This document shows positions 1-64,000 of a DNA stretch of 64,000 nt, one piece after another (the first letter of the stretch is position 1; every line of letters begins with the position of its first letter). The notes beneath the pieces were generated by a model, which had not been told where the DNA came from, ran no database searches, and saw only the letters and a list, made by a program, of their open reading frames with translations. This DNA comes from Syntrophaceae bacterium (GTDB lineage Bacteria; Desulfobacterota; Syntrophia; Syntrophales; UBA2185), in contig PLLV01000101.1 of the NCBI GenBank assembly GCA_003142295.1, positions 9,781-73,780 of the forward strand. Reading direction: 5' to 3'. The translations under genes were made by a program, and so were the position numbers.

Positions 1-1053
1 AGTTTCGACACGCGATTTCTGGAGCAAGGAGACCAATTCGGTGTCAAGACGATCCAGCCTGAAAGAGCCGAGAGCCACTTCTCTGTTCTTGTCCATAATG
101 TATCGACACAGCGATGGCAGGTCAGGATGATCGGAAACCGCCGTGCCGAGGAGACCGATCTTTTTTTCCCCGTCCATTCCGCGGATAAACGACGGCTCGA
201 GAGTCTTCAGGCTCCTGAATCTCGCGGGCCTGTATATGAATCCTGCCGCGCAGAAGCGACATCCGCGCCGGCAGCCGCGGCTTACTTCAGTTAAAAATAG
301 TTTATTGAATTCGTGAGAGGGGGTGCTTATGCATTGATCGGTCGTGAAAGTGTTTATGTCTGAAATATGTCTTGTCTTTATCTTTGCAGGCAGTGAGGCA
401 TCTACAGGCCGAATATCTTCTATGAGATGGTCTGCCCTGTAATATACTCTGTAATATTTTGGAACATAGGCCCCCTTGACTTCTTTCTGTACGCGAAAGA
501 GGAGCTCGTTTCGGTTGAGACCGAGGCGGCAGGAACTTTCAATGACATGGAGAAACTCGGGCAGCAGCTCTTCCGCCTCTCCCAAGAGAAATAGGTCGAA
601 AAAATCCGCCAGCGGTTCCGGATTCAGGGTTACCGAGACGCCGCCGCCAATAATTAAAGGCTCAGTTTCTTTTCTTTCTCCGGCGGAGAGCGTAATTCCT
701 CCCATGCTCAGCATTTTCAAAATGGCGGGGTAATCATTTTCAAAGGGGATGGAGAAGGCGATGATGTCGAATTCCGTCAGGGGCTTCTGTGACTCCAGGC
801 TGAAGAGGGGGATTGATCCGGAAACGAACGCCGTTTCGTCCTCAGGGTCAGGAAGAAAGGCCCTTTCACAGAGAAATGATGTTTGACTATTTATTAACGA
901 ATAGACGGTTTGGAATCCAAGGTTGGGCATTCCCGTCCGATAGTAATTCGGGTAGGCAAGGCAAACTTTGAGGAGTTCTCCCCAGATCTTCTTCTGATAT
1001 CCCTCTTCATCGGCTAAGACATCATTATATTTTTTTTTGAGTTTCCAGGACAT
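1..1053 (-). CDS. B12-binding-domain/radical SAM protein, N-terminal 351 codons (3' end runs off the window start)
   Basis: It is absent from the ORF track because it has no stop in the window. My translation from the ATG at 1053..1051 reads MSWKLKKKYNDVLADEEGYQKKIWG... and the frame stays open to position 1. It contains SRGCRRGCRFCAAG (CxxxCxxC radical-SAM motif) at about 245..285. Confidence 0.8.
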   Translation of the reverse strand, partial: MSWKLKKKYNDVLADEEGYQKKIWGELLKVCLAYPNYYRTGMPNLGFQTVYSLINSQTSFLCERAFLPDPEDETAFVSGSIPLFSLESQKPLTEFDIIAFSIPFENDYPAILKMLSMGGITLSAGERKETEPLIIGGGVSVTLNPEPLADFFDLFLLGEAEELLPEFLHVIESSCRLGLNRNELLFRVQKEVKGAYVPKYYRVYYRADHLIEDIRPVDASLPAKIKTRHISDINTFTTDQCISTPSHEFNKLFLTEVSRGCRRGCRFCAAGFIYRPARFRSLKTLEPSFIRGMDGEKKIGLLGTAVSDHPDLPSLCRYIMDKNREVALGSFRLDRLDTELVSLLQKSRVET

Positions 1054-1070
1054 AAAATCCAAAATCCTAA

Positions 1071-1164
1071 TTTCTAAATCCTAAACAAATTTGAATATCG
1101 AAATTCTAAACGGGTTGGTCAGTCGGATTTTGATATTGTTTAGATTTTCGGATTTAGAATTTCG
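1071..1164. repeat. Cluster of TTCTAAA-type motifs, including a perfect 12-bp inverted repeat, in the ftsZ/radical-SAM intergenic region
   Basis: cgaaattctaaa (1099..1110) is the exact reverse complement of tttagaatttcg (1153..1164), with a 42-nt spacer. Related copies are tttctaaatcctaaac (1071..1086) and gtttagattttcgg (1138..1151, opposite orientation). Confidence 0.6.
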
Positions 1165-1239
1165 TATTTGCTCCTCACCTGGTGGCAGAGCGAACTAAAT
1201 TCTTTAGGATTTTGCATTTACAGCTTGATTTTTTCTCCT

Positions 1240-2391
1240 CTAATCTGCCTGTCTTCTCAGAAATGTAGGTATCTCAAGATCGAGATGGTCTACATCATCC
1301 ACCATTCCCATCTTCACTACATTGATATTATCAATGGGCTTTTCATGCCTTATATAGGCGGGCATAGAGAGATCCTCTCTCTTATGGGTGCCCATACGTG
1401 AAACGTTTTTCATGACTTGATTGTTTTTTTGCGGCTCATTAAAACCGGTGGCTATGACGGTAATGCGTATTTCATCTCCCATGTCTTCATCGACGACGGT
1501 ACCGAAGATGATATGCGCGTCCTCATGGGCTTCCGACTGGATGAGAGAGGATGCCTCGTTTATTTCAAAAAGGGTCATATCAGGGCCGCCCGTGATATTC
1601 AGCAGGATACCGTGTGCACCCTGGATGGTATTGTCTTCGAGGAGCGGAGAAGATATCGCCCTCTGCGCGGCTTCCACGGCTCTGCAATCACCGCTTGCAA
1701 TTCCGGTTCCCATCAGCGCCATCCCCATCTCAGACATTATGCTCCTGACGTCGGCAAAGTCGAGGTTGATCAGACCGGGCACCATAATCAAGTCGGAAAT
1801 TCCCTTTACGGCATGATAAAGGATATCGTCTGCCTTCTTGAATGCCTCCAGAAGCGAAAGGGTTTTCCCCCCCAGACCGAGGAGTCTCTGATTGGGAACA
1901 ACAATGAGGGTATCCACGATCTTTCTCAGCTCCGCAATGCCTTCTTCCGCCTGCTGATTCCTTTTCTTTCCTTCAAAGAGAAATGGCTTTGTGACGACAG
2001 CAACAGTCAGAATCTCCAGTTCCTTGGCAATTTCCGCAACTATGGGTGCGCCTCCGGTGCCAGTACCACCGCCGAGGCCGGCGGTAATGAAAACCATGTC
2101 CGCCCCTTCGACGGACTTCCTCAATGGATCTTTCGTTTCAATAGCTGATCTTCTTCCCACGTCAGGATTTGAACCAGCTCCGAGTCCTTTAGTAACCTCA
2201 GCGCCGATCTGAATCTTGATAGGGGACCTGGATGCTCCCAGGGCCTGGGCATCCGTATTTGCCGCGATGAAATCGACACCTTTGAGGTTGTATGAAATCA
2301 TCGTATTTACGGCATTGCCTCCCGCTCCACCTATGCCGATTACCTTGATCTTCGCTGAGTTCATGTTATTTGGCTCCATCAATTGAAACAT
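1240..2391 (-). CDS. ftsZ: Cell division GTPase FtsZ
   Basis: The 383-aa product carries GIGGAGGNAVN and the tubulin signature GGGTGTGGAP. Its C-terminal peptide is LEIPTFLRRQAD. It is the last gene of the dcw cluster. Confidence 0.97.
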   Translation of the reverse strand: MFQLMEPNNMNSAKIKVIGIGGAGGNAVNTMISYNLKGVDFIAANTDAQALGASRSPIKIQIGAEVTKGLGAGSNPDVGRRSAIETKDPLRKSVEGADMVFITAGLGGGTGTGGAPIVAEIAKELEILTVAVVTKPFLFEGKKRNQQAEEGIAELRKIVDTLIVVPNQRLLGLGGKTLSLLEAFKKADDILYHAVKGISDLIMVPGLINLDFADVRSIMSEMGMALMGTGIASGDCRAVEAAQRAISSPLLEDNTIQGAHGILLNITGGPDMTLFEINEASSLIQSEAHEDAHIIFGTVVDEDMGDEIRITVIATGFNEPQKNNQVMKNVSRMGTHKREDLSMPAYIRHEKPIDNINVVKMGMVDDVDHLDLEIPTFLRRQAD

Positions 2392-2406
2392 AATCCTCCC
2401 TCCCCT

Positions 2407-3633
2407 CTAAAAAAATTCTAGAAACCATTTCTTCATATTACTCATTGTTTTGCTGAAAATGTTTGTTTCAAACCTTCTCAGGGCATCTTTCGATAAGGTT
2501 TTACTTCCATAAATAACGAGTCCCACGCCTGTTGCATACATGGGGGAGTTTACCACGTCTATCAGCCCTCCCACGCCAATCGGACAGCCGCGTCTGACGG
2601 GCATATTAAAGACGTGCTCGGCCAACTGCGTGATGCCTTCCATGATGGCCGTGCCCCCCGTTAAAACAACGCCGGCGGCAAGTATGTCTTCATACCCTGA
2701 TTTGATAATTTCCTTGTAAGCGAGATTCAGAATTTCTTCTGTTCTCGGTTCGATGATCCTGCCGAGAATCTGACGGGTAACTTCTCTTGGCTCTCGGCCA
2801 CCCACACTGGGAACCTCTATGACTTCATCTTTTGGGATGATGGGTGTGAAGGAACACCCGTACTTCAGTTTGATTTTTTCCGCTTCCGTGAGGGGCGTTC
2901 TCAACCCGGTTGCTATATCGCTGGTGATGTAATTGCCGCCAACGGGAAGTACAGCCGTGTGTTTTATACTGCCATCAGAAAAAACGGCGATGTCCGTAGT
3001 GCCTCCACCGATATCTAAGAGGACCACCCCCAAGTCTTTTTCATCAGGGCTGAGAACCGCTTCACTTGACGCCAGCTGTTCGAGGACAATGTCGTCTATT
3101 TCCAATCCAACGCGGTTAACCGATTTCACTATGTTCTGCACGGATGTGACGGAACCTGTCACTATGTGAACCTTGGCCTCGAGGCGGACGCCGGACATGC
3201 CGATGGGGTCCCTGATGCCGTTCTGGTCGTCAACTACAAAGTTTTGAGGCAGGGTGTGTAAAATTTCTCTATCCAGTGGAATGGCAATGGCCTTTGATGC
3301 CTCAATTGCCCTCTGTACGTCGTCCTCGTCAACTTCGCGACCTTTAACGGCCACAATGCCGATACTGTTCTGTCCTTTTATATGTCCGCCGGCAATGCCC
3401 ACATGAACAGAGCTTATTTCGCAGCCGGACATGTGCTCAGCCTCTTCAACGGCCTTTCTGATGGCATCCACGGTACTCTCAATATTAACGACTACGCCTT
3501 TCCTCATACCCTCCGAGGGATGAGAGCCTATGCCTATGATGTCTATGCCAGTATCGGTGACTTCAGCCACTATGGCGCAGGTCTTAGTGGTGCCCAAATC
3601 CAGGCCAACAATTACATGTTGCTTCTTGACCAT
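2407..3633 (-). CDS. ftsA: Cell division protein FtsA (actin-like ATPase)
   Basis: The product starts MVKKQHVIVGLDLGTTK and contains LLDIGGGTTDIAVF. The ORF in the track extends to 3654; I prefer Met8 as the start, judged by the typical FtsA N-terminus. Confidence 0.93.
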   Translation of the reverse strand: MVKKQHVIVGLDLGTTKTCAIVAEVTDTGIDIIGIGSHPSEGMRKGVVVNIESTVDAIRKAVEEAEHMSGCEISSVHVGIAGGHIKGQNSIGIVAVKGREVDEDDVQRAIEASKAIAIPLDREILHTLPQNFVVDDQNGIRDPIGMSGVRLEAKVHIVTGSVTSVQNIVKSVNRVGLEIDDIVLEQLASSEAVLSPDEKDLGVVLLDIGGGTTDIAVFSDGSIKHTAVLPVGGNYITSDIATGLRTPLTEAEKIKLKYGCSFTPIIPKDEVIEVPSVGGREPREVTRQILGRIIEPRTEEILNLAYKEIIKSGYEDILAAGVVLTGGTAIMEGITQLAEHVFNMPVRRGCPIGVGGLIDVVNSPMYATGVGLVIYGSKTLSKDALRRFETNIFSKTMSNMKKWFLEFF

Positions 3634-3728
3634 CCTTGATCCGCCTTTCCTCATCTTTACTGGACCGTAACTGCTAATAAGTTAATTATAAATTCCTCCT
3701 GTTGCCGGCGGCCGGCAACTGCTGTCTC

Positions 3729-4571
3729 TCACGTCCTCAATCCCTTCTTTGACCCTATCGGGATTGCGGGGCTTAATACATTTTTTTTCTGAACGGCGAT
3801 TTTAGCCGGATCGTTGAGATCGATGACCATAAATCCTAATTTCATGTTTCTCCTTTCCAGGTCAGCCATAACGGTGTTCAGTCGCTTTAATTTATTTTCA
3901 TAACTGTCAAAACCAAGCCTGATACATAAACCGCTGTCAGTGAAAAGAGAGAGTCCGAACACTTCGTGGCCATGAATTTCAGCAATATTTCCTATTGTGG
4001 GGAACTCCTTCGAAGCTGAAAGGTATCTCAAGAGTTCGAGGGATTTTGTGAAAAGCGCAGAATCGTTATTATCAGAATAACATCCGTTAAGCACCGGAAT
4101 ATCGACTTCGTCGTTTTTTTCAAGCTTCTTAAAAGCCACGCCATCAAGATCCAATAGATTAAAACCGTTATCACGTTTAACCAACGCGACTGCCGTTCTT
4201 TCCTGGAGATCAATAATCAAACGGTTGGGGAATTCTCTGCCAATGGACACTTCCTTGACCCATGGGTTTGATTCAATCCTGCGGGCGATTGTGCCAAGAT
4301 TAATCGCCAGGAGATTCTGAGACGGCTTGATGGCGGCATATGACAGAATTTCTTTTTCCGTGAGTTCCTTGCAGCCGCGAACAATAACCTCTTTGATCTG
4401 AAAGTAGGGAGAACTGACGGTAAAGTTATACCCGAAGATCATGATGGCACCGACTATCGAAATGACGCCCAACAACAAGGCCGTCCTGAACAATTCGTGC
4501 AAGATATGTTTTGAACGTCTTTGCAGTCTATATTTTTTAGCTTCCAGCCTTGATTTAACGGGATTTTTCAT
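3729..4571 (-). CDS. ftsQ: Cell division protein FtsQ (POTRA + FtsQ domain, bitopic)
   Basis: The 280-aa product has a single N-terminal TM segment (LLLGVISIVGAIMIFGY). It sits between murB and ftsA and overlaps murB by 4 nt. Confidence 0.85.
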   Translation of the reverse strand: MKNPVKSRLEAKKYRLQRRSKHILHELFRTALLLGVISIVGAIMIFGYNFTVSSPYFQIKEVIVRGCKELTEKEILSYAAIKPSQNLLAINLGTIARRIESNPWVKEVSIGREFPNRLIIDLQERTAVALVKRDNGFNLLDLDGVAFKKLEKNDEVDIPVLNGCYSDNNDSALFTKSLELLRYLSASKEFPTIGNIAEIHGHEVFGLSLFTDSGLCIRLGFDSYENKLKRLNTVMADLERRNMKLGFMVIDLNDPAKIAVQKKNVLSPAIPIGSKKGLRT

Positions 4572-5497
4572 CCATCTTCCCCGACGATCATGACCTCTGT
4601 CTGTAACATGATGCCGCGCTCTTTGTTGACCTTCGTCTTGATCATGTCAATCAGAGCGATGATGTCGCTTGCTTTTGCGTTTCCTGAATTGACAATGAAG
4701 TTACCATGCTTTTCTGAGATTTTTGCATTGCCTATCTGAATGCCCTTAAGGCCCAATTCGTCAATTATCCGGCCTGCAGGGATACCTCCATTCGGGTTTT
4801 TGAAAATGGAGCCCGCGTTGCGATATTCAAGAGGGTGCTTATTCTTTCGTTTCCCGAGAATCTCATTAATCCGGGCATGGATTTGTTCCTCAATCCCCCT
4901 TGCCAGGAGAAATGACGCGCCAACAATAATCGTGCCCTCCGAAATATCGAGATTCCTGTATGCAAATTTAAGGTCATCCTTCCTGGATTCCAATATCTCT
5001 CCGCTGATAATCATCAATTCAACCGTTTCAACGACATCCTTAATCTCGTTGCCATAGGCGCCGGCATTCATCTTGACTGCCCCTCCGACACTGCCGGGAA
5101 TACCGGCACAGAATTCCATGCCTGAAAGAGATCTCTTTTCAGACAGCAGAACTATTTCGGAGAGGGTGGCCCCTGCGCCCGCATGGAGCAGTACCTGCTC
5201 GGGGCCTCTCTCTACTAAGCTGATACTGTTCAGGCCCAGCATGGAAATTACAGTACCTTTATAACCGCCGTCCTTCACGATTAAATTCGTTCCGTTGCCG
5301 ATAGGAATAAACGGTATTTGGAACTGCCACAAAAAATGGATAATCCGGCTTAGCTCTTCACTTCGTTCCGGCCAAACTACCGCATCGGCAATCCCGCCGA
5401 CACCGATCGATGTATGGCGAGACATGGGCTCATCGAACAGGACTTTGCCGGAAACCATGTCCCTTAGCTTTTCCCGGAGCGTCGTGTCCTTCAGCAT
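4568..5497 (-). CDS. murB: UDP-N-acetylenolpyruvoylglucosamine reductase
   Basis: The 309-aa product has a MurB-like FAD-binding N-terminus (MSRHTSIGVGGIAD) and a C-terminal KASD...I motif region. Its dcw position fits. Confidence 0.9.
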   Translation of the reverse strand: MLKDTTLREKLRDMVSGKVLFDEPMSRHTSIGVGGIADAVVWPERSEELSRIIHFLWQFQIPFIPIGNGTNLIVKDGGYKGTVISMLGLNSISLVERGPEQVLLHAGAGATLSEIVLLSEKRSLSGMEFCAGIPGSVGGAVKMNAGAYGNEIKDVVETVELMIISGEILESRKDDLKFAYRNLDISEGTIIVGASFLLARGIEEQIHARINEILGKRKNKHPLEYRNAGSIFKNPNGGIPAGRIIDELGLKGIQIGNAKISEKHGNFIVNSGNAKASDIIALIDMIKTKVNKERGIMLQTEVMIVGEDG

Positions 5498-5516
5498 AAT
5501 GTCTTTTCCGGATACA

Positions 5517-6917
5517 TCATTTCTGCGAGGCCTTCTTTAAGAATTCCTCGCCGATCTTCCAAACATTGCCGGCTCCCTGCGTGATTATGACGTCTGAGGG
5601 TTCTGCAACAGAAAGAAGATGATCCACGATGTTGTCAAAGTCGCGCATATAGACCACGTCGGGGTGGCCCTGGCTGCGGAGGCCTTCACAGAGAGTCGCC
5701 GCATTCACGCCATCTATGGGGATCTCGCTTGCCGCGTAGATATCCGTCACGATGAGAGTATCTGCGTCCGGGAAGGCTGCCAGAAATTCATTGAAAAGGG
5801 CTTTTGTCCTCGTATAGCGATGGGGCTGGAATACTACGATGATTTTCTTTTTCCATACCTGCTTCGCCGCCCTCAAAGTCTCCCTGATTTCCGTCGGGTG
5901 ATGACCATAATCATCTACGATAGTGATCCCGTTCACCCTTCCCTTAACCTCGAGCCGGCGCTGGACGCCCGCAAAACCCGTCAGTCCTTCCTTGATGGCG
6001 CCATATTCCATATCTAATTCCCTGGCGACGGCAATCGCAGCCAAGGAATTGTAAATATTGAAAAGGCCGGGAACGTTCAGCGTCACTGTTCCGCAGGCGT
6101 CTTCTTTGTAATGGAGTGCGTAACTGGAAGAAGATCCAAAGAATGATATTGCGCTTGCCCTGTAGTCGGCAGGCGGTGCAAGCCCGTACGTCACGGTCTT
6201 TCTCTTTATTTTGGGCAGGATGTCTTTTGCATTATCATCGTCGAGGCAGAGGATCGTTGAGCCATAGAAGGGAACGATGTTGGCGAACTGCAAGAAAGCA
6301 TCCTTGATGTCTTCAATATCCCTATAGTGATCAAGGTGTTCGAGGTCGATGTTTGTTATCACAGCCAAGGATGGGGCAAGTTTCAGGAAAGAGCCGTCAC
6401 TTTCATCGGCCTCAGCGACAATAACCTCTCCATCCCCCAGCTTTGCATTGCTGCCGATGCTGGCCAGTTTGCCCCCGATCACCATCGTGGGATCAAGTCC
6501 CCCGGATGCGAGAACTGTTGCCACCATTGAGGTGGTTGTTGTTTTTCCGTGACTCCCCGATACGGCGATGGAAAACTTCATTTTAAGCAGTTCTGCCAGC
6601 ATTTCAGCCCGGGGTATGACAGGGATGTTTTTCCTGTGCGCCTCCATGACCTCCGGGTTATCGGGCTTAACTGCCGTTGAGGTAACTACCACGTCCGTAT
6701 CACCAAGCTGTGAGGCATTATGACCTGCATAAATTTTGGCGCCCAGCGATGCCAGTTTGTGCGTCAGATCGGACTGACTGAGGTCCGATCCGCTGACCGT
6801 GTAACCCAGGTTGAGGAGTACCTCTGCTATGCCACTCATGCCGATGCCACCTATGCCAACAAAGTGGATGCGTTTGACTTTTCTGCGCATGGTGTCTCTT
6901 CTGTTGCCGTTATTCAT
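5517..6917 (-). CDS. murC: UDP-N-acetylmuramate--L-alanine ligase
   Basis: Contains [18 protein letters not shown] and the Mur-ligase P-loop [11 protein letters not shown]. The start may instead be Met10 (6890). Confidence 0.95.
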
Positions 6918-7028
6918 TACTCGCCCCGCTCAGCCTGCAATACCTCTTGTCAAAACATAGGTCCTTTTACTGTATATTGTATATCTTTTGTCTCTATATA
7001 CTATATCTTGTATTAAATCTACAAAAAT

Positions 7029-8117
7029 TTACAAATTTCTTAAAGTTACCAGCTCTATGCAAGTATCTACGATATCGGCTGCCGCCTTGACGTTACCGAG
7101 GCTCGCTGATCTGGCTTCCATCTCTCTTATCAATTCCGGATGGTGATAAAATTTTTCGATGGTTTCAGCCAGCGTTTTGCCGCTGATGTCCTTTTCACGT
7201 ATCGTCACGGCTGCCCCCGCCTTGATCAGCGCCTCAGCGTTCTTCGTCTGGTGATCATTTACGGCATGGGGAAAAGGTATCAATATAGCCGCTTTGCCGC
7301 TGGCCGTAATTTCGGCGATGGATGTGGCGCCGGCCCTGCAGACAAGCAGATCCGCAGATCTGAACGCATGGGCCATGTCCGTGATGAAAGGCAGGACGTC
7401 TGCATCCATCCCGCGTGACCGGTAATGCGCCGAGAGAGAATCAATATCCGTACTGCCTGTCTGGTGGATAATCTTCAACTTGTCCTTGATCTTCTCCAAA
7501 TAAGGGAGAGAATCGAGGACTGCCATATTTATGCTCCGGGCGCCCTGGCTTCCGCCAAAAATAAGAAGCGTAAACTTGCCCGCTCTTTTTTCTGCTTCCC
7601 GTATTCCTGTAAGAAAGGCCGCCCTGACAGGGTTTCCGGAAGCTATGGTCTTTTTTTCAGGGAACCATTTTTTTGTTTCAGGGAAGGTCAGGAATATCCT
7701 GTCAACGAATCTTCCGAGGATCCTGTTGGTGATGCCGGGCAGGACGTTCTGCTCTGCAATGGCTGTCTTGATGCCCATGAGGTGGGCCGTCATCACGGCC
7801 GGACCAGAGGCATAGCCTCCCACTCCGATGACGATGTCCGGGCAAAATGCGCGGATCAGCCTGTAAGACTCGACTAAACTTCGGGGAATCTTCAGGAGAG
7901 CGCCGAGAGCGTTTGCGAGTCCCCTTCCTTTAATCCCTTCCACATCAAGGGTGTGCAGATTAAATCCCATATTGCCAAGCACCCTCTTTTCCAGTCCCCT
8001 CTTCGTTCCTATAAAAAGGATACTGCTCGTTTGATCCCTTCTCAAAAATTCCTCTGCTATGGCAATTCCCGGGAAAAGGTGTCCTCCCGTTCCGCCGCCA
8101 GCTATGATAACTTTCAT
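7029..8117 (-). CDS. murG: Lipid II glycosyltransferase MurG
   Basis: The product starts MKVIIAGGGTGGHLFPGIAIA and contains the C-terminal GT28 motif RAGATSIAE. Confidence 0.95.
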   Translation of the reverse strand: MKVIIAGGGTGGHLFPGIAIAEEFLRRDQTSSILFIGTKRGLEKRVLGNMGFNLHTLDVEGIKGRGLANALGALLKIPRSLVESYRLIRAFCPDIVIGVGGYASGPAVMTAHLMGIKTAIAEQNVLPGITNRILGRFVDRIFLTFPETKKWFPEKKTIASGNPVRAAFLTGIREAEKRAGKFTLLIFGGSQGARSINMAVLDSLPYLEKIKDKLKIIHQTGSTDIDSLSAHYRSRGMDADVLPFITDMAHAFRSADLLVCRAGATSIAEITASGKAAILIPFPHAVNDHQTKNAEALIKAGAAVTIREKDISGKTLAETIEKFYHHPELIREMEARSASLGNVKAAADIVDTCIELVTLRNL

Positions 8118-8136
8118 ATCCCGTCCCTGTATCTGT

Positions 8137-9234
8137 TCATTTTTGATAGGAGGAGATGTTCAGCAGTATACCGACCGTTGTCAGGGACATGATCAGTGAT
8201 GTGCCGCCATAACTCACGAGTGGAAGTGCCAGTCCCTTGAGGGGGATCAAACCCATGACGCCGGCGATATTGATAAATGCTTCGAGGGCAATAACCATGG
8301 TCAAGCCTGCGGCAAGAAGCGTGCTGAAAAGGTCCGGCGCCCTGAAGGATATCAGGAGCCCCCTGATAATAAGGATAGCGAAGAGGAAAATGACGATGAG
8401 GACGCCGACAAAACCGCCTTCTTCGGCAATGATGGACAGGATAAAGTCTGTGTGCGGTTCGGGAAGATAAAAAAGTTTCTGCATCCCGTCTCCTATTCCT
8501 ACGCCGAAAGTGCCTCCTGAGCCGAAGGAAAGAAGAGATTGAATGATTTGAAATCCTGAACGCTGAGGATCTTTCCAGGGATCAAGGAAACTCATCAACC
8601 TTACCAGCCGGTAGCTTTTGTGAATAAGGAGCCAGATAGCGGCAGGCGCAAAAAGCGCCACTATGCCTGTAAGATGAAGAATCCTGCAGCCCGCAAGGTA
8701 GAACATCAACATCATTATCAGGGTTATGATGACCGCTGTACCAAAGTCCGGTTCCAGAAGAATCAGTCCCACCATGAGCAGTATGACGAGCAGAGGCAGC
8801 AGGACTGCGCGTTTAAAATCGGTTATCTGGCTGTATTTTTTCGTCAAGAAATGAGCGAGAAAGAGCACCATGGATACCTTGACTATTTCCGTGACCTGGA
8901 ACGAAAAGAAGCCCACCTTAAGCCACCTGGTGGCGCCCCCGGCACGGATTCCGATATGGGGTATAAAAAGCAGAAACAGGAGAATTGCGGATAGAAGAAC
9001 GCCGGGATAGGCGAATTTCTTCAGCCGGTCGTAAGGAATCTTCGTCATCAGCACCATGATACCTAATCCGAGGAGCACAAAGAATATCTGTTTCTTGAGA
9101 AAGTACTGCCCGTCGTTAAACTTCTTCATGGCAAGTATGGAGCTTGAGCTGTAGATCATTACGGTACCTATGGTCACCAGGATCAGCGTGACCAGCAGGA
9201 GGATAATGTCGATGGCCTTTTCCTGCGGAGGCAT
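8137..9234 (-). CDS. ftsW: SEDS-family peptidoglycan glycosyltransferase FtsW
   Basis: A polytopic SEDS protein (PEPHTDFILS, GGTSL near the C-terminus). The track ORF runs to 9375 and would overlap murD by 131 nt. The ATG at 9234 (MPPQEKAIDIILL...) lies 10 nt after the murD stop and gives 365 aa. Confidence 0.88.
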   Translation of the reverse strand: MPPQEKAIDIILLLVTLILVTIGTVMIYSSSSILAMKKFNDGQYFLKKQIFFVLLGLGIMVLMTKIPYDRLKKFAYPGVLLSAILLFLLFIPHIGIRAGGATRWLKVGFFSFQVTEIVKVSMVLFLAHFLTKKYSQITDFKRAVLLPLLVILLMVGLILLEPDFGTAVIITLIMMLMFYLAGCRILHLTGIVALFAPAAIWLLIHKSYRLVRLMSFLDPWKDPQRSGFQIIQSLLSFGSGGTFGVGIGDGMQKLFYLPEPHTDFILSIIAEEGGFVGVLIVIFLFAILIIRGLLISFRAPDLFSTLLAAGLTMVIALEAFINIAGVMGLIPLKGLALPLVSYGGTSLIMSLTTVGILLNISSYQK

Positions 9235-9244
9235 TTTGAATGAT

Positions 9245-10591
9245 TTAGAGACCCTTGACCACATCTTTAAAAAACCTTCCCCGTTCTTTATAATTGGAAA
9301 ACTCATCAAAGCTTGCGCAGCCGGGAGAAAGCAAGACGACATCCCCCGGTGAAGAATGCCGATAGGCCAACTCAATCGCCTCTTTGAGTGTTGTCGTTTT
9401 TGATGTTTTGACCGCGCCGCCGATCAGGTCATATATCTTGTTTCTTGCCTCGCCGAAAAGTACCAGTTCTTTGACCTTTGACTTAACCAGGGGAGACATG
9501 GTTCCGAAATCGCCCTCCTTGTCCCTTCCTCCCATGAGCAGGATGATGGGTCGGGAAAATGTTTCCAATGCACGTGCCACGGCTCCAACGTTGGTCCCTT
9601 TCGAATCGTCATAAAATGCCACACCATTTTTTTCTTCCGTGAACTCTATCCTGTGCGGTATCCCTTTGAAATCCCCAACGGCGCTGATAATATTCCCGGG
9701 CGAGCATCCGCAATACCTTGCGGCCATTATGGAGGCCATGACGTTTTCTATATTGTGAAGGCCGGGCATCTTGATCATGTCGAGAGGGTACTCTTCTCGA
9801 TCACCATAGGGAGTATAATGAACAAGTGTCTTGTAGTTAAGGAAGATGCCCTTTTTAACCTCGGTCTTGGTGCTGAAAAACTGGACTTTCGCGGCCATGT
9901 TTTTTTCCAGAAGAAAGGATCTCGGTTCATCGGCGTTCAGAATGGCAAGATCAGAGTCTTTCTGATTCTCAAATATCCTTTCTTTGGTCGCGCGGTATGC
10001 CTCAAAAGAGCCGTGATAATCGACGTGGTCGCAGGTCGTATTCAGAAGGATGGATATAAAGGGGTGGAAAGATTGAATCCACTGCAACTGGAAACTGCTC
10101 ACCTCGACAACCGCATAATCATCGTCCTGCTTTCCGTCAAGGTAGCCGATCAGGGGATTTCCGATGTTTCCTCCTACAAAGACCCTTTTCCCCTCTCTTG
10201 CCAGGATATGTCCTATCAGGGTGGTTGTGGTTGTCTTCCCGTTCGTGCCGGTAATTGCGATGAGCGGCGGCTTCAGGAATCTATAGGCGAGTTCGATCTC
10301 ACTTAGGATTGGTATTTTTCTGCTTCCTGCTTCGGCGAGGATAATATTGGAAGGGGGTACGCCGGGGGAGGGCACAATCATATCGACTCGAGACAAGATG
10401 TCCGTGTTATACTCGCAGAATTCCAGATTCGCAGACAAGCTGCCAAGCTCATGAACAGCATCTTTCAACTCCGATTGCGGCTTCTCATCGGTCGCTATGA
10501 CCTTGGCGCCTTGTCCCATAAGAAACCGGACTGAAGCGATTCCCGTCTTTCCCAGCCCTATTACTAATATCCTTTGCCCTTTAAGGTTCAT
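9245..10591 (-). CDS. murD: UDP-N-acetylmuramoylalanine--D-glutamate ligase
   Basis: Contains VIGLGKTGIA (Rossmann fold) and ITGTNGKTTTTTL (P-loop). Its dcw position fits. Confidence 0.95.
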   Translation of the reverse strand: MNLKGQRILVIGLGKTGIASVRFLMGQGAKVIATDEKPQSELKDAVHELGSLSANLEFCEYNTDILSRVDMIVPSPGVPPSNIILAEAGSRKIPILSEIELAYRFLKPPLIAITGTNGKTTTTTLIGHILAREGKRVFVGGNIGNPLIGYLDGKQDDDYAVVEVSSFQLQWIQSFHPFISILLNTTCDHVDYHGSFEAYRATKERIFENQKDSDLAILNADEPRSFLLEKNMAAKVQFFSTKTEVKKGIFLNYKTLVHYTPYGDREEYPLDMIKMPGLHNIENVMASIMAARYCGCSPGNIISAVGDFKGIPHRIEFTEEKNGVAFYDDSKGTNVGAVARALETFSRPIILLMGGRDKEGDFGTMSPLVKSKVKELVLFGEARNKIYDLIGGAVKTSKTTTLKEAIELAYRHSSPGDVVLLSPGCASFDEFSNYKERGRFFKDVVKGL

Positions 10592-10601
10592 AAGATTTGT
10601 C

Positions 10602-11681
10602 TCATCTCAATTTCAAGGTGCTTATCGCCACGAGGGCCAGAAGAATGGAAATTATCCAGAAACGGACAATGACTTTCGGTTCAGCCCAGCCTTTGAGCTC
10701 GAAGTGATGGTGAAGCGGCGCCATTCTGAAGATGCGCTTGCCGTTGGACACCTTGAACCAGCCAACCTGAAAGATGACTGAAAAGGTCTCCAGGACAAAT
10801 ATTCCACCTACTATGGCAAGAAGAATCTCCTGTTTCGTAAGTATCGCGAGCGTGCCGAGGGTGCCGCCGAGGGCGAGAGAGCCCACGTCTCCCATAAATA
10901 CCTGGGCGGGGTAGGAATTGTACCAGAGAAAGCCAAGGCCGGCCCCCACTGTGGCGCCGCACACTATGGCAAGCTCCCCTGTACCCGCGACATAGGGGAT
11001 TTGCAGGTAGCCTGCAATCCTCACGTTGCCGGCAAAGTAGGCAAAGAGAAGATACGTCATGAAACATGTAATCGCAGGACCAATAGCAAGGCCGTCGAGG
11101 CCGTCTGTCAGGTTTACGGCGTTGGCGGCGCCTACGATGATGAATGTTGAAAGTACTACATATCCCCATCCAAGATCGGGGAGCGCTGTCTTGAAAAAGG
11201 GAATCGTCACATTGGAAGTAAAACCCGGCTTGATATAGAGAATGGTGCTGACAAATAGCGCTATGGCGATTTCGCCTGCGAGTCTCACCTTTCCTGAAAT
11301 TCCCCGGCTGTTCTGGCGTGTGAGTTTTTTATAGTCGTCCATGAATCCAATGAGTCCATAGCCGACGATGACCATGATAACAAGCCAGACGTAATCGACT
11401 GTCAGGTTGGCCCAGAGGAGGGTGGAAATGACGATAGAGAAAATGATAAGGATGCCTCCCATGGTGGGAGTCCCCTTTTTTGAAAGATGTGTGTCCGGCC
11501 CATCGTTCCTTATGGGCTGGCCGATTTGCAGGGACTGGAGTTTCCTGATCAGCCAGGGACCGATGACAAAGCAGATCAGCAGTGCCGTAACCGTAGCATA
11601 TATCGTCCTGAACGTGATGTACCGAAAGACATTGAAATAGGAGAATTTATCGTGAAGGGGATATAAGAGATGATAGATCAT
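10602..11681 (-). CDS. mraY: Phospho-N-acetylmuramoyl-pentapeptide transferase
   Basis: Contains MIYHLLYPL..., [13 protein letters not shown] and HHHFE. The track ORF extends to 11735 into murF. The ATG at 11681 follows a GAGGAG RBS and lies after the murF stop. Confidence 0.95.
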
Positions 11682-11694
11682 TTTACAGCTCCTC

Positions 11695-13137
11695 TCATTT
11701 CTTTCCTCCGCTTTCTTCAATGCCGAAGGCTTCAATAATCTTCTCTACAGCCTGTTCCATTCTTGTCTGCCTCGACCCTTTAACGAGAATCCAGTCACCT
11801 CTCTTTACATGGGAGGCCAGACGGTCTATGATTTCATCAGGAGTTTCAAAAAAAACTATCTGACCCTTTGACATTTTTCTTTTCAATGCCCCCGCTGCCG
11901 TCGCCGGGGAGAGCCTTCCTCTGAGGTAAATGGTGTCCACCCCAGTGTCTGCCATAAGACTCCCGATACCTTCATGCATCACTTCCGCCTGCTCTCCAAG
12001 CTCAAGCATGTCACCCATGATTACTGTGCTCTTCTGATTTCCCCTCAAGTCTCTTAGAGTCTTGAGGGCTTCCCCGAAAGATGCAGGGTTGGCATTGTAT
12101 GTATCATCGATAATAAATGCTCCGTTTTTCAACCGATGTATCTCCATGCGCCCGGAGATAGGGTGGAATGCCGTTAATCCCTGACAGATCGTAGGGAAGT
12201 CAATACGCAGAGCCCAGGAAGATGCAGCGGCAGCAAGGGCATTATAGATATTGTGATTTCCCGCAGTTGACATGGTTATTTGCTGTCTGAAACTACCCAT
12301 TCTGATGGTAAAGCCCACCCCTTTCATTCCCTTTGTCTCGATGCCTTCTGCCGATACGTCGGCGTCTTTTCTGAGGCCGAAGGTTACCCTTTTTCCGCGC
12401 CAGTCTTTGTCAGTGACGAGCAGTCTCTCATCGTCGAGGTTTATGATGGCAACTCCGGCGTCCGGCATGTTCCGAAAGAGGTCCAATTTCTCTTCCCGCA
12501 CCGTCTCAACTGATTTGAAGCCTTCGAGGTGGGCCGGACCTATATTGGTGATCAGCCCGATATCAGGTTCCGCGATGTCAGTCAGCCTGCCGATTTCTCC
12601 CCTTGTGTTCGTGCCCATCTCCAGGATGGCCAGTTCATGTTGGGCGTTGATCTGGAGAATGGTCATGGGAAGACCGATAAGGTTATTGTAATTTCCCTGT
12701 GCCTTGATCACTTTCTTAGTGAGTCCGGCAATACCTGCCAGCATTTCCTTCGTCGTTGTTTTTCCGGAACTGCCTGTGATGGCAGCTACGGTGGCTTTAA
12801 ATTTCTTTCGCCAGAAATGGGCTATATCCCCGAGCGCCTTCAGGGTATCCCCAACACGGATGATGGTTGCATTTTCAAACTTCTCTTTTATTTTATTTTC
12901 GGAGCCCTTCTGCGCCAGAAAGCCGTTAGCCCCATCTCTTACTGCAGCGGCGATAAAATCATGACCATCAAATTTTTCTCCTATGAGGGGGATAAACAAA
13001 CTTCCCCGCAATATGTGCCTTGAATCCGTGGATACTCCCTTGAACAGCGTCTCCATCCCGCCGACGACTAAGGTGCCGCCTGTGGCATTTACAACTTCAT
13101 TGCCGTCCAGCTCGGGAATTGATGGCTCTGGTATCAA
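11695..13137 (-). CDS. murF: UDP-MurNAc-tripeptide--D-Ala-D-Ala ligase
   Basis: Contains [13 protein letters not shown] (P-loop) and has Mur-ligase middle and C-terminal domains. It overlaps murE by 4 nt. Confidence 0.93.
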
Positions 13138-14675
13138 TGTTTTCCCTCATGCCGTTTATTCATCAAGGCTTCTTTGGCGACATGCCTGTCATCAAAGGAG
13201 ATCCTTTTTTCTCCGATTATCTGATAATCCTCATGTCCCTTACCGGCGATGATAATGATGTCTGATATGTCGGCAAGGGCGACTGCCGTTTCGATCGCCT
13301 CTCTGCGATCGGGAATCACTACATAACCTTTTTCATTTGCATTTTTTTTAAGCTCTCCGGGAAGGAGCTTCCTGGCGGAGTTTCCGCCCATCCCCTTTTC
13401 TATTTCCCCGATAATGGAGAGCGGTTCTTCCGTTCTCGGGTTGTCCGAAGTCAGAATGGCCAGGTCGCTCCAGGCAGTGGCGGCCTTTCCCATTAGAGGT
13501 CTTTTCCCGCGGTCCCTGTCGCCTCCGCAGCCGAATACGGTGATGATGCGCCCCTTCTTGAACGGGGATAGATTCTGTAACACCCGCTGCAGCGCATCTT
13601 CAGTGTGCGCATAATCGACGAAGACCACCGGTTCGCCGGGAACACTTATCTTTTCAAGCCGGCCGGGTACATTTGTCAAATTTTCTACACCCGTAAGAAT
13701 GGATCCTTCAGGTATGGCCAGCGCGGAGGCTGCTGTTACGGAAGCCAGTATATTGTACAGGTTGAATTTTCCGATGAGCGGGGAAAATATGGCAAAGCGG
13801 TTGCCGCCTGCATTTATCTCTGCCCTTGTCCCTTCCAGAGAAAATGTGTACCCATCGGCAGTCATATCGCATTTATTTTCAATGCCGAATGTCCGGTAAG
13901 GGAGTTTTGAACCTGCCTCACCAACGATTCTCTGCCCCCAAGGGTCATCTCCGTTAATGATCATCCTGTATGCATAATTTTTTTTGCCCGCCTGGATAAT
14001 CTCTGCAAAGAAGCGCTTTTTCGCCTGGAAATAATTCTCCAAAGTCTCATGATAATCCAGATGATCCTGCGAGAGGTTTGTGAAGATGCCCATGTCGAAA
14101 GAGCATTCATCGACCCTTCTTAGATCGACTGCGTGGGAAGAAACCTCCATAACAACGTGGGTGACGCCTTTATCGACCATAATTCTCAATATACTCTGCA
14201 GCTCATATGACTCCGGTGTCGTATGCGGGGCAGGCATCACTTTATCGTTAAACCGGTAGTTGACCGTTCCCAATACCCCGACGGAGAATCCTGCGGCTTT
14301 AAGAATTGCTTCCAGTAAGTAGGTCACCGTTGTTTTTCCGTTTGTCCCCGTGACGCCTATTAGACAAAGGCGGGAAGAAGGGTCGCTGTAAAAATTCTTT
14401 CCGAGGACGCCAAGGATTGCGCGGCTATTGGGGACCCTGATGGACGTTACTCCGGGCGGCGGGGAATAATCTTTTTCGTGAACGATGAATTTCGCGCCCC
14501 GGTCAACTGCTTCTTCTATATATGCATGACCGTCGAGTTTCAGACCGCTTACAGCCACAAAGAGGCTGTCTCTTTCGCAGTTTCTTGAATCATAGCAAAT
14601 GGCTGAGACTTCTCCTGAAAGGATTCCAGAAACCTGGATGATGTCGATATCCTTTATCACAGCCTGTATTTGCAC
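13134..14675 (-). CDS. murE: UDP-MurNAc-L-Ala-D-Glu--2,6-diaminopimelate ligase
   Basis: Contains VTGTNGKTTVTYL and the DNPR motif (TSDNPRTEEP), which is typical of meso-DAP-adding MurE. Confidence 0.93.
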   Translation of the reverse strand: MQIQAVIKDIDIIQVSGILSGEVSAICYDSRNCERDSLFVAVSGLKLDGHAYIEEAVDRGAKFIVHEKDYSPPPGVTSIRVPNSRAILGVLGKNFYSDPSSRLCLIGVTGTNGKTTVTYLLEAILKAAGFSVGVLGTVNYRFNDKVMPAPHTTPESYELQSILRIMVDKGVTHVVMEVSSHAVDLRRVDECSFDMGIFTNLSQDHLDYHETLENYFQAKKRFFAEIIQAGKKNYAYRMIINGDDPWGQRIVGEAGSKLPYRTFGIENKCDMTADGYTFSLEGTRAEINAGGNRFAIFSPLIGKFNLYNILASVTAASALAIPEGSILTGVENLTNVPGRLEKISVPGEPVVFVDYAHTEDALQRVLQNLSPFKKGRIITVFGCGGDRDRGKRPLMGKAATAWSDLAILTSDNPRTEEPLSIIGEIEKGMGGNSARKLLPGELKKNANEKGYVVIPDRREAIETAVALADISDIIIIAGKGHEDYQIIGEKRISFDDRHVAKEALMNKRHEGKH

Positions 14676-14684
14676 ATTGGTTCC

Positions 14685-16679
14685 TCAATAGCCCGTGCTG
14701 AAAGAAACAGCGCAGGACCGATGATTGCGTATGGGCATGCCGGGCTTGGGCTCCTGACTCACTGCCCAGCCGGTCCCTGCCACTTTTATGTCAAGCCCTT
14801 TTTCCCTTACCTTTTTCAGTACGTCTCTCATGGTCATTCCGGTAAAATCTGGCATGAACGGTTCATCCATGCCATTTTCCATATCGTTGTGTCTGCTTAT
14901 TATTTGAGGTGCAGACACGAGTTTTAATTTAATACCATTCGTTTTCTCCTCTTCAAGAACGGGAAAAGGAGCTTCTCTAATATCTGTTTTGAAATATGTC
15001 AAGATCTGTTCACCAATATTTTTGAAAACAGGCGCTGCGGCCAATCCGCCCCACTTGTCCCTCTGCGGCTCGTCGAGTGTCACCAGAATGGCAACCTGCG
15101 GATCTTCGGCGGGGAAGAATCCCATAAAGGAGGTGCGGACCCTTTCAGAAGAATAGGCGCGTCGGGAAAAATCAAACTTTTGAGAAGTTCCCGTTTTGCC
15201 TGCCACGGCAACGTTCGGAATCTGGGCTTTCTTGCCGGTTCCGTCATCATCTCCGACTACATCTTTCAGGATGGCCGTAAGTCTTTTTGCTGTTTTCGGC
15301 GATATGACCTGTCTCACAGGAGTGGGTGCGACTTTCTTAATAATCTGTCCCTGCTTGTTAACAACTGCACGCACGATATGGGGCTTCATCAGCATGCCTT
15401 CGTTTGCTATGGCAGAAAGAGCTGTGATAAGCTGAATGGCCGTGACAGAAATACCCTGTCCGAAGGCAATGGTCGACGTATCAACCCTTGTCCAGTTTTG
15501 CTGCGGCCTCAATAGTCCGCTGACCTCGCCGGGAAGATCGATCCCCGTCTTTGAGCCGAAGCCAAATTGTGTAATATAGTGGTAGAATTTTTCTTTCTTC
15601 AGCTTTTCGGAGATCTTCACGCATCCGATATTGCTCGAATACTTCAGCACATCGTGAAAAGTAAGAGACCCGTACCTTTTCTTGTTCGCCTCGTGGAAGG
15701 TCCTGTCTGATACCGCATATGTTCCATTTTCACAGTTAAATCTGTCCGTTTCCTTGACTATGCCTTCCTCGAGGGCGCCCGCTGCGAGAAAAGGCTTGAA
15801 GGTTGAGCCCGGATCGAAGCAATCAGTGATGACCTTATTTTTTCCTTTGCCGAGATTGTAGCTGGAAAATTTGTTTGGATCGAAGCCCGGTTGATCGGCG
15901 AGAGCGAGTATTTCGCCGGTCTTGGGGTCCATGACGACGACGAAGCCGCCCTTTGCGCCTTTCGCCGTAATCGCTTCCTGCAGATTCGATTCAACGATAT
16001 GCTGGATGCGGTTGTCGATCGTCAAAATGAGATTATATCCTTCTTCCTGTTGGACGACGGGTTTTTCAGTCCGCGGATACAATCGGTTCCCCCTGGCATC
16101 CCGTGCCCAGATTAGCTTTTCCGGCGTTGCCTTCAAATAGTTATTATATTTGAGCTCCAGTCCCTCGAGGCCGGTGTAGTCCAATCCTACGAAGCCGATA
16201 AGGCGGCCGGCCAGTTCCCCGTTTGGATAAAAGCGTTTCGGTTCCTTAATCAAAAAGACGTTATCGATATTCAGGGCCTCTATCCTGCTCGCCTGGTCGG
16301 GAGGGATTTTTCTGGCTAACCAGCAGAAATTTTTTGAGCCTGAAAGTTTTTTTGTAATAGTTTCCTTATCTATATTGAGAATCGGGGCTAATACTCCGGC
16401 GACTTCAGAGGAATTGCTTATCTTCGATGGGTCAGCAAAGACGGAACTCACCATAGTGCTCGCGGCGAGTTTCTCGCCGTTGCGATCGAAGATAATGCCC
16501 CTCTCCGGTTCAATCTGCAGCGTCTTTATGTGTTGCCGCTCTGCAAGAGTTTTCAGGAGTTTCCCGGAAAGTACCTGAATCTGGAATGCTCTCGATATGA
16601 GGGCAATAAAAAGCACCAAGAAAAATACCAGTATAGTAACAATCCTGAATCTCAGCCATTTTTTTGATTCACCCGTCAT
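14685..16679 (-). CDS. ftsI: Division transpeptidase PBP3/FtsI with C-terminal PASTA domain
   Basis: Carries SxxK (GSTFKPF), SxN (YSSNIG) and KTG (GKTGTS). The C-terminal ~60 aa (MPDFTGMTMRDVLKKVREKGLDIKVAGTGWAVSQEPKPG) fit the PASTA pattern. Confidence 0.93.
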   Translation of the reverse strand: MTGESKKWLRFRIVTILVFFLVLFIALISRAFQIQVLSGKLLKTLAERQHIKTLQIEPERGIIFDRNGEKLAASTMVSSVFADPSKISNSSEVAGVLAPILNIDKETITKKLSGSKNFCWLARKIPPDQASRIEALNIDNVFLIKEPKRFYPNGELAGRLIGFVGLDYTGLEGLELKYNNYLKATPEKLIWARDARGNRLYPRTEKPVVQQEEGYNLILTIDNRIQHIVESNLQEAITAKGAKGGFVVVMDPKTGEILALADQPGFDPNKFSSYNLGKGKNKVITDCFDPGSTFKPFLAAGALEEGIVKETDRFNCENGTYAVSDRTFHEANKKRYGSLTFHDVLKYSSNIGCVKISEKLKKEKFYHYITQFGFGSKTGIDLPGEVSGLLRPQQNWTRVDTSTIAFGQGISVTAIQLITALSAIANEGMLMKPHIVRAVVNKQGQIIKKVAPTPVRQVISPKTAKRLTAILKDVVGDDDGTGKKAQIPNVAVAGKTGTSQKFDFSRRAYSSERVRTSFMGFFPAEDPQVAILVTLDEPQRDKWGGLAAAPVFKNIGEQILTYFKTDIREAPFPVLEEEKTNGIKLKLVSAPQIISRHNDMENGMDEPFMPDFTGMTMRDVLKKVREKGLDIKVAGTGWAVSQEPKPGMPIRNHRSCAVSFSTGY

Positions 16680-17053
16680 TACTGCACTCCCTGATTATTA
16701 GGAACCTGCTTTATTACGTTTGCCGTATCATCGTTATTGAGGATTATGACCTGATCCCTTGTAGGATATGTCATCTGCAATTGCTCTTTCGCTATTGCCT
16801 CAAGTCGCTGGGGTGATTTCAAGGTTGCGATCTCAACTTTCAACTTCCTCTGTTCCTCGACAAGTTTTTCTTTTATACTCATTTCTGCTGCAACCATGTA
16901 CTCCAGCTCTGTCATATGGATATGTGACCACACATAAATAAGGGCGACTGCCATAAGCACTAAAGTGACAAAGATAAAATTCGAATATTTTATCTGGGTG
17001 GAGGACTTCTCTACATCGCAGACATTTCCATGAATGACTTCTTCCGACTGCAT
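16679..17053 (-). CDS. ftsL: Cell division protein FtsL-like (small bitopic coiled-coil protein)
   Basis: The 124-aa product has one TM segment (FIFVTLVLMAVALIYVW) followed by a coiled coil. It sits between rsmH and ftsI. Confidence 0.75.
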   Translation of the reverse strand: MQSEEVIHGNVCDVEKSSTQIKYSNFIFVTLVLMAVALIYVWSHIHMTELEYMVAAEMSIKEKLVEEQRKLKVEIATLKSPQRLEAIAKEQLQMTYPTRDQVIILNNDDTANVIKQVPNNQGVQ

Positions 17054-17056
17054 TTC

Positions 17057-17992
17057 CTAAATCCTCTCGGCTGTTCTCAGTTTGGCGCTTCTTGCCTTCG
17101 GATTAGATTCAATTTCAGAAGCCGCGGGTGTTATCGGTTTTCTGGTGATTACCTTCAACTTGGCTTTTCTATGACAGGCGCACACAGGTAAGGAGGGAGG
17201 GCAGATGCATTCCTTCTCCCACGAGCGGAAGCCGTCTTTAACAATCCTGTCTTCCAGGGAGTGAAACGATATGATGGAAAAGCGCCCCGACGTCCTGAGT
17301 ACATCCACTCCGCGATTTATGGCATCATGAAGATTTAGAAGCTCGTTATTGACATATATCCTGATTGCCTGGAAGGTTCGAGTTGCGGGATGAATTCTCT
17401 TTGTCTTGAATGGGGAGGGTAAGGCCTTGACAATAGCATCGGCAAGTTCTGCCGTTGTTTTGATGGGAGACGTTTTTCTTCGCATGGAGATCATCTTTAC
17501 AATCCTGCTTGCCATTATCTCCTCGCCATAATCCTTGATGATCCTCTCCAACTCTTTTTCCGGAAATGTGTTGATAATATCGTAAGCACAGAGACCCCGG
17601 CTCTGATCCATTCGCATATCGAGGGCAGCATTCAAAGAAAAGCTGAAACCCCTGTGCGCTGTTTTCAGCTGATGAGCAGAGACCCCCAAGTCGAGCAGGA
17701 TGCCATCAACTTCCCTGATATTCAAAGAGTCTAAGATTGCATCTATATCTGCGAAATTACCCTTTACGAGGATCTTTCTGCTGCCAAAGGGCATTAATCG
17801 TTTTTCCGATTCCCGGAGCGCATCATCATCGACGTCCAGACCTATCAATAAGCCGTCTGGTGCGGTATGTTGAAGAATCTTACCGGCATGTCCTCCTCCC
17901 CCTACAGTCCCGTCAACATAGATGCCTCCGGGACGGCAACGAAGGGATTCAACAACCTCACTCTGCATGACTGGTATATGAAAGGAGCACAT
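17057..17992 (-). CDS. rsmH: 16S rRNA m4C1402 methyltransferase RsmH (MraW)
   Basis: Contains HIPVM...YVDGTVGGGGHA, LDLGVS and FHSLEDR motifs. Confidence 0.95.
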   Translation of the reverse strand: MCSFHIPVMQSEVVESLRCRPGGIYVDGTVGGGGHAGKILQHTAPDGLLIGLDVDDDALRESEKRLMPFGSRKILVKGNFADIDAILDSLNIREVDGILLDLGVSAHQLKTAHRGFSFSLNAALDMRMDQSRGLCAYDIINTFPEKELERIIKDYGEEIMASRIVKMISMRRKTSPIKTTAELADAIVKALPSPFKTKRIHPATRTFQAIRIYVNNELLNLHDAINRGVDVLRTSGRFSIISFHSLEDRIVKDGFRSWEKECICPPSLPVCACHRKAKLKVITRKPITPAASEIESNPKARSAKLRTAERI

Positions 17993-18007
17993 TCCATGGG
18001 CCTTTTT

Positions 18008-18472
18008 CTATATTCCCAGATCCGCCATATATTTACTGAAGCTATCGATATCGATTGCGCTTTTCTTCATCTCTTCATCGAAGCGTTCATTACCCCATAT
18101 CTCTATGACCTTAATCATACCTGCCAGGACTATATCTTTATCAAGACCCGCATATTCTCGAAGGTTGGGAGGAATGAGAACCCGGCCCTGGCTGTCAAAG
18201 GAGCAATCAACAGCGCCGGACATGAAAAAACGCTGAAAGGCCCTAACTTCTTTTCTGAATAGAGACTGATGGCTGACCTTCTCCTCGAGGATCCGCCATT
18301 CGTCATAGGGAAAGACCATCAGGTAATTGTCCCAGTTTGTAATAACCAGCCTGCTGTCGTATTTCTCGGCGAAAACTTCCCGAAGTCTTGCGGGAAAGAT
18401 GATCCGGCCCTTGGCATCTATGGAATGATGATACTGACCCCTGAAGACGGACACGATAGTTTCCCTCCACAA
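18008..18472 (-). CDS. mraZ: Transcriptional regulator MraZ
   Basis: The 154-aa product has duplicated halves: [14 protein letters not shown] and [14 protein letters not shown]. It is the first gene of the dcw cluster. Confidence 0.95.
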
Positions 18473-18535
18473 TAAGCCACTTTACTCCACTTGGCCTAAC
18501 TATAAGGAGGGAAAATTTGTTTGTCAAGAAAAAAA

Positions 18536-19558
18536 TTACTCTTTTTTTCTATTAATTTGATATTTTAAGACCGCTCTATTATGAGCGGAAAGGCTGGATG
18601 AGAATTTGTGGGAGCCGTCGTTATTGGAAACGAAGTAAAGGTAATTGCCAGGGGCGGGGTAGAGGGCTGCCTGCAATGAATCAATGGCCGGATTTGCGAT
18701 GGGGCCGGGAGGCAATCCATTGATTATATATGTATTATACGGTGTCTTTCTAAGAAGGTGCTTTTTCTTTATTACTCTTGTAATGGACTTGAGATCATAA
18801 ACGGCCGTAGGATCGCTTTGCAGTCTCATTCTTTTTTTTAGTCGATTATGAAAAACAGCTGAGACTAATGGTTTTTCATCTTTAAAACCCGATTCCTTGC
18901 CGATTATGGAAGCGAGTGTTACAACCTGGGGTATCGTCATGCCGAGTTCTTCTGCCCGTTCTTGCATCTCATGGGTAAACGTTTTCCAGAATTTATCAAC
19001 CATGGTCTTGATTATATCTCTTGCGCCCGTCGATTTGTCAAATATGTATGTATCGGGATACAGATATCCTTCGGCGCTTCTGCCCTCTATGTCCAATGAG
19101 GCAACGAACTTTGCATCTCCGGAGAGGGACACAAACGCCTTCTCGTCGACTAATTTGAAAGAGGCCAGGCGAGCGGCAATCTCGAGGACCGTGAAATCCT
19201 CGGGAATGGTAACTTTATATGAAATAATATCGCCCTTCACCAGCTTATTGATGATATCCAGCGGTGACATAGATGTTGCCAGTTCATATTCACCTGCCCT
19301 GATGTTGCCCTGTGCATTTCTTGCAATCACCAATGCATAAAACAGATATTTATTCTTTATGAGCCCCGCGTTTTCAAGCAGGTCAACTGATCGGAGGAAA
19401 CTCGTCCCTCTGGGAATATCTACTGTGACAATCTCATTACGACAGTCTATGGGGCTTAAGGCATAGTAGAGACCTGCCAACAGAATAAAAAAGAATAAGA
19501 CCATGAAGAGGACGGCAGGGCTTTTTCTGTGTTTACGAGTTGTAGTTCGAATTCGCAT
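18536..19558 (-). CDS. mltG: Endolytic murein transglycosylase MltG (YceG family)
   Basis: The 340-aa product has an N-terminal TM segment and YceG-like motifs (ASIIGKES, LQSDPT, YNTY). It lies downstream of ruvX, as in many bacteria. Confidence 0.9.
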   Translation of the reverse strand: MRIRTTTRKHRKSPAVLFMVLFFFILLAGLYYALSPIDCRNEIVTVDIPRGTSFLRSVDLLENAGLIKNKYLFYALVIARNAQGNIRAGEYELATSMSPLDIINKLVKGDIISYKVTIPEDFTVLEIAARLASFKLVDEKAFVSLSGDAKFVASLDIEGRSAEGYLYPDTYIFDKSTGARDIIKTMVDKFWKTFTHEMQERAEELGMTIPQVVTLASIIGKESGFKDEKPLVSAVFHNRLKKRMRLQSDPTAVYDLKSITRVIKKKHLLRKTPYNTYIINGLPPGPIANPAIDSLQAALYPAPGNYLYFVSNNDGSHKFSSSLSAHNRAVLKYQINRKKE

Positions 19559-19578
19559 GAATTCAGTCTACCTGATAA

Positions 19579-20016
19579 CTACTGAGATTTCTTATGGCTT
19601 TCCTGGGAGTCCAGATATCCCTGGAGAATCAAACTGGCGGCGACCCTATCCACTATATTCTTTCTCTTGTCTCTTCGCATGTTAGCCCGAATGAGGATTT
19701 CTTCCGCCTCCTTTGTTGACAGCGTTTCATCCCATTTTATGACAGGCAGGGAGAATGTGGATTCCAAGAGAGATGCAAATTTGCCGACTTTTTCGCACTG
19801 AATGCCTTCGGTGCCATCGAGTCTTATGGGATAGCCGATCACAATTTTATCCACATTATAAGTCCTGATGAATCCGGCAATTTCTTCCAGATCATGCCTA
19901 CGATTTTTCCGGGTAATGGTGGCGAGCCCCTGGGCCGTCATGCCAAGCTCATCACAAACGGCGACGCCTATTCTTTTACTGCCGTAATCGAGACCTAGTA
20001 TCCTCATAGAACCCAT
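19579..20016 (-). CDS. ruvX: Holliday-junction-resolvase-like pre-16S rRNA nuclease RuvX (YqgF)
   Basis: Contains MRILGLDYGSKRIGVAV and LSTKEAE. The product is 145 aa. Confidence 0.92.
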   Translation of the reverse strand: MGSMRILGLDYGSKRIGVAVCDELGMTAQGLATITRKNRRHDLEEIAGFIRTYNVDKIVIGYPIRLDGTEGIQCEKVGKFASLLESTFSLPVIKWDETLSTKEAEEILIRANMRRDKRKNIVDRVAASLILQGYLDSQESHKKSQ

Positions 20017-20191
20017 GATCCTCTTTAAAAGGGATCAATGCTAACAAATTTAATCTGGACATTTCAAGTGGAGAATTATCGTCTCGCCTTGAGTGAAAAG
20101 CTAAGGCATTGAAATATCAAAGATGAGCGGTCACTAGAAAAGCGTGCTTTCTTCATGGATAGGATTGAATTGCAGGCAATATAGAAGGAAG

Positions 20192-20353
20192 ATGTCCACC
20201 ATGTCAACGGAATTTGAACAACAAAATATAGTGAGTGACGATACGGGACTTGATGAGAGTGCCAAAACTTATTTTCAGGATGACTGCACGGTGACGGAGA
20301 TAGTAAAGGTTGCCGGCTTCGCGGTGCATAATGTAAAAATTTGTTATTGTTAA
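20192..20353 (+). CDS. Hypothetical small acidic protein (53 aa) ending in KICYC
   Basis: This is the ORF in the ruvX/selB divergent region. An AAGGA lies just upstream, but the spacing is poor (2 nt to the ATG at 20192, 11 nt to the ATG at 20201). I recognised no family. Confidence 0.3.
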   Translation: MSTMSTEFEQQNIVSDDTGLDESAKTYFQDDCTVTEIVKVAGFAVHNVKICYC

Positions 20354-20381
20354 ACGTCAGGTAGTTTGTTATTTAAGTCTC

Positions 20382-22292
20382 ATGAAGCATTTCATCATAG
20401 GCACAGCCGGCCATGTCGATCATGGCAAGACTGCCCTTATCAAGGCTATCACCGGTATCGATACGGACAGGCTCAAAGAAGAGAAGGAGCGAGGGATCAG
20501 CATTGAACTTGGCTTTGCCTCTCTAACTCTTCCAAACGGTCTAACATTCGGTATTGTGGACGTTCCCGGCCATGAAAGATTCATAAGAAATATGGTATCC
20601 GGCGCCTCCGGCATCGATATGGTGATTATGGTAATCGCGGCAGACGAGGGTGTCATGCCCCAGACGAGGGAACATCTGCATATCTGTTCACTCCTCGGCA
20701 TTAAGAAAGGTCTCGTTGCCCTTACCAAGGTCGATATGGTAGCAGAGGAATGGCTCGATCTTGTGAATGACGATGTCCATGAATTCTTGAAAGAGACTTT
20801 TCTGGAGGCAGCTCCTGTTATACCTGTCTCCTCAATCACAGGTGCAGGGATCGAGGAATTGCTGGACGCGCTCGGTAGAGTGGCGTCGGAGATAGAGGGA
20901 GAATCGGATGCGGGTATCTTCCGGTTGCCTGTCGATAGGGTATTTACCATGAAGGGATTCGGGACAGTCGTCACAGGAACCCTGATTTCCGGAGATATAA
21001 AGTTGGGCGAAGAGGTGGAAATACTGCCGCCGGGAGTCACTGCCAAGGTGCGGGGCATACAGATCCATAATCAGAGCGCAACCATTGCTGAGGCAGGCCA
21101 GCGGACTGCCATAAATCTGCAGGGTGTTGAAAAGGATACAATCGTCAGAGGAGATGTACTCGCCAGGCCTCGGACTCTTAAGCCCTCGATCCGCCTGGAC
21201 GTGTGCATGGAGTATTTGTCAAATAACAATAGGAGACTGAAAAACAGGAACCTGGTGCGGTTTCATGTGGGAACGAATGAAGTAATCGGCAGGATAATAC
21301 TCCTGGACCGTGAAGACGTGGAACCTGGAGCTAAGGCTTCTGCACAAGTAGTCCTTGAGTCTCCCATTGTTGCAATGGCAAGAGACAGGTTCGTCATCAG
21401 GAGCTACTCGCCTGTAACGACAATCGGTGGCGGGATGATCGTTGACCCTTTGCCTAAAAAGCATAAGAGAAATTCTGAAAAGGTAAATCATGAAATTGAT
21501 CTCCTGCATGATGGTACTGATACAGAGAGGGCGGCGATTATTATTGAGCGGTCAGGAATTGAGGGCATTGGTATATCTGAGCTGGAAATGAGAACGGGAA
21601 TTCATCAAAATATCCTTAAGGACATTCTCGGAACTCTGTCTTCAAGGAAGCAGGTCGTCGTTTTGGATGTTGATGAATCCAGGATCATATCTTCCTCCAT
21701 TTATCAAAACCTCCAGGGCAGGATTCTCCTGGAAATGCGGGCGTATCATGAGAGATATCCTCTGAAGGAAGGTATTTCGAAAGAAGAGTTGAGGAGTACA
21801 GCAGGACAGTTCGCCAGACCAAGGCTCTTTAATATGGCTGTCAGAGAGCTTGAAAAGAGAGGGGAAATAGTCGTCGAGAGGGAGAACATTCGCCTGTCGG
21901 GGCACCGTGTGGATCTGAAGGGAGAGCTGGAGGATATGCGAAGCAAGATTGCTCAGACCTATATAGATGCAGGGCTTACCCCTCCTTCAATCAAGGAGCT
22001 TATGGAAAAATTTGCGAGCCAAAGAAGCTTGGCAGAAAGTGTCATCAATGTGATGCTCAAAGAAGGTTCTCTGATAAAGATAAATGAAGATCTCTACTTT
22101 CATAAAGAAGTCTTAACGAGGCTGCGGGAAGATTATAAGAGCCTTCTTGTGAGGGATGGAAAGGCTACACCGGCAAGTATGAAAGAGTTGACAGGTCTTT
22201 CAAGAAAATTCATCATACCGTTGATGGAGTACTTTGACATAACAAAGCTGACTATCAGGGCGGGTGATCATCGCATCTTGAGAGAGAAGTGA
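20382..22292 (+). CDS. selB: Selenocysteine-specific translation elongation factor SelB
   Basis: Contains [16 protein letters not shown] and TKVD GTPase motifs. The long winged-helix C-terminal extension gives 636 aa in total. Confidence 0.93.
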
Positions 22293-22324
22293 GTAAATGG
22301 CGATAAGTAACGGCAGGTGCGAAT

Positions 22325-23272
22325 ATGAAGAGTAAGAGTGTTTATATCAAGGATATAAAGCCGGGTGAGAAAGTAAACGAGTCATTTCTTGTGACGGAGA
22401 AGAATCTTGCTTTTTCTCAGAAGGGAACTCCTTATCTGAACGTTCGTCTTAAGGATAAGACGGGGGAGGTTGACGGAAAGATCTGGGAGAACGCGATTGA
22501 GTTGGACAAACTCTTCCGCAAAGGGGATGTGATAAAGGCACAGGGAGGAGCAGTCAGTTTCAGAAGCACCGTTCAACTTTCCATAACGGGTGTCAGGAAG
22601 GTTGATGACTCTGCCGTCGACCTGGCCGAATATCTGCCTGTTGCAAAAGGAGACATCGATGCGATGTTTGCCGATCTAATGGCCTTTGTCGAGCAAATCG
22701 AAACACCCTGCTTGAGGCAGCTGTTACACTTATTTTTCCATGACGGGGAGGTGGCGAAATTGTTCAAGAAGGCCCCTGCTGCAAAAGGTTTTCATCATGT
22801 TTACATCGGAGGTCTCCTCGAACATACCCTCTCAGTCATACGCCTGCTCGATCAGGTAACTAAGCATTACCAGGGCATCAACAGGGACCTTGTCATATCC
22901 GGGGGGATCCTTCATGATATAGGTAAGATTTATGAATATACCTACGACAGGATGTTTGACTACAGCGATGAGGGCAGACTGATTGGGCATATCGTGATTG
23001 GTCTGGAGATGCTCGATGCCAGGATTGCCGCCGTAGAAGGTTTTCCGGAGCAACTCGCCATGGAGCTCCGCCATCTGATATTGAGCCATCACGGCACTCA
23101 GGAATTCGGTTCGCCAAAGCGTCCGAAGACGCCGGAGGCATTAATCGTGCATTTTATTGATGATCTTGATGCCAAGGTCAATGCCTTCCAGGAATTCGTC
23201 AAGGAATCCGATGACGATTCGCACTGGACCCCCTTCCACAAGTTGCTTGAAAGGTTCATCTATAAGGGCTGA
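22325..23272 (+). CDS. OB-fold + HD-domain 3'-5' exoribonuclease, YhaM-like
   Basis: It has an N-terminal OB fold (YLNVRLKDKTGEVDGKIW) and an HD domain (GGLLEHTL, ILHDIGK, ILSHHG). Confidence 0.8.
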   Translation: MKSKSVYIKDIKPGEKVNESFLVTEKNLAFSQKGTPYLNVRLKDKTGEVDGKIWENAIELDKLFRKGDVIKAQGGAVSFRSTVQLSITGVRKVDDSAVDLAEYLPVAKGDIDAMFADLMAFVEQIETPCLRQLLHLFFHDGEVAKLFKKAPAAKGFHHVYIGGLLEHTLSVIRLLDQVTKHYQGINRDLVISGGILHDIGKIYEYTYDRMFDYSDEGRLIGHIVIGLEMLDARIAAVEGFPEQLAMELRHLILSHHGTQEFGSPKRPKTPEALIVHFIDDLDAKVNAFQEFVKESDDDSHWTPFHKLLERFIYKG

Positions 23273-23303
23273 CGACATCTCTGATAGAGTGTTCATTGTT
23301 TTG

Positions 23304-24275
23304 TTAAACTCGTCGGTTTTTTTGCATCACGGACTTCTGCTCGCTTTCAGGCAGCAGGCATCCGGATAGACAATCGCCACTGCATGTGCCGTCGCAGGGT
23401 TCGATGTGAACTGTGACATTGGTATTGGGGAAGTGACTTTCTATGCTTCCGGATAACTCATCGGTGATGCGGTGTGAGTCCTCGACAGACATGGCAGGAT
23501 CAACTTTAATATGGAAGTCAACGAAGCGGGAATTTCCCGCCTTGCGTGTGCGCAATTGATGAAAGCCATGGATAACAGGCTGGCGTGTCATTATCAGCTG
23601 GCGGATCCAGGTCTCCTCGTCTGCGGGAAGCTTTACATCCATCAGATCCTGCGCTGATTGGAGCGTCAGTCTGTAGGCAGTCCCCGTAATCAACAAGGCG
23701 ACCGCGATCGCAGCGACAGGGTCCAGCCAGTAAAGATTGGTGCCAGGCGAAATACGGTGACCCATCCAGATCAGGGCAAGGCTTGCCATCACGCCGCAAG
23801 ATGTATAAACGTCGGTGCGCAGATGCCAGGCATCAACCTCCAGTGCAACGGAGTCTGTCTCTTTTGCCACTTTGAAAAGCATTTTCGATACGACTATATT
23901 AACCAGAGCTGAAATTAACATCACCCCGACACCCCAACTGACGTATTCAATCGGCTCCGGATTCAGGAGTTTCCCGATGGCCTCGTAGATGATCCAGACG
24001 GCCGCCAGAAAGATGAGCAGCGCCTCGATAGTGCCGGAAATGTTTTCGGCTTTTCCATGGCCAAAGGGATGCTTGACATCGGCAGGGATACCGGATTTGC
24101 TGACGGAGAATGTCGTGATGAGGGAAGCCAGAAGGTCTACTCCGGAATGGATCGCTTCAGACATGATAGACACCGATCCAATCGTCAGCCCGACGGCGAT
24201 CTTCATGACTACAAGAGCGGTATTTGACAGCACGGAAAGCCGTGCAGCATTTACTTTGCGATACTGCAGATCCAT
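23304..24275 (-). CDS. Cation diffusion facilitator (FieF/MMT1-like) transporter with Cys-rich C-terminal tail
   Basis: It has six TM segments, the motifs SEAIHSGVDLL and HPFGHGKAE, and a cytoplasmic CTD. The tail reads HIEPCDGTCSGDCLSGCLLPE. Confidence 0.88.
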   Translation of the reverse strand: MDLQYRKVNAARLSVLSNTALVVMKIAVGLTIGSVSIMSEAIHSGVDLLASLITTFSVSKSGIPADVKHPFGHGKAENISGTIEALLIFLAAVWIIYEAIGKLLNPEPIEYVSWGVGVMLISALVNIVVSKMLFKVAKETDSVALEVDAWHLRTDVYTSCGVMASLALIWMGHRISPGTNLYWLDPVAAIAVALLITGTAYRLTLQSAQDLMDVKLPADEETWIRQLIMTRQPVIHGFHQLRTRKAGNSRFVDFHIKVDPAMSVEDSHRITDELSGSIESHFPNTNVTVHIEPCDGTCSGDCLSGCLLPESEQKSVMQKNRRV

Positions 24276-24320
24276 ATGATAAATATGTTTAAGATGAATG
24301 GAGACGTTATGCTTTTCATT

Positions 24321-25469
24321 TCAGTAACGAAATACAGCCGCGATTGGTTTATCATCAGGCATTTTTTCCTGAGGAAGCGAAAAAACAGTGCCGCCATTCA
24401 ACAGAGTCTGGATTGCAGAAAAATCTAAAAGATCCTCACTGCCAGGCTCCATCTTTTGCTGTAATTGCACATCCTTCGATTCCGGGTCAAAAATACCCCA
24501 TTGCTGGTGACCTGTGGCGACAAAGAGCAAGCCAACCCGCCCATCGCACGCGGCACGGATAATTTCTTTAATGTCACTGGAAGTTAATCCCGTACCGGAA
24601 GATTGCCGGTATTGGGCGATTGCGTCATTTTCAGCTTTTTGAAAATAAGGTCTTACAATCTCCAATGCCAGTTTATGCAATTGTTCTGTGCTTATTCCTT
24701 TGGGATTTCCGGGAATCCCATCTTCCATAAGATAAGGATACGTATTCACTTCTCTGTAAATCGGGAATAGATAATCGACGCCGGCAAGCACCAGAGGTAC
24801 CCGTTCATCTCTCAGGAGGTCATGTAAGCCCCTGTCGATCTGGCGGAAATATTTTGAAATGTCCTCCTTTACATCATAGAGTTCGGCTCCGCCCGACGAA
24901 ATCGTAGATCCGCGTTCACCGCCCATTGGCGCTCCTCTATAGACGCGGATTTGTTTTTCCAGCTCATCATACTGGAGGGCCTCGGCAAGACTCTTGGGAA
25001 TTGTTCCAAGTTCGATTTCTCTGATGTTCTGTTTTGTGCCTTCATAAAGGCGGCTCCCTTTTTGGCTCAGGGTTAAAATGTAGTAACGCCCATCGCCGCT
25101 CAGTGCTGGCAGAAGAGGTTTGACGTGAAAACGGTCAGCGACGACTATCAGTTCATCAAGATTTATGGGCAGTAGGTAATAACGGAATATATCGGCAGAT
25201 AGAAATATGGCGAGACCTCCGCTTTGTTGCCGCCAGAAAAGGACGTTACCCAAGAGTCCCTGAGCAGGTTCGAGCAATGCCTTTGCCTCTGGGGAGCGGT
25301 GCCCATTGGCGACCAGTTTTTCCTCAGCTTCACGAAGCAGATTTCTGAATCTAATTTGATTTTGCTGGATTTCAGCGCCAGCACGATAGGCGGGCATAAA
25401 CAGTGAAATGCAAGGACCGTTCTGTTTGCTCATCAAAGTTTTCAGTTCATCCTTCGATAATGATTTCAT
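24321..25469 (-). CDS. Hypothetical protein, probably baeRF family (bacterial archaeo-eukaryotic release-factor-like fold)
   Basis: The 382-aa product contains GPCISLFMPAYRAGAEIQQNQIRFRNLLREAE, VADRFHVKPLLP, the Gly-rich loop YRGAPMGGERGSTISSGGAE and the C-terminal AAVFRY. This resembles my memory of the baeRF family consensus. It has not been HMM-checked. Confidence 0.5.
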   Translation of the reverse strand: MKSLSKDELKTLMSKQNGPCISLFMPAYRAGAEIQQNQIRFRNLLREAEEKLVANGHRSPEAKALLEPAQGLLGNVLFWRQQSGGLAIFLSADIFRYYLLPINLDELIVVADRFHVKPLLPALSGDGRYYILTLSQKGSRLYEGTKQNIREIELGTIPKSLAEALQYDELEKQIRVYRGAPMGGERGSTISSGGAELYDVKEDISKYFRQIDRGLHDLLRDERVPLVLAGVDYLFPIYREVNTYPYLMEDGIPGNPKGISTEQLHKLALEIVRPYFQKAENDAIAQYRQSSGTGLTSSDIKEIIRAACDGRVGLLFVATGHQQWGIFDPESKDVQLQQKMEPGSEDLLDFSAIQTLLNGGTVFSLPQEKMPDDKPIAAVFRY

Positions 25470-25634
25470 AGATCTATCTCCTTTAATAAAAAACTATTTC
25501 TTGTCATGACGGATAAAAGGAATCTCGAAAGATAGAGCACGTGAGTTTTCCCGTTGACGGTACCGCGCCTCTGCGCCGGAGCGGAAATTCTTGATCCCGA
25601 ATAAAAAAATCCATACAAGGGCCAGTACCCGGGG

Positions 25635-26204
25635 CTAAAAAAATGTCTCGGCCTGGCAAAGTGCATCTCTTGATTCTTTTTTGTTCATGGAAAGGGCATC
25701 ACTGGCAGCTTTAATGAACTCTTCTGCGAGTTCGTGATAATCACATTCTACAACACCTGCATATATGGTGATGTTCCCTATTTTCTCCTTTTCCAGCCTC
25801 TTATAAATGCTTCGGGCGACATTATCCGCCTGAAGTTTGTTTACTTCCGGGAGTATGATGACTAATCGATCTTCACCATAGCGGAAGGGAATGTCAATCT
25901 CATGTCTTATGCATGAGGTTATGACTTTGGATGTCAACTTCAATTGCTTATGCCCATCGGGGTTTTTTGCTGTATTATCGTCTTTTCCAATACAGCCGGC
26001 TTCCATCATTATCAACGAAAGGCATTTGTCAGATCGTCTTGCCCTCGCCATTTCCGCATCCAGCCTGAGATAAAAATATCGCTCGTTATAAAAGCCTGTT
26101 ACGTGATCAGCAACAGGGCGGTCTGTAAGCTCTTTACTCCTTCTCGTGATTTCCTCCCTTTTCACCTGTTCCAGTACATTCCGCATTGTTTCCGGATAGC
26201 CCAT
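25635..26204 (-). CDS. Stand-alone degenerate GGDEF-domain protein
   Basis: The 189-aa product contains DHVTGFYNERYF, which is typical of a GGDEF N-terminus. The active site reads RYGEDRL instead of RxGG(D/E)EF, and the I-site position reads HEID instead of RxxD. Confidence 0.75.
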   Translation of the reverse strand: MGYPETMRNVLEQVKREEITRRSKELTDRPVADHVTGFYNERYFYLRLDAEMARARRSDKCLSLIMMEAGCIGKDDNTAKNPDGHKQLKLTSKVITSCIRHEIDIPFRYGEDRLVIILPEVNKLQADNVARSIYKRLEKEKIGNITIYAGVVECDYHELAEEFIKAASDALSMNKKESRDALCQAETFF

Positions 26205-26591
26205 GCTGCGACTCCGCGATTAATATGCTTTAATTATTACCTATTTCTGACTAATATGCAATGTCTAATAAATATCGCAGTCGGTTCTTTGATACCCGAA
26301 AGACCCACTAGATTACCACTCGACAATCTCTCTTTGGCATGCAATTCCGAGCGGTCGTTGAATGTTTTCCTGATGGGGAGGAAGCGATAGGCCGGATTGA
26401 ATCTCCCGGGAGAATCTTCGATCTTTGAGGGAAGGTGTCGTTATACAATCGCTCGCTTACCTTCGAGCAAGCTGCGGGTGATGCCTTGCTGCCTGAGCTA
26501 AGCGAAAACAATTAAAACTTAGATTATTATTCTCTCAAGCGAGACCCTGTATACGTTAATTTCATTGGCTGTGTCGCTTTTGAATAATTCA

Positions 26592-26620
26592 TTTCTTAAC
26601 GTAGCAGCTCAAGGTATAAT
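26592..26620 (+). promoter_or_regulatory. Candidate sigma70 promoter for epmB-efp-epmA
   Basis: There is a perfect TATAAT at 26615..26620. The -35 is weak (ttctta/tttctt, 16-17 nt upstream). The site lies about 158 nt upstream of the epmB ATG. Confidence 0.3.
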
Positions 26621-26778
26621 GCAAGGATAGAAAATATTTTTCGGGTGCTGATTCTCAAACATGTATCTTCAGGTGACAACTTTCGGGAATCTAATTTGTA
26701 ATAATCAATGTTTGATGCTATAAAATTAAATAATGGAAGGCAACTTTTCAATAAACTCTATTTGAAGCATTGTAAACC

Positions 26779-27888
26779 ATGGAATCGAGAAACCGTACCA
26801 TCTCCATAAGCCCGTGGCGAGGAGTCTCGTCGAAGGAGTGGCATGACTGGGAGTGGCAATACAGGAATCGCATACGTACTGTTCGTCAATTGGCCGCAGT
26901 CCTCAAGAAGACACCGGCGGCCCTCAAGAAATATCAAACCGTGGCAAGGTCTTATCCCTTTAGCTTCACTCCGTATTATTTTTCTCTAATGAATGCAGCG
27001 GATGATAACGACCCCCTTCGTCGTCAGTGTTTTCCTGATGAAAGGGAGATAAATTTTTCGCTCGGGGGTGTGGCCGACCCTCTAGAAGAAGAACGGGACA
27101 TGCCTGTTTCAGGGCTCGTGCATCGTTATCGTGATCGCTGCGTCGCAATCGTCACGCATATGTGTGCAACATATTGCCGGCACTGCAATCGCAAGCGAAT
27201 ATGGAGGAAAGGCGGGATCGAAGAAACCAGAGGGTACATGGAACGCATGGTTGATTATGTGTCCAAGACGAAGCATATTCGAGAAGTCATCGTTTCGGGA
27301 GGTGATCCACTCACCATGAAAGACGGTATCCTTGATTGGTTTCTCGGATCATTACGTTCTATTCCCCATGTGGAGGTGCTGCGTATAGGAAGCCGCGTTC
27401 CCGTAGTCATGCCCATGAGGATTACTCGTAAACTGTGTGACACGTTGCGCAAGCATCGTCCTCTTTGGTTCAATACGCAATTCAATCATCCGAATGAAAT
27501 TACACCGGAAGCGGCTCATGCCTGTGAAATGATACTGGAGGCGGGAATCCCCGTATCAAATCAATCCGTCCTGCTTCGGGGTATCAACGATAACTACGAA
27601 ACCCTGCGGGACCTTTTCTATGGCCTTCAACGGATATCTGTCAGGCCTTATTATTTGTTTCAATGTGATCCGGTAAAAGGTACGGATCATTTTCGCACCG
27701 AAGTACGGTCAGGAATAAAAATCATGGAGAAAATATGGGGAAATATATCAGGGCTTTGTGTGCCGCAATATGTATTTGATATCCCGGGGGGCAAGGGGAA
27801 ATGTCCTCTTTATCCCGGGTCTCCTTTTCGCACAATGGCTCGTGAGACAGGCGAATATATTTTTGACAGGACAGGAGAAGTGAATTAG
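26779..27888 (+). CDS. epmB: KamA-family radical SAM lysine 2,3-aminomutase (EF-P beta-lysine synthesis, EpmB)
   Basis: Contains CATYCRHCNRK (CxxxCxxC) and KamA-like motifs (VSGGDPL, YLFQCD). It lies directly upstream of efp and epmA. Confidence 0.88.
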   Translation: MESRNRTISISPWRGVSSKEWHDWEWQYRNRIRTVRQLAAVLKKTPAALKKYQTVARSYPFSFTPYYFSLMNAADDNDPLRRQCFPDEREINFSLGGVADPLEEERDMPVSGLVHRYRDRCVAIVTHMCATYCRHCNRKRIWRKGGIEETRGYMERMVDYVSKTKHIREVIVSGGDPLTMKDGILDWFLGSLRSIPHVEVLRIGSRVPVVMPMRITRKLCDTLRKHRPLWFNTQFNHPNEITPEAAHACEMILEAGIPVSNQSVLLRGINDNYETLRDLFYGLQRISVRPYYLFQCDPVKGTDHFRTEVRSGIKIMEKIWGNISGLCVPQYVFDIPGGKGKCPLYPGSPFRTMARETGEYIFDRTGEVN

Positions 27889-27927
27889 TAAGTCCATGAT
27901 TTAGAATGAAAGGAGAGAAGATGTTAC

Positions 27928-28491
27928 ATGTATAGTGCAAGTGATTTGAAGAAAGGTTTGCGGATCAAGATTGACAATGAGCCTTATATCGTTACCGAGT
28001 TCAACTTTGTCAAACCAGGAAAGGGCCAGGCTCTATACAGGTCTAAATTACGCAATATGATTACGGGAGCACAGTTTGAACGGACATTCCGTTCCGTGGA
28101 TACTTTCGAACCGGCGGATCTCCGGCAGGAAAAAATGCAGTACCTGTATCAGGAACAGGGGAAGTACTGCTTCATGGATAGCGAAAGTTATGAACAGGTC
28201 TTTCTCACTGAAGATCAAGTCGGGGAGGCGAAAAATTTCCTTATTGATAACCTGGAGGCAGAAATCCTCTTTTTCGAGGATAAGCCTCTTGAAGTGAGCC
28301 TGCCGAATTTTGTTGATCTTGTCGTCATACGAGCTGACCCATGGGCCAAGGGTGATTCGGTATCAGGCAAGACTAAGCCAGTAACCCTGCAAACAGGTTA
28401 TCAGATTCAGGTTCCTCCTTTTGTTGAAGAAGGTGAGAAGATCAGAGTCGATACACGAAGCGGCGAATATCTTACAAGGGTCAAGGATTGA
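27928..28491 (+). CDS. efp: Translation elongation factor P
   Basis: The 187-aa product contains YIVTEFNFVKPGKGQALYRSKLRN, i.e. the modifiable Lys in the PGKG loop. Confidence 0.96.
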   Translation: MYSASDLKKGLRIKIDNEPYIVTEFNFVKPGKGQALYRSKLRNMITGAQFERTFRSVDTFEPADLRQEKMQYLYQEQGKYCFMDSESYEQVFLTEDQVGEAKNFLIDNLEAEILFFEDKPLEVSLPNFVDLVVIRADPWAKGDSVSGKTKPVTLQTGYQIQVPPFVEEGEKIRVDTRSGEYLTRVKD

Positions 28492-28498
28492 AACTCCT

Positions 28499-29422
28499 AT
28501 GGAACAAGACGGGAGACTGGCAAAGAAGCGGGAAACTCTATGGAAGCGTGCCAGGATGATCCATGCGATCCGCGATTTTTTTACGAGCAGGGATTATTTG
28601 GAGGTGGAGACTCCCCATTTGATTCCGGCACTGATTCCAGAAACCCATATTGATGCCATCTCGTGTGGCGATTGGTTTTTGCACACATCTCCCGAGCTTC
28701 ATATGAAGCGACTTCTTGCGGCGGGTTATCCAAGGATATTTCAAATCTGCAAGTGTTTCCGTGACGGCGAACGAGGTTCATGCCATCTCCCTGAGTTTAC
28801 CATGCTGGAATGGTATTGCCGGGGCATGGACTATCGCAAGCTCATGAAAGAATGTGAGGAACTGATTGTCTCTGTGGCCGGTGATCTCGGTCATGGGGAT
28901 GTAATTAACTACCAGGGCAGGGCAATAGGGTTGCAAAGACCGTGGGAGAGTATATCTGTAAGAGAGGCTTTTGCCTGCTATGCACCGATATCAATGGATA
29001 AAGCTGTAACGGAAAATTGCTTCGATGAGATCATGGTCTCCTCTATCGAACCTCGCTTGGGGCTCACGCAGCCCACCTTCATCTATGATTATCCGGTTTC
29101 TGGGTCAGCCCTGGCGAAACAGAAGAAGGATGATTTCGTATTGGCCGAACGCTTTGAGTTGTACATGGGAGGGAAAGAGATAGCCAACGCATGTTCTGAG
29201 CTTACAGATCCGAAAGAACATCACAGACGATTTCTAAATATGAACAAATATCGTCATTCTATAGGTAAATCAATTTACCCCGTATCGGAGCGTTTTTTGC
29301 AGGATATTGCTGCCATGCCGCAGGCAGCGGGCATTGCCCTCGGCGTGGATCGATTGGCCATGATTTTTTGTGATTCATCTGCCATCGATTGCGTTGTATC
29401 TTTTGTACCGGAATTTTTGTAA
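28499..29422 (+). CDS. epmA: EF-P--(R)-beta-lysine ligase EpmA (PoxA/GenX, LysRS class II paralog)
   Basis: Contains RARMIHAIRDFF..YLEVETP and FRDGERGSCHLPEFTMLEWY. The track ORF starts at 28421 inside efp. The ATG at 28499 lies just after the efp stop. Confidence 0.88.
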   Translation: MEQDGRLAKKRETLWKRARMIHAIRDFFTSRDYLEVETPHLIPALIPETHIDAISCGDWFLHTSPELHMKRLLAAGYPRIFQICKCFRDGERGSCHLPEFTMLEWYCRGMDYRKLMKECEELIVSVAGDLGHGDVINYQGRAIGLQRPWESISVREAFACYAPISMDKAVTENCFDEIMVSSIEPRLGLTQPTFIYDYPVSGSALAKQKKDDFVLAERFELYMGGKEIANACSELTDPKEHHRRFLNMNKYRHSIGKSIYPVSERFLQDIAAMPQAAGIALGVDRLAMIFCDSSAIDCVVSFVPEFL

Positions 29423-29598
29423 TTATTCTTGCCAGTCAACTTTTTTGGTTTGGCGATTTTCAGAAATTTATTCTGCTCTTGAATGCTCGTTATCCTAAAT
29501 GTATTGACAAGGCTATTGTTTTCCATTACACGTAATGACCCATAATAAGTCGCAGACTCAAGGGTAATACAGCAAATAAGTGATTCAGGGGTGAAAAA

Positions 29599-30351
29599 GT
29601 GAAAGAGATTTCTTCTGTTGCTGCTGTTGGTCTTGGAGGACATTTTCATGGCAGTCTTCTCAAGATGATTCTTGATGCAGGACTGATGGTTCAGCTTGTC
29701 CTGCTGTTGCTTCTTGTCTTTTCTGTTGTGTCGTGGGCCATTATTTTGATGAAATACAGGAGCATCAAAAAAGTGAAAAGGGAAAATAATATGTTTTTGG
29801 ATACCTATATGAACAGCAATAAGCTCTCCGATATTTTCCCCGAAGCGAAAAAATACAAACATTCAACCATGGCTGAGGTATTTCAGGCTGGCTATACGGA
29901 ACTGGTGAAGATAACCAAGGTCATAAGGGGGTCGTCATCTCCCAAGGAATCCGATGAATCGACTCTGCTTCAACTGGAGATGAAGGGTATCGATAATGTT
30001 GAAAGGGCCCTGAACAGAGCATGCAGTTCTGAAGCAACAAGACTTGAAAGTACACTCAGTTTCCTGGCAACAACAGGGAGTGCATCGCCATTTATTGGAC
30101 TATTCGGAACAGTCTGGGGCATTATGGATACATTCAGGGGCATAGGCACAAGAGGCTCGGCAACCCTTGCTGTTGTGGCACCGGGCATTTCAGAGGCACT
30201 TATTGCCACTGCCGCCGGTCTTGCTGCTGCCATACCTGCTGTCATTTTCTACAACTATTATCTCAATGTTGTGAAGAACATGACCATGGAAATGGATAAT
30301 TTCGCTTCTGAAATACTAAATATCATTGAAAGAAATCATGTGAGAAAATAG
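29599..30351 (+). CDS. tolQ: Tol-Pal system protein TolQ (MotA/TolQ/ExbB channel family)
   Basis: It has three TM segments, contains LATTGSASPFIGLFGTVWGIM, and is followed by tolR. The start (GTG at 29599) is uncertain. Confidence 0.88.
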   Translation: MKEISSVAAVGLGGHFHGSLLKMILDAGLMVQLVLLLLLVFSVVSWAIILMKYRSIKKVKRENNMFLDTYMNSNKLSDIFPEAKKYKHSTMAEVFQAGYTELVKITKVIRGSSSPKESDESTLLQLEMKGIDNVERALNRACSSEATRLESTLSFLATTGSASPFIGLFGTVWGIMDTFRGIGTRGSATLAVVAPGISEALIATAAGLAAAIPAVIFYNYYLNVVKNMTMEMDNFASEILNIIERNHVRK

Positions 30352-30359
30352 AATTCCTT

Positions 30360-30782
30360 ATGAGGCCCGGAAGAAAAAGAAATAGCGGCAGCAAACTGTT
30401 GGCCGAAATCAACGTCACGCCTCTGGTTGACGTCGTTCTGGTCTTGCTGATAATTTTCATGGTGACAGCTCCCATGCTTCAGATGGGCATCGACGTCAAC
30501 CTTCCGCGGGTTAAATCGAAGAGTATCGATGTGACAGAGGAAAAACTTGTGCTGACGATTAACAGTGCGAAAGAGATATTTATAAACAAGAATAAGGTCG
30601 CTGTTACTGGTCTCAGTGCAAAGCTGGAAAACATCTTTGCCAACAGGATCGATAGAGAAGTTTTTATGCGGGCTGACAAGAATGTTCCCTATGGGTTTGT
30701 CGTGGAAGTGATGTCCGAGGTCAGAAAAGCCGGTGTCGATAGGCTAGGGATGATCACGGAGGCGCCCGAGGAATCAAGGTGA
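30360..30782 (+). CDS. tolR: Tol-Pal system protein TolR (ExbD/TolR family)
   Basis: The 140-aa product contains EINVTPLVDVVLVLLIIFMV. Confidence 0.9.
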   Translation: MRPGRKRNSGSKLLAEINVTPLVDVVLVLLIIFMVTAPMLQMGIDVNLPRVKSKSIDVTEEKLVLTINSAKEIFINKNKVAVTGLSAKLENIFANRIDREVFMRADKNVPYGFVVEVMSEVRKAGVDRLGMITEAPEESR

Positions 30783-30803
30783 CATTCAGCAGGATGATAC
30801 AGG

Positions 30804-31508
30804 ATGCAAAAGGAGCAAGATGATAATGATATCAGCTTGAACAGTATGATACTTGTATCTCTGTTAATCCATACTGTAGTGCTGTCTATCATTTTCTTTG
30901 CGCCATCTCTTCCCTCTCCAAGATGGACCTTCGGTCCCGTCTATTCCGTTAATCTCGTGAGTCTGTCTGAAGTTTTCCAGGAAAGGAAAGCGCAATCGGC
31001 AATTTCGAGAGAAATCAATCAAACAATTTCCGGTGAGCATCCGTCCATCTTGAAAAAGCGCCCTGATACCGTCTCTGCTGTCCCCATCAAGAGGCTGGAT
31101 TCTCAAAGAAAGCAGACTAGCAGTGTTGATAGAGCAATCGAGGATATCAGGAGGAAGGTGAATACGGGAGTGAGCCCGCCCGGCTCTTCGAGCCAGATGG
31201 ATAATGCTGAATCCAACGCAAGGATGAACGTCTATTACAACCTAATCTGGTCCAGGATCAAGGGAAAATGGACGCTGCCTCAGGGAATATTACCGAGGGA
31301 GAATATTGAGGCTATTGTCCAGGCGAAGATACTGAAGAACGGCACAGTTGTGGATTTGAGTTTTGAGAAACGCTCAGGCAATCGATATTTCGATGAGTCC
31401 GCCATGAAGGCCATGAAGAAGGCAAGCCCTCTTCCTCCTCTGCCAGACTCGGTGAGAGAGAACAGCATCGATGTGGGCATCAGGTTCCATTCACTGGAAT
31501 TCAGATAG
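30804..31508 (+). CDS. tolA: TolA-position protein with TonB/TolA C-terminal domain
   Basis: It has an N-terminal TM segment, a linker and a C-terminal TonB_C-like domain (YYNLIWSRIKGKW...SGNRYFDESAMKAMKKASPLPPLP). It sits between tolR and tolB. Confidence 0.75.
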   Translation: MQKEQDDNDISLNSMILVSLLIHTVVLSIIFFAPSLPSPRWTFGPVYSVNLVSLSEVFQERKAQSAISREINQTISGEHPSILKKRPDTVSAVPIKRLDSQRKQTSSVDRAIEDIRRKVNTGVSPPGSSSQMDNAESNARMNVYYNLIWSRIKGKWTLPQGILPRENIEAIVQAKILKNGTVVDLSFEKRSGNRYFDESAMKAMKKASPLPPLPDSVRENSIDVGIRFHSLEFR

Positions 31509-31536
31509 AAGGGGAACATCCTTTAGTGAAAGGTCT

Positions 31537-32883
31537 ATGATTTCAGTCATGAATAACTGCAAGACGAGATGCAGACGTTTTCTAGTATTAGTTGTGTTCA
31601 TGGCAGTCATGCTATCCGCTTTCTGCCCGCCTCATAGCGCCTTGGGCAAGGTCTACATTGACATCGATTCTCCCGCCTTCCAAAAATTTCCCATCGCCAT
31701 TACGGATTTCAGGAAAATAAGTCAACAGGGCTATCAGGGAGAGCTGTCAAGCTGGTTTTCAGATACCCTGGCGAAGTATTTGGAGATGACGGGATTCTTT
31801 AACATCATCAGCAAGAAGGCTTTTCTCGAAGATCAAAAACAGGCGGGCTTAACGGTGGAAAGTATCAGGTTTGCCGACTGGGCTGTCATTGGCGCTGAAT
31901 ACCTGGTGAAGGGGGCTTTCCAGTCTAATGGCAGGGATATCACCGCCGAATTTCATCTTTTCGATGTAATAAAGGGAGAAGTCATTACCGCAAAACAGTA
32001 CACCGGAAAAATAGAAGATAAGACCGAAATGGTGCGCAAGTTTGCCGGCGAAATTCTTTCTGCCCTGACAGGGGATGAAGGCGTATTTGGGACAAAGATC
32101 GCTTTTGTACTGAAGAAGGGACAAAATTCAGATATCTACACGATCAATTTCGCTGGAACTGAATTTCTCCGAGTTACGAACTTCCAGTCATTAACTCTAT
32201 CGCCACGCTGGTCTCCCGACGGAAAATTTATTTCCTTCACATCTTATAGAAATGGGAATCCCGATCTCTACGTGAAGGCATTAAACGGCACAAAGGTTGA
32301 GAAGATTGCAAATTTTGATGGCATTAATCTGGCTGGCTCCTGGTCTAGGGATGGCAGGAAGCTCTTGCTGACCCTGAGCAAGGATGGTAACGAAGAGATA
32401 TATGCGATGGATCTCAGCAGCAGAAATCTTGAACGTCTCACCCATAATTTTGCCATTGATGTTTCGCCCGCATGGTCGCCCGATAATAAAAGAATTGCTT
32501 TTGTTTCAAACCGTTCCGGTTCACCGCAAATATTTACGATGGATGCAGATGGAGGCGACGTGAAAAGACTTACCTATGACGGAAGTTATAATACATCTCC
32601 ATCCTGGTCACCGAGGGGCAACAGAATTGCGTACGAAGGGTTGACGAACGGCCGTTTCCAGATATTTTCTGCAAATGAGGATGGCAGCAGCCCTTTGCAG
32701 CTCACCTTTGACAACGTTGACCATGAATCCCCCTCCTGGTCCCCAGATGGCAGGTACTTGGTCTTCAGTACAAGGGGCAGCGGCAAACACAGAATTTGCG
32801 TGATGAATGCTAACGGGTTAAACGTGAGAATATTGTACGAGAATGTGGGCGGCTGCATGAGCCCATCCTGGTCGCAAAAATAA
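31537..32883 (+). CDS. tolB: Tol-Pal system beta-propeller protein TolB
   Basis: It has a signal peptide and repeated (S/A)PxWSPDG blades. The track ORF starts at 31471 inside tolA. The ATG at 31537 is preferred. Confidence 0.92.
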   Translation: MISVMNNCKTRCRRFLVLVVFMAVMLSAFCPPHSALGKVYIDIDSPAFQKFPIAITDFRKISQQGYQGELSSWFSDTLAKYLEMTGFFNIISKKAFLEDQKQAGLTVESIRFADWAVIGAEYLVKGAFQSNGRDITAEFHLFDVIKGEVITAKQYTGKIEDKTEMVRKFAGEILSALTGDEGVFGTKIAFVLKKGQNSDIYTINFAGTEFLRVTNFQSLTLSPRWSPDGKFISFTSYRNGNPDLYVKALNGTKVEKIANFDGINLAGSWSRDGRKLLLTLSKDGNEEIYAMDLSSRNLERLTHNFAIDVSPAWSPDNKRIAFVSNRSGSPQIFTMDADGGDVKRLTYDGSYNTSPSWSPRGNRIAYEGLTNGRFQIFSANEDGSSPLQLTFDNVDHESPSWSPDGRYLVFSTRGSGKHRICVMNANGLNVRILYENVGGCMSPSWSQK

Positions 32884-33180
32884 AATGATCTTCCGAAAAT
32901 AAGTTTATCAGAGAATATGTCGAGAAAGCGCCGGCCGCCGTTGACCCCCTTTATGACCTATTACCATGTGCATTGGATTGCCATATCCGACAATCCGCCG
33001 TAATGATATGAAAAAGCTTCTGAAGTGACAGGCGGGATAGATACTAAACAAATTGTACAGGGTGCAGAAAGCAGAAATTGAAATATTTGTGGTTGACCTT
33101 TAGGATGGATTGTGGTTTAGAAGACTTCAAATCGGCAAGTAACCAATTTTTTTAAACCAACCAAGAGAGGAGAGAACACA

Positions 33181-33786
33181 ATGAAAAGGAGCCTTGCAAT
33201 ACTAGGGATTATCGGGTTGATAGTGTGCCTTTCATTTATGGTTATGACAGGATGCGCAAAAAAATCCGCAGTAAAAGATCAGGCAGTTTCAGCTGAAGAA
33301 AAGGCTGCTTCGGATAGGGCGGCGGAGCAGGCGGATGCAAAGGCGCGGGCTGATCAAGAAGCCCGCTTGGCTGCTGAACAGAGGGCGAAAGAAGAGGCGG
33401 AAGCGAAGGTAGCCCCGCAGGCAGAGGCTGCTGCGGTAAAAGAAGAAATGACATTTAAGGATGTACTTTTTGAATACGATAAATTCAGTCTCAAACCCGA
33501 AAGTAGGGACATTCTCAAACAGCTTGCAGAATGGCTGACCAATAATAGAAATAACAATGTTCTCATTGAAGGTAACTGTGATGAAAGGGGAACGACTGAA
33601 TATAACCTTGCCCTTGGAGAAAGACGTGCCAAGGAGGCCATGAAATACCTCGTTGAACTTGGGATTGATGGCAAGAGAATAAAAACGATCAGTTATGGCA
33701 AAGAAAGACCCTTTGATCCCGGAAATACTGAAGAAGCTTGGGCAAAAAACAGAAGAGATCACTTTGTCGTCACATCCACGAAATAG
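33181..33786 (+). CDS. pal: Peptidoglycan-associated lipoprotein Pal (OmpA-like) with long Ala/Glu/Lys-rich linker
   Basis: It has a lipobox (VMTGC) and OmpA-like motifs (TEYNLALGERRA, NRRDHFV). Confidence 0.92.
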   Translation: MKRSLAILGIIGLIVCLSFMVMTGCAKKSAVKDQAVSAEEKAASDRAAEQADAKARADQEARLAAEQRAKEEAEAKVAPQAEAAAVKEEMTFKDVLFEYDKFSLKPESRDILKQLAEWLTNNRNNNVLIEGNCDERGTTEYNLALGERRAKEAMKYLVELGIDGKRIKTISYGKERPFDPGNTEEAWAKNRRDHFVVTSTK

Positions 33787-33810
33787 GGTTATGATGGGGA
33801 GGTGTAACGC

Positions 33811-34602
33811 TTGAACAGAATCATATCCTTGCTTATACTCGCATCTCTAATCTGCACCGTAGGTTGTGCAACGACCAAAGATCTGCAGCGCGTTCATGGG
33901 GATTTTGATAGGCAAATCTCGGCTTTAAAAGAGGAAGATGCAGGCATCCGAAAAGATATTGCCAAGATTAAAGAGACGCAAGCGTCTTTACAAAAGAGCC
34001 AGGCAGAAATGCGTGCAGACATCACTGAACTGAGAGATGGTATCCAAAGTTTGAAAGGTATAACTGAAGGATTAAAAAAAGATATAGCGGCATTAAGGGA
34101 AAAACTTGATAATGTATCTTTAAAAATAAATTTTATAGAAAACTTTCTTGAAATTGGAAAAAGAGAAAACCATTCGGAGGGCGATAAAGCGGGAAAGGCC
34201 GCTGCGAAAAATGCCATAAAAGGGAAAACGGACAAGGAATCGGCATATGCATTGGCCTATGAAACTTTTAAGGAAGGAAAGTATGAAAAAGCCAGGGGGG
34301 AGTTTCAGAATTTTCTGAAGCAATACCCTGACTCGGAATATTCTGATAATGCCCAATTCTGGATAGGGGAAAGTTTTTATTTTGAGAATAAATATGAAAA
34401 GGCCATACTCGAATATGAGAAAGTGGTCAAGAACTATCCCAAGGGCAGTAAGGTTCCATACGCCCTGTTGAAACAGGGGCTTTCTTTTTTGAATCTCGGC
34501 GACAAATCGAGTGCGAGACTGATTCTGCAGCAGATAATAAAAGAATATCCCAACACCAACCAGGCAAGAATAGCAAGGGCAAAACTGGTAGAAATTAAGT
34601 AA
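33811..34602 (+). CDS. cpoB: Tol-Pal-associated coiled-coil/TPR protein CpoB (YbgF)
   Basis: It has a TTG start after GGGGAGG, a lipoprotein-type signal, an N-terminal coiled coil and a C-terminal TPR (YPDSEYSDNAQFWIGESFY). It lies directly after pal. Confidence 0.85.
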   Translation: MNRIISLLILASLICTVGCATTKDLQRVHGDFDRQISALKEEDAGIRKDIAKIKETQASLQKSQAEMRADITELRDGIQSLKGITEGLKKDIAALREKLDNVSLKINFIENFLEIGKRENHSEGDKAGKAAAKNAIKGKTDKESAYALAYETFKEGKYEKARGEFQNFLKQYPDSEYSDNAQFWIGESFYFENKYEKAILEYEKVVKNYPKGSKVPYALLKQGLSFLNLGDKSSARLILQQIIKEYPNTNQARIARAKLVEIK

Positions 34603-34642
34603 AGGAACAGTAAAGGATTAACCCCTTCTTGTCATATCTATT

Positions 34643-35461
34643 TCATCGATCCATAGAAATAGGTATGACTCCGGGAGGTGGTTTGAGATCAAAGATCGTC
34701 GCATTAATTCCCTTCGCCGGCCCGATATCAACATAACGGATTATGATATCGGGCTTATCATTGTCTCCATATGCAATCGTAACATTCTGTGGCAGGGTCA
34801 TATTTTCTATGCGGTCCCGCCCTATGAATCGGGCGCTGAACAATCGGGAGTTGTTGCCTGCAAATAAATCGACTCTAACGAGGTGACCCTCCTCCGGATC
34901 TACCCAGAGAGATTGAATTTTTCTGTTTTCAGAAAGGATATCAACTCTATAGAGGCTCCCATCGGAAGAACCGTCTAAGGTAATGCTTTTTCCTATTATT
35001 TCAGGATGCATGCCCAGCAGGATAGACGTCATGTCTTCTATTCGAAGCACTGTCGCAGCAACAGGAATAAAATGCGCCAGATTTCTTGTCGTTGCCTTCC
35101 CTATATAGAATTTTCCATTCTGTGGCACAAAAACTTTCAGGACATTCTCGTGGACGGTCAAGAAGAGATCTGCTGGACCTATGACAGGCATTGATTCTAA
35201 TCTCAATGAGGACGGCTTCTTCAGCACTAAAGCCGCCTTCAGGGGATACCGGCCTTCAGGAGTATTAACTTCGATACGCGCAATGGCTTTAACACCATCT
35301 TTGAATTGATTGTCTGAGTCGATCTTTTCCAGAACAACGAGGGGAGAGGAGAAACTCTGTTTCGAGCCTCCGCCGATTTTCTGTGTTTTGGTGATGGTAC
35401 ATGCGGAAAAAATGAGGAAGAATGACATGATGAAAAAAAACGATGGCAATCTTTTCCGCAT
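34643..35461 (-). CDS. Outer-membrane lipoprotein, DUF4292/LolB-like
   Basis: It has a lipobox (LIFSAC), is 272 aa, and overlaps the upstream TPR gene by 1 nt (TGATG). The family call is from memory of the fold-family pattern only. Confidence 0.55.
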   Translation of the reverse strand: MRKRLPSFFFIMSFFLIFSACTITKTQKIGGGSKQSFSSPLVVLEKIDSDNQFKDGVKAIARIEVNTPEGRYPLKAALVLKKPSSLRLESMPVIGPADLFLTVHENVLKVFVPQNGKFYIGKATTRNLAHFIPVAATVLRIEDMTSILLGMHPEIIGKSITLDGSSDGSLYRVDILSENRKIQSLWVDPEEGHLVRVDLFAGNNSRLFSARFIGRDRIENMTLPQNVTIAYGDNDKPDIIIRYVDIGPAKGINATIFDLKPPPGVIPISMDR

Positions 35462-37173
35462 CAGGGCTTTTCCCCTTTGATGAGTTCATTGAACTTTTTT
35501 TGCAGATCGCCATTGGCAGGGTTTAATTTCAATGCCTGTCTGTATATTTCGACGGCCTCACTTACCCTGCCTGCCTTTGTATAGGCTTCTCCCAAGTGTT
35601 CAGCGATAGTTGCATCAGTAGGCAGGCTATCCGATGCTTCTTTCAGGTATTTTATGGCCAGATCCATTCTGTTTTGTCTGAAATATACCCAGCCGAGGCT
35701 GTCAATCATGTAGACATTCCCGGGCTTCAAGGTGAGGGCCTTCTTGATCATCTTCTCAGCTTCATCAAGACGGATGCCCCTGTCCGCAAACGTATAACCT
35801 ATGAAGTTGAGCGCGTCTGCATTCTCCGGGTCGATTTTCAGAACTGACTCCATTTCATTTATACTCTCGTGAAAGCGGTTTGTCTTTTCATAGAGGACGC
35901 CGAGACTATAACGAAGGTCGATGCTCTGCGGCAATGCAGAAAGGCCTTCCTTTAATATTCCCTCGGCAGATGATAATTTCTTGTCCTCTTCATATAGGGA
36001 GGAGAGATAAACATAGAGCCCCGGCATATCTCTATTATTACGAATGGCTCTTTTCATTGATTCTATGGCCTCAGCAATTTTACCCTCCCTTTTCAGGATG
36101 ATTCCCATATTAATCTGCGCGTTTCCGTAAAGTTCTGAATCCAGGGGGATCATTTTAAATCCTTCAATCGCCTTGCCGTGCATCTTCTTCTCTTCATACG
36201 TTGAGGCGAGCAAATATCTGGCCCTGTGGTCATTCGGATTTCCATCCAGTAAAATGGCAAACTCGCCAATAGCATCATCAAGCCTGCCCTTTTCGAGGTA
36301 AAGGAGGCCGAGATCCAGTCGCGCTTCCCTATTGCCATTATCGAAATCCAGAATTCGCTTGAATTCCCTCTCTGCATCGTTTAATTTATGCTCCCTGAGA
36401 AAAATTTCTCCCAGTTTTATTCTTACGTTTGTGCCTGGCGGATAGAGATCAACAAAACTTCTATACAATTCTACCGCCTGATCGGCCTTCTTTTCCTTTT
36501 CGTAGAGGAGTCCTAAATCGATCAACGCCGGTTCAAAAGTGGGTTTTATGGCCAGAGCCTTCTTGAAGCTTTGTTCCGCTTCCTCATAGCGTTTCATATC
36601 CGTTAATATCTTTGCCAGATAGTAGTTACCGGTGAGATGGTCCGGACTGGTTCTGATTAGATCTTGGAAAGTTTTCAAGGCCTTCTTGTAGTTTTTAGTT
36701 TCCGCATAGATGGTGCCGAGGTATATGCGGGAAAATGTATTCGTCGGATCCAGTTCAATTACCTTTTCATATTCTCCTACAGCGTTCTTATAATCCTTCA
36801 TGTTCAGGTACAGTCCGCCCAAGAGAAGATGGGCGTTTACATTATTCGGATGTTCTGTGAGATATTTCTTGCTGAGAGTGATGGCCTTTTGTATCTCGCC
36901 TCGTTCAATATATAGGGATATAAGTTCTGTCTTGAGGTAGGAGGATTGAGGGTCGAAGCTCAGGGCCTTTTCATATTCCTTTATGGCGCTGTCAAGGTTG
37001 TCATCAAGGATATGCAACACGCCGAGGGAATAATGATACGTCGAGTCGAATGACGGTCGCTCCGTCCCCTCCGAGATGTCCGGAATCCTGCCTTTCACAG
37101 GCGAAGATGCACACCCGGCAAGGCAGCATAAGATCAGGATCAGAAGATATCTATTGTACAAATAATTTCGCAT
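35461..37173 (-). CDS. TPR-repeat lipoprotein (570 aa)
   Basis: It has a lipobox (CLAGCASS) and more than 12 tandem TPR units, with recurring A..Y.KAL..DP motifs. Confidence 0.85.
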   Translation of the reverse strand: MRNYLYNRYLLILILCCLAGCASSPVKGRIPDISEGTERPSFDSTYHYSLGVLHILDDNLDSAIKEYEKALSFDPQSSYLKTELISLYIERGEIQKAITLSKKYLTEHPNNVNAHLLLGGLYLNMKDYKNAVGEYEKVIELDPTNTFSRIYLGTIYAETKNYKKALKTFQDLIRTSPDHLTGNYYLAKILTDMKRYEEAEQSFKKALAIKPTFEPALIDLGLLYEKEKKADQAVELYRSFVDLYPPGTNVRIKLGEIFLREHKLNDAEREFKRILDFDNGNREARLDLGLLYLEKGRLDDAIGEFAILLDGNPNDHRARYLLASTYEEKKMHGKAIEGFKMIPLDSELYGNAQINMGIILKREGKIAEAIESMKRAIRNNRDMPGLYVYLSSLYEEDKKLSSAEGILKEGLSALPQSIDLRYSLGVLYEKTNRFHESINEMESVLKIDPENADALNFIGYTFADRGIRLDEAEKMIKKALTLKPGNVYMIDSLGWVYFRQNRMDLAIKYLKEASDSLPTDATIAEHLGEAYTKAGRVSEAVEIYRQALKLNPANGDLQKKFNELIKGEKP

Positions 37174-37254
37174 ATTAATAAATTCATATCATCTTAATTG
37201 TCTCTAAAAAACCCACACATCTGTAAAAAAACAGCTGCCGGTCGTTTTTGGAGA

Positions 37255-38172
37255 TCATTGAACGAGTGCGGATACAGGAACGATATCGATGCCGCGAGCT
37301 TTTAAAACTGGTATTGCCTCCTTGAGAGCCTGAATAGTTTTCAGGTGGGGATGTCCTATCATTACCACCGCTTCTGATTTATGGTCAAATTCCCTGTCGA
37401 TCCGGGTTGTCAAGTTTCGAAAAATCGTCATGTAGTCATGGTCATTATCAATAAATATTTTTCTTGAGACAAATCGAAGTCCTAACTTTCTGGCAATTTC
37501 CGGACCCTTGGACAGCGGGGTCGTCCGGCTGTCGACAAAAAAAAGATTCCTTTTCTTAAGTTGTGTAAATACAATAGTGAGCTTTGCTTCATCCTCCATG
37601 AACTTCGATCCCATATGATTGTTTACGCCTGATAGATAGGGAATTGCATCGAGATCTTTGTCAACCTCCTCCTTGATTTGCCGATCACTCATGCTCATAA
37701 GAAGGGCTCCCATCCCCGGGTTTTCATCCGGGAAGGTATGAGGTTCCATCGGGAGGTGGAGAAGGATTTCTCTTTTCGCCCTGTGCAAAATATTTGCCGC
37801 ATCGACTGAATATGCATAGTGAGGAAGAATGGCAAAGGTTAGGGAGGCATCAATCTTAAGAAGTTCATTCAACGGTGAAAGATCATAACCAATGTCATCT
37901 ATGAGAATGGCGACCCTTTTTCTCGCCTGGCTAATTTTATCTTTAGGGACGGTGCTATCTGTCCCGTATTTCTTCTGTAAGTCTCGTATAGGCTTTTCTC
38001 TCAGAGCATTCCTTTGCTCACTTCTTGGGGTATGTTTTGGCTCTTTCACCTCCTGGTTCCCGGCATGGTACAGGTATAGCGCCATGACAGAAATGATTAC
38101 TGCTGAGATTATGACAAATACCGTCCAGCCCCCTTTTCGCCTCATGATCATTATAAACTTCCGCCGGGTCAC
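37255..38172 (-). CDS. Divergent polysaccharide deacetylase family protein (YibQ/DUF610-like)
   Basis: It has an N-terminal TM segment and the motifs VAILIDDIGY, FAILPH, LLHLPMEP and GVNNHMGS. Confidence 0.8.
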   Translation of the reverse strand: MTRRKFIMIMRRKGGWTVFVIISAVIISVMALYLYHAGNQEVKEPKHTPRSEQRNALREKPIRDLQKKYGTDSTVPKDKISQARKRVAILIDDIGYDLSPLNELLKIDASLTFAILPHYAYSVDAANILHRAKREILLHLPMEPHTFPDENPGMGALLMSMSDRQIKEEVDKDLDAIPYLSGVNNHMGSKFMEDEAKLTIVFTQLKKRNLFFVDSRTTPLSKGPEIARKLGLRFVSRKIFIDNDHDYMTIFRNLTTRIDREFDHKSEAVVMIGHPHLKTIQALKEAIPVLKARGIDIVPVSALVQ

Positions 38173-38180
38173 GCTCTAAG

Positions 38181-39488
38181 TCAGCTCTTCAGATTCTTTT
38201 TCATTATATCCCAGCTTTTTATGATGTCCAAGGCGCTCTTTAGCTGATTATCCTGCATTAAATTGTCTTGCTCTTTCTTTGCACCTTCATCTTTGTTTGT
38301 ATCATTTTCTTTTTTCGGCTTTATGTGACCCTTGAGGTCTCGTTCCCTGATGAAATCATCCGTCATCTCTTTGTCCTCAGAAGGTCTGATATATTTCACA
38401 ATGATATCCGGTTTTATTCCCTCGGCCTGGATCGATCGCCCACTCGGCGTATAGTATTTCGCCGTGGTCAGTTTCAGGGCAGACCCATCTTCAAGCGGGA
38501 TAACAGTCTGTACCGATCCTTTCCCAAAGGTCTGGGTGCCCAGTACCAATGCCCTCCCGTTGTCTTGCAGTGCTCCTGACACAATCTCGGCAGCGCTGGC
38601 GGTGCCCTCATTAACCATGGCAATGATAGGACACGTTGGCTCATCACCGTCGTCTTTCGCGACCGATTTCGTTTCCATATTTCTTGTTCTTCCCTTAGTT
38701 GTGACAATGACTCCCGATTTCAGGAAAACATCGGCGACTGCCACCGCCTGATTTAGTAAGCCACCGGGGTTATTCCTGAAGTCCAAGATAATACCTTCAA
38801 GAACACCATTTTTCGCTTTAATATCCCTTAGTACTTTCTTCAAATCATCCGCTGTTCTTTCCTGGAATGAAGACACCCGGATATAAGCAATGTGATCATC
38901 GTAGATCTTTGATTTGACGCTTTTTATCTTGATGATGCTACGGGTAATCACAAAATCTTTCGGCTTGGTCATATCCTCCCGCATAATGGTAACAGTAACC
39001 TTGGAGTCTTTTGGCCCCCGCAGTTTCTTGACTGCCTCCATTATAGTAATGTCCTTCGTTGATTTCCCGTCAATCTGTATAATATGGTCGCCCGCTTTAA
39101 TGCCTGCATTGTAGGCCGGAGTGTCCTCAACAGGCGAAACAACCGTCAGGACATCTTTCTTTATAGTAATTTCAATACCGATGCCGCCAAAACTCCCGCG
39201 TGTTTCCACCTCCAGATCTTTGTACATTTCGGCGGTCATATAGGTACTGTGGGGATCCAGGGACTTCATCATTCCATTAATGGCCCCCTCTAAGAGTTTT
39301 TTTGAATCCACATCCTCGACGTAGTTCTTCTGCACCATGTCGAGTACTTCATTGAAAGTCTTGAGATTCTTGTATATACTGCTTTCCAGTGCAGCTGATA
39401 CTTGAGAATCTCCCTGAAGGCCAAGCAGGAGCAAGCAGGCAAGCAAACACAGAGACAAGAGAACTTTCTTATGCACAATGTTTTTCAT
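38181..39488 (-). CDS. ctpA: Carboxyl-terminal processing protease (S41A, PDZ-containing)
   Basis: It has a signal peptide, a PDZ domain (AGIKAGDHIIQIDG) and S41 motifs (DFRNNPGGLL, GTASAAEI, TFGKGSVQ). Confidence 0.92.
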   Translation of the reverse strand: MKNIVHKKVLLSLCLLACLLLLGLQGDSQVSAALESSIYKNLKTFNEVLDMVQKNYVEDVDSKKLLEGAINGMMKSLDPHSTYMTAEMYKDLEVETRGSFGGIGIEITIKKDVLTVVSPVEDTPAYNAGIKAGDHIIQIDGKSTKDITIMEAVKKLRGPKDSKVTVTIMREDMTKPKDFVITRSIIKIKSVKSKIYDDHIAYIRVSSFQERTADDLKKVLRDIKAKNGVLEGIILDFRNNPGGLLNQAVAVADVFLKSGVIVTTKGRTRNMETKSVAKDDGDEPTCPIIAMVNEGTASAAEIVSGALQDNGRALVLGTQTFGKGSVQTVIPLEDGSALKLTTAKYYTPSGRSIQAEGIKPDIIVKYIRPSEDKEMTDDFIRERDLKGHIKPKKENDTNKDEGAKKEQDNLMQDNQLKSALDIIKSWDIMKKNLKS

Positions 39489-39890
39489 TCAATCCTCCAC
39501 TGCTGACATTGATACAGTCCGTATAAGATAATTATCAAGATAACGATAACACTATTTTTATTCAATTTTCCATAACTTTTTAAGATGGTCCTATAAGAGC
39601 GGATACATGATGAGCCTCTCAAGATAACTGATCTCATAGTTGAGAAGGCTTATGAGAAGAAAAAGATATGGCCGCTAGGAACGCTCGTCCGTGGCGCCTT
39701 TGCAAAGAAAAGAACGATTGAGTCGCACGTTATTATTTGTTAACTCAGATTGTGTCCATGCACAATTCGTTTTCAAAAAACCTGTGCACCCCGCTTTGGT
39801 GCTCTTAAGAAGATGTCTTATGTTTTATCCAGGTCACTGCTTTTGCTGAGATTATCAAGACTGAGGCTGTGAGAACATCGTATGATTCAA

Positions 39891-40244
39891 TTAGGTGGGG
39901 CCGATCTGGGGATTTTCTGCGGATATGAATTTGACGCTCCCGTTTATGATTCCGCCTTCATCAATGACTAAGTTGTGGCATCTGATATGACCTCTCACGT
40001 CCGCCGATTTCAAAAGTGTAAGAGTGCCTGTGACTTCAATGTCTCCTTCGAAATATCCCGCTATGGTCAGGGAAGTTGCACTTATTTGGGCTTTTACATT
40101 GCTATTTTTTTCCGTGAAAACAGTTTCAGCAAGGAGCGTCCCTTCTATGATTCCTTCGACAATCAGGTGTCCTCTGAAATGCAGAATCCCTTCGATTTTG
40201 CAATCCCTGTTCACTATGGAAATATTGTTGTCTCTTGCCTTCAC
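39891..40244 (-). CDS. Bactofilin (DUF583) cytoskeletal protein
   Basis: The 117-aa product shows the beta-helical repeat pattern (IEGILHFRGHLIVEGIIEGTL...FEGDIEVTGTLTLLKSADVRGHI). It has a GTG start. Confidence 0.85.
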   Translation of the reverse strand: MKARDNNISIVNRDCKIEGILHFRGHLIVEGIIEGTLLAETVFTEKNSNVKAQISATSLTIAGYFEGDIEVTGTLTLLKSADVRGHIRCHNLVIDEGGIINGSVKFISAENPQIGPT

Positions 40245-40276
40245 CTTCAGGTGTTTCCCTCATTTTTTTTCTATCA

Positions 40277-40909
40277 TCAGGTTTTCAAATTGAAATTCTC
40301 TTTTAATACAAGTTTACCGTCGTCTGAAAAGACAAATATTGAGGCGGAATCATAAACATGCTGTATGGAGATGTCCTTCGCTATGACTTTGTATCTAGTG
40401 ATGGAAAAGGGGTCGCCATCCTTGAAATTTTGCGGGACTCCATTGGACAGAATAGTTTGGGGATCGGCGAGCCAATGTTCTGCTCCCAAGCCCTCTGATT
40501 TCAGGATGAGGAAGATATACCCCGACGCAGGGATATTTTTTGAGGTCTTGTTTTTCAGGAGAAACGAATAGCGGAATAATTTTCTTGAAACGTCGAAGTT
40601 TGCTTCAAAATTTTCTATAGACAAGTTGTAAGATTGCGTAACGGTATTTACCACTGTCGCATCGGCTGATGCCTCGTTCTTTCCTGCATCGGACGGTTTA
40701 GCGTGGGTGCCAATATTGGCTGCGATGTTTTCCTTAAAACTTCCAGTTCGGTTGTGGAGAAGAACTGCGGTGAAGGAGATAATACATAGGCCAATTACTG
40801 CTACGAGGCAGATAGTTAAGAAGTTCGCCGGAAGCTTAAAAGAACACAGTCGCCTCTCGTCTTGAATGATAATGATGGTAAACTTTTTTTGTCTCTTGTC
40901 TAAGTGCAT
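40277..40909 (-). CDS. Hypothetical bitopic membrane protein upstream of bactofilin
   Basis: The 210-aa product has an N-terminus (KKFTIIIIQDERRLCSFKLP plus a TM segment) like the N-termini of bactofilin-associated M23 peptidases. I saw no LytM HxH catalytic motif in the ~140-aa periplasmic part. Confidence 0.6.
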   Translation of the reverse strand: MHLDKRQKKFTIIIIQDERRLCSFKLPANFLTICLVAVIGLCIISFTAVLLHNRTGSFKENIAANIGTHAKPSDAGKNEASADATVVNTVTQSYNLSIENFEANFDVSRKLFRYSFLLKNKTSKNIPASGYIFLILKSEGLGAEHWLADPQTILSNGVPQNFKDGDPFSITRYKVIAKDISIQHVYDSASIFVFSDDGKLVLKENFNLKT

Positions 40910-41316
40910 TTAAAAGATGTTTCGCGAAGAAATTCTTCTAAATCCGCCTGCTGGGAATGAAGCTTCTTTTTTGGAGCATCTTGTTCCCTCTGCTTACGGA
41001 AAAATTAATCCATCTTAGTCGCGAAAAAACAAGATTTTAAGGGATCAGTCAATTATCTAATATATTTATACCGTATGTTCATAATGACTTACACGCAGGT
41101 TGTCAAGGCAAAATAGGGATGAGGATCATTTGTCACCGAATGCGTTTTGTCATCGGGCAGTACTCAATGGGGAAAAATCATTGATTACGCCGGTGAAATC
41201 CTGCATGAGCAAACTTATGGAAATTTTTCCTGGAGGCAATAAGGAAAAAGGAACAAAGATGAGAAGATTAGTCAATTTCTGCGGCAGAATATTCTCTATG
41301 TCTGTTGACAGACGAG

Positions 41317-42891
41317 CTACACAAGCTGCCCGGCATCAGGTAGAATCCCACGGGGCGCAATGGTTGGTCGCCGATGAAGAGTGCTTATAAAGTAGTCCAC
41401 GATTTCTTCGTCAAATTGACGATTAACATTTCTTTTCAACTCGGCAACAGCTGCATCTATCGCCATTGCCTTTCGGTATGGTCGGTTGTTAGTCATGGCA
41501 TCAAAAGCATCTGTGACTGCCAGCATCCTGGAAAAAAAAGGAATATTGGAACCCTGGAGGCCATCGGGATAACCATTGCCATCCCACCGTTCGTGGTGAT
41601 GGCGGATTATTAATCTTTCCGTATCCAAGATGGGAAGGGGCTTTAAGATATTTTCTCCAATCACTGGGTGGTTCTTTATAACATCGAATTCGTAAGTAGT
41701 GAGTCGACCTGGTTTCAGCAGGATATCATCAGGTATGGAGATTTTTCCTATGTCATGCAGAGTTGCCGCTATCTTTAGCGATTCTATTTCACTGGGGGAA
41801 CAACTCATGGCTTCTGCAGTTCTAATTACAATATCCTTCACCCTCATGGAGTGCTCTTCTGTATAATAATCACGGGCCTGAATGGAAGCAACGAGAGATT
41901 GAAAGGTACTCAAGAGATTCGTATAAAGACTTTCATACAGAAGTCTGTTCTCGATGTTGAGAGACGCCCTGTTGGCAATACTCTGGATATAATAGAGATC
42001 CCTTTCCGTATAGACATGTTCGTTGCTTTTTCCTGAAAGCGCTATGATGCCAAAGACCTGGTCTCTCATTTTTAGGGGAGAGCAGATGACAGATGAATAT
42101 ACGGTATTCCTAATAATATTTCGAAGCAAAGGCTCTCTCTTGTGCACGGTTTCTCTGAGTATGGAATACAGAGATGGTATAATCACACTTTTGAAAAAAG
42201 TTTGTGACACTCCTTTGACCACAACAGCATCAAATTCCTGGCAGTCTTTATCATACAAGAGGATAGAACAGGCCTCGCCGCCGACGACCTTGAGGGCAAG
42301 ATCAACCATTTCCTGAAAGATTTCGTCGTTGTTTTTCGTGAGTTCGATCTTGTCATATATGTAGCTGCGCGTAGATAAATCACTTATCTTGGTAGTTAAG
42401 GAAGTGGCCGTTGTCTGCTTATCGTATTCACTAAGGATAGTCTTTGCCCTTAAATAGACATCAACCTTATATAGGAGGTCATCGATATTGAATGGTTTTG
42501 CCAAGAAGTCTACTGCACCGGTCTTCATTGCTGAAACGGTCAGTCCGATGGTAGGGTAGGCTGTAATAAGAATCACATGCGTTGTCGGCTTGATTTCCCT
42601 AATCTTGTCCAGGAGATCCATGCCATTCATGCCGGGCATCATGACATCGCATATGACCATATCAAAATGGTTTTGCCTCAGCTTTTCCAGGCCTTCAACA
42701 CCGTCGGACGCCTCTATCACTGCGTAATTACCGGCCTGACATATTGCGTCAACAACGAGTGATCTGATGCCGATGTCGTCATCGACGACCAGTATAGATT
42801 TTTTTTCTGGAATTACATCATTCATACTTAAAAGGCATGATCGATCTTGTGTATTTTCTGTGGATAAGGGTAGAGGATCTGGCTCAGTCAT
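41317..42891 (-). CDS. Response regulator REC-GAF-HD-GYP (c-di-GMP phosphodiesterase type)
   Basis: REC domain: ILVVDDDIGIRS...DVMMPGMNG. HD-GYP domain: ATLHDIGK, HHHERWDGNGYPDGL. A GAF-like domain lies in the middle. The start could instead be Met23 (42825). Confidence 0.88.
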   Translation of the reverse strand: MTEPDPLPLSTENTQDRSCLLSMNDVIPEKKSILVVDDDIGIRSLVVDAICQAGNYAVIEASDGVEGLEKLRQNHFDMVICDVMMPGMNGMDLLDKIREIKPTTHVILITAYPTIGLTVSAMKTGAVDFLAKPFNIDDLLYKVDVYLRAKTILSEYDKQTTATSLTTKISDLSTRSYIYDKIELTKNNDEIFQEMVDLALKVVGGEACSILLYDKDCQEFDAVVVKGVSQTFFKSVIIPSLYSILRETVHKREPLLRNIIRNTVYSSVICSPLKMRDQVFGIIALSGKSNEHVYTERDLYYIQSIANRASLNIENRLLYESLYTNLLSTFQSLVASIQARDYYTEEHSMRVKDIVIRTAEAMSCSPSEIESLKIAATLHDIGKISIPDDILLKPGRLTTYEFDVIKNHPVIGENILKPLPILDTERLIIRHHHERWDGNGYPDGLQGSNIPFFSRMLAVTDAFDAMTNNRPYRKAMAIDAAVAELKRNVNRQFDEEIVDYFISTLHRRPTIAPRGILPDAGQLV

Positions 42892-43087
42892 TGTCTTTCT
42901 TGGATTTCAGAAGAACATCCATCAGGCTACATGAAATCTTATCGTAAACAGCGGTTTTGTCGGCGGAGTCCAGGGTAACTATGTCGGCACCATCGCCTTC
43001 GGGTTGCTGCGATGTTCCGACCTTGGCCTTGTTCTGTTTACTGTATGCCTTCAGAATGTTATCAATCTGATAAGACGAAATCGTCAT
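42884..43087 (-). CDS. Hypothetical 67-aa protein overlapping the HD-GYP gene start
   Basis: It overlaps the downstream start by 8 nt (ATGACTGA). The sequence is MTISSYQIDNILKAYSKQNK...DIVTLDSADKT. It only vaguely resembles FlgM-like anti-sigma factors. Confidence 0.45.
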   Translation of the reverse strand: MTISSYQIDNILKAYSKQNKAKVGTSQQPEGDGADIVTLDSADKTAVYDKISCSLMDVLLKSKKDND

Positions 43088-43356
43088 CGCTCAACACCTC
43101 TCCGTGTATTCCTATCCCCACTTAACGTACACGATGATTTTCACAAAGCTTTTAACATATGAAAATCTCCATTGCAAGAGAAAAATAGGATCTATATTAA
43201 GGGAGGGGATTTAAGGAGTAGAGGGGGCTATGGGAGCCGGATGCAGCCATATACTCATTATTGGCGGATTGTCAAAGCTTGAGACCCTTATATGATACAA
43301 TTAACAGATGTTTGAATTGAAAAGAAAAGGTCTTAATAGTCGCGAACATTGCTGTC

Positions 43357-43500
43357 ATCGACATAAATTAGCTTCTCCTGTTATCTCAATTATAAATGGC
43401 TATTATGTTAATATTCTATTTGACTATTGGCCAATTTTTGTTAACATTGAGCCTCTTCAAACTTAGCTAATTTTTATATCGACATAACCGAAGTTCTCCT
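43357..43500. repeat. Two 23-nt direct repeats (18/23 identical), 121 nt apart
   Basis: The copies are atcgacataaattagcttctcct (43357..43379) and atcgacataaccgaagttctcct (43478..43500). On the minus strand each reads AGGAGAA-N8-ATGTCGAT, i.e. SD plus start codon. Confidence 0.55.
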
Positions 43501-43513
43501 TTAAGAATGTTTT

Positions 43514-43750
43514 ATGAAAAATGCAAAGATATTAATTGCTGCGGACAATGAACTGAGCAGGGATAATCTGTCAGAACTGCTGAAAAGGCAGGGCTATGAG
43601 GTTATGCCTGTCGAAAATGGCAGGCAGGCAAGGGATGCAAAGGAGCAGAACCCGTCTGACCTGATTGGGGTGAGAGAAGTCAGGGACAGGGAAGGCAATA
43701 TTGTTGCGATTTACTCTACTGGGCCGCCCGACGAAAGAAGGCTACGATAA
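43514..43750 (+). pseudogene. Truncated/degenerate receiver (REC) domain fused to a PAS-end-like remnant
   Basis: The REC-like beta1-beta3 region is KILIAADNELSRDNLSELLKRQGYEVMPVENGRQA...NPSDLI. The acidic pocket is degenerate (AADN). After DLI the sequence switches to GVREVRDREGNIVAIYS and stops at 78 aa. Confidence 0.55.
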
Positions 43751-43824
43751 TTCTGAAGAGGCGAAGGTGGAGAAGGCATGGAAGATGTTGCAGAACATGA
43801 TCATCGATAATAGGAAGTGGGATA

Positions 43825-44682
43825 GTGATTAGCGAAGACGGTAAAGATCAGGGAACAAGAAAAACGAAGCTCGCTGATCAGGAAGATAATAAAAATATGT
43901 ATTACCAAGAAATTCACAGCGTTCTGGAGAAAGCGTTTCATGATACATTTGTTGAAGAACTTGTGCCCGGCATCGTTCACAATTTTGCTAATCCTTTAAA
44001 TGGCATCATGGGGCGCTCCAGGCTGCTGCAGAGAAAATTAATGGATATCATGAAGAGAGCAGATGTAGAAAAGGATACATCTTATCAGGAGAATAATAAA
44101 AAACTGGTCCGTGACGTTGACTCCATAGCGCGTGAGGCTGATAGACTCTCTGGCATTCTTCAGACCGTGATGGGGAAATTTTGTGCGATCGGTGATCGGA
44201 CTGCGCAGAAAGTGAATCTATCCGAGCTTATCGAACTGGAGATGAGGTTTTTCGATTTTTATCTGGATTTCAGGCATAGCGTCAAGAAAACTTTGCAACT
44301 CGATAGAGAACTACCGGAGGTCAGAGGATCCCCCGCTGACTATTCCCTGGCCTTTTTTACATTGATCAGATATGCAGCGGTCGCCATGAAGGACAGTGCC
44401 TCAAAGGAACTATATATTTCAACACAACTTGAAAATGGACAGATATGCGTGAAGATCCAGAATCGAGGGGTTCCCATTTCCGACGATCTGAAAAGACTAT
44501 TGCTTGATGAAGTGCAGGGGTATGCTTCTTCTCTGGGAGGAACCGGAGAAGGGGCACTGCTATGCGCCTTTTCGCTGTTAAGGAAATGGGGCGCCGGCTT
44601 TGACATAAGGAGTGAGAATGGTTTGAATACTATTATCGTATTGATGCCTTTTTACCAGGCAAAACATAAATTCGGCGATTAA
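43825..44682 (+). CDS. Histidine-kinase-like core (H-box + degenerate HATPase_c), no sensor or TM domain
   Basis: The H-box reads IVHNFANPLNGIMGRS. The N-box Asn is apparently missing (FFTLIRYAAVAM). G1 reads IQNRGVPIS and G2 reads GTGEGALLC. Confidence 0.6.
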   Translation: MISEDGKDQGTRKTKLADQEDNKNMYYQEIHSVLEKAFHDTFVEELVPGIVHNFANPLNGIMGRSRLLQRKLMDIMKRADVEKDTSYQENNKKLVRDVDSIAREADRLSGILQTVMGKFCAIGDRTAQKVNLSELIELEMRFFDFYLDFRHSVKKTLQLDRELPEVRGSPADYSLAFFTLIRYAAVAMKDSASKELYISTQLENGQICVKIQNRGVPISDDLKRLLLDEVQGYASSLGGTGEGALLCAFSLLRKWGAGFDIRSENGLNTIIVLMPFYQAKHKFGD

Positions 44683-44768
44683 AGTTAAAGGGCTGTTATG
44701 ACGATTAATGATATAAGTATCTTTATGTTGTGTTGCCGCGGTGAGCCCATGGCAGTTACACGGAGTAA

Positions 44769-44849
44769 GATTGGCAGCGGGCAATTCCGGAGAAGGAGAG
44801 GCCCGACTTCGTAGAGGTTGAGGAGGCTGTCAGGCAGGTTAGGAAATAA
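44769..44849 (+). pseudogene. motA: motA 3' remnant (last ~26 codons)
   Basis: The frame is open only from 44769 and reads DWQRAIPEKERPDFVEVEEAVRQVRK*, which resembles a MotA C-terminus (RP.F.E.EEA). Its TAA overlaps the next ATG (TAATG), as in motAB operons. Confidence 0.5.
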
Positions 44850-45016
44850 TGGCTGAGAGATTAAGACCCATCATTGTAGTTAAGAAAATAAAGAAACATG
44901 CGGGGCATCACGGAGGGCAGTGGAAGGTTGCCGATGCGGACTTCATTACGGCCTTGATGGCTTTTTCCCTGTTGCTATGGCTGCTGGCCATGGTTTCTCC
45001 TGACCGAACAATTTAA
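44849..45016 (+). pseudogene. motB: motB 5' remnant (55 codons: plug/TM region only)
   Basis: The sequence is MAERLRPIIVVKKIKKHAGHHGGQWKVADADFITALMAFSLLLWLLAMVSPDRTI*. It closely parallels the E. coli MotB N-terminus ([49 protein letters not shown]). The OmpA-like peptidoglycan-binding domain is absent. Confidence 0.75.
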
Positions 45017-45176
45017 GATCAAGAAATATGGCCTCGATGTTTTCCTCTTTCAGAATTTCAAAAGCCGCCTCGGATCCTTCTACGAGCCGCACATCATAAC
45101 CTTCGATAACAAAAGTATCTTTGAGTAGATCGCGAACTGTCACTTCATCATCAACAACCAAAATTTTTCTCGCCAT
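44946..45176 (-). pseudogene. Response-regulator receiver domain, N-terminal half only
   Basis: The sequence is MARKILVVDDEVTVRDLLKDTFVIEGYDVRLVEGSEAAFEILKEENIEAIFLDLKL. At about 45009 the frame runs into the antisense of the motB remnant (FGQEKPWPAAIATGKKPSRP*). Confidence 0.7.
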
Positions 45177-45211
45177 GAAAGCACTCCCCAATCCTTAATG
45201 CGCAGAGCTTA

Positions 45212-45961
45212 CTATAAGTCTATCTCCATATCATCGGCTGTCATAAAGGTGTTCTTGAATATTTTTCGGGCCACACCTTCTGATTCCTTCCTTTCTGCCA
45301 AGGTCTTATATATTTCTGCGTCGAAATGAACGAGAGCCAAGCTCCTTGCGCCGGCGTCCCTGGCAATCCTTGCGGCAGTCTCCGGGTTCAGATGCGGCCA
45401 GCTTTCGGAGGACTGGCCGCTTTTGTACGCACATTCAGCTATAAGGAGATCTGATGATCTGGCCAGATGGATGGCATTCTCACAGAAACCGGTATCCGGG
45501 CAGTAGCTGATGACCTTTCCTTCTATTTCATACCTGTATCCTAAAGTCAGCGACTGGTGATTGAGCTCTTCGGCTTCAACTGTGAATGGAAGTTTATTAG
45601 TTTCATCGGGCAATTCATAAGTATTGACTGAAAATGGGAGTTGCGAGATGGATGCCGTGAAGGGGGCATTGATAAATATTTCCAGAGTGTCTCTTGTGCC
45701 GGTGGGGCCGCAGATATTAAGACCATGTTGGAAGTTGAATTTACTCAGCGTATGCAAGCCTATAATGTGGTCCAGATGAAAATGGCTGAGGAAAAGGTAG
45801 ACGGGTTTCCCATTCCCTTCATGTATATACCGGTCCAGTTTGTAAAGGCCGTTACCGGCATCGAGAATAATTTCATAATCTGTTGTCCTTATAAGAATGC
45901 AGATGGTATTTCCCGTTTGCGTATCGTACCACCCATTTGTTCCTAAGAAAACCACTTTCAA
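45212..45961 (-). CDS. MBL-fold metallo-hydrolase (RNase Z/BN-like short form)
   Basis: Contains VVFLGTNGW, ILDAGNG and LSHFHLDHIIGL (HxHxDH). It has a TTG start at 45961, 7-8 nt after AAGGGGAAG. Confidence 0.85.
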   Translation of the reverse strand: MKVVFLGTNGWYDTQTGNTICILIRTTDYEIILDAGNGLYKLDRYIHEGNGKPVYLFLSHFHLDHIIGLHTLSKFNFQHGLNICGPTGTRDTLEIFINAPFTASISQLPFSVNTYELPDETNKLPFTVEAEELNHQSLTLGYRYEIEGKVISYCPDTGFCENAIHLARSSDLLIAECAYKSGQSSESWPHLNPETAARIARDAGARSLALVHFDAEIYKTLAERKESEGVARKIFKNTFMTADDMEIDL

Positions 45962-45993
45962 ATTTGACTTCCCCTTATTATTTTAATTGCGGC

Positions 45994-46033
45994 TTAAAAA
46001 AATACCCCAGAGTCTGTTGATTTCCGGGGTATT
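45994..46033 (-). terminator. Rho-independent terminator (minus strand)
   Basis: On the minus strand this reads aataccccgg-N-ctggggtatttttttaa. The stem is 8 bp (46001..46008 / 46026..46033) plus one outer G-C pair, followed by a T7 run. It lies only ~30 nt upstream of the MBL gene RBS. Confidence 0.6.
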
Positions 46034-46048
46034 GAAGATACCTAAGGT

Positions 46049-46736
46049 TTAAATCGCTTTATCTCTTTTCACCGTCACATTCAGGACGTTCCGTATCGAT
46101 AAAGATACCCTCCGTACCGGCAGGTGATACATCAACCCTATCCTCGCGTGCCCCGGGGTCATCGGTATCATATCCGTGCCGATCAATCCTGAAATTTCCG
46201 TCTCCATGAATTTTCTGGCGGTCCATGTATGCAAGACTCTGGCAAATGAGGGTTTCCTGCCGAGTTTCACCCTATTTTCTTATCAATGGAAAGAAGTATA
46301 GAAGAGCGACGGGGCGTTGTCAATGATAAACGAGTCTGATTTTTCGGGTGAGAATTGTCTTCTCTTTACTTTGCTTGGCATGGGAAAGGATACGTGAAAA
46401 CTGGAAGAAGGCCACCCATGGTTAAGCTTGTTGCCGTGCCGGTGGAACCAGGGGAGACCTTCCCTGCCGCCATTTGTCGTAACTAAACAAATCCTTACTT
46501 CTTGAGTAAATTGCGCTGGAAAAGATCGCAAATCATTGATAAGTCCCTGTATCTTTCTGCAGTAGGGAAGAATATCTCATGCCTTGCCGCGATATGCCTG
46601 CGGTTGCCATGTCTATAGATACATTGTCTTCATTTCGGTTTTGTGGTATAAGAGTAAACCTCAATATTAGCTTACAATGTCGTTTCTTATGAATTGTTAG
46701 ACGGGCACGATCCCGCAAGCGCCTCCTTCGCCCCAT
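46049..46736 (-). other. Unassigned 0.7-kb segment: fragmented minus-strand ORFs (67, 82 and 73 aa) ending at the terminator
   Basis: There are three short ORFs in two frames. The second and third share a frame and are separated by TGA TAA. An alternative 55-aa frame (46059..46226) is also open. No plus-strand ORF reaches 60 aa. I recognised no family. Confidence 0.3.
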
Positions 46737-46807
46737 TGGCTAAAGGGGCTGCAAAATAGATATCTTCCTCTCGGCGAGTTCCAATATCCGAAAATGGAGA
46801 ATTGTAG

Positions 46808-48925
46808 ATGTCCAAGAAATTAACCAATGAGAGCCCAAATCAGAAGATATCATGGGCGGACAGAAGATCTTCAGGACGCCAGAAAGTGGATGAAAAGCTG
46901 ATCGAGAGTGAGCAGCTTTTCAGAAGCCTGACGGAGAAATCCTTTGCTGCCGCTTTTATAGTGCAGGATGGAAAATTTCGCTATATTAATACAAGTGCTA
47001 TTGCTTATGCCGATTATACAGCAGAAGAGCTCGTAGGCAAGGATTCCGGCATTATAGTTCATCCCGACGATAAGGAAATGGTAAAGAAGAAAGCCCGCGA
47101 GATGCTCCAGGGCATAGACTATGCGCCATATGAATTCAGAATGGTAACCAAACAGGGCGCAATCAGGTATGTGATTCAGATAGTCTCCCCCATCCAATAC
47201 AACGGCAAGCCGGCAATCCTGGGCAATGCCATAGATGTCACCGAGCGCAAGCGGGTAGAGGAGGCTTTGAGAGAATCGGAGAGACGGTTAGCGGATATTA
47301 TTGATTTTCTGCCGGATGCTACACTGGCAATTAACCGGAAGGGGAACGTGATTGCATGGAATCGCGCCATAGAGGAAATGACGGGTGTCAAGGCCGCCGA
47401 CATATTAGGGAAAGGTGACTACGAATATGCGTTGCCCTTTTACGGCATACGAAGGCCCATCTTGGTTGATCTGGTACTGAAGCCGGACAAAAAAATTGAG
47501 CGGAGTTATTATTCTGTTCTCGAAAAGAATAAAGATCTCCTTATTGTAGAGACATGGGTGCCATTCTTGAAGTGGAAAAAGGCCTTCCTCTGGGCAAAGG
47601 CCAGTCCCCTTTATGATAGCAAAGGCGATATTGTGGGCGCCATTGAGTCGATCAGGGACATTACGGAGCGCAAAGAGGCGGAAAAAATGCTTCAGGAATC
47701 AGAGGAAAAATACCGATCCCTCGCATCCAGTATCGATTTGATGTATCTCGTTGACAAGGATTGCAGGTATCTGTTCATGAATGAAGGACTCCTGTCGAGG
47801 CTTGGCATTTCCTTAGGTGATGTGGAAGGAAAATCATATGATGACTTCCATTCTGAAGAGGATGCGAGAGAATTCACGGAAATCATCAGCCGTATTTTCA
47901 AAATAGGCCAGGCAGTCCAGCATGAACACAAGAGTGAAAGAGATGATAAATACTTTCTCAGGTCATTGAGTCCCGTTAAGGATTCTGAAGGGAGGACAAT
48001 AGCCGTAACGGTAGTTTCGAAAGACATTACCAAGCGCAAGCTGGCGGAAGAGGCGCTAAGGGAATCAGAGAGGCGGTTGTCGGATATTATTGATTTCTTG
48101 CCGGACGCGACACTTGCGATTAACCGGAAGGGGAACGTGATTGCATGGAATCGCGCCATAGAGGAAATGACAGGAGTTAAAGCTGCCGACATGGTGGGAA
48201 AAGGTGACTTTGAGTATGCCTTGCCGTTTTATGGTGTACGAAGGCCTATTTTGATTGATCTCGTTTTGAAACCGGACAAGAAAATTGAGCGGAGTTATTA
48301 TTCTGTTTTCAAGAAGGAGGAGGACCACCTGATCGTGGAGACGTGGGTTCCTGCTTTGAAAGATAAAAGAGCCTTCCTCTGGGCAAAGGCCAGTCCCCTT
48401 TACGATAGCAAAGGGCGCATAGTGGGTGCCATCGAATCGCTCCGGGATATTACGGAGCGCAAGCAGGCAGAGGAAATGCTGGAGAAAAGGGAGGTTGAGC
48501 TTGAGGCAAAGACTAACGAGCTTGAAGACCTCAACGCGGCCTTAAGGGTCCTGCTTAAGCAGAGAGAAGAGGATAGAAATGAGCTCGAACAAAAGGTGCT
48601 GTCAAACGTGAAGCTGCTCATACTGCCATATATTGATAAATTGAAAAGCCGCGTAGATCTGAAGGGCTCATCCTATGTCAACGTCCTCGAATCAAATCTA
48701 AAAGAAATCGTATCACCCTTTGCGCAAAAATTGTCAGTCAAGTACTTGAATCTTACCAACAGAGAGGTGCAGATCGCCAATCTTATAAAGGAGGAAAAAA
48801 CAACTAAAGAAATAGCGGCACTTCTTAACGTCTCTGAAAGTTCAGTCAATGTATACCGTTATCACATCCGGCGCAAACTCAGCTTAACCAAGAAGCATAA
48901 TCTTCGCTCCTACTTATCTTCATAA
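46808..48925 (+). CDS. Multi-PAS LuxR-family transcriptional regulator
   Basis: The 705-aa product has four PAS-like modules, each ending in D(I/V)TERK, then a coiled coil, then a C-terminal LuxR HTH (LTNREVQIANLIKEEKTTKEIAALLNVSESSVNVYRYHIRRKL). Confidence 0.88.
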   Translation: MSKKLTNESPNQKISWADRRSSGRQKVDEKLIESEQLFRSLTEKSFAAAFIVQDGKFRYINTSAIAYADYTAEELVGKDSGIIVHPDDKEMVKKKAREMLQGIDYAPYEFRMVTKQGAIRYVIQIVSPIQYNGKPAILGNAIDVTERKRVEEALRESERRLADIIDFLPDATLAINRKGNVIAWNRAIEEMTGVKAADILGKGDYEYALPFYGIRRPILVDLVLKPDKKIERSYYSVLEKNKDLLIVETWVPFLKWKKAFLWAKASPLYDSKGDIVGAIESIRDITERKEAEKMLQESEEKYRSLASSIDLMYLVDKDCRYLFMNEGLLSRLGISLGDVEGKSYDDFHSEEDAREFTEIISRIFKIGQAVQHEHKSERDDKYFLRSLSPVKDSEGRTIAVTVVSKDITKRKLAEEALRESERRLSDIIDFLPDATLAINRKGNVIAWNRAIEEMTGVKAADMVGKGDFEYALPFYGVRRPILIDLVLKPDKKIERSYYSVFKKEEDHLIVETWVPALKDKRAFLWAKASPLYDSKGRIVGAIESLRDITERKQAEEMLEKREVELEAKTNELEDLNAALRVLLKQREEDRNELEQKVLSNVKLLILPYIDKLKSRVDLKGSSYVNVLESNLKEIVSPFAQKLSVKYLNLTNREVQIANLIKEEKTTKEIAALLNVSESSVNVYRYHIRRKLSLTKKHNLRSYLSS
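47258..47675 (+). repeat. Intragenic PAS-module repeat, copy 1
   Basis: The protein segment is EEALRESERRLADIIDFLPDATLAINRKGNVIAWNRAIEEMTGVKAAD...AIESIRDITERK. It matches copy 2 at an offset of 789 nt. Confidence 0.9.
48047..48464 (+). repeat. Intragenic PAS-module repeat, copy 2
   Basis: The protein segment is EEALRESERRLSDIIDFLPDATLAINRKGNVIAWNRAIEEMTGVKAAD...AIESLRDITERK. A 53-nt block (48119 onward) is identical to 47330 onward. Confidence 0.9.
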
Positions 48926-48945
48926 TTTCTGAAAAGTTAAATATT

Positions 48946-48976
48946 TTTTAATATTAGTTATAAATCTTTTAATATT
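48946..48976 (+). promoter_or_regulatory. Two TTTTAATATT boxes 21 nt apart (candidate operator)
   Basis: ttttaatatt occurs at 48946..48955 and 48967..48976. The core AATATT is self-complementary. The second box abuts the candidate -35. Confidence 0.3.
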
Positions 48977-49003
48977 GTCTTTTCATATTTATACCTATAT
49001 AAT
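48975..49003 (+). promoter_or_regulatory. Candidate sigma70 promoter upstream of the membrane-protein/CoA-transferase operon
   Basis: TTGTCT (48975..48980), a 17-nt spacer, then TATAAT (48998..49003). A second perfect TATAAT at 49191..49196 has a weak -35. Confidence 0.4.
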
Positions 49004-49353
49004 ACTTTAAATGTGATCGCAGCATAGAGCTCCCAAATTATTCCTTTTCAGTTTTAGATACTTATATCCTTAACAGATACCAATAGTTAGTACAGTATAC
49101 CCCATGACCTGCATCAAAAGGCTCCATAGAATGAAAGTGGCGGAATAATGGCGAAGTGGTTCATTCTTCAATTTATAGTAGCATATTTTATATAATGCGA
49201 GGATTTAGGCAGTCGTCACGGGGAAATTATAAACGTGTTATTGATTATGAAGGGAGGAGGTGATCATCAAGTTAGATTAGAGTTATGATCCGGTAAACGA
49301 AGTCTGGAAGAATTTAACAACGTCTATTGGAACTAAAAAAGGAGGATTACATT

Positions 49354-50646
49354 ATGGCAGGAGAATTACGGCCTCGTTGGGGTCAACCCATGACAGGCAT
49401 TGTTTCTACCATAGCATTTTTTGTGATCGCTTGGATTACCTGGTATCTTTTCAGCGATCCCCGTGGTCCCATGGGCTTATTTCCTTATCCGTTTGTTCTT
49501 ATACTCGCCTGGATGATTCTGGTGGGTTTATGGCAGCACATGTTTTTGGGTGACTGGCCGTTTCAGAAATTGTCGCCACCGGCCAGAGGGGTTGTCATGA
49601 CCATTGTGAACCTGGTCCTTGTGTGGTTTGTTATCGAAGTCATTTTTGATCGGGTTTTAGGTCTGGGGTTCAATTTCTTAAGTCAAACCAATCTTAATGC
49701 ACTGGCAGCGTCGGGGGCGACGGTGTTGCCCGAAGCGTGCGGGAAAACGCTGACTTTCGAAGCGATGAAAGGCGCACACTTTGCGCAGAGTGCAGGCGTA
49801 GGATTTGTGTTGATTGGATTCTTCGCGTATCCCTTTGTGACAATCCTTTTTGCTAAATGGCCTATCCGTCCCAGTAACCTGGAGCAGCCCGCTGCCGGTT
49901 TAGCCGAGATCGGTTGGTGCAGTCTGCTTACCCTTTTCTTCTACGTCGTTCTTATCGTTCCCTTCTTTGGTTTGGTCTTCGAGAAGATGTTCGGTAACGC
50001 CTATGGAATGAACACTCCCTGGTGGGGCGGTATCGGCGGCACTCCCCACTTGCACTGGGTATTCGGCTGGTGGGAGTGGGCGGTCATCGTCCTCTTCATG
50101 ACGCCCAACGTCTGGCGTATGAAACCCTGGTCGCTCATCAAGCTTCCTCAGCCCTGGAAAGGTCTTATCTCTTTCTGCGGCGTCATAGTCCTTGCCTATA
50201 TCTGTGCCTTGATCTGTTTAAAACTGATTCCGCTATGGGCGAACATGGATGATATCACTCACCATCTGCCCGCCGGGGATAAGGGGAATCCCATTCGCTT
50301 CCTGTGGTACCACGCGGCGGAGATTGCCGGTTTTACCCTGATTCCATTCCTCCAGTGGCATCACTACTTTGACGATATGTGCCCGCAGAAGAATGTAGAT
50401 TCCTGGGGAGGTTTCTGGTTTAGAACAGTAGGTGTGCTTATTTTAACAGCGGTTCTGTACGTATGTTTCTACCACCTCAACTTCGGTTACTGGGGACTGG
50501 GCAATCATCATATGCACGGTGACCTTGCGGAAAGATTTATCCACGGTGAATCCCTCATCTGGAATTTCTGGTGGATCATCCCACTTCTCTGGAACGAGTG
50601 GTTCTTCCACAAGTGGCCTTTCTACGTTCATGATGAGCATCATTAA
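49354..50646 (+). CDS. Hypothetical polytopic membrane protein, Trp/His-rich (430 aa)
   Basis: The ATG at 49354 lies 8 nt after AAGGAGG. I estimate about 10-12 hydrophobic segments. Motifs include HLHWVFGWWEW, LQWHHYFDD, NHHMHGD and the C-terminal VHDEHH. I recognised no family. Confidence 0.75.
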   Translation: MAGELRPRWGQPMTGIVSTIAFFVIAWITWYLFSDPRGPMGLFPYPFVLILAWMILVGLWQHMFLGDWPFQKLSPPARGVVMTIVNLVLVWFVIEVIFDRVLGLGFNFLSQTNLNALAASGATVLPEACGKTLTFEAMKGAHFAQSAGVGFVLIGFFAYPFVTILFAKWPIRPSNLEQPAAGLAEIGWCSLLTLFFYVVLIVPFFGLVFEKMFGNAYGMNTPWWGGIGGTPHLHWVFGWWEWAVIVLFMTPNVWRMKPWSLIKLPQPWKGLISFCGVIVLAYICALICLKLIPLWANMDDITHHLPAGDKGNPIRFLWYHAAEIAGFTLIPFLQWHHYFDDMCPQKNVDSWGGFWFRTVGVLILTAVLYVCFYHLNFGYWGLGNHHMHGDLAERFIHGESLIWNFWWIIPLLWNEWFFHKWPFYVHDEHH

Positions 50647-50660
50647 TTAAGTCTAGTCGA

Positions 50661-50688
50661 GGTAAAGGGGCTGGTCAGCCCCTTTACC
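50661..50688 (+). other. Perfect 12-bp stem-loop after the membrane-protein gene (no U-tract)
   Basis: ggtaaaggggct (50661..50672), loop ggtc, agcccctttacc (50677..50688). Confidence 0.6.
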
Positions 50689-50785
50689 TGGCATTTAAGC
50701 ATATGCTGCCCATGCACACGGATTTTGTTTCCGTGAGCGAGGAGTGGTATGCGAATTGGCAATGTTTTTTTGAAAGGAGGAAGTT

Positions 50786-51841
50786 ATGGCGAGAATTCGC
50801 GGGAAAGCTAAGAAAGCTGAAATTATGACGCTTGAAGAAGCGGTCAAGAAATACATGCATAACGGGATCCAGATTGCCTTCAGCGGGTTTACGGGGTTCA
50901 ACAGAAACCCGATGGCCTTTGCCTGGGAAGTGGTAAGACAAAAATTCAAAGACCTGCATGTTATCGACAGGCATGGCAGTTGCTGCACCTGGCTCCTTAA
51001 CACCGTCGGCGCTATTAAGATTTATGAAACCGACTGGATGGGCTGGGGCGAGATGGCGGGAAAACTCGACATCAACATGGAAAGGATTTACAAGGCGGGG
51101 AAGATAATCCTTGAAGACTACTCTCACGGCGCAATGGCCATGAGATTCCTTGCCGGGGCAATTGGGGCGCCGTTCATTCCCTATTATGCTCCTCTGGGAT
51201 CGGACCTCTACAATCCGGACTATGATGCATTGGGAAAAGCTGGCCTGAGGAATGGTAAAAATCCGAGAATTGCAAAGAAGAAGTTTATCCAGATTGAGGA
51301 ACCCTTCTATGGTGATGGAGAGGTCGTCCTGCTTCCCGCAGCTAGGCCCGAACTGGCAGTCATTCACGTATCTAAGGTAGGCGACAAGGGGACGGCGAGG
51401 TGGCGAGGTATCGGGACGATCGATAAAGAAATGGCCTTTGCATGCGACAAGGTCGTAATCACGGCCGAAGAGGTAGTTCCCGAAGGAGAGATGAGGAAGG
51501 ATCCGGAAGCCAACCAGATTCCCTTCTTTACTGTTGACGCCATTGTGGAAGTGCCCTGGGGAGCCTTCCCGAGCGGTGTCCCTTTCTATTATGACTATGA
51601 CGTGCCCTTTATGAGGGAGATGGATAAAGCATCAAGAAACGTGGAGGATTTGAAAAAATGGATCGATGAATGGGTTTTTGGCCCGAAGAGCTGGGAAGAA
51701 TTTATTGTTAAGCTTGGTGCAAAGAAATTGTTGTCTCTCAGAGCGGATAGCACCACTGGATACAGCACCAAGATGATGCGAGGAAAGAACCCGGCACCGA
51801 GGATGAAGATGCCTTTATCCGTCGCTCGAAGTGGCTATTAA
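50786..51841 (+). CDS. Family I CoA-transferase subunit A (glutaconate-CoA-transferase GctA-like)
   Basis: The 351-aa product begins with the typical MTLEEAVKKYMHNGIQIAFSGF and shows a GctA-like pattern. An AAAGGAGGAAG RBS precedes it. Confidence 0.8.
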   Translation: MARIRGKAKKAEIMTLEEAVKKYMHNGIQIAFSGFTGFNRNPMAFAWEVVRQKFKDLHVIDRHGSCCTWLLNTVGAIKIYETDWMGWGEMAGKLDINMERIYKAGKIILEDYSHGAMAMRFLAGAIGAPFIPYYAPLGSDLYNPDYDALGKAGLRNGKNPRIAKKKFIQIEEPFYGDGEVVLLPAARPELAVIHVSKVGDKGTARWRGIGTIDKEMAFACDKVVITAEEVVPEGEMRKDPEANQIPFFTVDAIVEVPWGAFPSGVPFYYDYDVPFMREMDKASRNVEDLKKWIDEWVFGPKSWEEFIVKLGAKKLLSLRADSTTGYSTKMMRGKNPAPRMKMPLSVARSGY

Positions 51842-51860
51842 AGGAAAGGGGGGAATGAAA

Positions 51861-52757
51861 ATGGCTAAAACAATGGAACAATTGATGGAGTTGATCGATA
51901 AGATACCCAGTGAGAAAGCCAAGGCGGGTGAATTTATCCTGCCGGAATTGATGGCTATCGCTATTGCTCACGAGGTCCTGAACGATGATGTCGTCTTTGC
52001 GGGTACGGGGCTTCCCATGGTGGGGATTATGGCTGCCAACATGCTGAATGCACCGAATGCGGTGTTAATATACGAATCGGGGATATGCGACGGAAAGACC
52101 ATGCATGTGCCCATGTCCGTGAGCGACCAGAGGGCGGCCAATTTGTGTTCCACCCTGGGCGGACTGGTGGATACCTTTGGTTATTATTTGCAGCAGGGTT
52201 TTGTGACCTTGGGGTTTCTGGGAGGTGCCGCTATCGATAAATACGGCGGCGTAAATGTTACATCCATCGGTGATTACTATGCCCCAGTGCACCGCTTCAC
52301 AGGTTCCGGGGGCAATTCCGACATAGGAACCATGTCGAAAAGAGTTGCATACATCATCCTTCAGGAAAAGAGGAGATTCCTGGAGAGAAATGATTATACC
52401 ACAACGCCCGGCTGGTGGTGCTGGGATTTCAAGAAACGGGAGTGGAAACCGAAGAAGGAGGTCTGGAAAGGGACGCCCTATGCGGATTGCGGCCCCTGTG
52501 GTGTGGTAACGAATATGGGCGTATACCGGTTTGATGACAAGGGAATCATCTACCTGGAAACCTGCCACCCCGGTGTCACCGTGGAGAAGATCAAAGAGAA
52601 TTGCGGATTTGACCTGAATGTTTCAAAAGTTAAAGGTGAAACTCCAATCCCGACTTACAAGGAGCTCTTTGTCCTCAGGGAGTTCGTTGATCCGGAATTG
52701 ATCTTCCTGCCGGCGAAAACGGAATATCCCGCCGCGATCAAGTCAATTATTGGTTAG
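51861..52757 (+). CDS. Family I CoA-transferase subunit B (GctB-like)
   Basis: Contains VVFAGTGLPM and VLIYESGICDG (candidate catalytic Glu in an ESG context). I chose the ATG at 51861, 8 nt after AAGGGGGG. The track ORF starts at 51831. Confidence 0.8.
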   Translation: MAKTMEQLMELIDKIPSEKAKAGEFILPELMAIAIAHEVLNDDVVFAGTGLPMVGIMAANMLNAPNAVLIYESGICDGKTMHVPMSVSDQRAANLCSTLGGLVDTFGYYLQQGFVTLGFLGGAAIDKYGGVNVTSIGDYYAPVHRFTGSGGNSDIGTMSKRVAYIILQEKRRFLERNDYTTTPGWWCWDFKKREWKPKKEVWKGTPYADCGPCGVVTNMGVYRFDDKGIIYLETCHPGVTVEKIKENCGFDLNVSKVKGETPIPTYKELFVLREFVDPELIFLPAKTEYPAAIKSIIG

Positions 52758-52833
52758 AAAGTAACTCTAATATGGATCCTGTCAACCTGCCGTTCAGGCA
52801 GGCTGACAGGATAATTAGAAAGGAGGAAGGGAT

Positions 52834-54000
52834 CTGAATTTAGATCTGACAGAAGAACAAACAATCATTCAGGACACAGCTCGGCGCTTCGCAAGGACAG
52901 AACTGGAACCGGCAGCGGCGCGGCTCGACCAAGTAGGCGATCGTGACACCTTCTTAAAGAATTTGAAGAAACTCGCCAGCCTTGGCTTGATGGGCATAAA
53001 CGTTGATAGTCGCTATGGAGGGTCTGATGCCGGTGTGGTGGCCTTTAGTCTTGCCATCACAGAGATTGCAAGGGCCTGTGCCTCGACGGCAGTAACCATG
53101 TCTGTCAACAATCTGGTCTGTGAGGTGATTCAGGCAATTGGCTCTGAGGAACAGAAAATGGCCTATATCCCGAAGATCTGTTCCGGTGAATACCCTGCCG
53201 GCGGGTTTGGTTTGACTGAGACCGTGGCCGGTTCCGATGCTGCCGCGCTCCAGACATCTGCCGTTCTGGACGGCGATCAATGGGGACTCAACGGTTCAAA
53301 GATGTTTATTACCAGTGCTGAATATGCGGGCGTCTTTGTCGTTTGGGCGGTGACCGACAAGAAGGCGAAGAAGGGCAGCGGTATCAGCACATTTCTGGTC
53401 GAGAACGGAATTCGCGGTCTAACGATCGGAAGAGAAGAACACAAGATGGGGCAGCATGCTTCTTCAACAAATGAACTGATCTTTGAGGACTGCCGGATAC
53501 CAAAATCAGCCCTTATGGGGAAAATGAATGGCGGCTTCAAGACAGCTACGGGAGAACTCGCAGGTGGACGCATAGGCATCGGCTCTCTCGCTTTAGGTGT
53601 CGGACTTGCTGCCATGGATTATGCCACACGATATGCAATGGAGAGAAAGCAGTTCGATCAGTCCATAACAAATTTCCAGGCTATCCAGTGGATGATTGCC
53701 GAATCCTATACGGAGCTGGAGGCGGCAAGGCTTCTCCTCATGAATGCAGCGTTCAAGAAAGAACAGGGCAAACCCTTTGCAAGAGCAGCATCTATGGCGA
53801 AGTATTTTGCGACCGAAGCCGCCGATAGGGCCTGCTTCAATGCCGTGCAGATGCTCGGTGGATACGGATATACCAATGAATTCCCTGTCGAACGATATGC
53901 GAGAGACGTCCGGATTACGTTGATCTATGAAGGGACCAACCAGATCCAACGGATGATAATTGCCAGAGACATTCTTAACAGCCTCAAAGAATCGACATAG
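52834..54000 (+). CDS. Acyl-CoA dehydrogenase (short/branched-chain type) with apparent CTG start
   Basis: The track ORF (from TTG 52963) lacks the conserved N-terminus. The in-frame upstream sequence reads (L)NLDLTEEQTIIQDTARRFARTELEPAAARLD, which aligns with MNFGLTDDQRDVRDMVKKFAEQEIKPIAAELD of the second ACAD. An in-frame stop lies at 52816..52818. The only start-like codon after the AGGAGGAAGG RBS is CTG at 52834. Confidence 0.8.
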   Translation: MNLDLTEEQTIIQDTARRFARTELEPAAARLDQVGDRDTFLKNLKKLASLGLMGINVDSRYGGSDAGVVAFSLAITEIARACASTAVTMSVNNLVCEVIQAIGSEEQKMAYIPKICSGEYPAGGFGLTETVAGSDAAALQTSAVLDGDQWGLNGSKMFITSAEYAGVFVVWAVTDKKAKKGSGISTFLVENGIRGLTIGREEHKMGQHASSTNELIFEDCRIPKSALMGKMNGGFKTATGELAGGRIGIGSLALGVGLAAMDYATRYAMERKQFDQSITNFQAIQWMIAESYTELEAARLLLMNAAFKKEQGKPFARAASMAKYFATEAADRACFNAVQMLGGYGYTNEFPVERYARDVRITLIYEGTNQIQRMIIARDILNSLKEST

Positions 54001-54296
54001 ACGGGTCTGGGGGTGTCTGACGCTCAAGGGTTCTTGTATACGGGCAGTTGAGGCCTTTTTTGAGTCGTCAAAGTAGCCGCAATCTTCAGCTTGCATAGCC
54101 GAGCGGAAGTTTTCGCTATTAAAGGACTGTGACTGCCGAAGCTATATTGCTCGTAAAATAACAACGGAAGAGAACTTTCGACCATTCAGTTTCAACAGTT
54201 GATTTGAAAATTGTCTTCGAAAGCGGTCATGGCATATTCTCGCTTTCTCCGAAGACAAAATTCTATTTTGCAAAGCTCTACAAAACGGGGGTAGTA

Positions 54297-55652
54297 ATGG
54301 AAAAAGTGCCGCAGAAGCTGGAAAAGACCAGGGCTGAGATGTATGCTCATGCGCCAATCTCAAAGTTCGGTGAGAGAAAACCTGATTTCTCAACCATGGG
54401 ACGGAAAATAAAAAATCAGTACAGGAATGTTAGAGAAGTTGTCGTCGTGGAAGCATGCCGGACGCCGTACGGCAGATTCGGGGGGGCACTTAAAGATTTT
54501 ACCGCTCCCGAACTTGGAGCTTTGGCGATAAAGGAAGTACTCAGGCGGACGAATGGAAAGGTCAAACCATCCGATGTGGATTACGTTTTCATGGGGCATG
54601 TAGTTCCTGCAGGATGTGGACAGATACCCAGCAGGCAAGCAACTATCCTGGCCGGTCTCCCAGAATCCATTCCCTCCATTACGATCAATAAGGTATGTTC
54701 TTCAGGTATTAAGCCGATCGATCTTGCAGTCCAGATGATTCAACTGGGAAGAGCCGAGATTTGCATAGCGGGCGGCCAGGAAAGCATGAGCAATGGCCCG
54801 TATGCTCTGCCTGAGATGAGGTGGGGGGCAAGGATGGGACTCCCGAACCGGCCAGTCCTTGATTTAGTTGTTTACGATGGGCTCTGGGACGCATTTTATA
54901 ACCGGCACATGGCCGTTCACGGTTCTGAGGTTGGCGATGAATTCGGAGTTACACGGCAGGATCAGGATGAATGGGCTCTTCGCTCCCAGCTGGCAGCAGT
55001 TGAGGCAATGAAGACGGGAAAACTGGACGACGAGATATTTCCCGTCGAGGTGAAGCAGGGGAAAAAGGTCGTCATCTTCGACAAAGACGAAGGACCAAGG
55101 CCGGAGACGACTATAGACGGGTTAGCCAAATTGCCGCCGGTCTTCAATCATAAAAGCCCGGTTACCGGAGGTCCCGGAAGTGTTACGGCCGGTAATGCAC
55201 CGGGTGTCAATGACGGAGGAGATGTCTGTCTGGTAATGAGCAGGGAAATGGCCGACAAACTGGGCATAAAACCCCTGTTTACCATACTCGATTACGCCGA
55301 GGTTTCCCAGCCACCGAAGGATATTGCGACGGTGCCGGGACTCGCAATCAAGAAACTTCTCGAGCAGAATAACATGACTCTCGATAAAATAGATCTGCTG
55401 GAAATCAATGAAGCCTTTGCTGCCGTTGTCTTGGTTAGCGCCCGCTATATCTTAGGCATGAGCAAGGAAGATATGTATAAGAGGGTCAATGTGAATGGAA
55501 GCGCCATCGCATATGGTCACCCTATAGGTGCGACGGGCGCGAGGATTGTCATGACTCTTGCCTATGAACTGCGGCGAAGAGGCGGCGGGATCGGGATATG
55601 CGGAATCTGCTCGGGCCATGCTCAGGGTGACGCGATGCTGATCAAAGTGTAA
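54297..55652 (+). CDS. Thiolase (acetyl-CoA C-acyltransferase family) with N-terminal extension
   Basis: Contains VVVVEACRTPYGRFGG, NKVCSSGIKP (nucleophile Cys), GNAPGVNDGG, NGSAIAYGHPIGATGARI and GICGICSGHAQG. The start is uncertain: TTG 54204, ATG 54297 after GGGGG, or ATG 54396. Confidence 0.85.
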   Translation: MEKVPQKLEKTRAEMYAHAPISKFGERKPDFSTMGRKIKNQYRNVREVVVVEACRTPYGRFGGALKDFTAPELGALAIKEVLRRTNGKVKPSDVDYVFMGHVVPAGCGQIPSRQATILAGLPESIPSITINKVCSSGIKPIDLAVQMIQLGRAEICIAGGQESMSNGPYALPEMRWGARMGLPNRPVLDLVVYDGLWDAFYNRHMAVHGSEVGDEFGVTRQDQDEWALRSQLAAVEAMKTGKLDDEIFPVEVKQGKKVVIFDKDEGPRPETTIDGLAKLPPVFNHKSPVTGGPGSVTAGNAPGVNDGGDVCLVMSREMADKLGIKPLFTILDYAEVSQPPKDIATVPGLAIKKLLEQNNMTLDKIDLLEINEAFAAVVLVSARYILGMSKEDMYKRVNVNGSAIAYGHPIGATGARIVMTLAYELRRRGGGIGICGICSGHAQGDAMLIKV

Positions 55653-55800
55653 ACGATTGACTTTCCCTGGGGCTCAAGTTCTTTTTTCCGACTATATAGT
55701 CTCGCTTATCTCCGATGAAATGGTACGGGAAAAGACCTTTCACTTGCCTTAATGGGAAGCGGATGTGCTGAGAATAAAAAATGACGGGAGGAAGGTAGTG

Positions 55801-56658
55801 ATGGCAGTTAAGACATTCGGTGTTATCGGAGCCGGCCAGATGGGCAACGGCATAGCTCAGGTTGCTGCAAGCACAGGGGGACTGAATGTAATCATGAATG
55901 ACATTGCAGACCAGTTTGTCGACAAGGGGTACGATACGATTTCAAAAAACCTGGACCGCCTTGTTGCCAAGGAAAAGCTGACGGCTGACCAGAAAAAAGA
56001 GATCATTGGCCGCATCAAGAAGAGCACGAAGCTGGAAGACATGAAGGATGCCGATTTTGTTGTGGAGGCAGCGATAGAACGAGAAGATCTCAAACTTGGG
56101 ATATTCAGAAAACTTGATGAAGTCTGCAAGCCCGGGGTAATCCTTGCCACGAATACTTCCTCTATTCCCATTACGAGGATAGCCGGTGCAACAAAGAGGC
56201 CTGCCTTAGTCATCGGGATGCATTTTATGAACCCCGTTCCCGTGATGAGACTCGTCGAGATCATCAGGGGTTTGGCTACCTCTCAGGAGACGTACAACAC
56301 GACGGAAGCGCTGTCCAAGCAGTTTGGGAAGGTTCCCGTGGAATGCAATGACTTTCCGGGATTTATAGCGAACAGGATCCTTATGCCCATGATCAATGAG
56401 GCCGTTTATACCCTGATGGAAGGAGTGGGCACGCCAAAGGCCATTGATGACATTATGGTATTGGGCATGAATCACCCCATGGGTCCTCTGGCGTTGGCTG
56501 ACCTGATTGGTCTGGACACATGCTGGGCTATAATGGACGTTCTTTACAAGGGATTTGGCGATTCCAAGTACCGTCCCTGTCCGCTCCTTAAGAAATACGT
56601 GGATGCGGGTTACATGGGGAGAAAGACGGGAAAAGGATTCTACGATTACAGCAAGTAA
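55801..56658 (+). CDS. hbd: 3-hydroxyacyl-CoA (3-hydroxybutyryl-CoA) dehydrogenase
   Basis: Contains [16 protein letters not shown] (Rossmann fold), HFMNPVPVM and [11 protein letters not shown]. The ATG at 55801 follows GGGAGGAAGG. Confidence 0.9.
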
Positions 56659-56855
56659 TGCTTGCATTCGAAAAATGTTCTTCCGTGACGAGAATCTTTT
56701 TTCGACAATTGTAAAGCCCGCTTCGGCAGGGAGCGCAGCCCGAGATCATGGCTTCAAGCCTCGTGATAAGATGTCCAAAGGTTGACGAAAAAAATAATAT
56801 GCACTCGGAAAGCTTTTCCGAACCATTAAAAGAAAGTGAAAAGGGGGTACATCGG

Positions 56856-57638
56856 ATGGAATTCAAGAACCTCTTGTTTGCAGTTGAGGATGGTGTCGCT
56901 ACAATAACGTTTAACAGGCCCAAGGCCTTAAATGCGATGAATACGGAAACGATGAAGGAGCTTATGGATGCGGCTACCCTCTGTAGGAATGATGACGCCA
57001 TAAAGGTTCTCATCCTCACCGGGTCAGGAGAAAAGGCCTTTGTAGCAGGCGCTGACATATCAGAGATGCAGAACCTGCGGCCTAAAGAGGCCCTTGCCTT
57101 TATGGAGCTGGGTAATGAAACGCTGCGATTGATTGAAACGCTGCCCAAGCCCTCCATCGCTGCCGTGAACGGTTTCGCTTTGGGCGGCGGCACGGAAATT
57201 TCCATGGCCTGTGATATGAGATTTGCATCGGAAACGGCCCGTTTCGGCCAGCCGGAAATACTGATCGGATTGATACCGGGATGGGGAGGAACTCAGAGGA
57301 TTTCGCGTTTAATAGGAATGGGAAGGGCCAAGGAACTCATCATGTGTGGCGAGCAGGTCGATGCGAAAAGGGCCTACGACGTCGGTCTTGTAAACAGGAT
57401 ATTTCCCCTCGACCAGCTTCTCCCGGAGACGAAAAAGTTTGCCAGGAAATTGGCCGGTATGCCTGGATTCGCCCTGAAGATGGCCAAGCATTCGATCAAT
57501 TATGGTTATGATCTTGCGCTTGATAACGGGATCAGGCTGGAAATGGAATGCTGCGCCCAGTGCTTCAGCACGGATGATCAGAAAGAAGGAATGAAGGCCT
57601 TCCTCGAAAAGAGAAAGCCTGTTTACACGGGGAGTTGA
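56856..57638 (+). CDS. crt: Enoyl-CoA hydratase (crotonase family)
   Basis: Contains ATITFNRPKALNAM, AFVAGADISEM and AAVNGFALGGGTEISMACD. The ATG at 56856 follows AAGGGGG. The track ORF starts earlier at 56748. Confidence 0.9.
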   Translation: MEFKNLLFAVEDGVATITFNRPKALNAMNTETMKELMDAATLCRNDDAIKVLILTGSGEKAFVAGADISEMQNLRPKEALAFMELGNETLRLIETLPKPSIAAVNGFALGGGTEISMACDMRFASETARFGQPEILIGLIPGWGGTQRISRLIGMGRAKELIMCGEQVDAKRAYDVGLVNRIFPLDQLLPETKKFARKLAGMPGFALKMAKHSINYGYDLALDNGIRLEMECCAQCFSTDDQKEGMKAFLEKRKPVYTGS

Positions 57639-57693
57639 TTCGCCGTTTTATTCGATGCTTTAATAACACATTATTGTAAGGGGGTTATGAGCC

Positions 57694-58842
57694 ATGAATT
57701 TTGGTTTAACAGATGATCAGCGGGACGTGAGAGATATGGTGAAGAAGTTTGCAGAGCAGGAGATTAAACCCATAGCAGCAGAGCTGGACAAGACCCACAG
57801 GCATCCGGAAGAGATCTGCCGTAAACTCGGAGAAATGGGTATTATGGGCATAGCCGTGCCTCAGGAATATGGTGGGGCGGGCATGGACGTGGTGACGTAC
57901 GTTCTCTCCCTGATTGAGATTTCCAAAGCCTGTGCAAGCTGCGGTGTCATTGTATCGGTCAACAATTCCCTTTACGGGTACCCGATATTAGCCTTCGGGA
58001 CGGAAGAGCAGAAGAAAAAGTATCTACCGCCTGTGGCGAGCGGGCAGGTTGAGGGGTGCTATGGATTGACAGAGCCAAGCGCCGGTTCGGATGCCGCCGC
58101 ACTGAAGTGTCGGGCCGTATTGAAAGGGGACAAATATATTGTCAACGGGACCAAAATCTTCATAACGAACGGCAATGTGGCGCATTACTGCGTTTTAGCT
58201 GCCACGACCGATCCCGCATTAGGATACAAGGGGGTCATCAATCTCATCCTGGATATGAAGAACACCCCGGGTTTTAAAGTGGGCAAGATCGAGGAGAAAA
58301 TGGGAATCCTTGCTTCCGGAACGGCTGAGCTCGTCTTTGAGGATGCTGAGATACCGGCGGCAAACCTCCTGGGTAAACCGGGACAGGGTTTTAAGCAGAT
58401 GATGATGGGGCTTGACGCGGGGAGAATCGGTATTGGTTCCCAGGCCTGCGGTATCGGCCGGGCGGCCATGGAAGACGCCCTCGCTTATGCAAAAGAAAGA
58501 GTGCAGTTCGGTAAGCCGATTGCAACATTCCAGGCGATCCAGTTCAAGCTCGCCGACATGGCAATGGAGCTCGATGCAGCGGAATTGCTGCTCCTTCGTG
58601 CCGCCTGGATGGAAGACAATCATCTCGAATTTGAGAAAGAATCGGCCATGGCAAAGTGTTATGCGTCCGATGTGGCAATGAGGGCTGCCGTTGAAGGCGT
58701 GCAGATATTCGGTGGTTACGGCTACACAAAAGAGTATCCGGCCGAAAGACACATGCGGGATGCGAAGATCTGTCAGATCTATGAAGGGACGAACGAGATT
58801 CAGAGAGTGGTTATCTCGAGAAAACTTTTGGGCATGAGATAA
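57694..58842 (+). CDS. Acyl-CoA dehydrogenase (butyryl-CoA dehydrogenase-like)
   Basis: The 382-aa product contains MNFGLTDDQ..., YGLTEPSAGSDAA, FGGYGYTKEYPAERHMRDAKICQIYEGTNEIQ. Confidence 0.92.
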   Translation: MNFGLTDDQRDVRDMVKKFAEQEIKPIAAELDKTHRHPEEICRKLGEMGIMGIAVPQEYGGAGMDVVTYVLSLIEISKACASCGVIVSVNNSLYGYPILAFGTEEQKKKYLPPVASGQVEGCYGLTEPSAGSDAAALKCRAVLKGDKYIVNGTKIFITNGNVAHYCVLAATTDPALGYKGVINLILDMKNTPGFKVGKIEEKMGILASGTAELVFEDAEIPAANLLGKPGQGFKQMMMGLDAGRIGIGSQACGIGRAAMEDALAYAKERVQFGKPIATFQAIQFKLADMAMELDAAELLLLRAAWMEDNHLEFEKESAMAKCYASDVAMRAAVEGVQIFGGYGYTKEYPAERHMRDAKICQIYEGTNEIQRVVISRKLLGMR

Positions 58843-58893
58843 AGCTGTCAATACGACACGGTTCGTCTCATAGAAGCAGAAAAATAGAGATTT

Positions 58894-58916
58894 CTGAAGA
58901 GACTTTCGTCTTTCAG
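58894..58916. terminator. Weak bulged hairpin between convergent genes
   Basis: ctgaagagac-tttc-gtctttcag forms 9 bp with one bulge. There is no clear U-tract on either strand. Confidence 0.25.
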
Positions 58917-58934
58917 TAGATGCATGGATAAAAA

Positions 58935-59234
58935 TTATTTTTCGATTTTGAAGGGTGAGAACTCATACTCTTTTTCTTCAACTGCGAAAGCTACCCTGTC
59001 TTCTTCGTTTACTGTGAGGTTACCCTCTATAATGCGGCGGCAACCAAAATCGAAAAAGTTTACTTGGTGCGTAGGCATATCCTTTTCATCCATTTGTTTG
59101 TAGTATTGCTCTTTTTCAGCGGGTGTTATTTCCCTGATGACGAGTTTTTGGCATCGTTCGCGGGCTTCCCATGTACCTTGGCGTATGGTGACCCGGTAAT
59201 TGCCGTGAAACTTTATGGGCATTTTGATTTTCAT
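58935..59234 (-). CDS. Hypothetical 99-aa protein, opposite strand within the acyl-CoA gene block
   Basis: The ATG lies 6 nt after GGAGG. The sequence is MKIKMPIKFHGNYRVTIRQGTWEARERCQKLVIREITPAEKEQYY... I recognised no family. Confidence 0.6.
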   Translation of the reverse strand: MKIKMPIKFHGNYRVTIRQGTWEARERCQKLVIREITPAEKEQYYKQMDEKDMPTHQVNFFDFGCRRIIEGNLTVNEEDRVAFAVEEKEYEFSPFKIEK

Positions 59235-59342
59235 CTAGTACCTCCGGATTTTGTGCTATGTTCTATCGGAAGATCGCATAGCATAACTTTGGATAGTTGT
59301 CCATTTATTGAATGTAGAGGGGGCGGGTAGTCTTTTTTCTAT

Positions 59343-59371
59343 TTGACAAACCCGCATGGTGGAGAGAAAAT
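59343..59371 (+). promoter_or_regulatory. Candidate sigma70 promoter for the mutase genes
   Basis: TTGACA (59343..59348), a 17-nt spacer, then GAAAAT (59366..59371). Confidence 0.3.
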
Positions 59372-59442
59372 CCGCGGATTCGATAGTCAAGTACTGATTG
59401 ATAATAGCAGTTATATCAGATTTATTGGAAGGAGGCGGTAAT

Positions 59443-61125
59443 ATGTATTTTGCAAAAGAGGTGCTGAGTCAATCCAGCGAGCTCAAGAAAAAATGGGAGG
59501 ATGAGGTCCGGAGGGTGGTCAGTAAAGTTCCTGACCAGAGGGAACGATGGTCTACCGTTTCAGATCTCGAAATCAAGAGGCTCTATGGTCCTGATGACAT
59601 AAAGGATATGGACTTTACCCGTGATATTGGATACCCCGGGCAGTTTCCATTTTTACGGGGTAATCAGGCGACGGGTTATCGCGGACGATACTGGACGTTC
59701 AGGATGTTTTCCGGCATGGGAAGCGCTGAAGACACCAACAAACGGTGGCACATGCTTCTCAAAGAGGGACAGACCGGCCTCAGTACGGCCTTTGATTTTC
59801 CAACTCTTATGGGCTACGATTCGGACTCGCCCAAGGCCCGTGGTGAGTGTGGGAAGTGCGGGGTCGCCATAGATACCCTCGAGGATTTGCTGCAATTAGT
59901 GGACGGTATTCCCATGGATGAGGTTACCACGTCCATGACAATCAATCCGCCGGCTACTGTGCTCTGGGCGATGTACTGTGCAGCGGCACAGATCAAGGGT
60001 ATACCGCTTACCAAGATAGGCGGCACGATACAGAATGACATGCTGAAAGAATTCATCGCACAGAAGACGTTCATGTGTCCGCCGGAGCCGTCAGTCAGAC
60101 TCATAAGTGACACCGTTGAATTCGGGACGAAGTATGTTCCCAGATGGAACACCATCAGCATCAGCGGGTACCATATCAGGGAAGCCGGTTCCACGGCGGT
60201 TCAGGAGCTTGCTTTTACCCTTAGAGACGGCATGGAGTATGTGGAGGACGTCGTTAACCGGAAAGGATTAAATGTCGATGAATTTGCTCCGCGGTTTTCA
60301 TTTTTCTTTAATTCCCATGTAGATTTCTTCGAGGAGATCTGTAAGATGCGTGCTGCCCGGAGAATCTGGGCAAAAGTAATGCGGGACCGCTATAAGGCCA
60401 AGGACCCGAGATCGTGGTGGATGCGCTTCCATACACAAACCGCCGGGTGTTCACTGACGGCTCAGCAGCCGTACAACAACGTCGTGCGGACGGCCACGCA
60501 AGCCCTCGCCGCTGTCCTTGGCGGCACTCAGTCCTTGCACACCAATTCCCTTGACGAGGTGATGTGCCTGCCGTCGGATTCCGCCGTGCAGATTGCGCTT
60601 CGAACCCAGCAGATCATCGCGGAAGAGACCGGCGTTGCCAACACGGTTGATCCGTTGGCAGGTTCGTACTTCGTCGAAGCTTTAACCAACGAAATGGAAG
60701 AGCAGACTTGGGACTACATCAATAAGATTGACGAGATGGGCGGTATGGTTGCCGCAATAGATAAGGGGTTCCCGCAGTTGGAGATAGCTGATGCGGCCTA
60801 CAAGTTCCAGAGGCAGATAGACTCCTGTGAAAAGATTATGGTCGGCGTCAACAAATATGTTACCGATGAACAGATACCCATCCCTCTTTTAGAGATTGAT
60901 GATAAAGTTGAAGAGGATCAGATCGCGCGGTTGAATGCAGTCCGCAGAAAGCGGGACAATAAGGCAGTGAAAAAGAGTCTCGAAGACATTAAGAATGCGT
61001 GCAAGAAGGGCGAAAATGTCATGCCCCACTGTATTGAGGCCGTTAAGAATCTGGCCAGTATCCAGGAGGTGTGCGACGTCTATCGTGAGCTCTATGGCGA
61101 GTACCGTGATCCGGGACTCTATTAG
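59443..61125 (+). CDS. B12-dependent acyl-CoA mutase large (substrate-binding) subunit, isobutyryl-CoA-mutase-like
   Basis: The 560-aa product starts at the ATG after GGAGG. It shows an ICM-like backbone (GKCGVAIDT, SISGYHIREAGSTA, FFFNSHVDFFEEI, FHTQTAG). Phe89 and Gln207 occupy the positions of MCM Tyr89/Arg207. There is no fused B12 domain. Confidence 0.88.
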   Translation: MYFAKEVLSQSSELKKKWEDEVRRVVSKVPDQRERWSTVSDLEIKRLYGPDDIKDMDFTRDIGYPGQFPFLRGNQATGYRGRYWTFRMFSGMGSAEDTNKRWHMLLKEGQTGLSTAFDFPTLMGYDSDSPKARGECGKCGVAIDTLEDLLQLVDGIPMDEVTTSMTINPPATVLWAMYCAAAQIKGIPLTKIGGTIQNDMLKEFIAQKTFMCPPEPSVRLISDTVEFGTKYVPRWNTISISGYHIREAGSTAVQELAFTLRDGMEYVEDVVNRKGLNVDEFAPRFSFFFNSHVDFFEEICKMRAARRIWAKVMRDRYKAKDPRSWWMRFHTQTAGCSLTAQQPYNNVVRTATQALAAVLGGTQSLHTNSLDEVMCLPSDSAVQIALRTQQIIAEETGVANTVDPLAGSYFVEALTNEMEEQTWDYINKIDEMGGMVAAIDKGFPQLEIADAAYKFQRQIDSCEKIMVGVNKYVTDEQIPIPLLEIDDKVEEDQIARLNAVRRKRDNKAVKKSLEDIKNACKKGENVMPHCIEAVKNLASIQEVCDVYRELYGEYRDPGLY

Positions 61126-61149
61126 GACTGATTGAAGGAGGAGATGGTA

Positions 61150-61560
61150 ATGGCTAAGAGAAAGATTCGTGTTATGGTAGCAAAACCAGGTCTTGACGGT
61201 CATGATCGGGGCGCCAGGATTTTAGCCAGGTGTTTCCGGGACGCTGGTTTTGAAGTAATATATACGGGGTGTCATCAGACACCGGCGATGATTGCAGCGT
61301 CGGCGATTCAGGAAGATGTGGATGTCGTAGGCCTAAGCTGTCTATCGGGAGCGCACAGGTATTTATTTCCCCAGGTAGTTAATCTATTGAGGGAAAAAGG
61401 TGCAGGTGATATCTCCGTGATCGGCGGGGGAATCATCCCTGAACAGGATTTTCAGAAACTCTATGACGCAGGCATCAAGGCGATTTTCGTGCCGGGAACT
61501 ACCCTGGATACGATCGTGGCGTGGGTTAACAAAAATATAAAACCTGTGGAAAGAACATAA
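61150..61560 (+). CDS. Acyl-CoA mutase small subunit (cobalamin-binding domain)
   Basis: Contains RVMVAKPGLDGHDRGA (DxHxxG base-off/His-on motif) and GLSCLSG...VIGGG. The start is ATG 61144 or 61150, after GAAGGAGGAG. Confidence 0.9.
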   Translation: MAKRKIRVMVAKPGLDGHDRGARILARCFRDAGFEVIYTGCHQTPAMIAASAIQEDVDVVGLSCLSGAHRYLFPQVVNLLREKGAGDISVIGGGIIPEQDFQKLYDAGIKAIFVPGTTLDTIVAWVNKNIKPVERT

Positions 61561-62525
61561 TGGAGAGAGGAAAGATGATTAAGGCGGGTGACGTTCGGAC
61601 TGCCTCCCGCCTTATAAGAGACATAGAAGATAGTATCCCCGAAGCAAAACTGACTATAAAACATATTTTCCCATATACGGGCAAGGCCCAGGTCGTTGGG
61701 ATTACCGGGTCTCCTGGAGCAGGGAAGAGCACTATTGTTGACGGTCTCATTGAGACAAGCCGTAAGAAGGAAAAAACGGTAGGGGTTCTCGCCGTTGATC
61801 CGACAAGTCCCTTTACGGGAGGAGCAACGCTCGGTGATAGGATCCGTATGCAGCGCCATTCCGAGGATATAGGCGTCTTCATACGGAGCCTCGCCACGCG
61901 CGGTTCCTTGGGCGGGCTCTCAAAGGCAGTTGGCGATGCCATCCATGTTATGGATGCAATGGGGAAAGATGTGATATTTGTAGAAACCGTAGGTACGGGT
62001 CAACAGGAGGTGGAGATTATCCACTATGCCCATACGGTAGTCGTTGTCCTTGTGCCTGGTATGGGAGATGAAATCCAGGCAATCAAGGCAGGAATCATGG
62101 AGATTGCAGACGTATTCGTCGTCAACAAGGCGGATCGTGACGGAGCAGCGAAACTCCAGCGGGAATTGATGACCATGATTGAAATGTCACCGATTCCTCC
62201 CGGGGGTTGGCGGCCGCCTGTCGTTACAATCAGAAATTCCTTTAAGCCGGAAGAGTTTGACCAGGACATTCAAACATTATCTTCCAAGGTTCACGAACAC
62301 TATGAATATCTAATAAGCAGTGATCTTATCGGTGACAGGCAGCGGCGCAAGAGGCTGCATGAGCTGAATGAGGCCCTGCGATCCAGTATCCTCGAACCTG
62401 TGTTAGGGATGCTCGTCAAAACTGGTGAACTCGACCGTATGGTCGAAAAAATACTGAAAAAGGAATCGGATCCTTCTACTCTGGCCGAAGAAATAGCCAG
62501 GAAATATTTACAGGGGTGTTTTTAA
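61560..62525 (+). CDS. meaB: MeaB/ArgK-type G3E GTPase (mutase chaperone)
   Basis: Contains ITGSPGAGKSTI (P-loop), VETVGTGQ and VVNKADR. Its start overlaps the small-subunit stop (TAATG). Confidence 0.9.
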   Translation: MERGKMIKAGDVRTASRLIRDIEDSIPEAKLTIKHIFPYTGKAQVVGITGSPGAGKSTIVDGLIETSRKKEKTVGVLAVDPTSPFTGGATLGDRIRMQRHSEDIGVFIRSLATRGSLGGLSKAVGDAIHVMDAMGKDVIFVETVGTGQQEVEIIHYAHTVVVVLVPGMGDEIQAIKAGIMEIADVFVVNKADRDGAAKLQRELMTMIEMSPIPPGGWRPPVVTIRNSFKPEEFDQDIQTLSSKVHEHYEYLISSDLIGDRQRRKRLHELNEALRSSILEPVLGMLVKTGELDRMVEKILKKESDPSTLAEEIARKYLQGCF

Positions 62526-62692
62526 GGGCCTTATTCTTTTGTTTCATTCCTGTAGGTGCCACTGAACAATTTGCGTAACCGCATACATGCTATAATCGGT
62601 TGGACCTGTGCACAAGTCCTGATAGTTACCTTCTGTGCCCTGGTTGTATATAAAACCAGTTGATGAGTAGAAGATACAATTCCGTTTTCAAG

Positions 62693-63163
62693 TCATGGAC
62701 GGCTTTCGAGGTCGTCAAGTTTTTTCTTCTTTTCGTCGATAAGTTTTAGCTGTTCATCTACCAGCGTACGCCAGTGGTGTCTCTGCGCATAACCGGAGGC
62801 CTGATTCATATTCACCCTGTAGTTTTCTTCGTCTCTTTTTGCCTTCTCCAATTCTTCTCTGACGACTCTGATATTCTCTTCCCTTTCTTTTCTTTTCGCA
62901 TCGGCCTCACGATATCTCTGCAATTTTTCATTGCCGTCTTTTTCCGACGCTGTTTTTTGCTCTTCTGTAATTTTAGGTAACGATTGTGACTTCTTGACAT
63001 TGACTCCGGGTGGCGGGCTATCAGTAATGACCACCGTGCCGTCTTTGTCGATATATTCGTAAAGTGTTTGCCCCTGTGCTTCGCCGGCGGCTGCAAAACA
63101 TACAAAGCTTAGCAGCATTAAGGACACACCTTGCAATAATCCACGCAATTTATAAGCAGCCAT
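62693..63163 (-). CDS. Secreted DUF4124-like protein with charged coiled-coil tail
   Basis: It has a signal peptide (LMLLSFVCFAAAGEAQG), then LYEYIDKDGTVVITDSPPPG, which fits the DUF4124 pattern. The ATG at 63163 follows GGGAGGG. The track ORF extends to 63229. Confidence 0.6.
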   Translation of the reverse strand: MAAYKLRGLLQGVSLMLLSFVCFAAAGEAQGQTLYEYIDKDGTVVITDSPPPGVNVKKSQSLPKITEEQKTASEKDGNEKLQRYREADAKRKEREENIRVVREELEKAKRDEENYRVNMNQASGYAQRHHWRTLVDEQLKLIDEKKKKLDDLESRP

Positions 63164-63339
63164 GCCTTGAGCCCTCCCAACTTTGATAAGTTTTACACAA
63201 AAAATATTATAAATCATCGATGATGTCAATTATATTCATAAATTTGCATTACGCTTAGATTAACGACAGATTGTGCCGCATTCCACCCACGCATTTCATC
63301 AAAGGATCACTTAAACATCTTCTTCTGGGATTAGTATTC

Positions 63340-64000
63340 TTATGCGCAGGAACAAATCAATGATGCATAGTTTACGGCGCTCTCTGTCTCGCGTTCATGG
63401 TACGTATCAAAGTGAAGGATGTCTGCATGGTTTTCTTTAAGGAGGCTGGCGAAAAGCAGGATGGCAGGAAGACCGCAAACATGGTATCTGTCCTGGGTTT
63501 CAAGGGCCTCCCGGAAAATGTTTTCCGGTTCTCCGCGGCTAAGGAAAGAAAGTATCATTTTATCATGCGCTATCGCCTGGGGAAGAAGGGCGTCCGCGGG
63601 CGCCTGATCACCGAATTTCCGTCCCACATGGGAAAGGTCGACGCCTGCCACAAGAAGTATGCGCCCCTTTCCTTCTTCCAGCAAATCCTTCATCACGGAC
63701 ACCATTTCCCGGAACCTCTCATCAGTCATTATATCCCTGCCATGGTGGATGAACTCGTCGATCCCCCCACACAGAATGGGCACTATGGTAAAGGGGTCCT
63801 TCAGGTAGTGGTGCAGGAAAATGGTTTGAAACTCGATGGAATGTTCCGTCATGTGGCCGAAATCATCGGGTGCGAATGTTCCTCCAGGCACCCTCTTCTT
63901 TAATTCTCTGATAAATTTTTTGTCTGTTTTAATTTCCCCGAAAGGAGTTACGTAATTTTTTTCAGAGATACAATAAAGCCCTTCCTGCGCATGATGATTG
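63340..64000 (-). CDS. Memo-like protein (AmmeMemoRadiSam system protein B), 5' end beyond the window
   Basis: Contains HMTEHSIEFQTIFL, LVAGVDLSHVG and HVCGLPAI. The frame stays open upstream of the track start (…NHHAQEGLYCISEKNYVTPFGEIKTDKKFIRELKKRVPGG…) to position 64000. Confidence 0.8.
   Translation of the reverse strand, partial: NHHAQEGLYCISEKNYVTPFGEIKTDKKFIRELKKRVPGGTFAPDDFGHMTEHSIEFQTIFLHHYLKDPFTIVPILCGGIDEFIHHGRDIMTDERFREMVSVMKDLLEEGKGRILLVAGVDLSHVGRKFGDQAPADALLPQAIAHDKMILSFLSRGEPENIFREALETQDRYHVCGLPAILLFASLLKENHADILHFDTYHERETESAVNYASLICSCA

Follow-up and report, generated by a model that had tools for sequence, protein, structure and literature searches.

A candidate isobutyrate catabolic island built around an isobutyryl-CoA mutase-type B12 enzyme in an uncultured Syntrophales bacterium

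Which acid would be processed by a locus that places a B12-dependent acyl-CoA mutase behind a CoA-transferase and a beta-oxidation set, and do these genes form one unit? The question is raised by positions 46808 to 62525 of the window, the 64,000-nucleotide stretch of DNA that was analyzed as a whole. The host is an uncultured Syntrophales bacterium; the closest relatives are Syntrophales MAGs, at 92-95% identity, which fits an earlier guess, made from the DNA letters, of a host that degrades fatty acids syntrophically. Judged from its sequence, the block is probably an isobutyrate catabolic island with reversible butyrate/isobutyrate isomerization. Isobutyrate is the branched C4 acid produced by valine fermentation.

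All 12 forward-strand open reading frames (ORFs) of the sequence-only reading were found where it had placed them, and profile searches put each in the family it had named. A 13th gene lies on the opposite strand, between the beta-oxidation genes and the mutase trio. The features are as follows.

46808..48925, + strand: PAS-LuxR regulator (Pfam, NCBIfam)
48926..49353, + strand: AT-rich spacer between genes, presumed to hold the promoter/operator for memb through acd2 (inference)
49354..50646, + strand: memb, polytopic membrane protein (no Pfam/NCBIfam match)
50786..51841, + strand: CoA-transferase alpha subunit, GctA-like, family I (PF01144; 1POI_A, 178 bits)
51855..52757, + strand: ctB, CoA-transferase beta subunit, GctB-like (PF01144; 1POI_B, 162 bits)
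52834..54000, + strand: acd1, acyl-CoA dehydrogenase 1, Bcd-like (Pfam ACAD domains; 4L1F, 331 bits)
54297..55652, + strand: thl, thiolase, acetyl-CoA C-acetyltransferase type (Pfam; NCBIfam TIGR01930)
55801..56658, + strand: hbd, 3-hydroxybutyryl-CoA dehydrogenase (NCBIfam NF004474)
56856..57638, + strand: crt, short-chain enoyl-CoA hydratase, crotonase (PF00378; NF004475)
57694..58842, + strand: acd2, acyl-CoA dehydrogenase 2, butyryl-CoA dehydrogenase type (4L1F, 428 bits)
58935..59234, - strand: small gene, 99 amino acids (own GGAGG ribosome-binding site; homologue in L001)
59235..59442, + strand: region upstream of mutL, presumed to hold a promoter of its own for the trio (inference only)
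59443..61125, + strand: mutL, acyl-CoA mutase large (substrate) subunit (PF01642, 720 bits)
61132..61560, + strand: mutS, B12-binding small subunit (TIGR00640, 168.7 bits; motifs)
61560..62525, + strand: meaB, MeaB-type G-protein chaperone (TIGR00750, 313.6 bits; motifs)
62698..62716, + strand: terminator-like hairpin 3' of meaB (pattern match only)

ATG starts differing from the mechanical ORF starts were assigned to memb (49354), ctB (51855), thl (54297), hbd (55801), crt (56856), and mutL (59443). For acd1, the start is a non-canonical CTG at 52834, which follows a GGAGG sequence and is in frame with a conserved N-terminus; the corresponding codon in the related loci L001, L003, and L005 is ACG.

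The pocket of the mutase bears most directly on the substrate. Every database source annotates mutL (MM_CoA_mutase) as a methylmalonyl-CoA mutase (MCM). With positions numbered on the Propionibacterium (P.) shermanii MCM, mutL has Phe for Tyr89 and Gln for Arg207, along with Thr115/Ala116; MCM identity was rejected on the absence of the carboxylate-binding Tyr89/Arg207 pair, as the sequence-only reading had anticipated. The fold, the cofactor handling, and the catalytic pair Tyr243/His244 are shared with the MCMs (P. shermanii 1REQ, human 2XIJ, and the split MCMs of anaerobes), and true Tyr/Arg paralogues, 52-56% identical, adjoin the Phe/Gln gene in three loci (L040, L068, and L075). Since Phe/Gln is invariant within the clade (75/75 members) and Tyr/Arg is found in these neighboring paralogues, the exchange represents a functional difference and not drift. 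We take Phe and Gln at positions 89 and 207 to be diagnostic of isobutyryl-CoA mutase (ICM/IcmF); with this pair fixed across 75 clade members, the substrate need no longer go unnamed, as it had in the sequence-only reading.

Comparison with the known enzymes points the same way. ICM, which is the two-subunit IcmA/IcmB in Streptomyces cinnamonensis and is fused in IcmF (4XC6), shares the MM_CoA_mutase barrel, Phe/Gln, Thr115/Ala116, a DxHxxG B12 domain, and a MeaB-type G-protein partner, and the pocket residues of mutL are those of an IcmF in locus L106 that passes its NCBIfam equivalog cutoff (1744.7 versus 1500 bits). In the trio, mutS carries the motifs DGHDRG, SCL, and GG, and MeaB, well above its cutoff of 240.75 bits, carries the P-loop GSPGAGKS and NKAD. 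The architecture differs from that of IcmF, being split over three genes rather than fused, and the split Phe/Gln clade is 33% identical to an IcmF-equivalog sequence, versus 46% to HcmA and MCM; in a neighbor-joining tree (no bootstrap, IcmA absent), it groups with the split MCMs of anaerobes. The best-scoring solved structure for mutL is the 2-hydroxyisobutyryl-CoA mutase (HCM) HcmAB (4R3U, 544 bits; M. petroleiphilum and X. autotrophicus plasmid clusters), which shares Gln207, split subunits, and a MeaB-like gene. However, HcmA has Ile89 and the hydroxyl-binding Asp116 where mutL has Phe and Ala, and HCM clusters encode an acyl-CoA ligase, not a CoA-transferase with beta-oxidation genes.

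A C5 substrate is one alternative. The enzyme would then be a 2-methylbutyryl-CoA/valeryl-CoA or isovaleryl-CoA/pivalyl-CoA mutase, and the block would degrade isoleucine- or leucine-derived acids or pivalate, with two dehydrogenases for the branched and straight intermediates. Isovaleryl-/pivalyl-CoA interconversion is also reported for IcmF (PMC10481361), the two acyl-CoA dehydrogenases are distinct (46% identical), and clade-specific substitutions near the CoA channel (Tyr75 to Gln, Met78 to Gly, and Gln88 to Met) could alter specificity, with Met78 to Gly, among others, perhaps widening the channel. We nevertheless consider this reading unlikely: mutL retains Phe89, a relative with another pocket (Xaut_5043) has Leu89/Asn207, and C4-specific models score best for Hbd, crotonase, and acd2. 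In engineering work on IcmF, pivalyl-CoA activity reportedly rises only when a smaller residue replaces the Phe89 equivalent.

Both CoA-transferase subunits are CoA_trans proteins whose only strong solved relative is the glutaconate CoA-transferase GctA/GctB of Acidaminococcus fermentans; they match it in subunit number and size, and the beta subunit keeps the catalytic Glu (YESG), its ESG motif aligning with the active-site Glu of GctB. The context differs in lacking both a glutaconyl-CoA decarboxylase and a glutaryl-CoA dehydrogenase. Both acyl-CoA dehydrogenases are closest to the butyryl-CoA dehydrogenase 4L1F, and acd2 scores 398 bits against 5OL2 versus only 251 bits against the glutaryl-CoA dehydrogenase 3MPI. 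Because both score far better as Bcd, a monocarboxylate is the likelier substrate for the CoA-transferase. The thiolase (408 bits versus a cutoff of 240) has an N-terminal extension of roughly 47 amino acids; Hbd scores 453.8 bits (cutoff, 408), and the crotonase scores 240 bits with PF00378 and 333.6 bits with NF004475, under the latter's cutoff of 394. Like Hbd and the crotonase, the two dehydrogenases belong to the C4 type (butyryl/crotonyl/3-hydroxybutyryl). This gene content and the non-MCM pocket bear out the earlier proposal of a CoA-transferase and beta-oxidation set coupled to a mutase for a noncarboxylated acyl-CoA. Isobutyrate degradation needs one dehydrogenase; the second is unexplained and counts against that reading.

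Thl-Hbd-Crt-Bcd is also the clostridial butyrate-forming set. Run reductively, the block would convert acetyl-CoA to butyryl-CoA, isomerize it, and release butyrate/isobutyrate through the CoA-transferase as an electron sink in fermentative growth, with memb as the exporter. Such isomerization is reciprocal in anaerobes, and an ICM beside a CoA-transferase has been proposed to form isobutyrate in chain-elongating Clostridia (PMC7764203). That the locus operates in this direction seems to us improbable: fatty-acid-oxidizing syntrophs or sulfate reducers make up the host lineage and almost all of its relatives, and no EtfAB genes for bifurcating reduction adjoin the Bcd-like genes. All of the enzymes are reversible, and the choice between the two directions is therefore a matter of physiology, not of gene function.

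A further candidate is propionate dismutation of the Smithella type, by way of a C6 intermediate, for which the enzyme inventory is exactly sufficient, second dehydrogenase included. The thiolase would join two propionyl-CoA, Hbd, crotonase, and one dehydrogenase would yield 2-methylvaleryl-CoA by reduction, and the mutase would form hexanoyl-CoA; the second dehydrogenase, crotonase, Hbd, and thiolase would then split this to butyryl-CoA and acetyl-CoA, with the CoA-transferase recycling CoA to propionate. The route is redox-neutral, and tracing its atoms gives an outcome in line with the principal 13C patterns that de Bok et al. reportedly found in 2001. All retrieved Smithella loci hold a trio of the Phe/Gln type, and a 2021 review describes the dismutation route as without gene-level investigation to date (PMC8892533). 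Still, the route is very unlikely to be the function of this block, which is absent from the Smithella loci, where only a crotonase and a MaoC-type hydratase lie nearby. The same mutase, with an identical pocket, occurs in Syntrophomonas, Desulfosporosinus, Desulfobotulus, and Desulfohalobiaceae, for none of which do we know of a report of propionate dismutation. Phe89 suits a pocket of C4 size, like that of IcmF, and the analogous L106 module has IcmF in place of the split mutase.

Whether the genes form a unit was addressed by comparing loci. Relatives of mutL 75-95% identical occur in 80 genomes. The gene order recurs in L001, L003, and L005, and synteny of the whole block is limited to very close relatives (mutase identity of at least 92%); in about 70 other genomes, mutL-mutS-meaB alone is conserved. 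Thus, of the "self-contained" set of twelve same-strand genes described earlier, the genes themselves stand, but the single unit is not supported: the trio is conserved alone beyond the closest relatives, and the antisense gene splits it off. This gene lies within a 600-bp gap between acd2 and the trio; its product has a 68% identical homologue at the same position in L001 and gave only a borderline match to Pfam. The restricted synteny, the gap with its antisense gene, and the ~80% identity of the trio across phyla, suggestive of horizontal transfer, could all be accommodated by a mobile three-gene cassette that in one lineage by chance follows an operon for ordinary beta-oxidation of butyrate. 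We hold such a chance arrangement to be improbable as well, as combinations of a mutase with thiolase, Hbd, acyl-CoA dehydrogenase, CoA-transferase, or memb recur independently from non-orthologous components. L068 and L075 combine thiolase, Hbd, and the trio, with memb downstream in L075; L106 reads thiolase-DUF35-Hbd-CoA_transf_3 (two copies)-memb-CoA_transf_3-ACAD-IcmF-ACAD; and in L049, GctAB-like genes lie 6 kb from the trio. Together with the order kept in L001, L003, and L005, these analogous modules make the arrangement more than chance.

The regulator, a one-component sensor-regulator with four PAS domains and a C-terminal GerE/LuxR helix-turn-helix, contains a PAS pair that is duplicated in tandem within the gene (47233-47532 versus 48022-48321; 82% nucleotide identity, period of 789 nucleotides). 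PAS-LuxR regulators also adjoin the trio in L006, L009, L011, L013, and L077; that they do so in other Syntrophales again argues against chance. One adjoins a memb homologue in L107 (PAS-LuxR-memb-fused family I CoA-transferase-ACAD). Promoter-like sequences precede memb (TTGTCT-17-TATAAT, 48975-49003) and mutL (TTGACA-17-GAAAAT, 59343-59371) in a scan that overall was not above chance. No operator motif common to the two upstream regions was found, nor any Rfam element or riboswitch upstream of the trio. With an antisense gene in between and no operator in common, it is unproven that the trio and the beta-oxidation genes are regulated together.

The membrane protein (439/430 amino acids, about 10 helices, rich in Trp and His) had been called polytopic and of unknown family, and so it proved: it matched nothing in Pfam or NCBIfam, and its confident AlphaFold model (pLDDT, 86.9; pTM, 0.88) matched no PDB fold (E > 0.1, TM < 0.3). 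It has 363 close homologues, with only 105 representatives among 1.84 billion. Its recurrent neighbors are CoA-activating enzymes, of four kinds, and ICM-type mutases of two unrelated architectures, the split Phe/Gln form and true IcmF; in L089-91, L095, L097, and L105, memb is divergent from a Phe/Gln trio of 62% identity. From this neighborhood, memb is probably an acid transporter, with a short-chain carboxylate as the proposed substrate; the many His and Trp residues conserved in it would also be consistent with a cofactor-binding protein.

A close known counterpart of the locus comes from the isobutyrate degrader Syntrophothermus lipocalidus, in which Slip_0757-0760 are predicted to be an ICM cluster (PMC5017805). 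This cluster, along with related ones in Syntrophomonas and 'Ca. Caldisyntrophus' (PMC5017805, PMC6687939), resembles the present locus in large subunit, small subunit, MeaB, and ecological guild. In Syntrophomonas loci (79-82% identity), and likewise in Desulfosporosinus loci, a cobalamin adenosyltransferase gene is followed by those for the large subunit, the small subunit, and MeaB, which is the four-gene order of the Slip_0757-0760 cluster. In contrast, no cob(I)alamin adenosyltransferase gene was found in the window, although one accompanies the trio in 46/80 related loci, and here the trio shares its locus with a regulator and a membrane protein as well as a CoA-transferase and the complete set for beta-oxidation. 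Butyrate/isobutyrate isomerization is understood to need precisely a CoA-transferase and a B12 mutase (PMC7764203), and uncultured Syntrophales express "mutase + beta-oxidation" in digesters (PMC7382037). As a novelty, the butyrate/isobutyrate reading is not supported: genomics had already assigned ICM clusters in uncultured Syntrophales as well as in S. lipocalidus, 'Ca. Caldisyntrophus', and Syntrophomonas BUT1 (PMC5017805, PMC6687939, PMC7382037).

As an isobutyrate island, the locus would work as follows. A signal sensed by the PAS-LuxR protein would switch the genes on, and the acid would be imported by the membrane protein. The GctAB-type CoA-transferase would form isobutyryl-CoA without ATP, from acetyl-CoA or butyryl-CoA as donor, and, with MeaB to load and guard it, the split adenosylcobalamin mutase would shift the thioester carbon to give n-butyryl-CoA. 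The Bcd-type dehydrogenase, crotonase, Hbd, and thiolase would then yield two acetyl-CoA. The genes for B12 adenosylation and for disposing of electrons (through Etf and a membrane oxidoreductase) would necessarily lie elsewhere. The trio would be a widely shared, separately transcribed cassette that in this lineage came to stand behind a beta-oxidation operon. For syntrophs, the isobutyrate pathway of mutase plus beta-oxidation is a prior genome- and transcriptome-based prediction and is not itself new; the sole new piece of the locus is the membrane protein, whose family is undescribed.

A mechanical ORF list gives 12 plus-strand ORFs in the block at window 46808-62525. Families were assigned ORF by ORF using Pfam and NCBIfam scans, and the gene inventory of an earlier sequence-only reading proved correct. 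That reading had described twelve same-strand genes; all 12 are present, but a small gene on the opposite strand breaks the run. Outside the block, the window carries ordinary chromosomal genes (those of the dcw cell-division cluster, SelB, Tol-Pal, and proteins of signalling), and no adenosyltransferase gene was found anywhere in it.

Genes of the block, in order along the window
Plus strand: regulator with four PAS domains and a C-terminal GerE/LuxR helix-turn-helix (Pfam, NCBIfam)
49354-50646, plus strand: memb, membrane protein of 430-439 aa, no family match
Plus strand: ctA and ctB, two CoA_trans subunits (Pfam, NCBIfam)
Plus strand: acd1, acyl-CoA dehydrogenase (Pfam, NCBIfam)
Plus strand: thiolase (Pfam, NCBIfam)
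Plus strand: 3-hydroxybutyryl-CoA dehydrogenase, Hbd (NCBIfam, 453.8 bits against a cutoff of 408)
Plus strand: short-chain enoyl-CoA hydratase (Pfam, NCBIfam)
Plus strand: acd2, second acyl-CoA dehydrogenase (Pfam, NCBIfam)
58935-59234, minus strand: small 99-aa gene with its own GGAGG ribosome-binding site
59443-62525, plus strand: the mutase trio, namely
Large subunit (PF01642, 720.7 bits; TIGR00641, 753.6 bits)
B12-binding small subunit (DGHDRG/SCL/GG motifs)
MeaB (intact P-loop and NKAD)

Between acd2 and the mutase there is a gap of 600 bp, and the antisense 99-aa gene lies in it; the related locus L001 has a 68%-identical homologue at the same place, and 7 loci hold cluster members. The sole Pfam match of the window gene is borderline and probably spurious (DGF-1_5, 25.6 bits). 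Because this gene separates acd2 from the mutase, the trio presumably has its own promoter. A promoter and terminator pattern scan, whose matches were no more numerous than in shuffled sequence, gave promoter-like sites before 49354 and 59443, the latter being TTGACA-17-GAAAAT at 59343-59371. A shared operator of these two upstream regions was not found, a single 14-mer with two mismatches being all they have in common, and no B12 riboswitch or other Rfam element was found before the mutase. The regulator gene contains an internal tandem duplication (47233-47532 versus 48022-48321; period, 789 nt; 82% nucleotide identity over 300 nt) that covers a PAS pair, and the two protein copies are very alike by eye.

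Alignment of the mutase large subunit with the methylmalonyl-CoA mutase (MCM) of P. shermanii places Phe at Tyr89 and Gln at Arg207 (RMF-SG and IAQ-KT motifs), which bears out the earlier claim of a non-MCM pocket. MCM binds the substrate carboxylate through Tyr89 and Arg207, and carboxylated substrates (alkylsuccinyl-, ethylmalonyl-, and methylmalonyl-CoA) were rejected on the absence of both residues. An HCM or RCM identity was also rejected: these enzymes have Ile89 plus Asp (HCM) or Val (RCM) at 116/117, whereas the window mutase has Phe and Ala, the Ala aligning with the hydroxyl-binding Asp of HcmA, the 2-hydroxyisobutyryl-CoA mutase large subunit. The corresponding pocket residues are Ile/Asp/Gln in HcmA (4R3U; M. 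petroleiphilum and X. autotrophicus) and Tyr/Arg in the Ilyobacter enzyme within a methylmalonyl-CoA decarboxylase cluster. The Phe/Gln pair, which we take to distinguish isobutyryl-CoA mutase (ICM) from MCM (IcmA, Phe80/Gln198; fused ICM, or IcmF, Phe598/Gln742), is invariant in all 75 clade members of an alignment of relatives.

The window enzyme resembles ICM in combining an MM_CoA_mutase TIM barrel and the Phe/Gln pair with a separate DxHxxG...SxL...GG B12 subunit and a MeaB-type chaperone. IcmF, in contrast, is one polypeptide (B12 domain, G-protein, and mutase barrel) where the window has three genes, and the window mutase scores below the cutoffs of both the IcmF model (NF045497, 332 bits versus 1500) and the MCM model (NF006944, 632 bits versus 876). 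A 1080-aa fused protein in locus L106 does exceed the NCBIfam IcmF equivalog cutoff (1744.7 versus 1500) and carries Phe, Gln, Thr115, and Ala116 at positions matching those of the window mutase. Judged by these residues and domains, the window large-subunit clade should be read as ICM-type, with isobutyryl-/n-butyryl-CoA interconversion as its predicted reaction.

One scan of species-representative genomes returned 80 loci with a large subunit 75-95% identical to that of the window. The nearest relatives (92-95%) belong to MAGs assigned to Syntrophales and recovered from soil, peat, and lake water; the others come from Syntrophales, Smithella/Smithellaceae, Syntrophomonas, Desulfosporosinus, Desulfohalobiaceae, and the isolate Desulfobotulus alkaliphilus. 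Among the 120 matches listed, the public names of homologues are all generic ("methylmalonyl-CoA mutase family protein"). Identity of the window large subunit is ∼46% to HcmA and MCM and 33% to the IcmF barrel. In a neighbour-joining tree built with no bootstrap and without IcmA, the split Phe/Gln enzymes form one group, made up of the window clade, a 62%-identical Syntrophobacteraceae/Desulfacinum subclade, and a Deinococcus plasmid gene; this group adjoins the split Tyr/Arg MCMs of anaerobes, and HcmA falls outside. In L038 (6707-8400), L040 (6184-7857), L068 (1066-2907), and L075 (22-1506), the Phe/Gln mutase is preceded, a few kilobases upstream, by another split mutase (52-56% identical), whose pocket is Tyr89/Arg207 in the last three loci, so both specificities appear to be kept side by side. 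A further split mutase, Xaut_5043 of X. autotrophicus Py2 plasmid pXAUT01 (L084, 15159-16838), has an unusual Leu89/Asn207/His208/Tyr211 pocket; its neighbours are genes for MeaB, a B12 subunit, a TetR regulator, and two acyl-CoA ligases. The HCM-type cluster of that plasmid, Xaut_5018-5021, is a separate one.

Synteny of the whole block in relatives, which the sequence-only reading proposed as a check, is only partly seen: the memb-to-MeaB block is conserved in L001 and L003 only, L005 keeps it from ctA onward, L002 and L004 are partial, and in other loci the three genes of the mutase trio alone remain together. In 46 loci the trio has a CobA-type adenosyltransferase with it. In the Syntrophomonas and Desulfosporosinus loci it lies upstream of the trio, the same gene order as in Slip_0757-0760, the published cluster of the isobutyrate degrader Syntrophothermus lipocalidus (PMC5017805). 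Synteny on its own would suggest that the trio is a mobile cassette parked behind a beta-oxidation operon; the strongest argument for functional coupling is provided by the contexts of memb, described below.

Several loci show further features. L004, a 4.1-kb contig (JAJRBU010000036.1) in a Methanoregulaceae archaeon MAG bin, carries acd2 and both mutase subunit genes at 93% identity to the window locus and is most likely a mis-binned Syntrophales contig. Five Syntrophales loci with mutases 85-86% identical (L006, L009, L011, L013, and L077) have different partner genes within 10 kb upstream, labelled by eye as an AbfD-like protein (4-hydroxybutyryl-CoA dehydratase family), a C_GCAxxG_C_C protein, a pyridine-nucleotide-disulfide oxidoreductase, and a shorter PAS-LuxR regulator; the AbfD-like set hints at crotonyl/4-hydroxybutyryl-CoA chemistry. 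Syntrophomonas and Desulfosporosinus loci (L024, L025, L034, L045-L047, L049, L058, L062, and L080) have an extra B12-binding-domain gene directly 3' of meaB, 36-53% identical to the small subunit.

For the CoA-transferase subunits, the sole strong solved relative is glutaconate CoA-transferase (GctAB; 1POI_A, 178 bits; 1POI_B, 162 bits). The catalytic Glu of the beta subunit is kept and its ESG motif is conserved, which places the predicted enzyme in GctAB-type family I, with alpha and beta subunits. Both acyl-CoA dehydrogenases (ACADs), 46% identical to each other, are nearest to butyryl-CoA dehydrogenases (Bcd; 4L1F, 428 bits for acd2 and 331 bits for acd1), compared with only 251 and 222 bits against glutaryl-CoA dehydrogenase. 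The GctAB-type transferase had prompted consideration of glutarate fermentation, as in strain WoG13; this was rejected, the ACADs being far more Bcd-like and neither a glutaryl-CoA dehydrogenase nor a decarboxylase being found in the block. An apparent N-terminal truncation of acd1 was resolved, the N-terminus being encoded in frame behind a GGAGG. This conserved N-terminus lacks ATG, GTG, or TTG (window 52821-52850); 8 nt beyond a strong GGAGG, the window has CTG, where L001 (about 3390-3420), L003, and L005 (about 3760-3800) have ACG, so a conserved non-canonical start codon is likely.

The membrane protein has 363 close homologues (67-90% identity) in Syntrophales, Syntrophobacterales, Desulfobaccales, Desulfacinum, and Thermodesulforhabdus, and only 105 cluster representatives among 1.84 billion. 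Neither memb nor ten distant relatives gave any Pfam or NCBIfam match, and no model match supports the JGI label "AAT family amino acid transporter". AlphaFold reached a pLDDT of 86.9 and a pTM of 0.88 once relatives of 21-45% identity were added (20 close homologues alone gave a pLDDT of 60), and a Foldseek comparison of the model with the PDB gave no fold match (best E = 0.1; TM, 0.28). About ten helices make up memb, in which Trp accounts for 7% of residues and His for 4%; in a deep alignment, His320 and Tyr373 are invariant and Arg357 is nearly so. We read memb neighbourhoods in ten distinct genomic contexts, including the following.

Contexts of memb homologues
L089-91, L097, L105, L095: divergent, adjoining a split Phe/Gln mutase trio
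L096: followed by two family III CoA-transferases
L092, L093: beside AMP-forming ligases
L075: 3' of a thiolase-Hbd-mutase trio
L107: PAS-LuxR regulator, memb, fused family I CoA-transferase, ACAD
L106: thiolase-DUF35-Hbd-two CoA_transf_3-small ORF-memb-CoA_transf_3-ACAD-IcmF-ACAD

Homologues of memb are thus found next to ICM-type mutases of two architectures and four kinds of acid-activating enzymes. The recurrent set consists of memb, acid activation, ACAD, thiolase/Hbd, and an ICM-type mutase, and it persists where the transferase, and even the mutase (split Phe/Gln or true IcmF), has been exchanged for a non-orthologous one. Since the set recurs with non-orthologous parts, there is good evidence that the parts of the block act together and that the split mutase is functionally equivalent to IcmF, as far as gene context can indicate. 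Because memb lies directly upstream of whichever enzyme activates the acid, we propose from this neighbourhood that it is a carboxylate carrier; it may instead have a cofactor-binding or corrinoid-related role. The most distant memb relatives (27-28% identity; L102, 5876-9302; L103, 612-3153) stand in tandem with other ∼400-aa Pfam-less proteins, possibly paralogues. No mutases lie near them, and their contigs, short or archaeal-like, provide uninformative contexts.

The block probably, though not securely, encodes ICM-dependent isobutyrate catabolism of the kind predicted from syntroph genomes. From the observed families, catalytic and cofactor motifs, pocket, and recurrent association, we infer the following course. 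The PAS-LuxR protein would sense the acid and induce the genes, isobutyrate would be taken up, and CoA would be moved onto it from acetyl- or butyryl-CoA. The AdoCbl-dependent mutase, its cofactor guarded by MeaB, would then catalyze a 1,2-shift to butyryl-CoA, and Bcd-type dehydrogenation, hydration, NAD-dependent oxidation, and thiolysis would yield two acetyl-CoA. Etf and electron disposal, as well as the adenosyltransferase, would be supplied from elsewhere in the genome.

A different substrate is conceivable for the same enzymes: the block could encode the dismutation of propionate by way of a six-carbon intermediate, with the Phe/Gln mutase broader in chain length than ICM and, in Syntrophales and Smithella, acting as a 2-methylacyl-CoA/n-acyl-CoA mutase. 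Propionyl-CoA would be condensed and the product reduced to 2-methylvaleryl-CoA, B12-dependent rearrangement would give hexanoyl-CoA, and one beta-oxidation round would release butyryl-CoA and acetyl-CoA. This route uses exactly the enzyme set of the block, second dehydrogenase included, and by our own atom tracing would be compatible with the 13C labelling of Smithella propionate dismutation reportedly carried out by de Bok and colleagues in 2001. To our knowledge, such labelling is all that defines the C6 dismutation, and we know of no marker genes. Among the proposed routes, only the methylmalonyl-CoA pathway had been investigated at the gene level according to a 2021 review (PMC8892533), and no later gene assignment for the dismutation route was found in the literature searched. 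However, the block is absent from Smithella loci, the trio occurs with an identical pocket in Syntrophomonas, Desulfosporosinus, and Desulfobotulus, the window pocket matches that of IcmF, and in L106, whose module is analogous, an IcmF takes the place of the split mutase. We consider the C6 assignment, of block and mutase together, highly improbable.

For the isobutyrate reading there is ample precedent. Butyrate/isobutyrate isomerisation by a CoA-transferase and a B12 mutase is given as the accepted model in PMC7764203 (after Matthies and Schink 1992). Earlier work noted ICM clusters in S. lipocalidus, "Ca. Caldisyntrophus", and Syntrophomonas BUT1 (PMC5017805, PMC6687939), and expressed isobutyrate degradation was assigned to uncultured Syntrophales in digesters by "mutase + beta-oxidation" (PMC7382037). 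Given these assignments, the pathway reading is not new; the acyl-CoA pathway coupling of the sequence-only reading holds up, but its novelty does not. The locus does add a compact gene arrangement, a transferase of the GctAB type, and the family of memb.

When protein is broken down in methanogenic peat, sediments, and digesters, the branched acids released, isobutyrate among them, are bottleneck intermediates; what is known of the organisms and genes responsible for their removal comes almost solely from genome inference. The gene set that the locus offers, from a peat and soil Syntrophales lineage, is complete, compact, and open to testing. Its split Phe/Gln mutase represents a large, very conserved clade, for which the label "methylmalonyl-CoA mutase family protein" should read ICM-type. 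The memb family is the one block component that is worth follow-up: it is small, so far found mainly in sulfate-reducer and syntroph lineages, and has no detectable relative of known fold. If memb is an (iso)butyrate carrier, its family would be new among transporters, and its gene would be useful as a marker.

Follow-up and report, generated by a model that had tools for sequence, protein, structure and literature searches.

The DNA analysed here, called the window, is a 64,000-nucleotide stretch of a Syntrophaceae bacterium genome. In it, genes for a CoA-transferase and for a complete series of butyrate beta-oxidation enzymes are followed by those for an acyl-CoA mutase, a B12-binding subunit and a MeaB-type chaperone; the adenosyltransferase gene cobO is not adjacent to the mutase. 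The genes and the sites within them are as follows.

50786..52757, + strand: two-subunit family-I CoA-transferase (50786..51841 and 51831..52757; PF01144 on both ORFs)
52963..54000, + strand: second acyl-CoA dehydrogenase, start possibly further upstream (Pfam Acyl-CoA_dh_N/M/1)
54297..55652, + strand: acetyl-CoA C-acetyltransferase (thiolase; TIGR01930, 409 bits)
55801..56658, + strand: 3-hydroxybutyryl-CoA dehydrogenase (NF004474, 454 bits, above the cut-off of 408)
56856..57638, + strand: short-chain enoyl-CoA hydratase (crotonase; NF004475, 334 bits)
57694..58842, + strand: acyl-CoA dehydrogenase, butyryl-CoA dehydrogenase-like, 382 aa (best NCBIfam model acryloyl-CoA reductase/acyl-CoA dehydrogenase, under the equivalog cut-offs)
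58935..59234, - strand: 99-aa protein between the acyl-CoA dehydrogenase and the mutase, family not assigned (no Pfam match)
59443..61125, + strand: acyl-CoA mutase large (substrate-binding) subunit, ICM type, 560 aa (100 % cluster P0001)
59695..59724, + strand: motif T-F-R87-M88-F89-S90-G91-M92-G93-S (codons acg ttc agg atg ttt tcc ggc atg gga agc)
59707..59709, + strand: Phe89 (ttt), at the position of Tyr89 in methylmalonyl-CoA mutase (MCM)
59782..59796, + strand: S114-T115-A116-F117-D118 (LSTAFD as in IcmF), with Ala116 at the HcmA Asp117 position
60061..60063, + strand: Gln207 (cag, in EFIAQKTF), at the position of MCM Arg207
60169..60174, + strand: Tyr243-His244 (SGYH), the conserved catalytic pair of acyl-CoA mutases
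61132..61560, + strand: small B12-binding subunit, 142 aa (TIGR00640, 169 bits, over cut-off)
61195..61212, + strand: DxHxxG motif of the small subunit, D22-G-H24-D-R-G27 (DGHDRG), the His-on B12 motif
61560..62525, + strand: MeaB-type G-protein chaperone, 321 aa (TIGR00750, 314 bits, cut-off 240.75)
61707..61733, + strand: P-loop GSPGAGKST of the chaperone

The mutase ORF starts at an ATG downstream of a GGAGG ribosome-binding site, and residues are numbered from that ATG. It scores 754 bits against TIGR00641, the model of the acyl-CoA mutase N-terminal domain (E = 7e-227; cut-off 303.8). The conserved SGYH and HTQT segments are present, with Y243, H244, H330 and Q332 invariant in a 25-sequence alignment; SGYH also aligns with that of MCM, HcmA and IcmF. 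Among solved structures, HcmA (4r3u) scores highest at 543 bits, ahead of the MCMs (473-481 bits) and IcmF (258 bits). The NCBIfam MCM equivalog NF006944 gives 632 bits, under its cut-off of 876, and the IcmF equivalog NF045497 gives 332 bits against a cut-off of 1500, the window genes being three separate ones. A separate mutase paralog of the RQYAGFG/Arg type lies on contig C43 of the same genome. An AlphaFold2 model built from the 25-sequence alignment has a mean pLDDT of 65 and falls below 50 at residues 28-91 and 115-139, the motif regions, which is too low for pocket geometry.

Substrate-pocket residues were assigned by HMMER alignment to characterised enzymes. Phe89 and Gln207 align with Tyr89 and Arg207 of Propionibacterium shermanii MCM (1REQ) and the homologous Tyr and Arg of the human enzyme (2XIJ), and with Ile90 and Gln208 of HcmA from Aquincola tertiaricarbonis (4R3U). 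Their counterparts in IcmF of Cupriavidus metallidurans (4XC6) are Phe598 and Gln742, a numbering confirmed from the PDB sequence, which reads PTRMF598AGEGD, LSTAFD and GQ742NT. The window enzyme thus has the pair typical of isobutyryl-CoA mutase (ICM), Phe at MCM Tyr89 and Gln at MCM Arg207. The original prediction had called it ICM-like rather than MCM-like on these two residues, and both this assignment and the position of the Gln codon held, as did the corollary that a free-carboxylate substrate is unlikely: the enzyme has neither Arg207 nor Tyr89. The motif had also been read correctly, although its end was placed at 59722, two bases short.

That prediction went further and saw an atypical, remodelled pocket with a possibly new specificity, comparing the motif with canonical forms. 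Both canonical forms exist: WTIRQYAGFS is seen for MCM in the PDB alignments, and RQFAGFG occurs in Phe/Gln-type proteins, namely the representatives P0181, P0239 and P0290 and a Haloarcula marina plasmid protein (WTMRQFAGFGT/KEYIAQKE). A tblastn search of plasmids for a named IcmF or IcmA recovered only MCM-type, meaA and other family members, the Streptomyces plasmid copy being RQYAGFG/Arg. A remodelled pocket, by contrast, was not supported. Because the crystallised and biochemically confirmed IcmF reads RMF, Met88 counts as an ICM feature rather than a departure; Met also precedes the key Phe in three IcmF equivalogs of the window's phylum, and position 88 is mixed in 17 other Phe/Gln-type clusters at 50 % identity (Met in 6, Gln in 6, Leu in 4, Pro in 1). 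The exact heptad RMFSGMG is absent from characterised ICMs, while its most striking element, RMF, is present.

The variant is not rare either. Across 110 species-level orthologs, no change occurs in R87, M88, F89, GLSTAFD or KEFIAQKT, so the motif is no chance match, and with an intact reading frame a pseudogene was likewise ruled out. The heptad reads RMFSGMG in 73 of these genomes, RMFAGMG in 31 and RMFSGFG in 4. Among orthologs at least 75 % identical, Ser90 interchanges with Ala and Met92 with Phe or Leu, which makes it unlikely that either residue sets specificity. Met92 is nonetheless the sole clade-specific motif residue, found in none of the 17 other Phe/Gln clusters and in one of 67 MCMs, and may subtly affect substrate range. 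RMF(S/A)G(M/F)G is the signature of a clade that is very common among anaerobes, with no sign of new specificity; since it is normal in a large clade of syntrophs and partly shared with IcmF, the apparent oddity is largely ordinary.

About two thirds of the species genomes sampled in the window's order (135 of 201) have a member of the clade, which spans 49 of the order's 65 genera as well as Bacillota, including about 40 % of sampled Syntrophomonadales. Its members come from Syntrophales, Smithella, Syntrophomonadales and some sulfate reducers, mostly under the database name 'methylmalonyl-CoA mutase family protein'. The clade has a tree support of 100 and joins other Phe/Gln clusters with the 'IAQKE' form. 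The order mutL-mutS-meaB is kept in essentially all 80 related loci, followed by a corrinoid adenosyltransferase in 46 of them, and in 11 of 81 loci the mutase has a homolog of the 99-aa protein as its neighbour. Genes of butyrate beta-oxidation stand next to the mutase in a minority of lineages only, among them the window, its nearest relatives and, independently, Desulfohalobiaceae. No IcmF was found in the source genome or in sampled genomes of the same order, which implies that the RMF-clade enzyme would be their ICM. The D. multivorans proteogenomics paper contains nothing on an isobutyrate mutase.

A physiological link is suggested by Syntrophothermus lipocalidus. The mutase of strain DSM 12680 (WP_013174940.1) is 80 % identical to that of the window, carries WTMRMFSGMGD, LSTAFD and KEFIAQKT, and is the only TIGR00641 match in the complete 2.4-Mb genome. 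Its locus reads cobO-mutL-mutS-meaB and corresponds, with the same four-gene content, to the putative ICM cluster Slip_0757-0760 of S. lipocalidus TGB-C1 (Narihiro et al. 2016, PMC5017805), a strain that degrades isobutyrate through isomerisation to butyrate (PMC5017805). By elimination, as the only mutase in the genome, the ortholog is putatively tied to this isomerisation. It has the same RMFSGMG core as the window enzyme, differing only in flanking residues, which again speaks against a new specificity. The two loci share the mutL-mutS-meaB order and the 99-aa neighbour, but cobO lies directly upstream only in S. lipocalidus. Similarly, whereas the window mutase is joined to a CoA-transferase/beta-oxidation module, no beta-oxidation genes occur in the 6 kb upstream and 6.5 kb downstream searched in S. 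lipocalidus.

Compared with other known mutases, the window enzyme shares with IcmF the R-M-F, LSTAFD, TIN(G/P)PA and SGYH segments and dependence on adenosylcobalamin (AdoCbl) and a MeaB-type G protein. It differs in that IcmF joins small subunit, G domain and large subunit in one 1093-aa polypeptide, has A-G-E-G where the window enzyme has S-G-M-G, and gives large-subunit matches of 258-332 bits, far below the equivalog cut-off. The split architecture is that of HcmA/HcmB and also of IcmA/IcmB of Streptomyces cinnamonensis, which has separate large and small subunits with Phe80/Gln198 and in which IcmA is reported to read RQFAGFG. With MCM it has in common the fold, the radical chemistry, SGYH, HTQT and R87; the difference lies in RQY89AGF plus the carboxylate-binding Arg207 of MCM against RMF89SGM plus Gln207.

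Taken together, sequence comparison and gene context make it quite probable that this is the large-subunit gene of a split AdoCbl-dependent isobutyryl-CoA/butyryl-CoA mutase (EC 5.4.99.13). Counting against it, HcmA rather than IcmF is the nearest solved structure by overall sequence, and few lineages have the beta-oxidation genes next to the mutase. We infer its catalytic activity and physiological direction as follows. The large subunit would act with its B12-binding partner encoded next to it and with the MeaB G-protein chaperone, with AdoCbl held base-off/His-on through the histidine of DxHxxG. As in the homologous MCM and IcmF, the Co-C bond would break homolytically to give a 5'-deoxyadenosyl radical that takes a hydrogen from the substrate, and the thioester carbonyl would then shift between C2 and the methyl carbon. 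Where MCM has Tyr89 and Arg207 to hold a carboxylate, Phe89 and Gln207 would form a neutral pocket for the alkyl group. Within the window, the mutase would supply a compact catabolic module: isobutyrate activated by the CoA-transferase would be isomerised to butyryl-CoA, which the acyl-CoA dehydrogenase, crotonase, 3-hydroxybutyryl-CoA dehydrogenase and thiolase would convert to two acetyl-CoA.

Other substrates have to be weighed against this. The clade could be ICM-like yet prefer longer 2-methyl-branched acyl-CoAs, for example converting 2-methylvaleryl-CoA to hexanoyl-CoA as the carbon-skeleton rearrangement step by which Smithella and related Syntrophales dismutate propionate to acetate and butyrate, with isobutyryl-CoA a side or second substrate. 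The Smithella labelling pattern of de Bok et al. 2001 reportedly fits such a shift. Six Smithella/Smithellaceae genomes have the RMF clade and a fused RQYAGFAT MCM as their only acyl-CoA mutases, and no enzyme has yet been assigned to the dismutating step (PMC13685792). The two acyl-CoA dehydrogenases, thiolase, dehydrogenase and hydratase of the window are the set that assembly and later breakdown of a C6 intermediate would need, and Met92 is specific to the clade. However, S. lipocalidus and Syntrophomonas, neither of them known for propionate dismutation, carry identical pocket motifs, the clade reaches far beyond Smithella, its pocket segments match those of IcmF, a C4 enzyme, and none of the papers searched links Smithella with an isobutyryl-CoA mutase. 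We consider a C6 preference improbable.

A mutase for 2-hydroxyisobutyryl-CoA/3-hydroxybutyryl-CoA (HCM/RCM) or pivalyl-CoA/isovaleryl-CoA (PCM) is suggested by the top score of HcmA, by a recent comparative study that annotates Smithella mutases as 'hcmAB' and by 3-hydroxybutyryl-CoA being an intermediate of the adjacent pathway; for PCM, the minor pivalyl-CoA activity of IcmF also counts. This is nevertheless highly improbable. In place of Ile90 and Asp117, the determinants of HCM, the window enzyme has Phe89 and Ala116, and position 116 is Asp in both Ile/Gln representative clusters but never in the RMF clade. The presence of Ala116 at the Asp117 position argues that the window mutase is not an HCM, which we rejected, and nothing in its gene context hints at tert-butyl or hydroxy-acid metabolism. 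Least credible of all is a methylmalonyl-CoA mutase, the name most database entries give. Overall similarity to MCMs is high (about 480 bits), but the carboxylate-holding Tyr and Arg are replaced by Phe and Gln, the MCM equivalog score stays below cut-off and the genome has its separate MCM-type paralog; MCM was rejected on these grounds.

The chemistry of an isobutyryl-CoA/butyryl-CoA mutase is not new. Isomerisation between butyrate and isobutyrate is routinely observed in anaerobic digesters and sediments, and to our knowledge no enzyme that performs it has been purified from an anaerobe. Our comparisons now putatively tie to it a mutase clade that is very common, strongly conserved and usually mislabelled "methylmalonyl-CoA mutase". 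The combination of R-M-F-(S/A)-G-(M/F)-G, LSTAFD and KEFIAQKT provides an annotation signature for the clade, which corrects database names and aids metabolic reconstructions of syntrophs. Should the improbable C6 preference prove true, the clade would be the long-sought rearrangement enzyme of Smithella-type propionate dismutation; on the same slim chance, the module of CoA-transferase, thiolase, dehydrogenase, hydratase, two acyl-CoA dehydrogenases and mutase would be a complete dismutation operon. It is in this possible use of C6 branched acyl-CoAs in Smithella propionate dismutation that the wider interest of the clade may lie.

The mutase gene sits in the following setting in the window.

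49327..50646, forward strand: 439-aa ORF with no Pfam match, between a PAS/LuxR regulator and a CoA-transferase
58935..59234, reverse strand: 99-aa protein with no Pfam match, between the second acyl-CoA dehydrogenase and the mutase
59443..61125, forward strand: acyl-CoA mutase large subunit, 560 aa, ATG start with GGAGG ahead
directly downstream of the mutase: B12-binding subunit, 142 aa (TIGR00640; DxHxxG motif as DGHDRG)
directly downstream, with the B12-binding subunit: MeaB G-protein chaperone (TIGR00750, above cut-off)

Direct reading of codons 59695..59724 (acg ttc agg atg ttt tcc ggc atg gga agc) gives TFRMFSGMGS, and the Gln of EFIAQKTF is encoded by cag at 60061..60063. Counted from the ATG, the determinants are Phe89 and Gln207; starting instead at a TTG 45 nt upstream would lengthen the protein by 15 residues, whereas orthologs span only 559 to 562 aa. 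HMMER alignment to solved structures pairs these residues with Tyr89/Arg207 of Propionibacterium shermanii methylmalonyl-CoA mutase (MCM), the homologous Tyr/Arg pair of human MCM, and Ile90/Gln208 of the 2-hydroxyisobutyryl-CoA mutase (HCM) HcmA. Codons and alignments thus bear out both residues of the original prediction, which had placed the motif's end two bases off. The protein matches TIGR00641, the acyl-CoA mutase N-terminal domain (754 bits), and falls below the equivalog cut-offs for MCM (632 versus 876) and for IcmF, the fused isobutyryl-CoA mutase (ICM; 332 versus 1500). An AlphaFold model, built with 75 to 95% identical sequences plus one paralog as input, has pLDDT below 50 at residues 28 to 91 and 115 to 139.

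The original prediction also held that RMFSGMG is atypical and marks a remodelled pocket. We aligned the window protein, HcmA, human MCM, and further proteins to three IcmF equivalogs from the window's phylum (>1900 bits to NF045497); the equivalogs read PTRMFAGEGD, RLSTAFDS, and KEDQGQNT. A PDB search with one equivalog found identical strings in crystallised Cupriavidus metallidurans IcmF (4XC6), so the Met before the key Phe and LSTAFD are common to the window protein and an ICM confirmed by both biochemistry and structure. Not counting the 20-residue tag of 4XC6, residue 598 is the Phe of TRMFAGEG and residue 742 the second Gln of DQGQNT, a pair published as specificity residues. Phe89 and Gln207 align with this pair, upholding the ICM-type assignment. 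Of 1.84 billion 50%-identity representatives, searched exhaustively with HMMER, 4173 proved related at E ≤ 1e-30; we sorted the best 150 by their residues at the two determinant positions.

Residues at motif positions among the best 150 of 4173 relatives
Position 88, Tyr/Arg clusters (n = 67): Gln 55
Position 88, other Phe/Gln clusters (n = 17): Met 6, Gln 6, Leu 4, Pro 1
Position 90, other Phe/Gln clusters (n = 17): Ala 15, Ser 1, Thr 1
Position 92, Tyr/Arg clusters (n = 67): Met 1
Position 92, other Phe/Gln clusters (n = 17): Phe 11, Glu 3, Tyr 1, Gln 1, Leu 1, Met 0

Among these 150, only Met92 and the Ser90-Met92 pair are peculiar to the window's clade; this much of the supposed atypicality stands, while RMF does not. 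Inside the clade the motif itself varies: RMFSGMG occurs in 73 of 110 species-level genomes (RMFAGMG 31, RMFSGFG 4, RMFAGFG 1, RMFSGLG 1), throughout which R87, M88, F89, GLSTAFD, and KEFIAQKT are unchanged, and in 81 of the 120 nearest clusters, all sharing 80% identity or more (RMFSGFG 18, RMFAGMG 17). Because Ser/Ala and Met/Phe/Leu interchange among 75 to 95% identical orthologs, Ser90 and Met92 are poor candidates for specificity determinants. Remodelling is therefore not supported; the two sites drift within a clade that is very common among anaerobes, and RMF is the IcmF signature. Phe/Gln-type mutases, 52 to 57% identical, also occur on plasmids of Deinococcus sp. KNUC1210 (WTMRMFAGFGS/KEFIAQKE, meaB nearby) and Haloarcula marina (WTMRQFAGFGT/KEYIAQKE), so both RMF and RQF are present in named aerobes and archaea.

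The strongest functional link for the clade is Syntrophothermus lipocalidus, which isomerises isobutyrate to butyrate before degrading it and whose putative ICM cluster is Slip_0757-0760 (Narihiro et al. 2016, PMC5017805); an equal inference was drawn for a Syntrophomonas MAG (Ziels et al. 2019). The DSM 12680 ortholog, WP_013174940.1/ADI01538.1 (exact sequence match, position 782 kb), shares 80% identity with the window protein, carries WTMRMFSGMGD and KEFIAQKT, and is the sole TIGR00641 match in the single-contig 2.4-Mb genome. Its locus holds a homolog of the 99-aa protein and then cobO-mutL-mutS-meaB, and these last four genes equal the described cluster in gene content. Clade members are likewise the only acyl-CoA mutases in a complete Syntrophomonadaceae MAG chromosome, Desulfosporosinus sp. 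HMP52, Desulfobotulus alkaliphilus, and 'Ca. Syntrophocurvum alkaliphilum'. In a FastTree phylogeny, the window and S. lipocalidus proteins share a tight, fully supported clade beside other Phe/Gln 'IAQKE' clusters, with HcmA and IcmF farther away; we draw no conclusion from the deep branches, as their support is weak. A phylum-wide search did not find IcmF in the window's genome or four sampled genomes of its order, which fits the clade being their putative ICM.

Other identities fare less well. MCM fails at Phe89 and Gln207, which stand in place of Tyr/Arg, and HCM fails at Phe89 (Ile90 in HcmA) and at Ala116, which sits where HcmA has Asp117 and so rules out the hydroxyl-binding arrangement. 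Pivalyl-CoA mutase is not favoured by the gene context. The most interesting alternative, although very improbable, is that the clade catalyses the 2-methylvaleryl-CoA to hexanoyl-CoA rearrangement of Smithella propionate dismutation. The enzymes of that step were never identified, according to a 2026 comparative study (PMC13685792); the window module's enzyme set would suit the shift, and the only acyl-CoA mutases in six Smithella/Smithellaceae genomes are this clade and a fused MCM, typed by its RQYAGFAT motif in a regex scan. However, organisms not known to dismutate propionate have identical pocket motifs, the clade extends far beyond Smithella, and the literature searched yielded no link between Smithella and ICM. 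The fused proteins at L123-L126 (Smithella/Smithellaceae genomes G274 and G277-G279) score ~870 bits to TIGR00641 and have 716 to 738 aa; in Smithella, no orthogroup is annotated as MCM according to a recent comparative study.

Among the species genomes sampled from the window's order, 135 of 201 carry the ICM-type clade; it is present in 102 of the 143 genomes of high quality and spans 49 of 65 genera. Identity ranges from 66 to 100% and is at least 75% in all but two matches. The clade also occurs in ~44 of 121 sampled Syntrophomonadales (Bacillota; 75 to 85%). Named hosts include Syntrophales, Smithella, Syntrophus, Syntrophomonas, Desulfosporosinus, Desulfobotulus alkaliphilus, and Desulfohalobiaceae. 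Across 80 related loci, mutL-mutS-meaB is essentially universal, with a CobO/BtuR-type corrinoid adenosyltransferase next in 46. The mutase has thiolase, dehydrogenase, hydratase, and acyl-CoA dehydrogenase genes next to it in the nearest relatives and in one further deltaproteobacterial MAG; this adjacency arises independently in Desulfohalobiaceae and is not seen in most lineages.

Additional mutase-related genes were also seen. In loci of Syntrophomonas and Desulfosporosinus (L029, L030, L039, L050-L052, L054, L063, L067, L085), meaB is followed after ~1 kb by a second B12-binding-domain gene, 36 to 53% identical to mutS. In some Syntrophales/Syntrophaceae MAGs the ICM-type operon is directly preceded by an MCM-type paralog (KEYAARGT, 53% identical) that has a small subunit of its own, which places two mutase systems in tandem (L043:4749..6434 region; L045:4834..6507). 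The window's genome has five large-subunit paralogs (contigs C43, C208, C62, C106; loci L001, L003, L004, L005). That on C43 is MCM-type (RQYAGFG, Arg); motif comparison identified no matching characterised specificity class for those on C208 (WTQRQLAGFG, ...ETAITTAP where the Arg/Gln segment is expected), C62 (LHIRQVTGLG, Arg207 region deleted), and C106 (highly divergent, WLKSFIVSYAT).

Upstream of the mutase, the same-strand order is PAS/LuxR regulator, 439-aa protein (a possible transporter of the pathway substrate), two-subunit family-I CoA-transferase, acyl-CoA dehydrogenase, thiolase, 3-hydroxybutyryl-CoA dehydrogenase, crotonase, and second acyl-CoA dehydrogenase, followed by the opposite-strand 99-aa gene. 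Homologs of the latter adjoin the mutase in 11 of 81 related loci from two phyla, among them those of Desulfobotulus alkaliphilus and S. lipocalidus, where the 45% identical copy immediately precedes cobO-mutL; this uncharacterised protein may serve the mutase as an accessory or regulatory partner. By homology, the small subunit would bind AdoCbl base-off/His-on, with MeaB gating cofactor loading; Co-C homolysis would yield a 5'-deoxyadenosyl radical that abstracts a substrate hydrogen, and the thioester carbonyl would move between C2 and the methyl carbon. The pocket would be neutral, lined by Phe89 and Gln207 where MCM has its carboxylate-binding Tyr/Arg. Combined, these mutase and upstream genes make up a complete predicted pathway that converts a short branched acid into acetyl-CoA. 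Sequence comparison leaves an unusual pocket unsupported and indicates that the mutase gene adds one more member to a known clade, which is already regarded in the literature as the ICM of syntrophic isobutyrate degraders.
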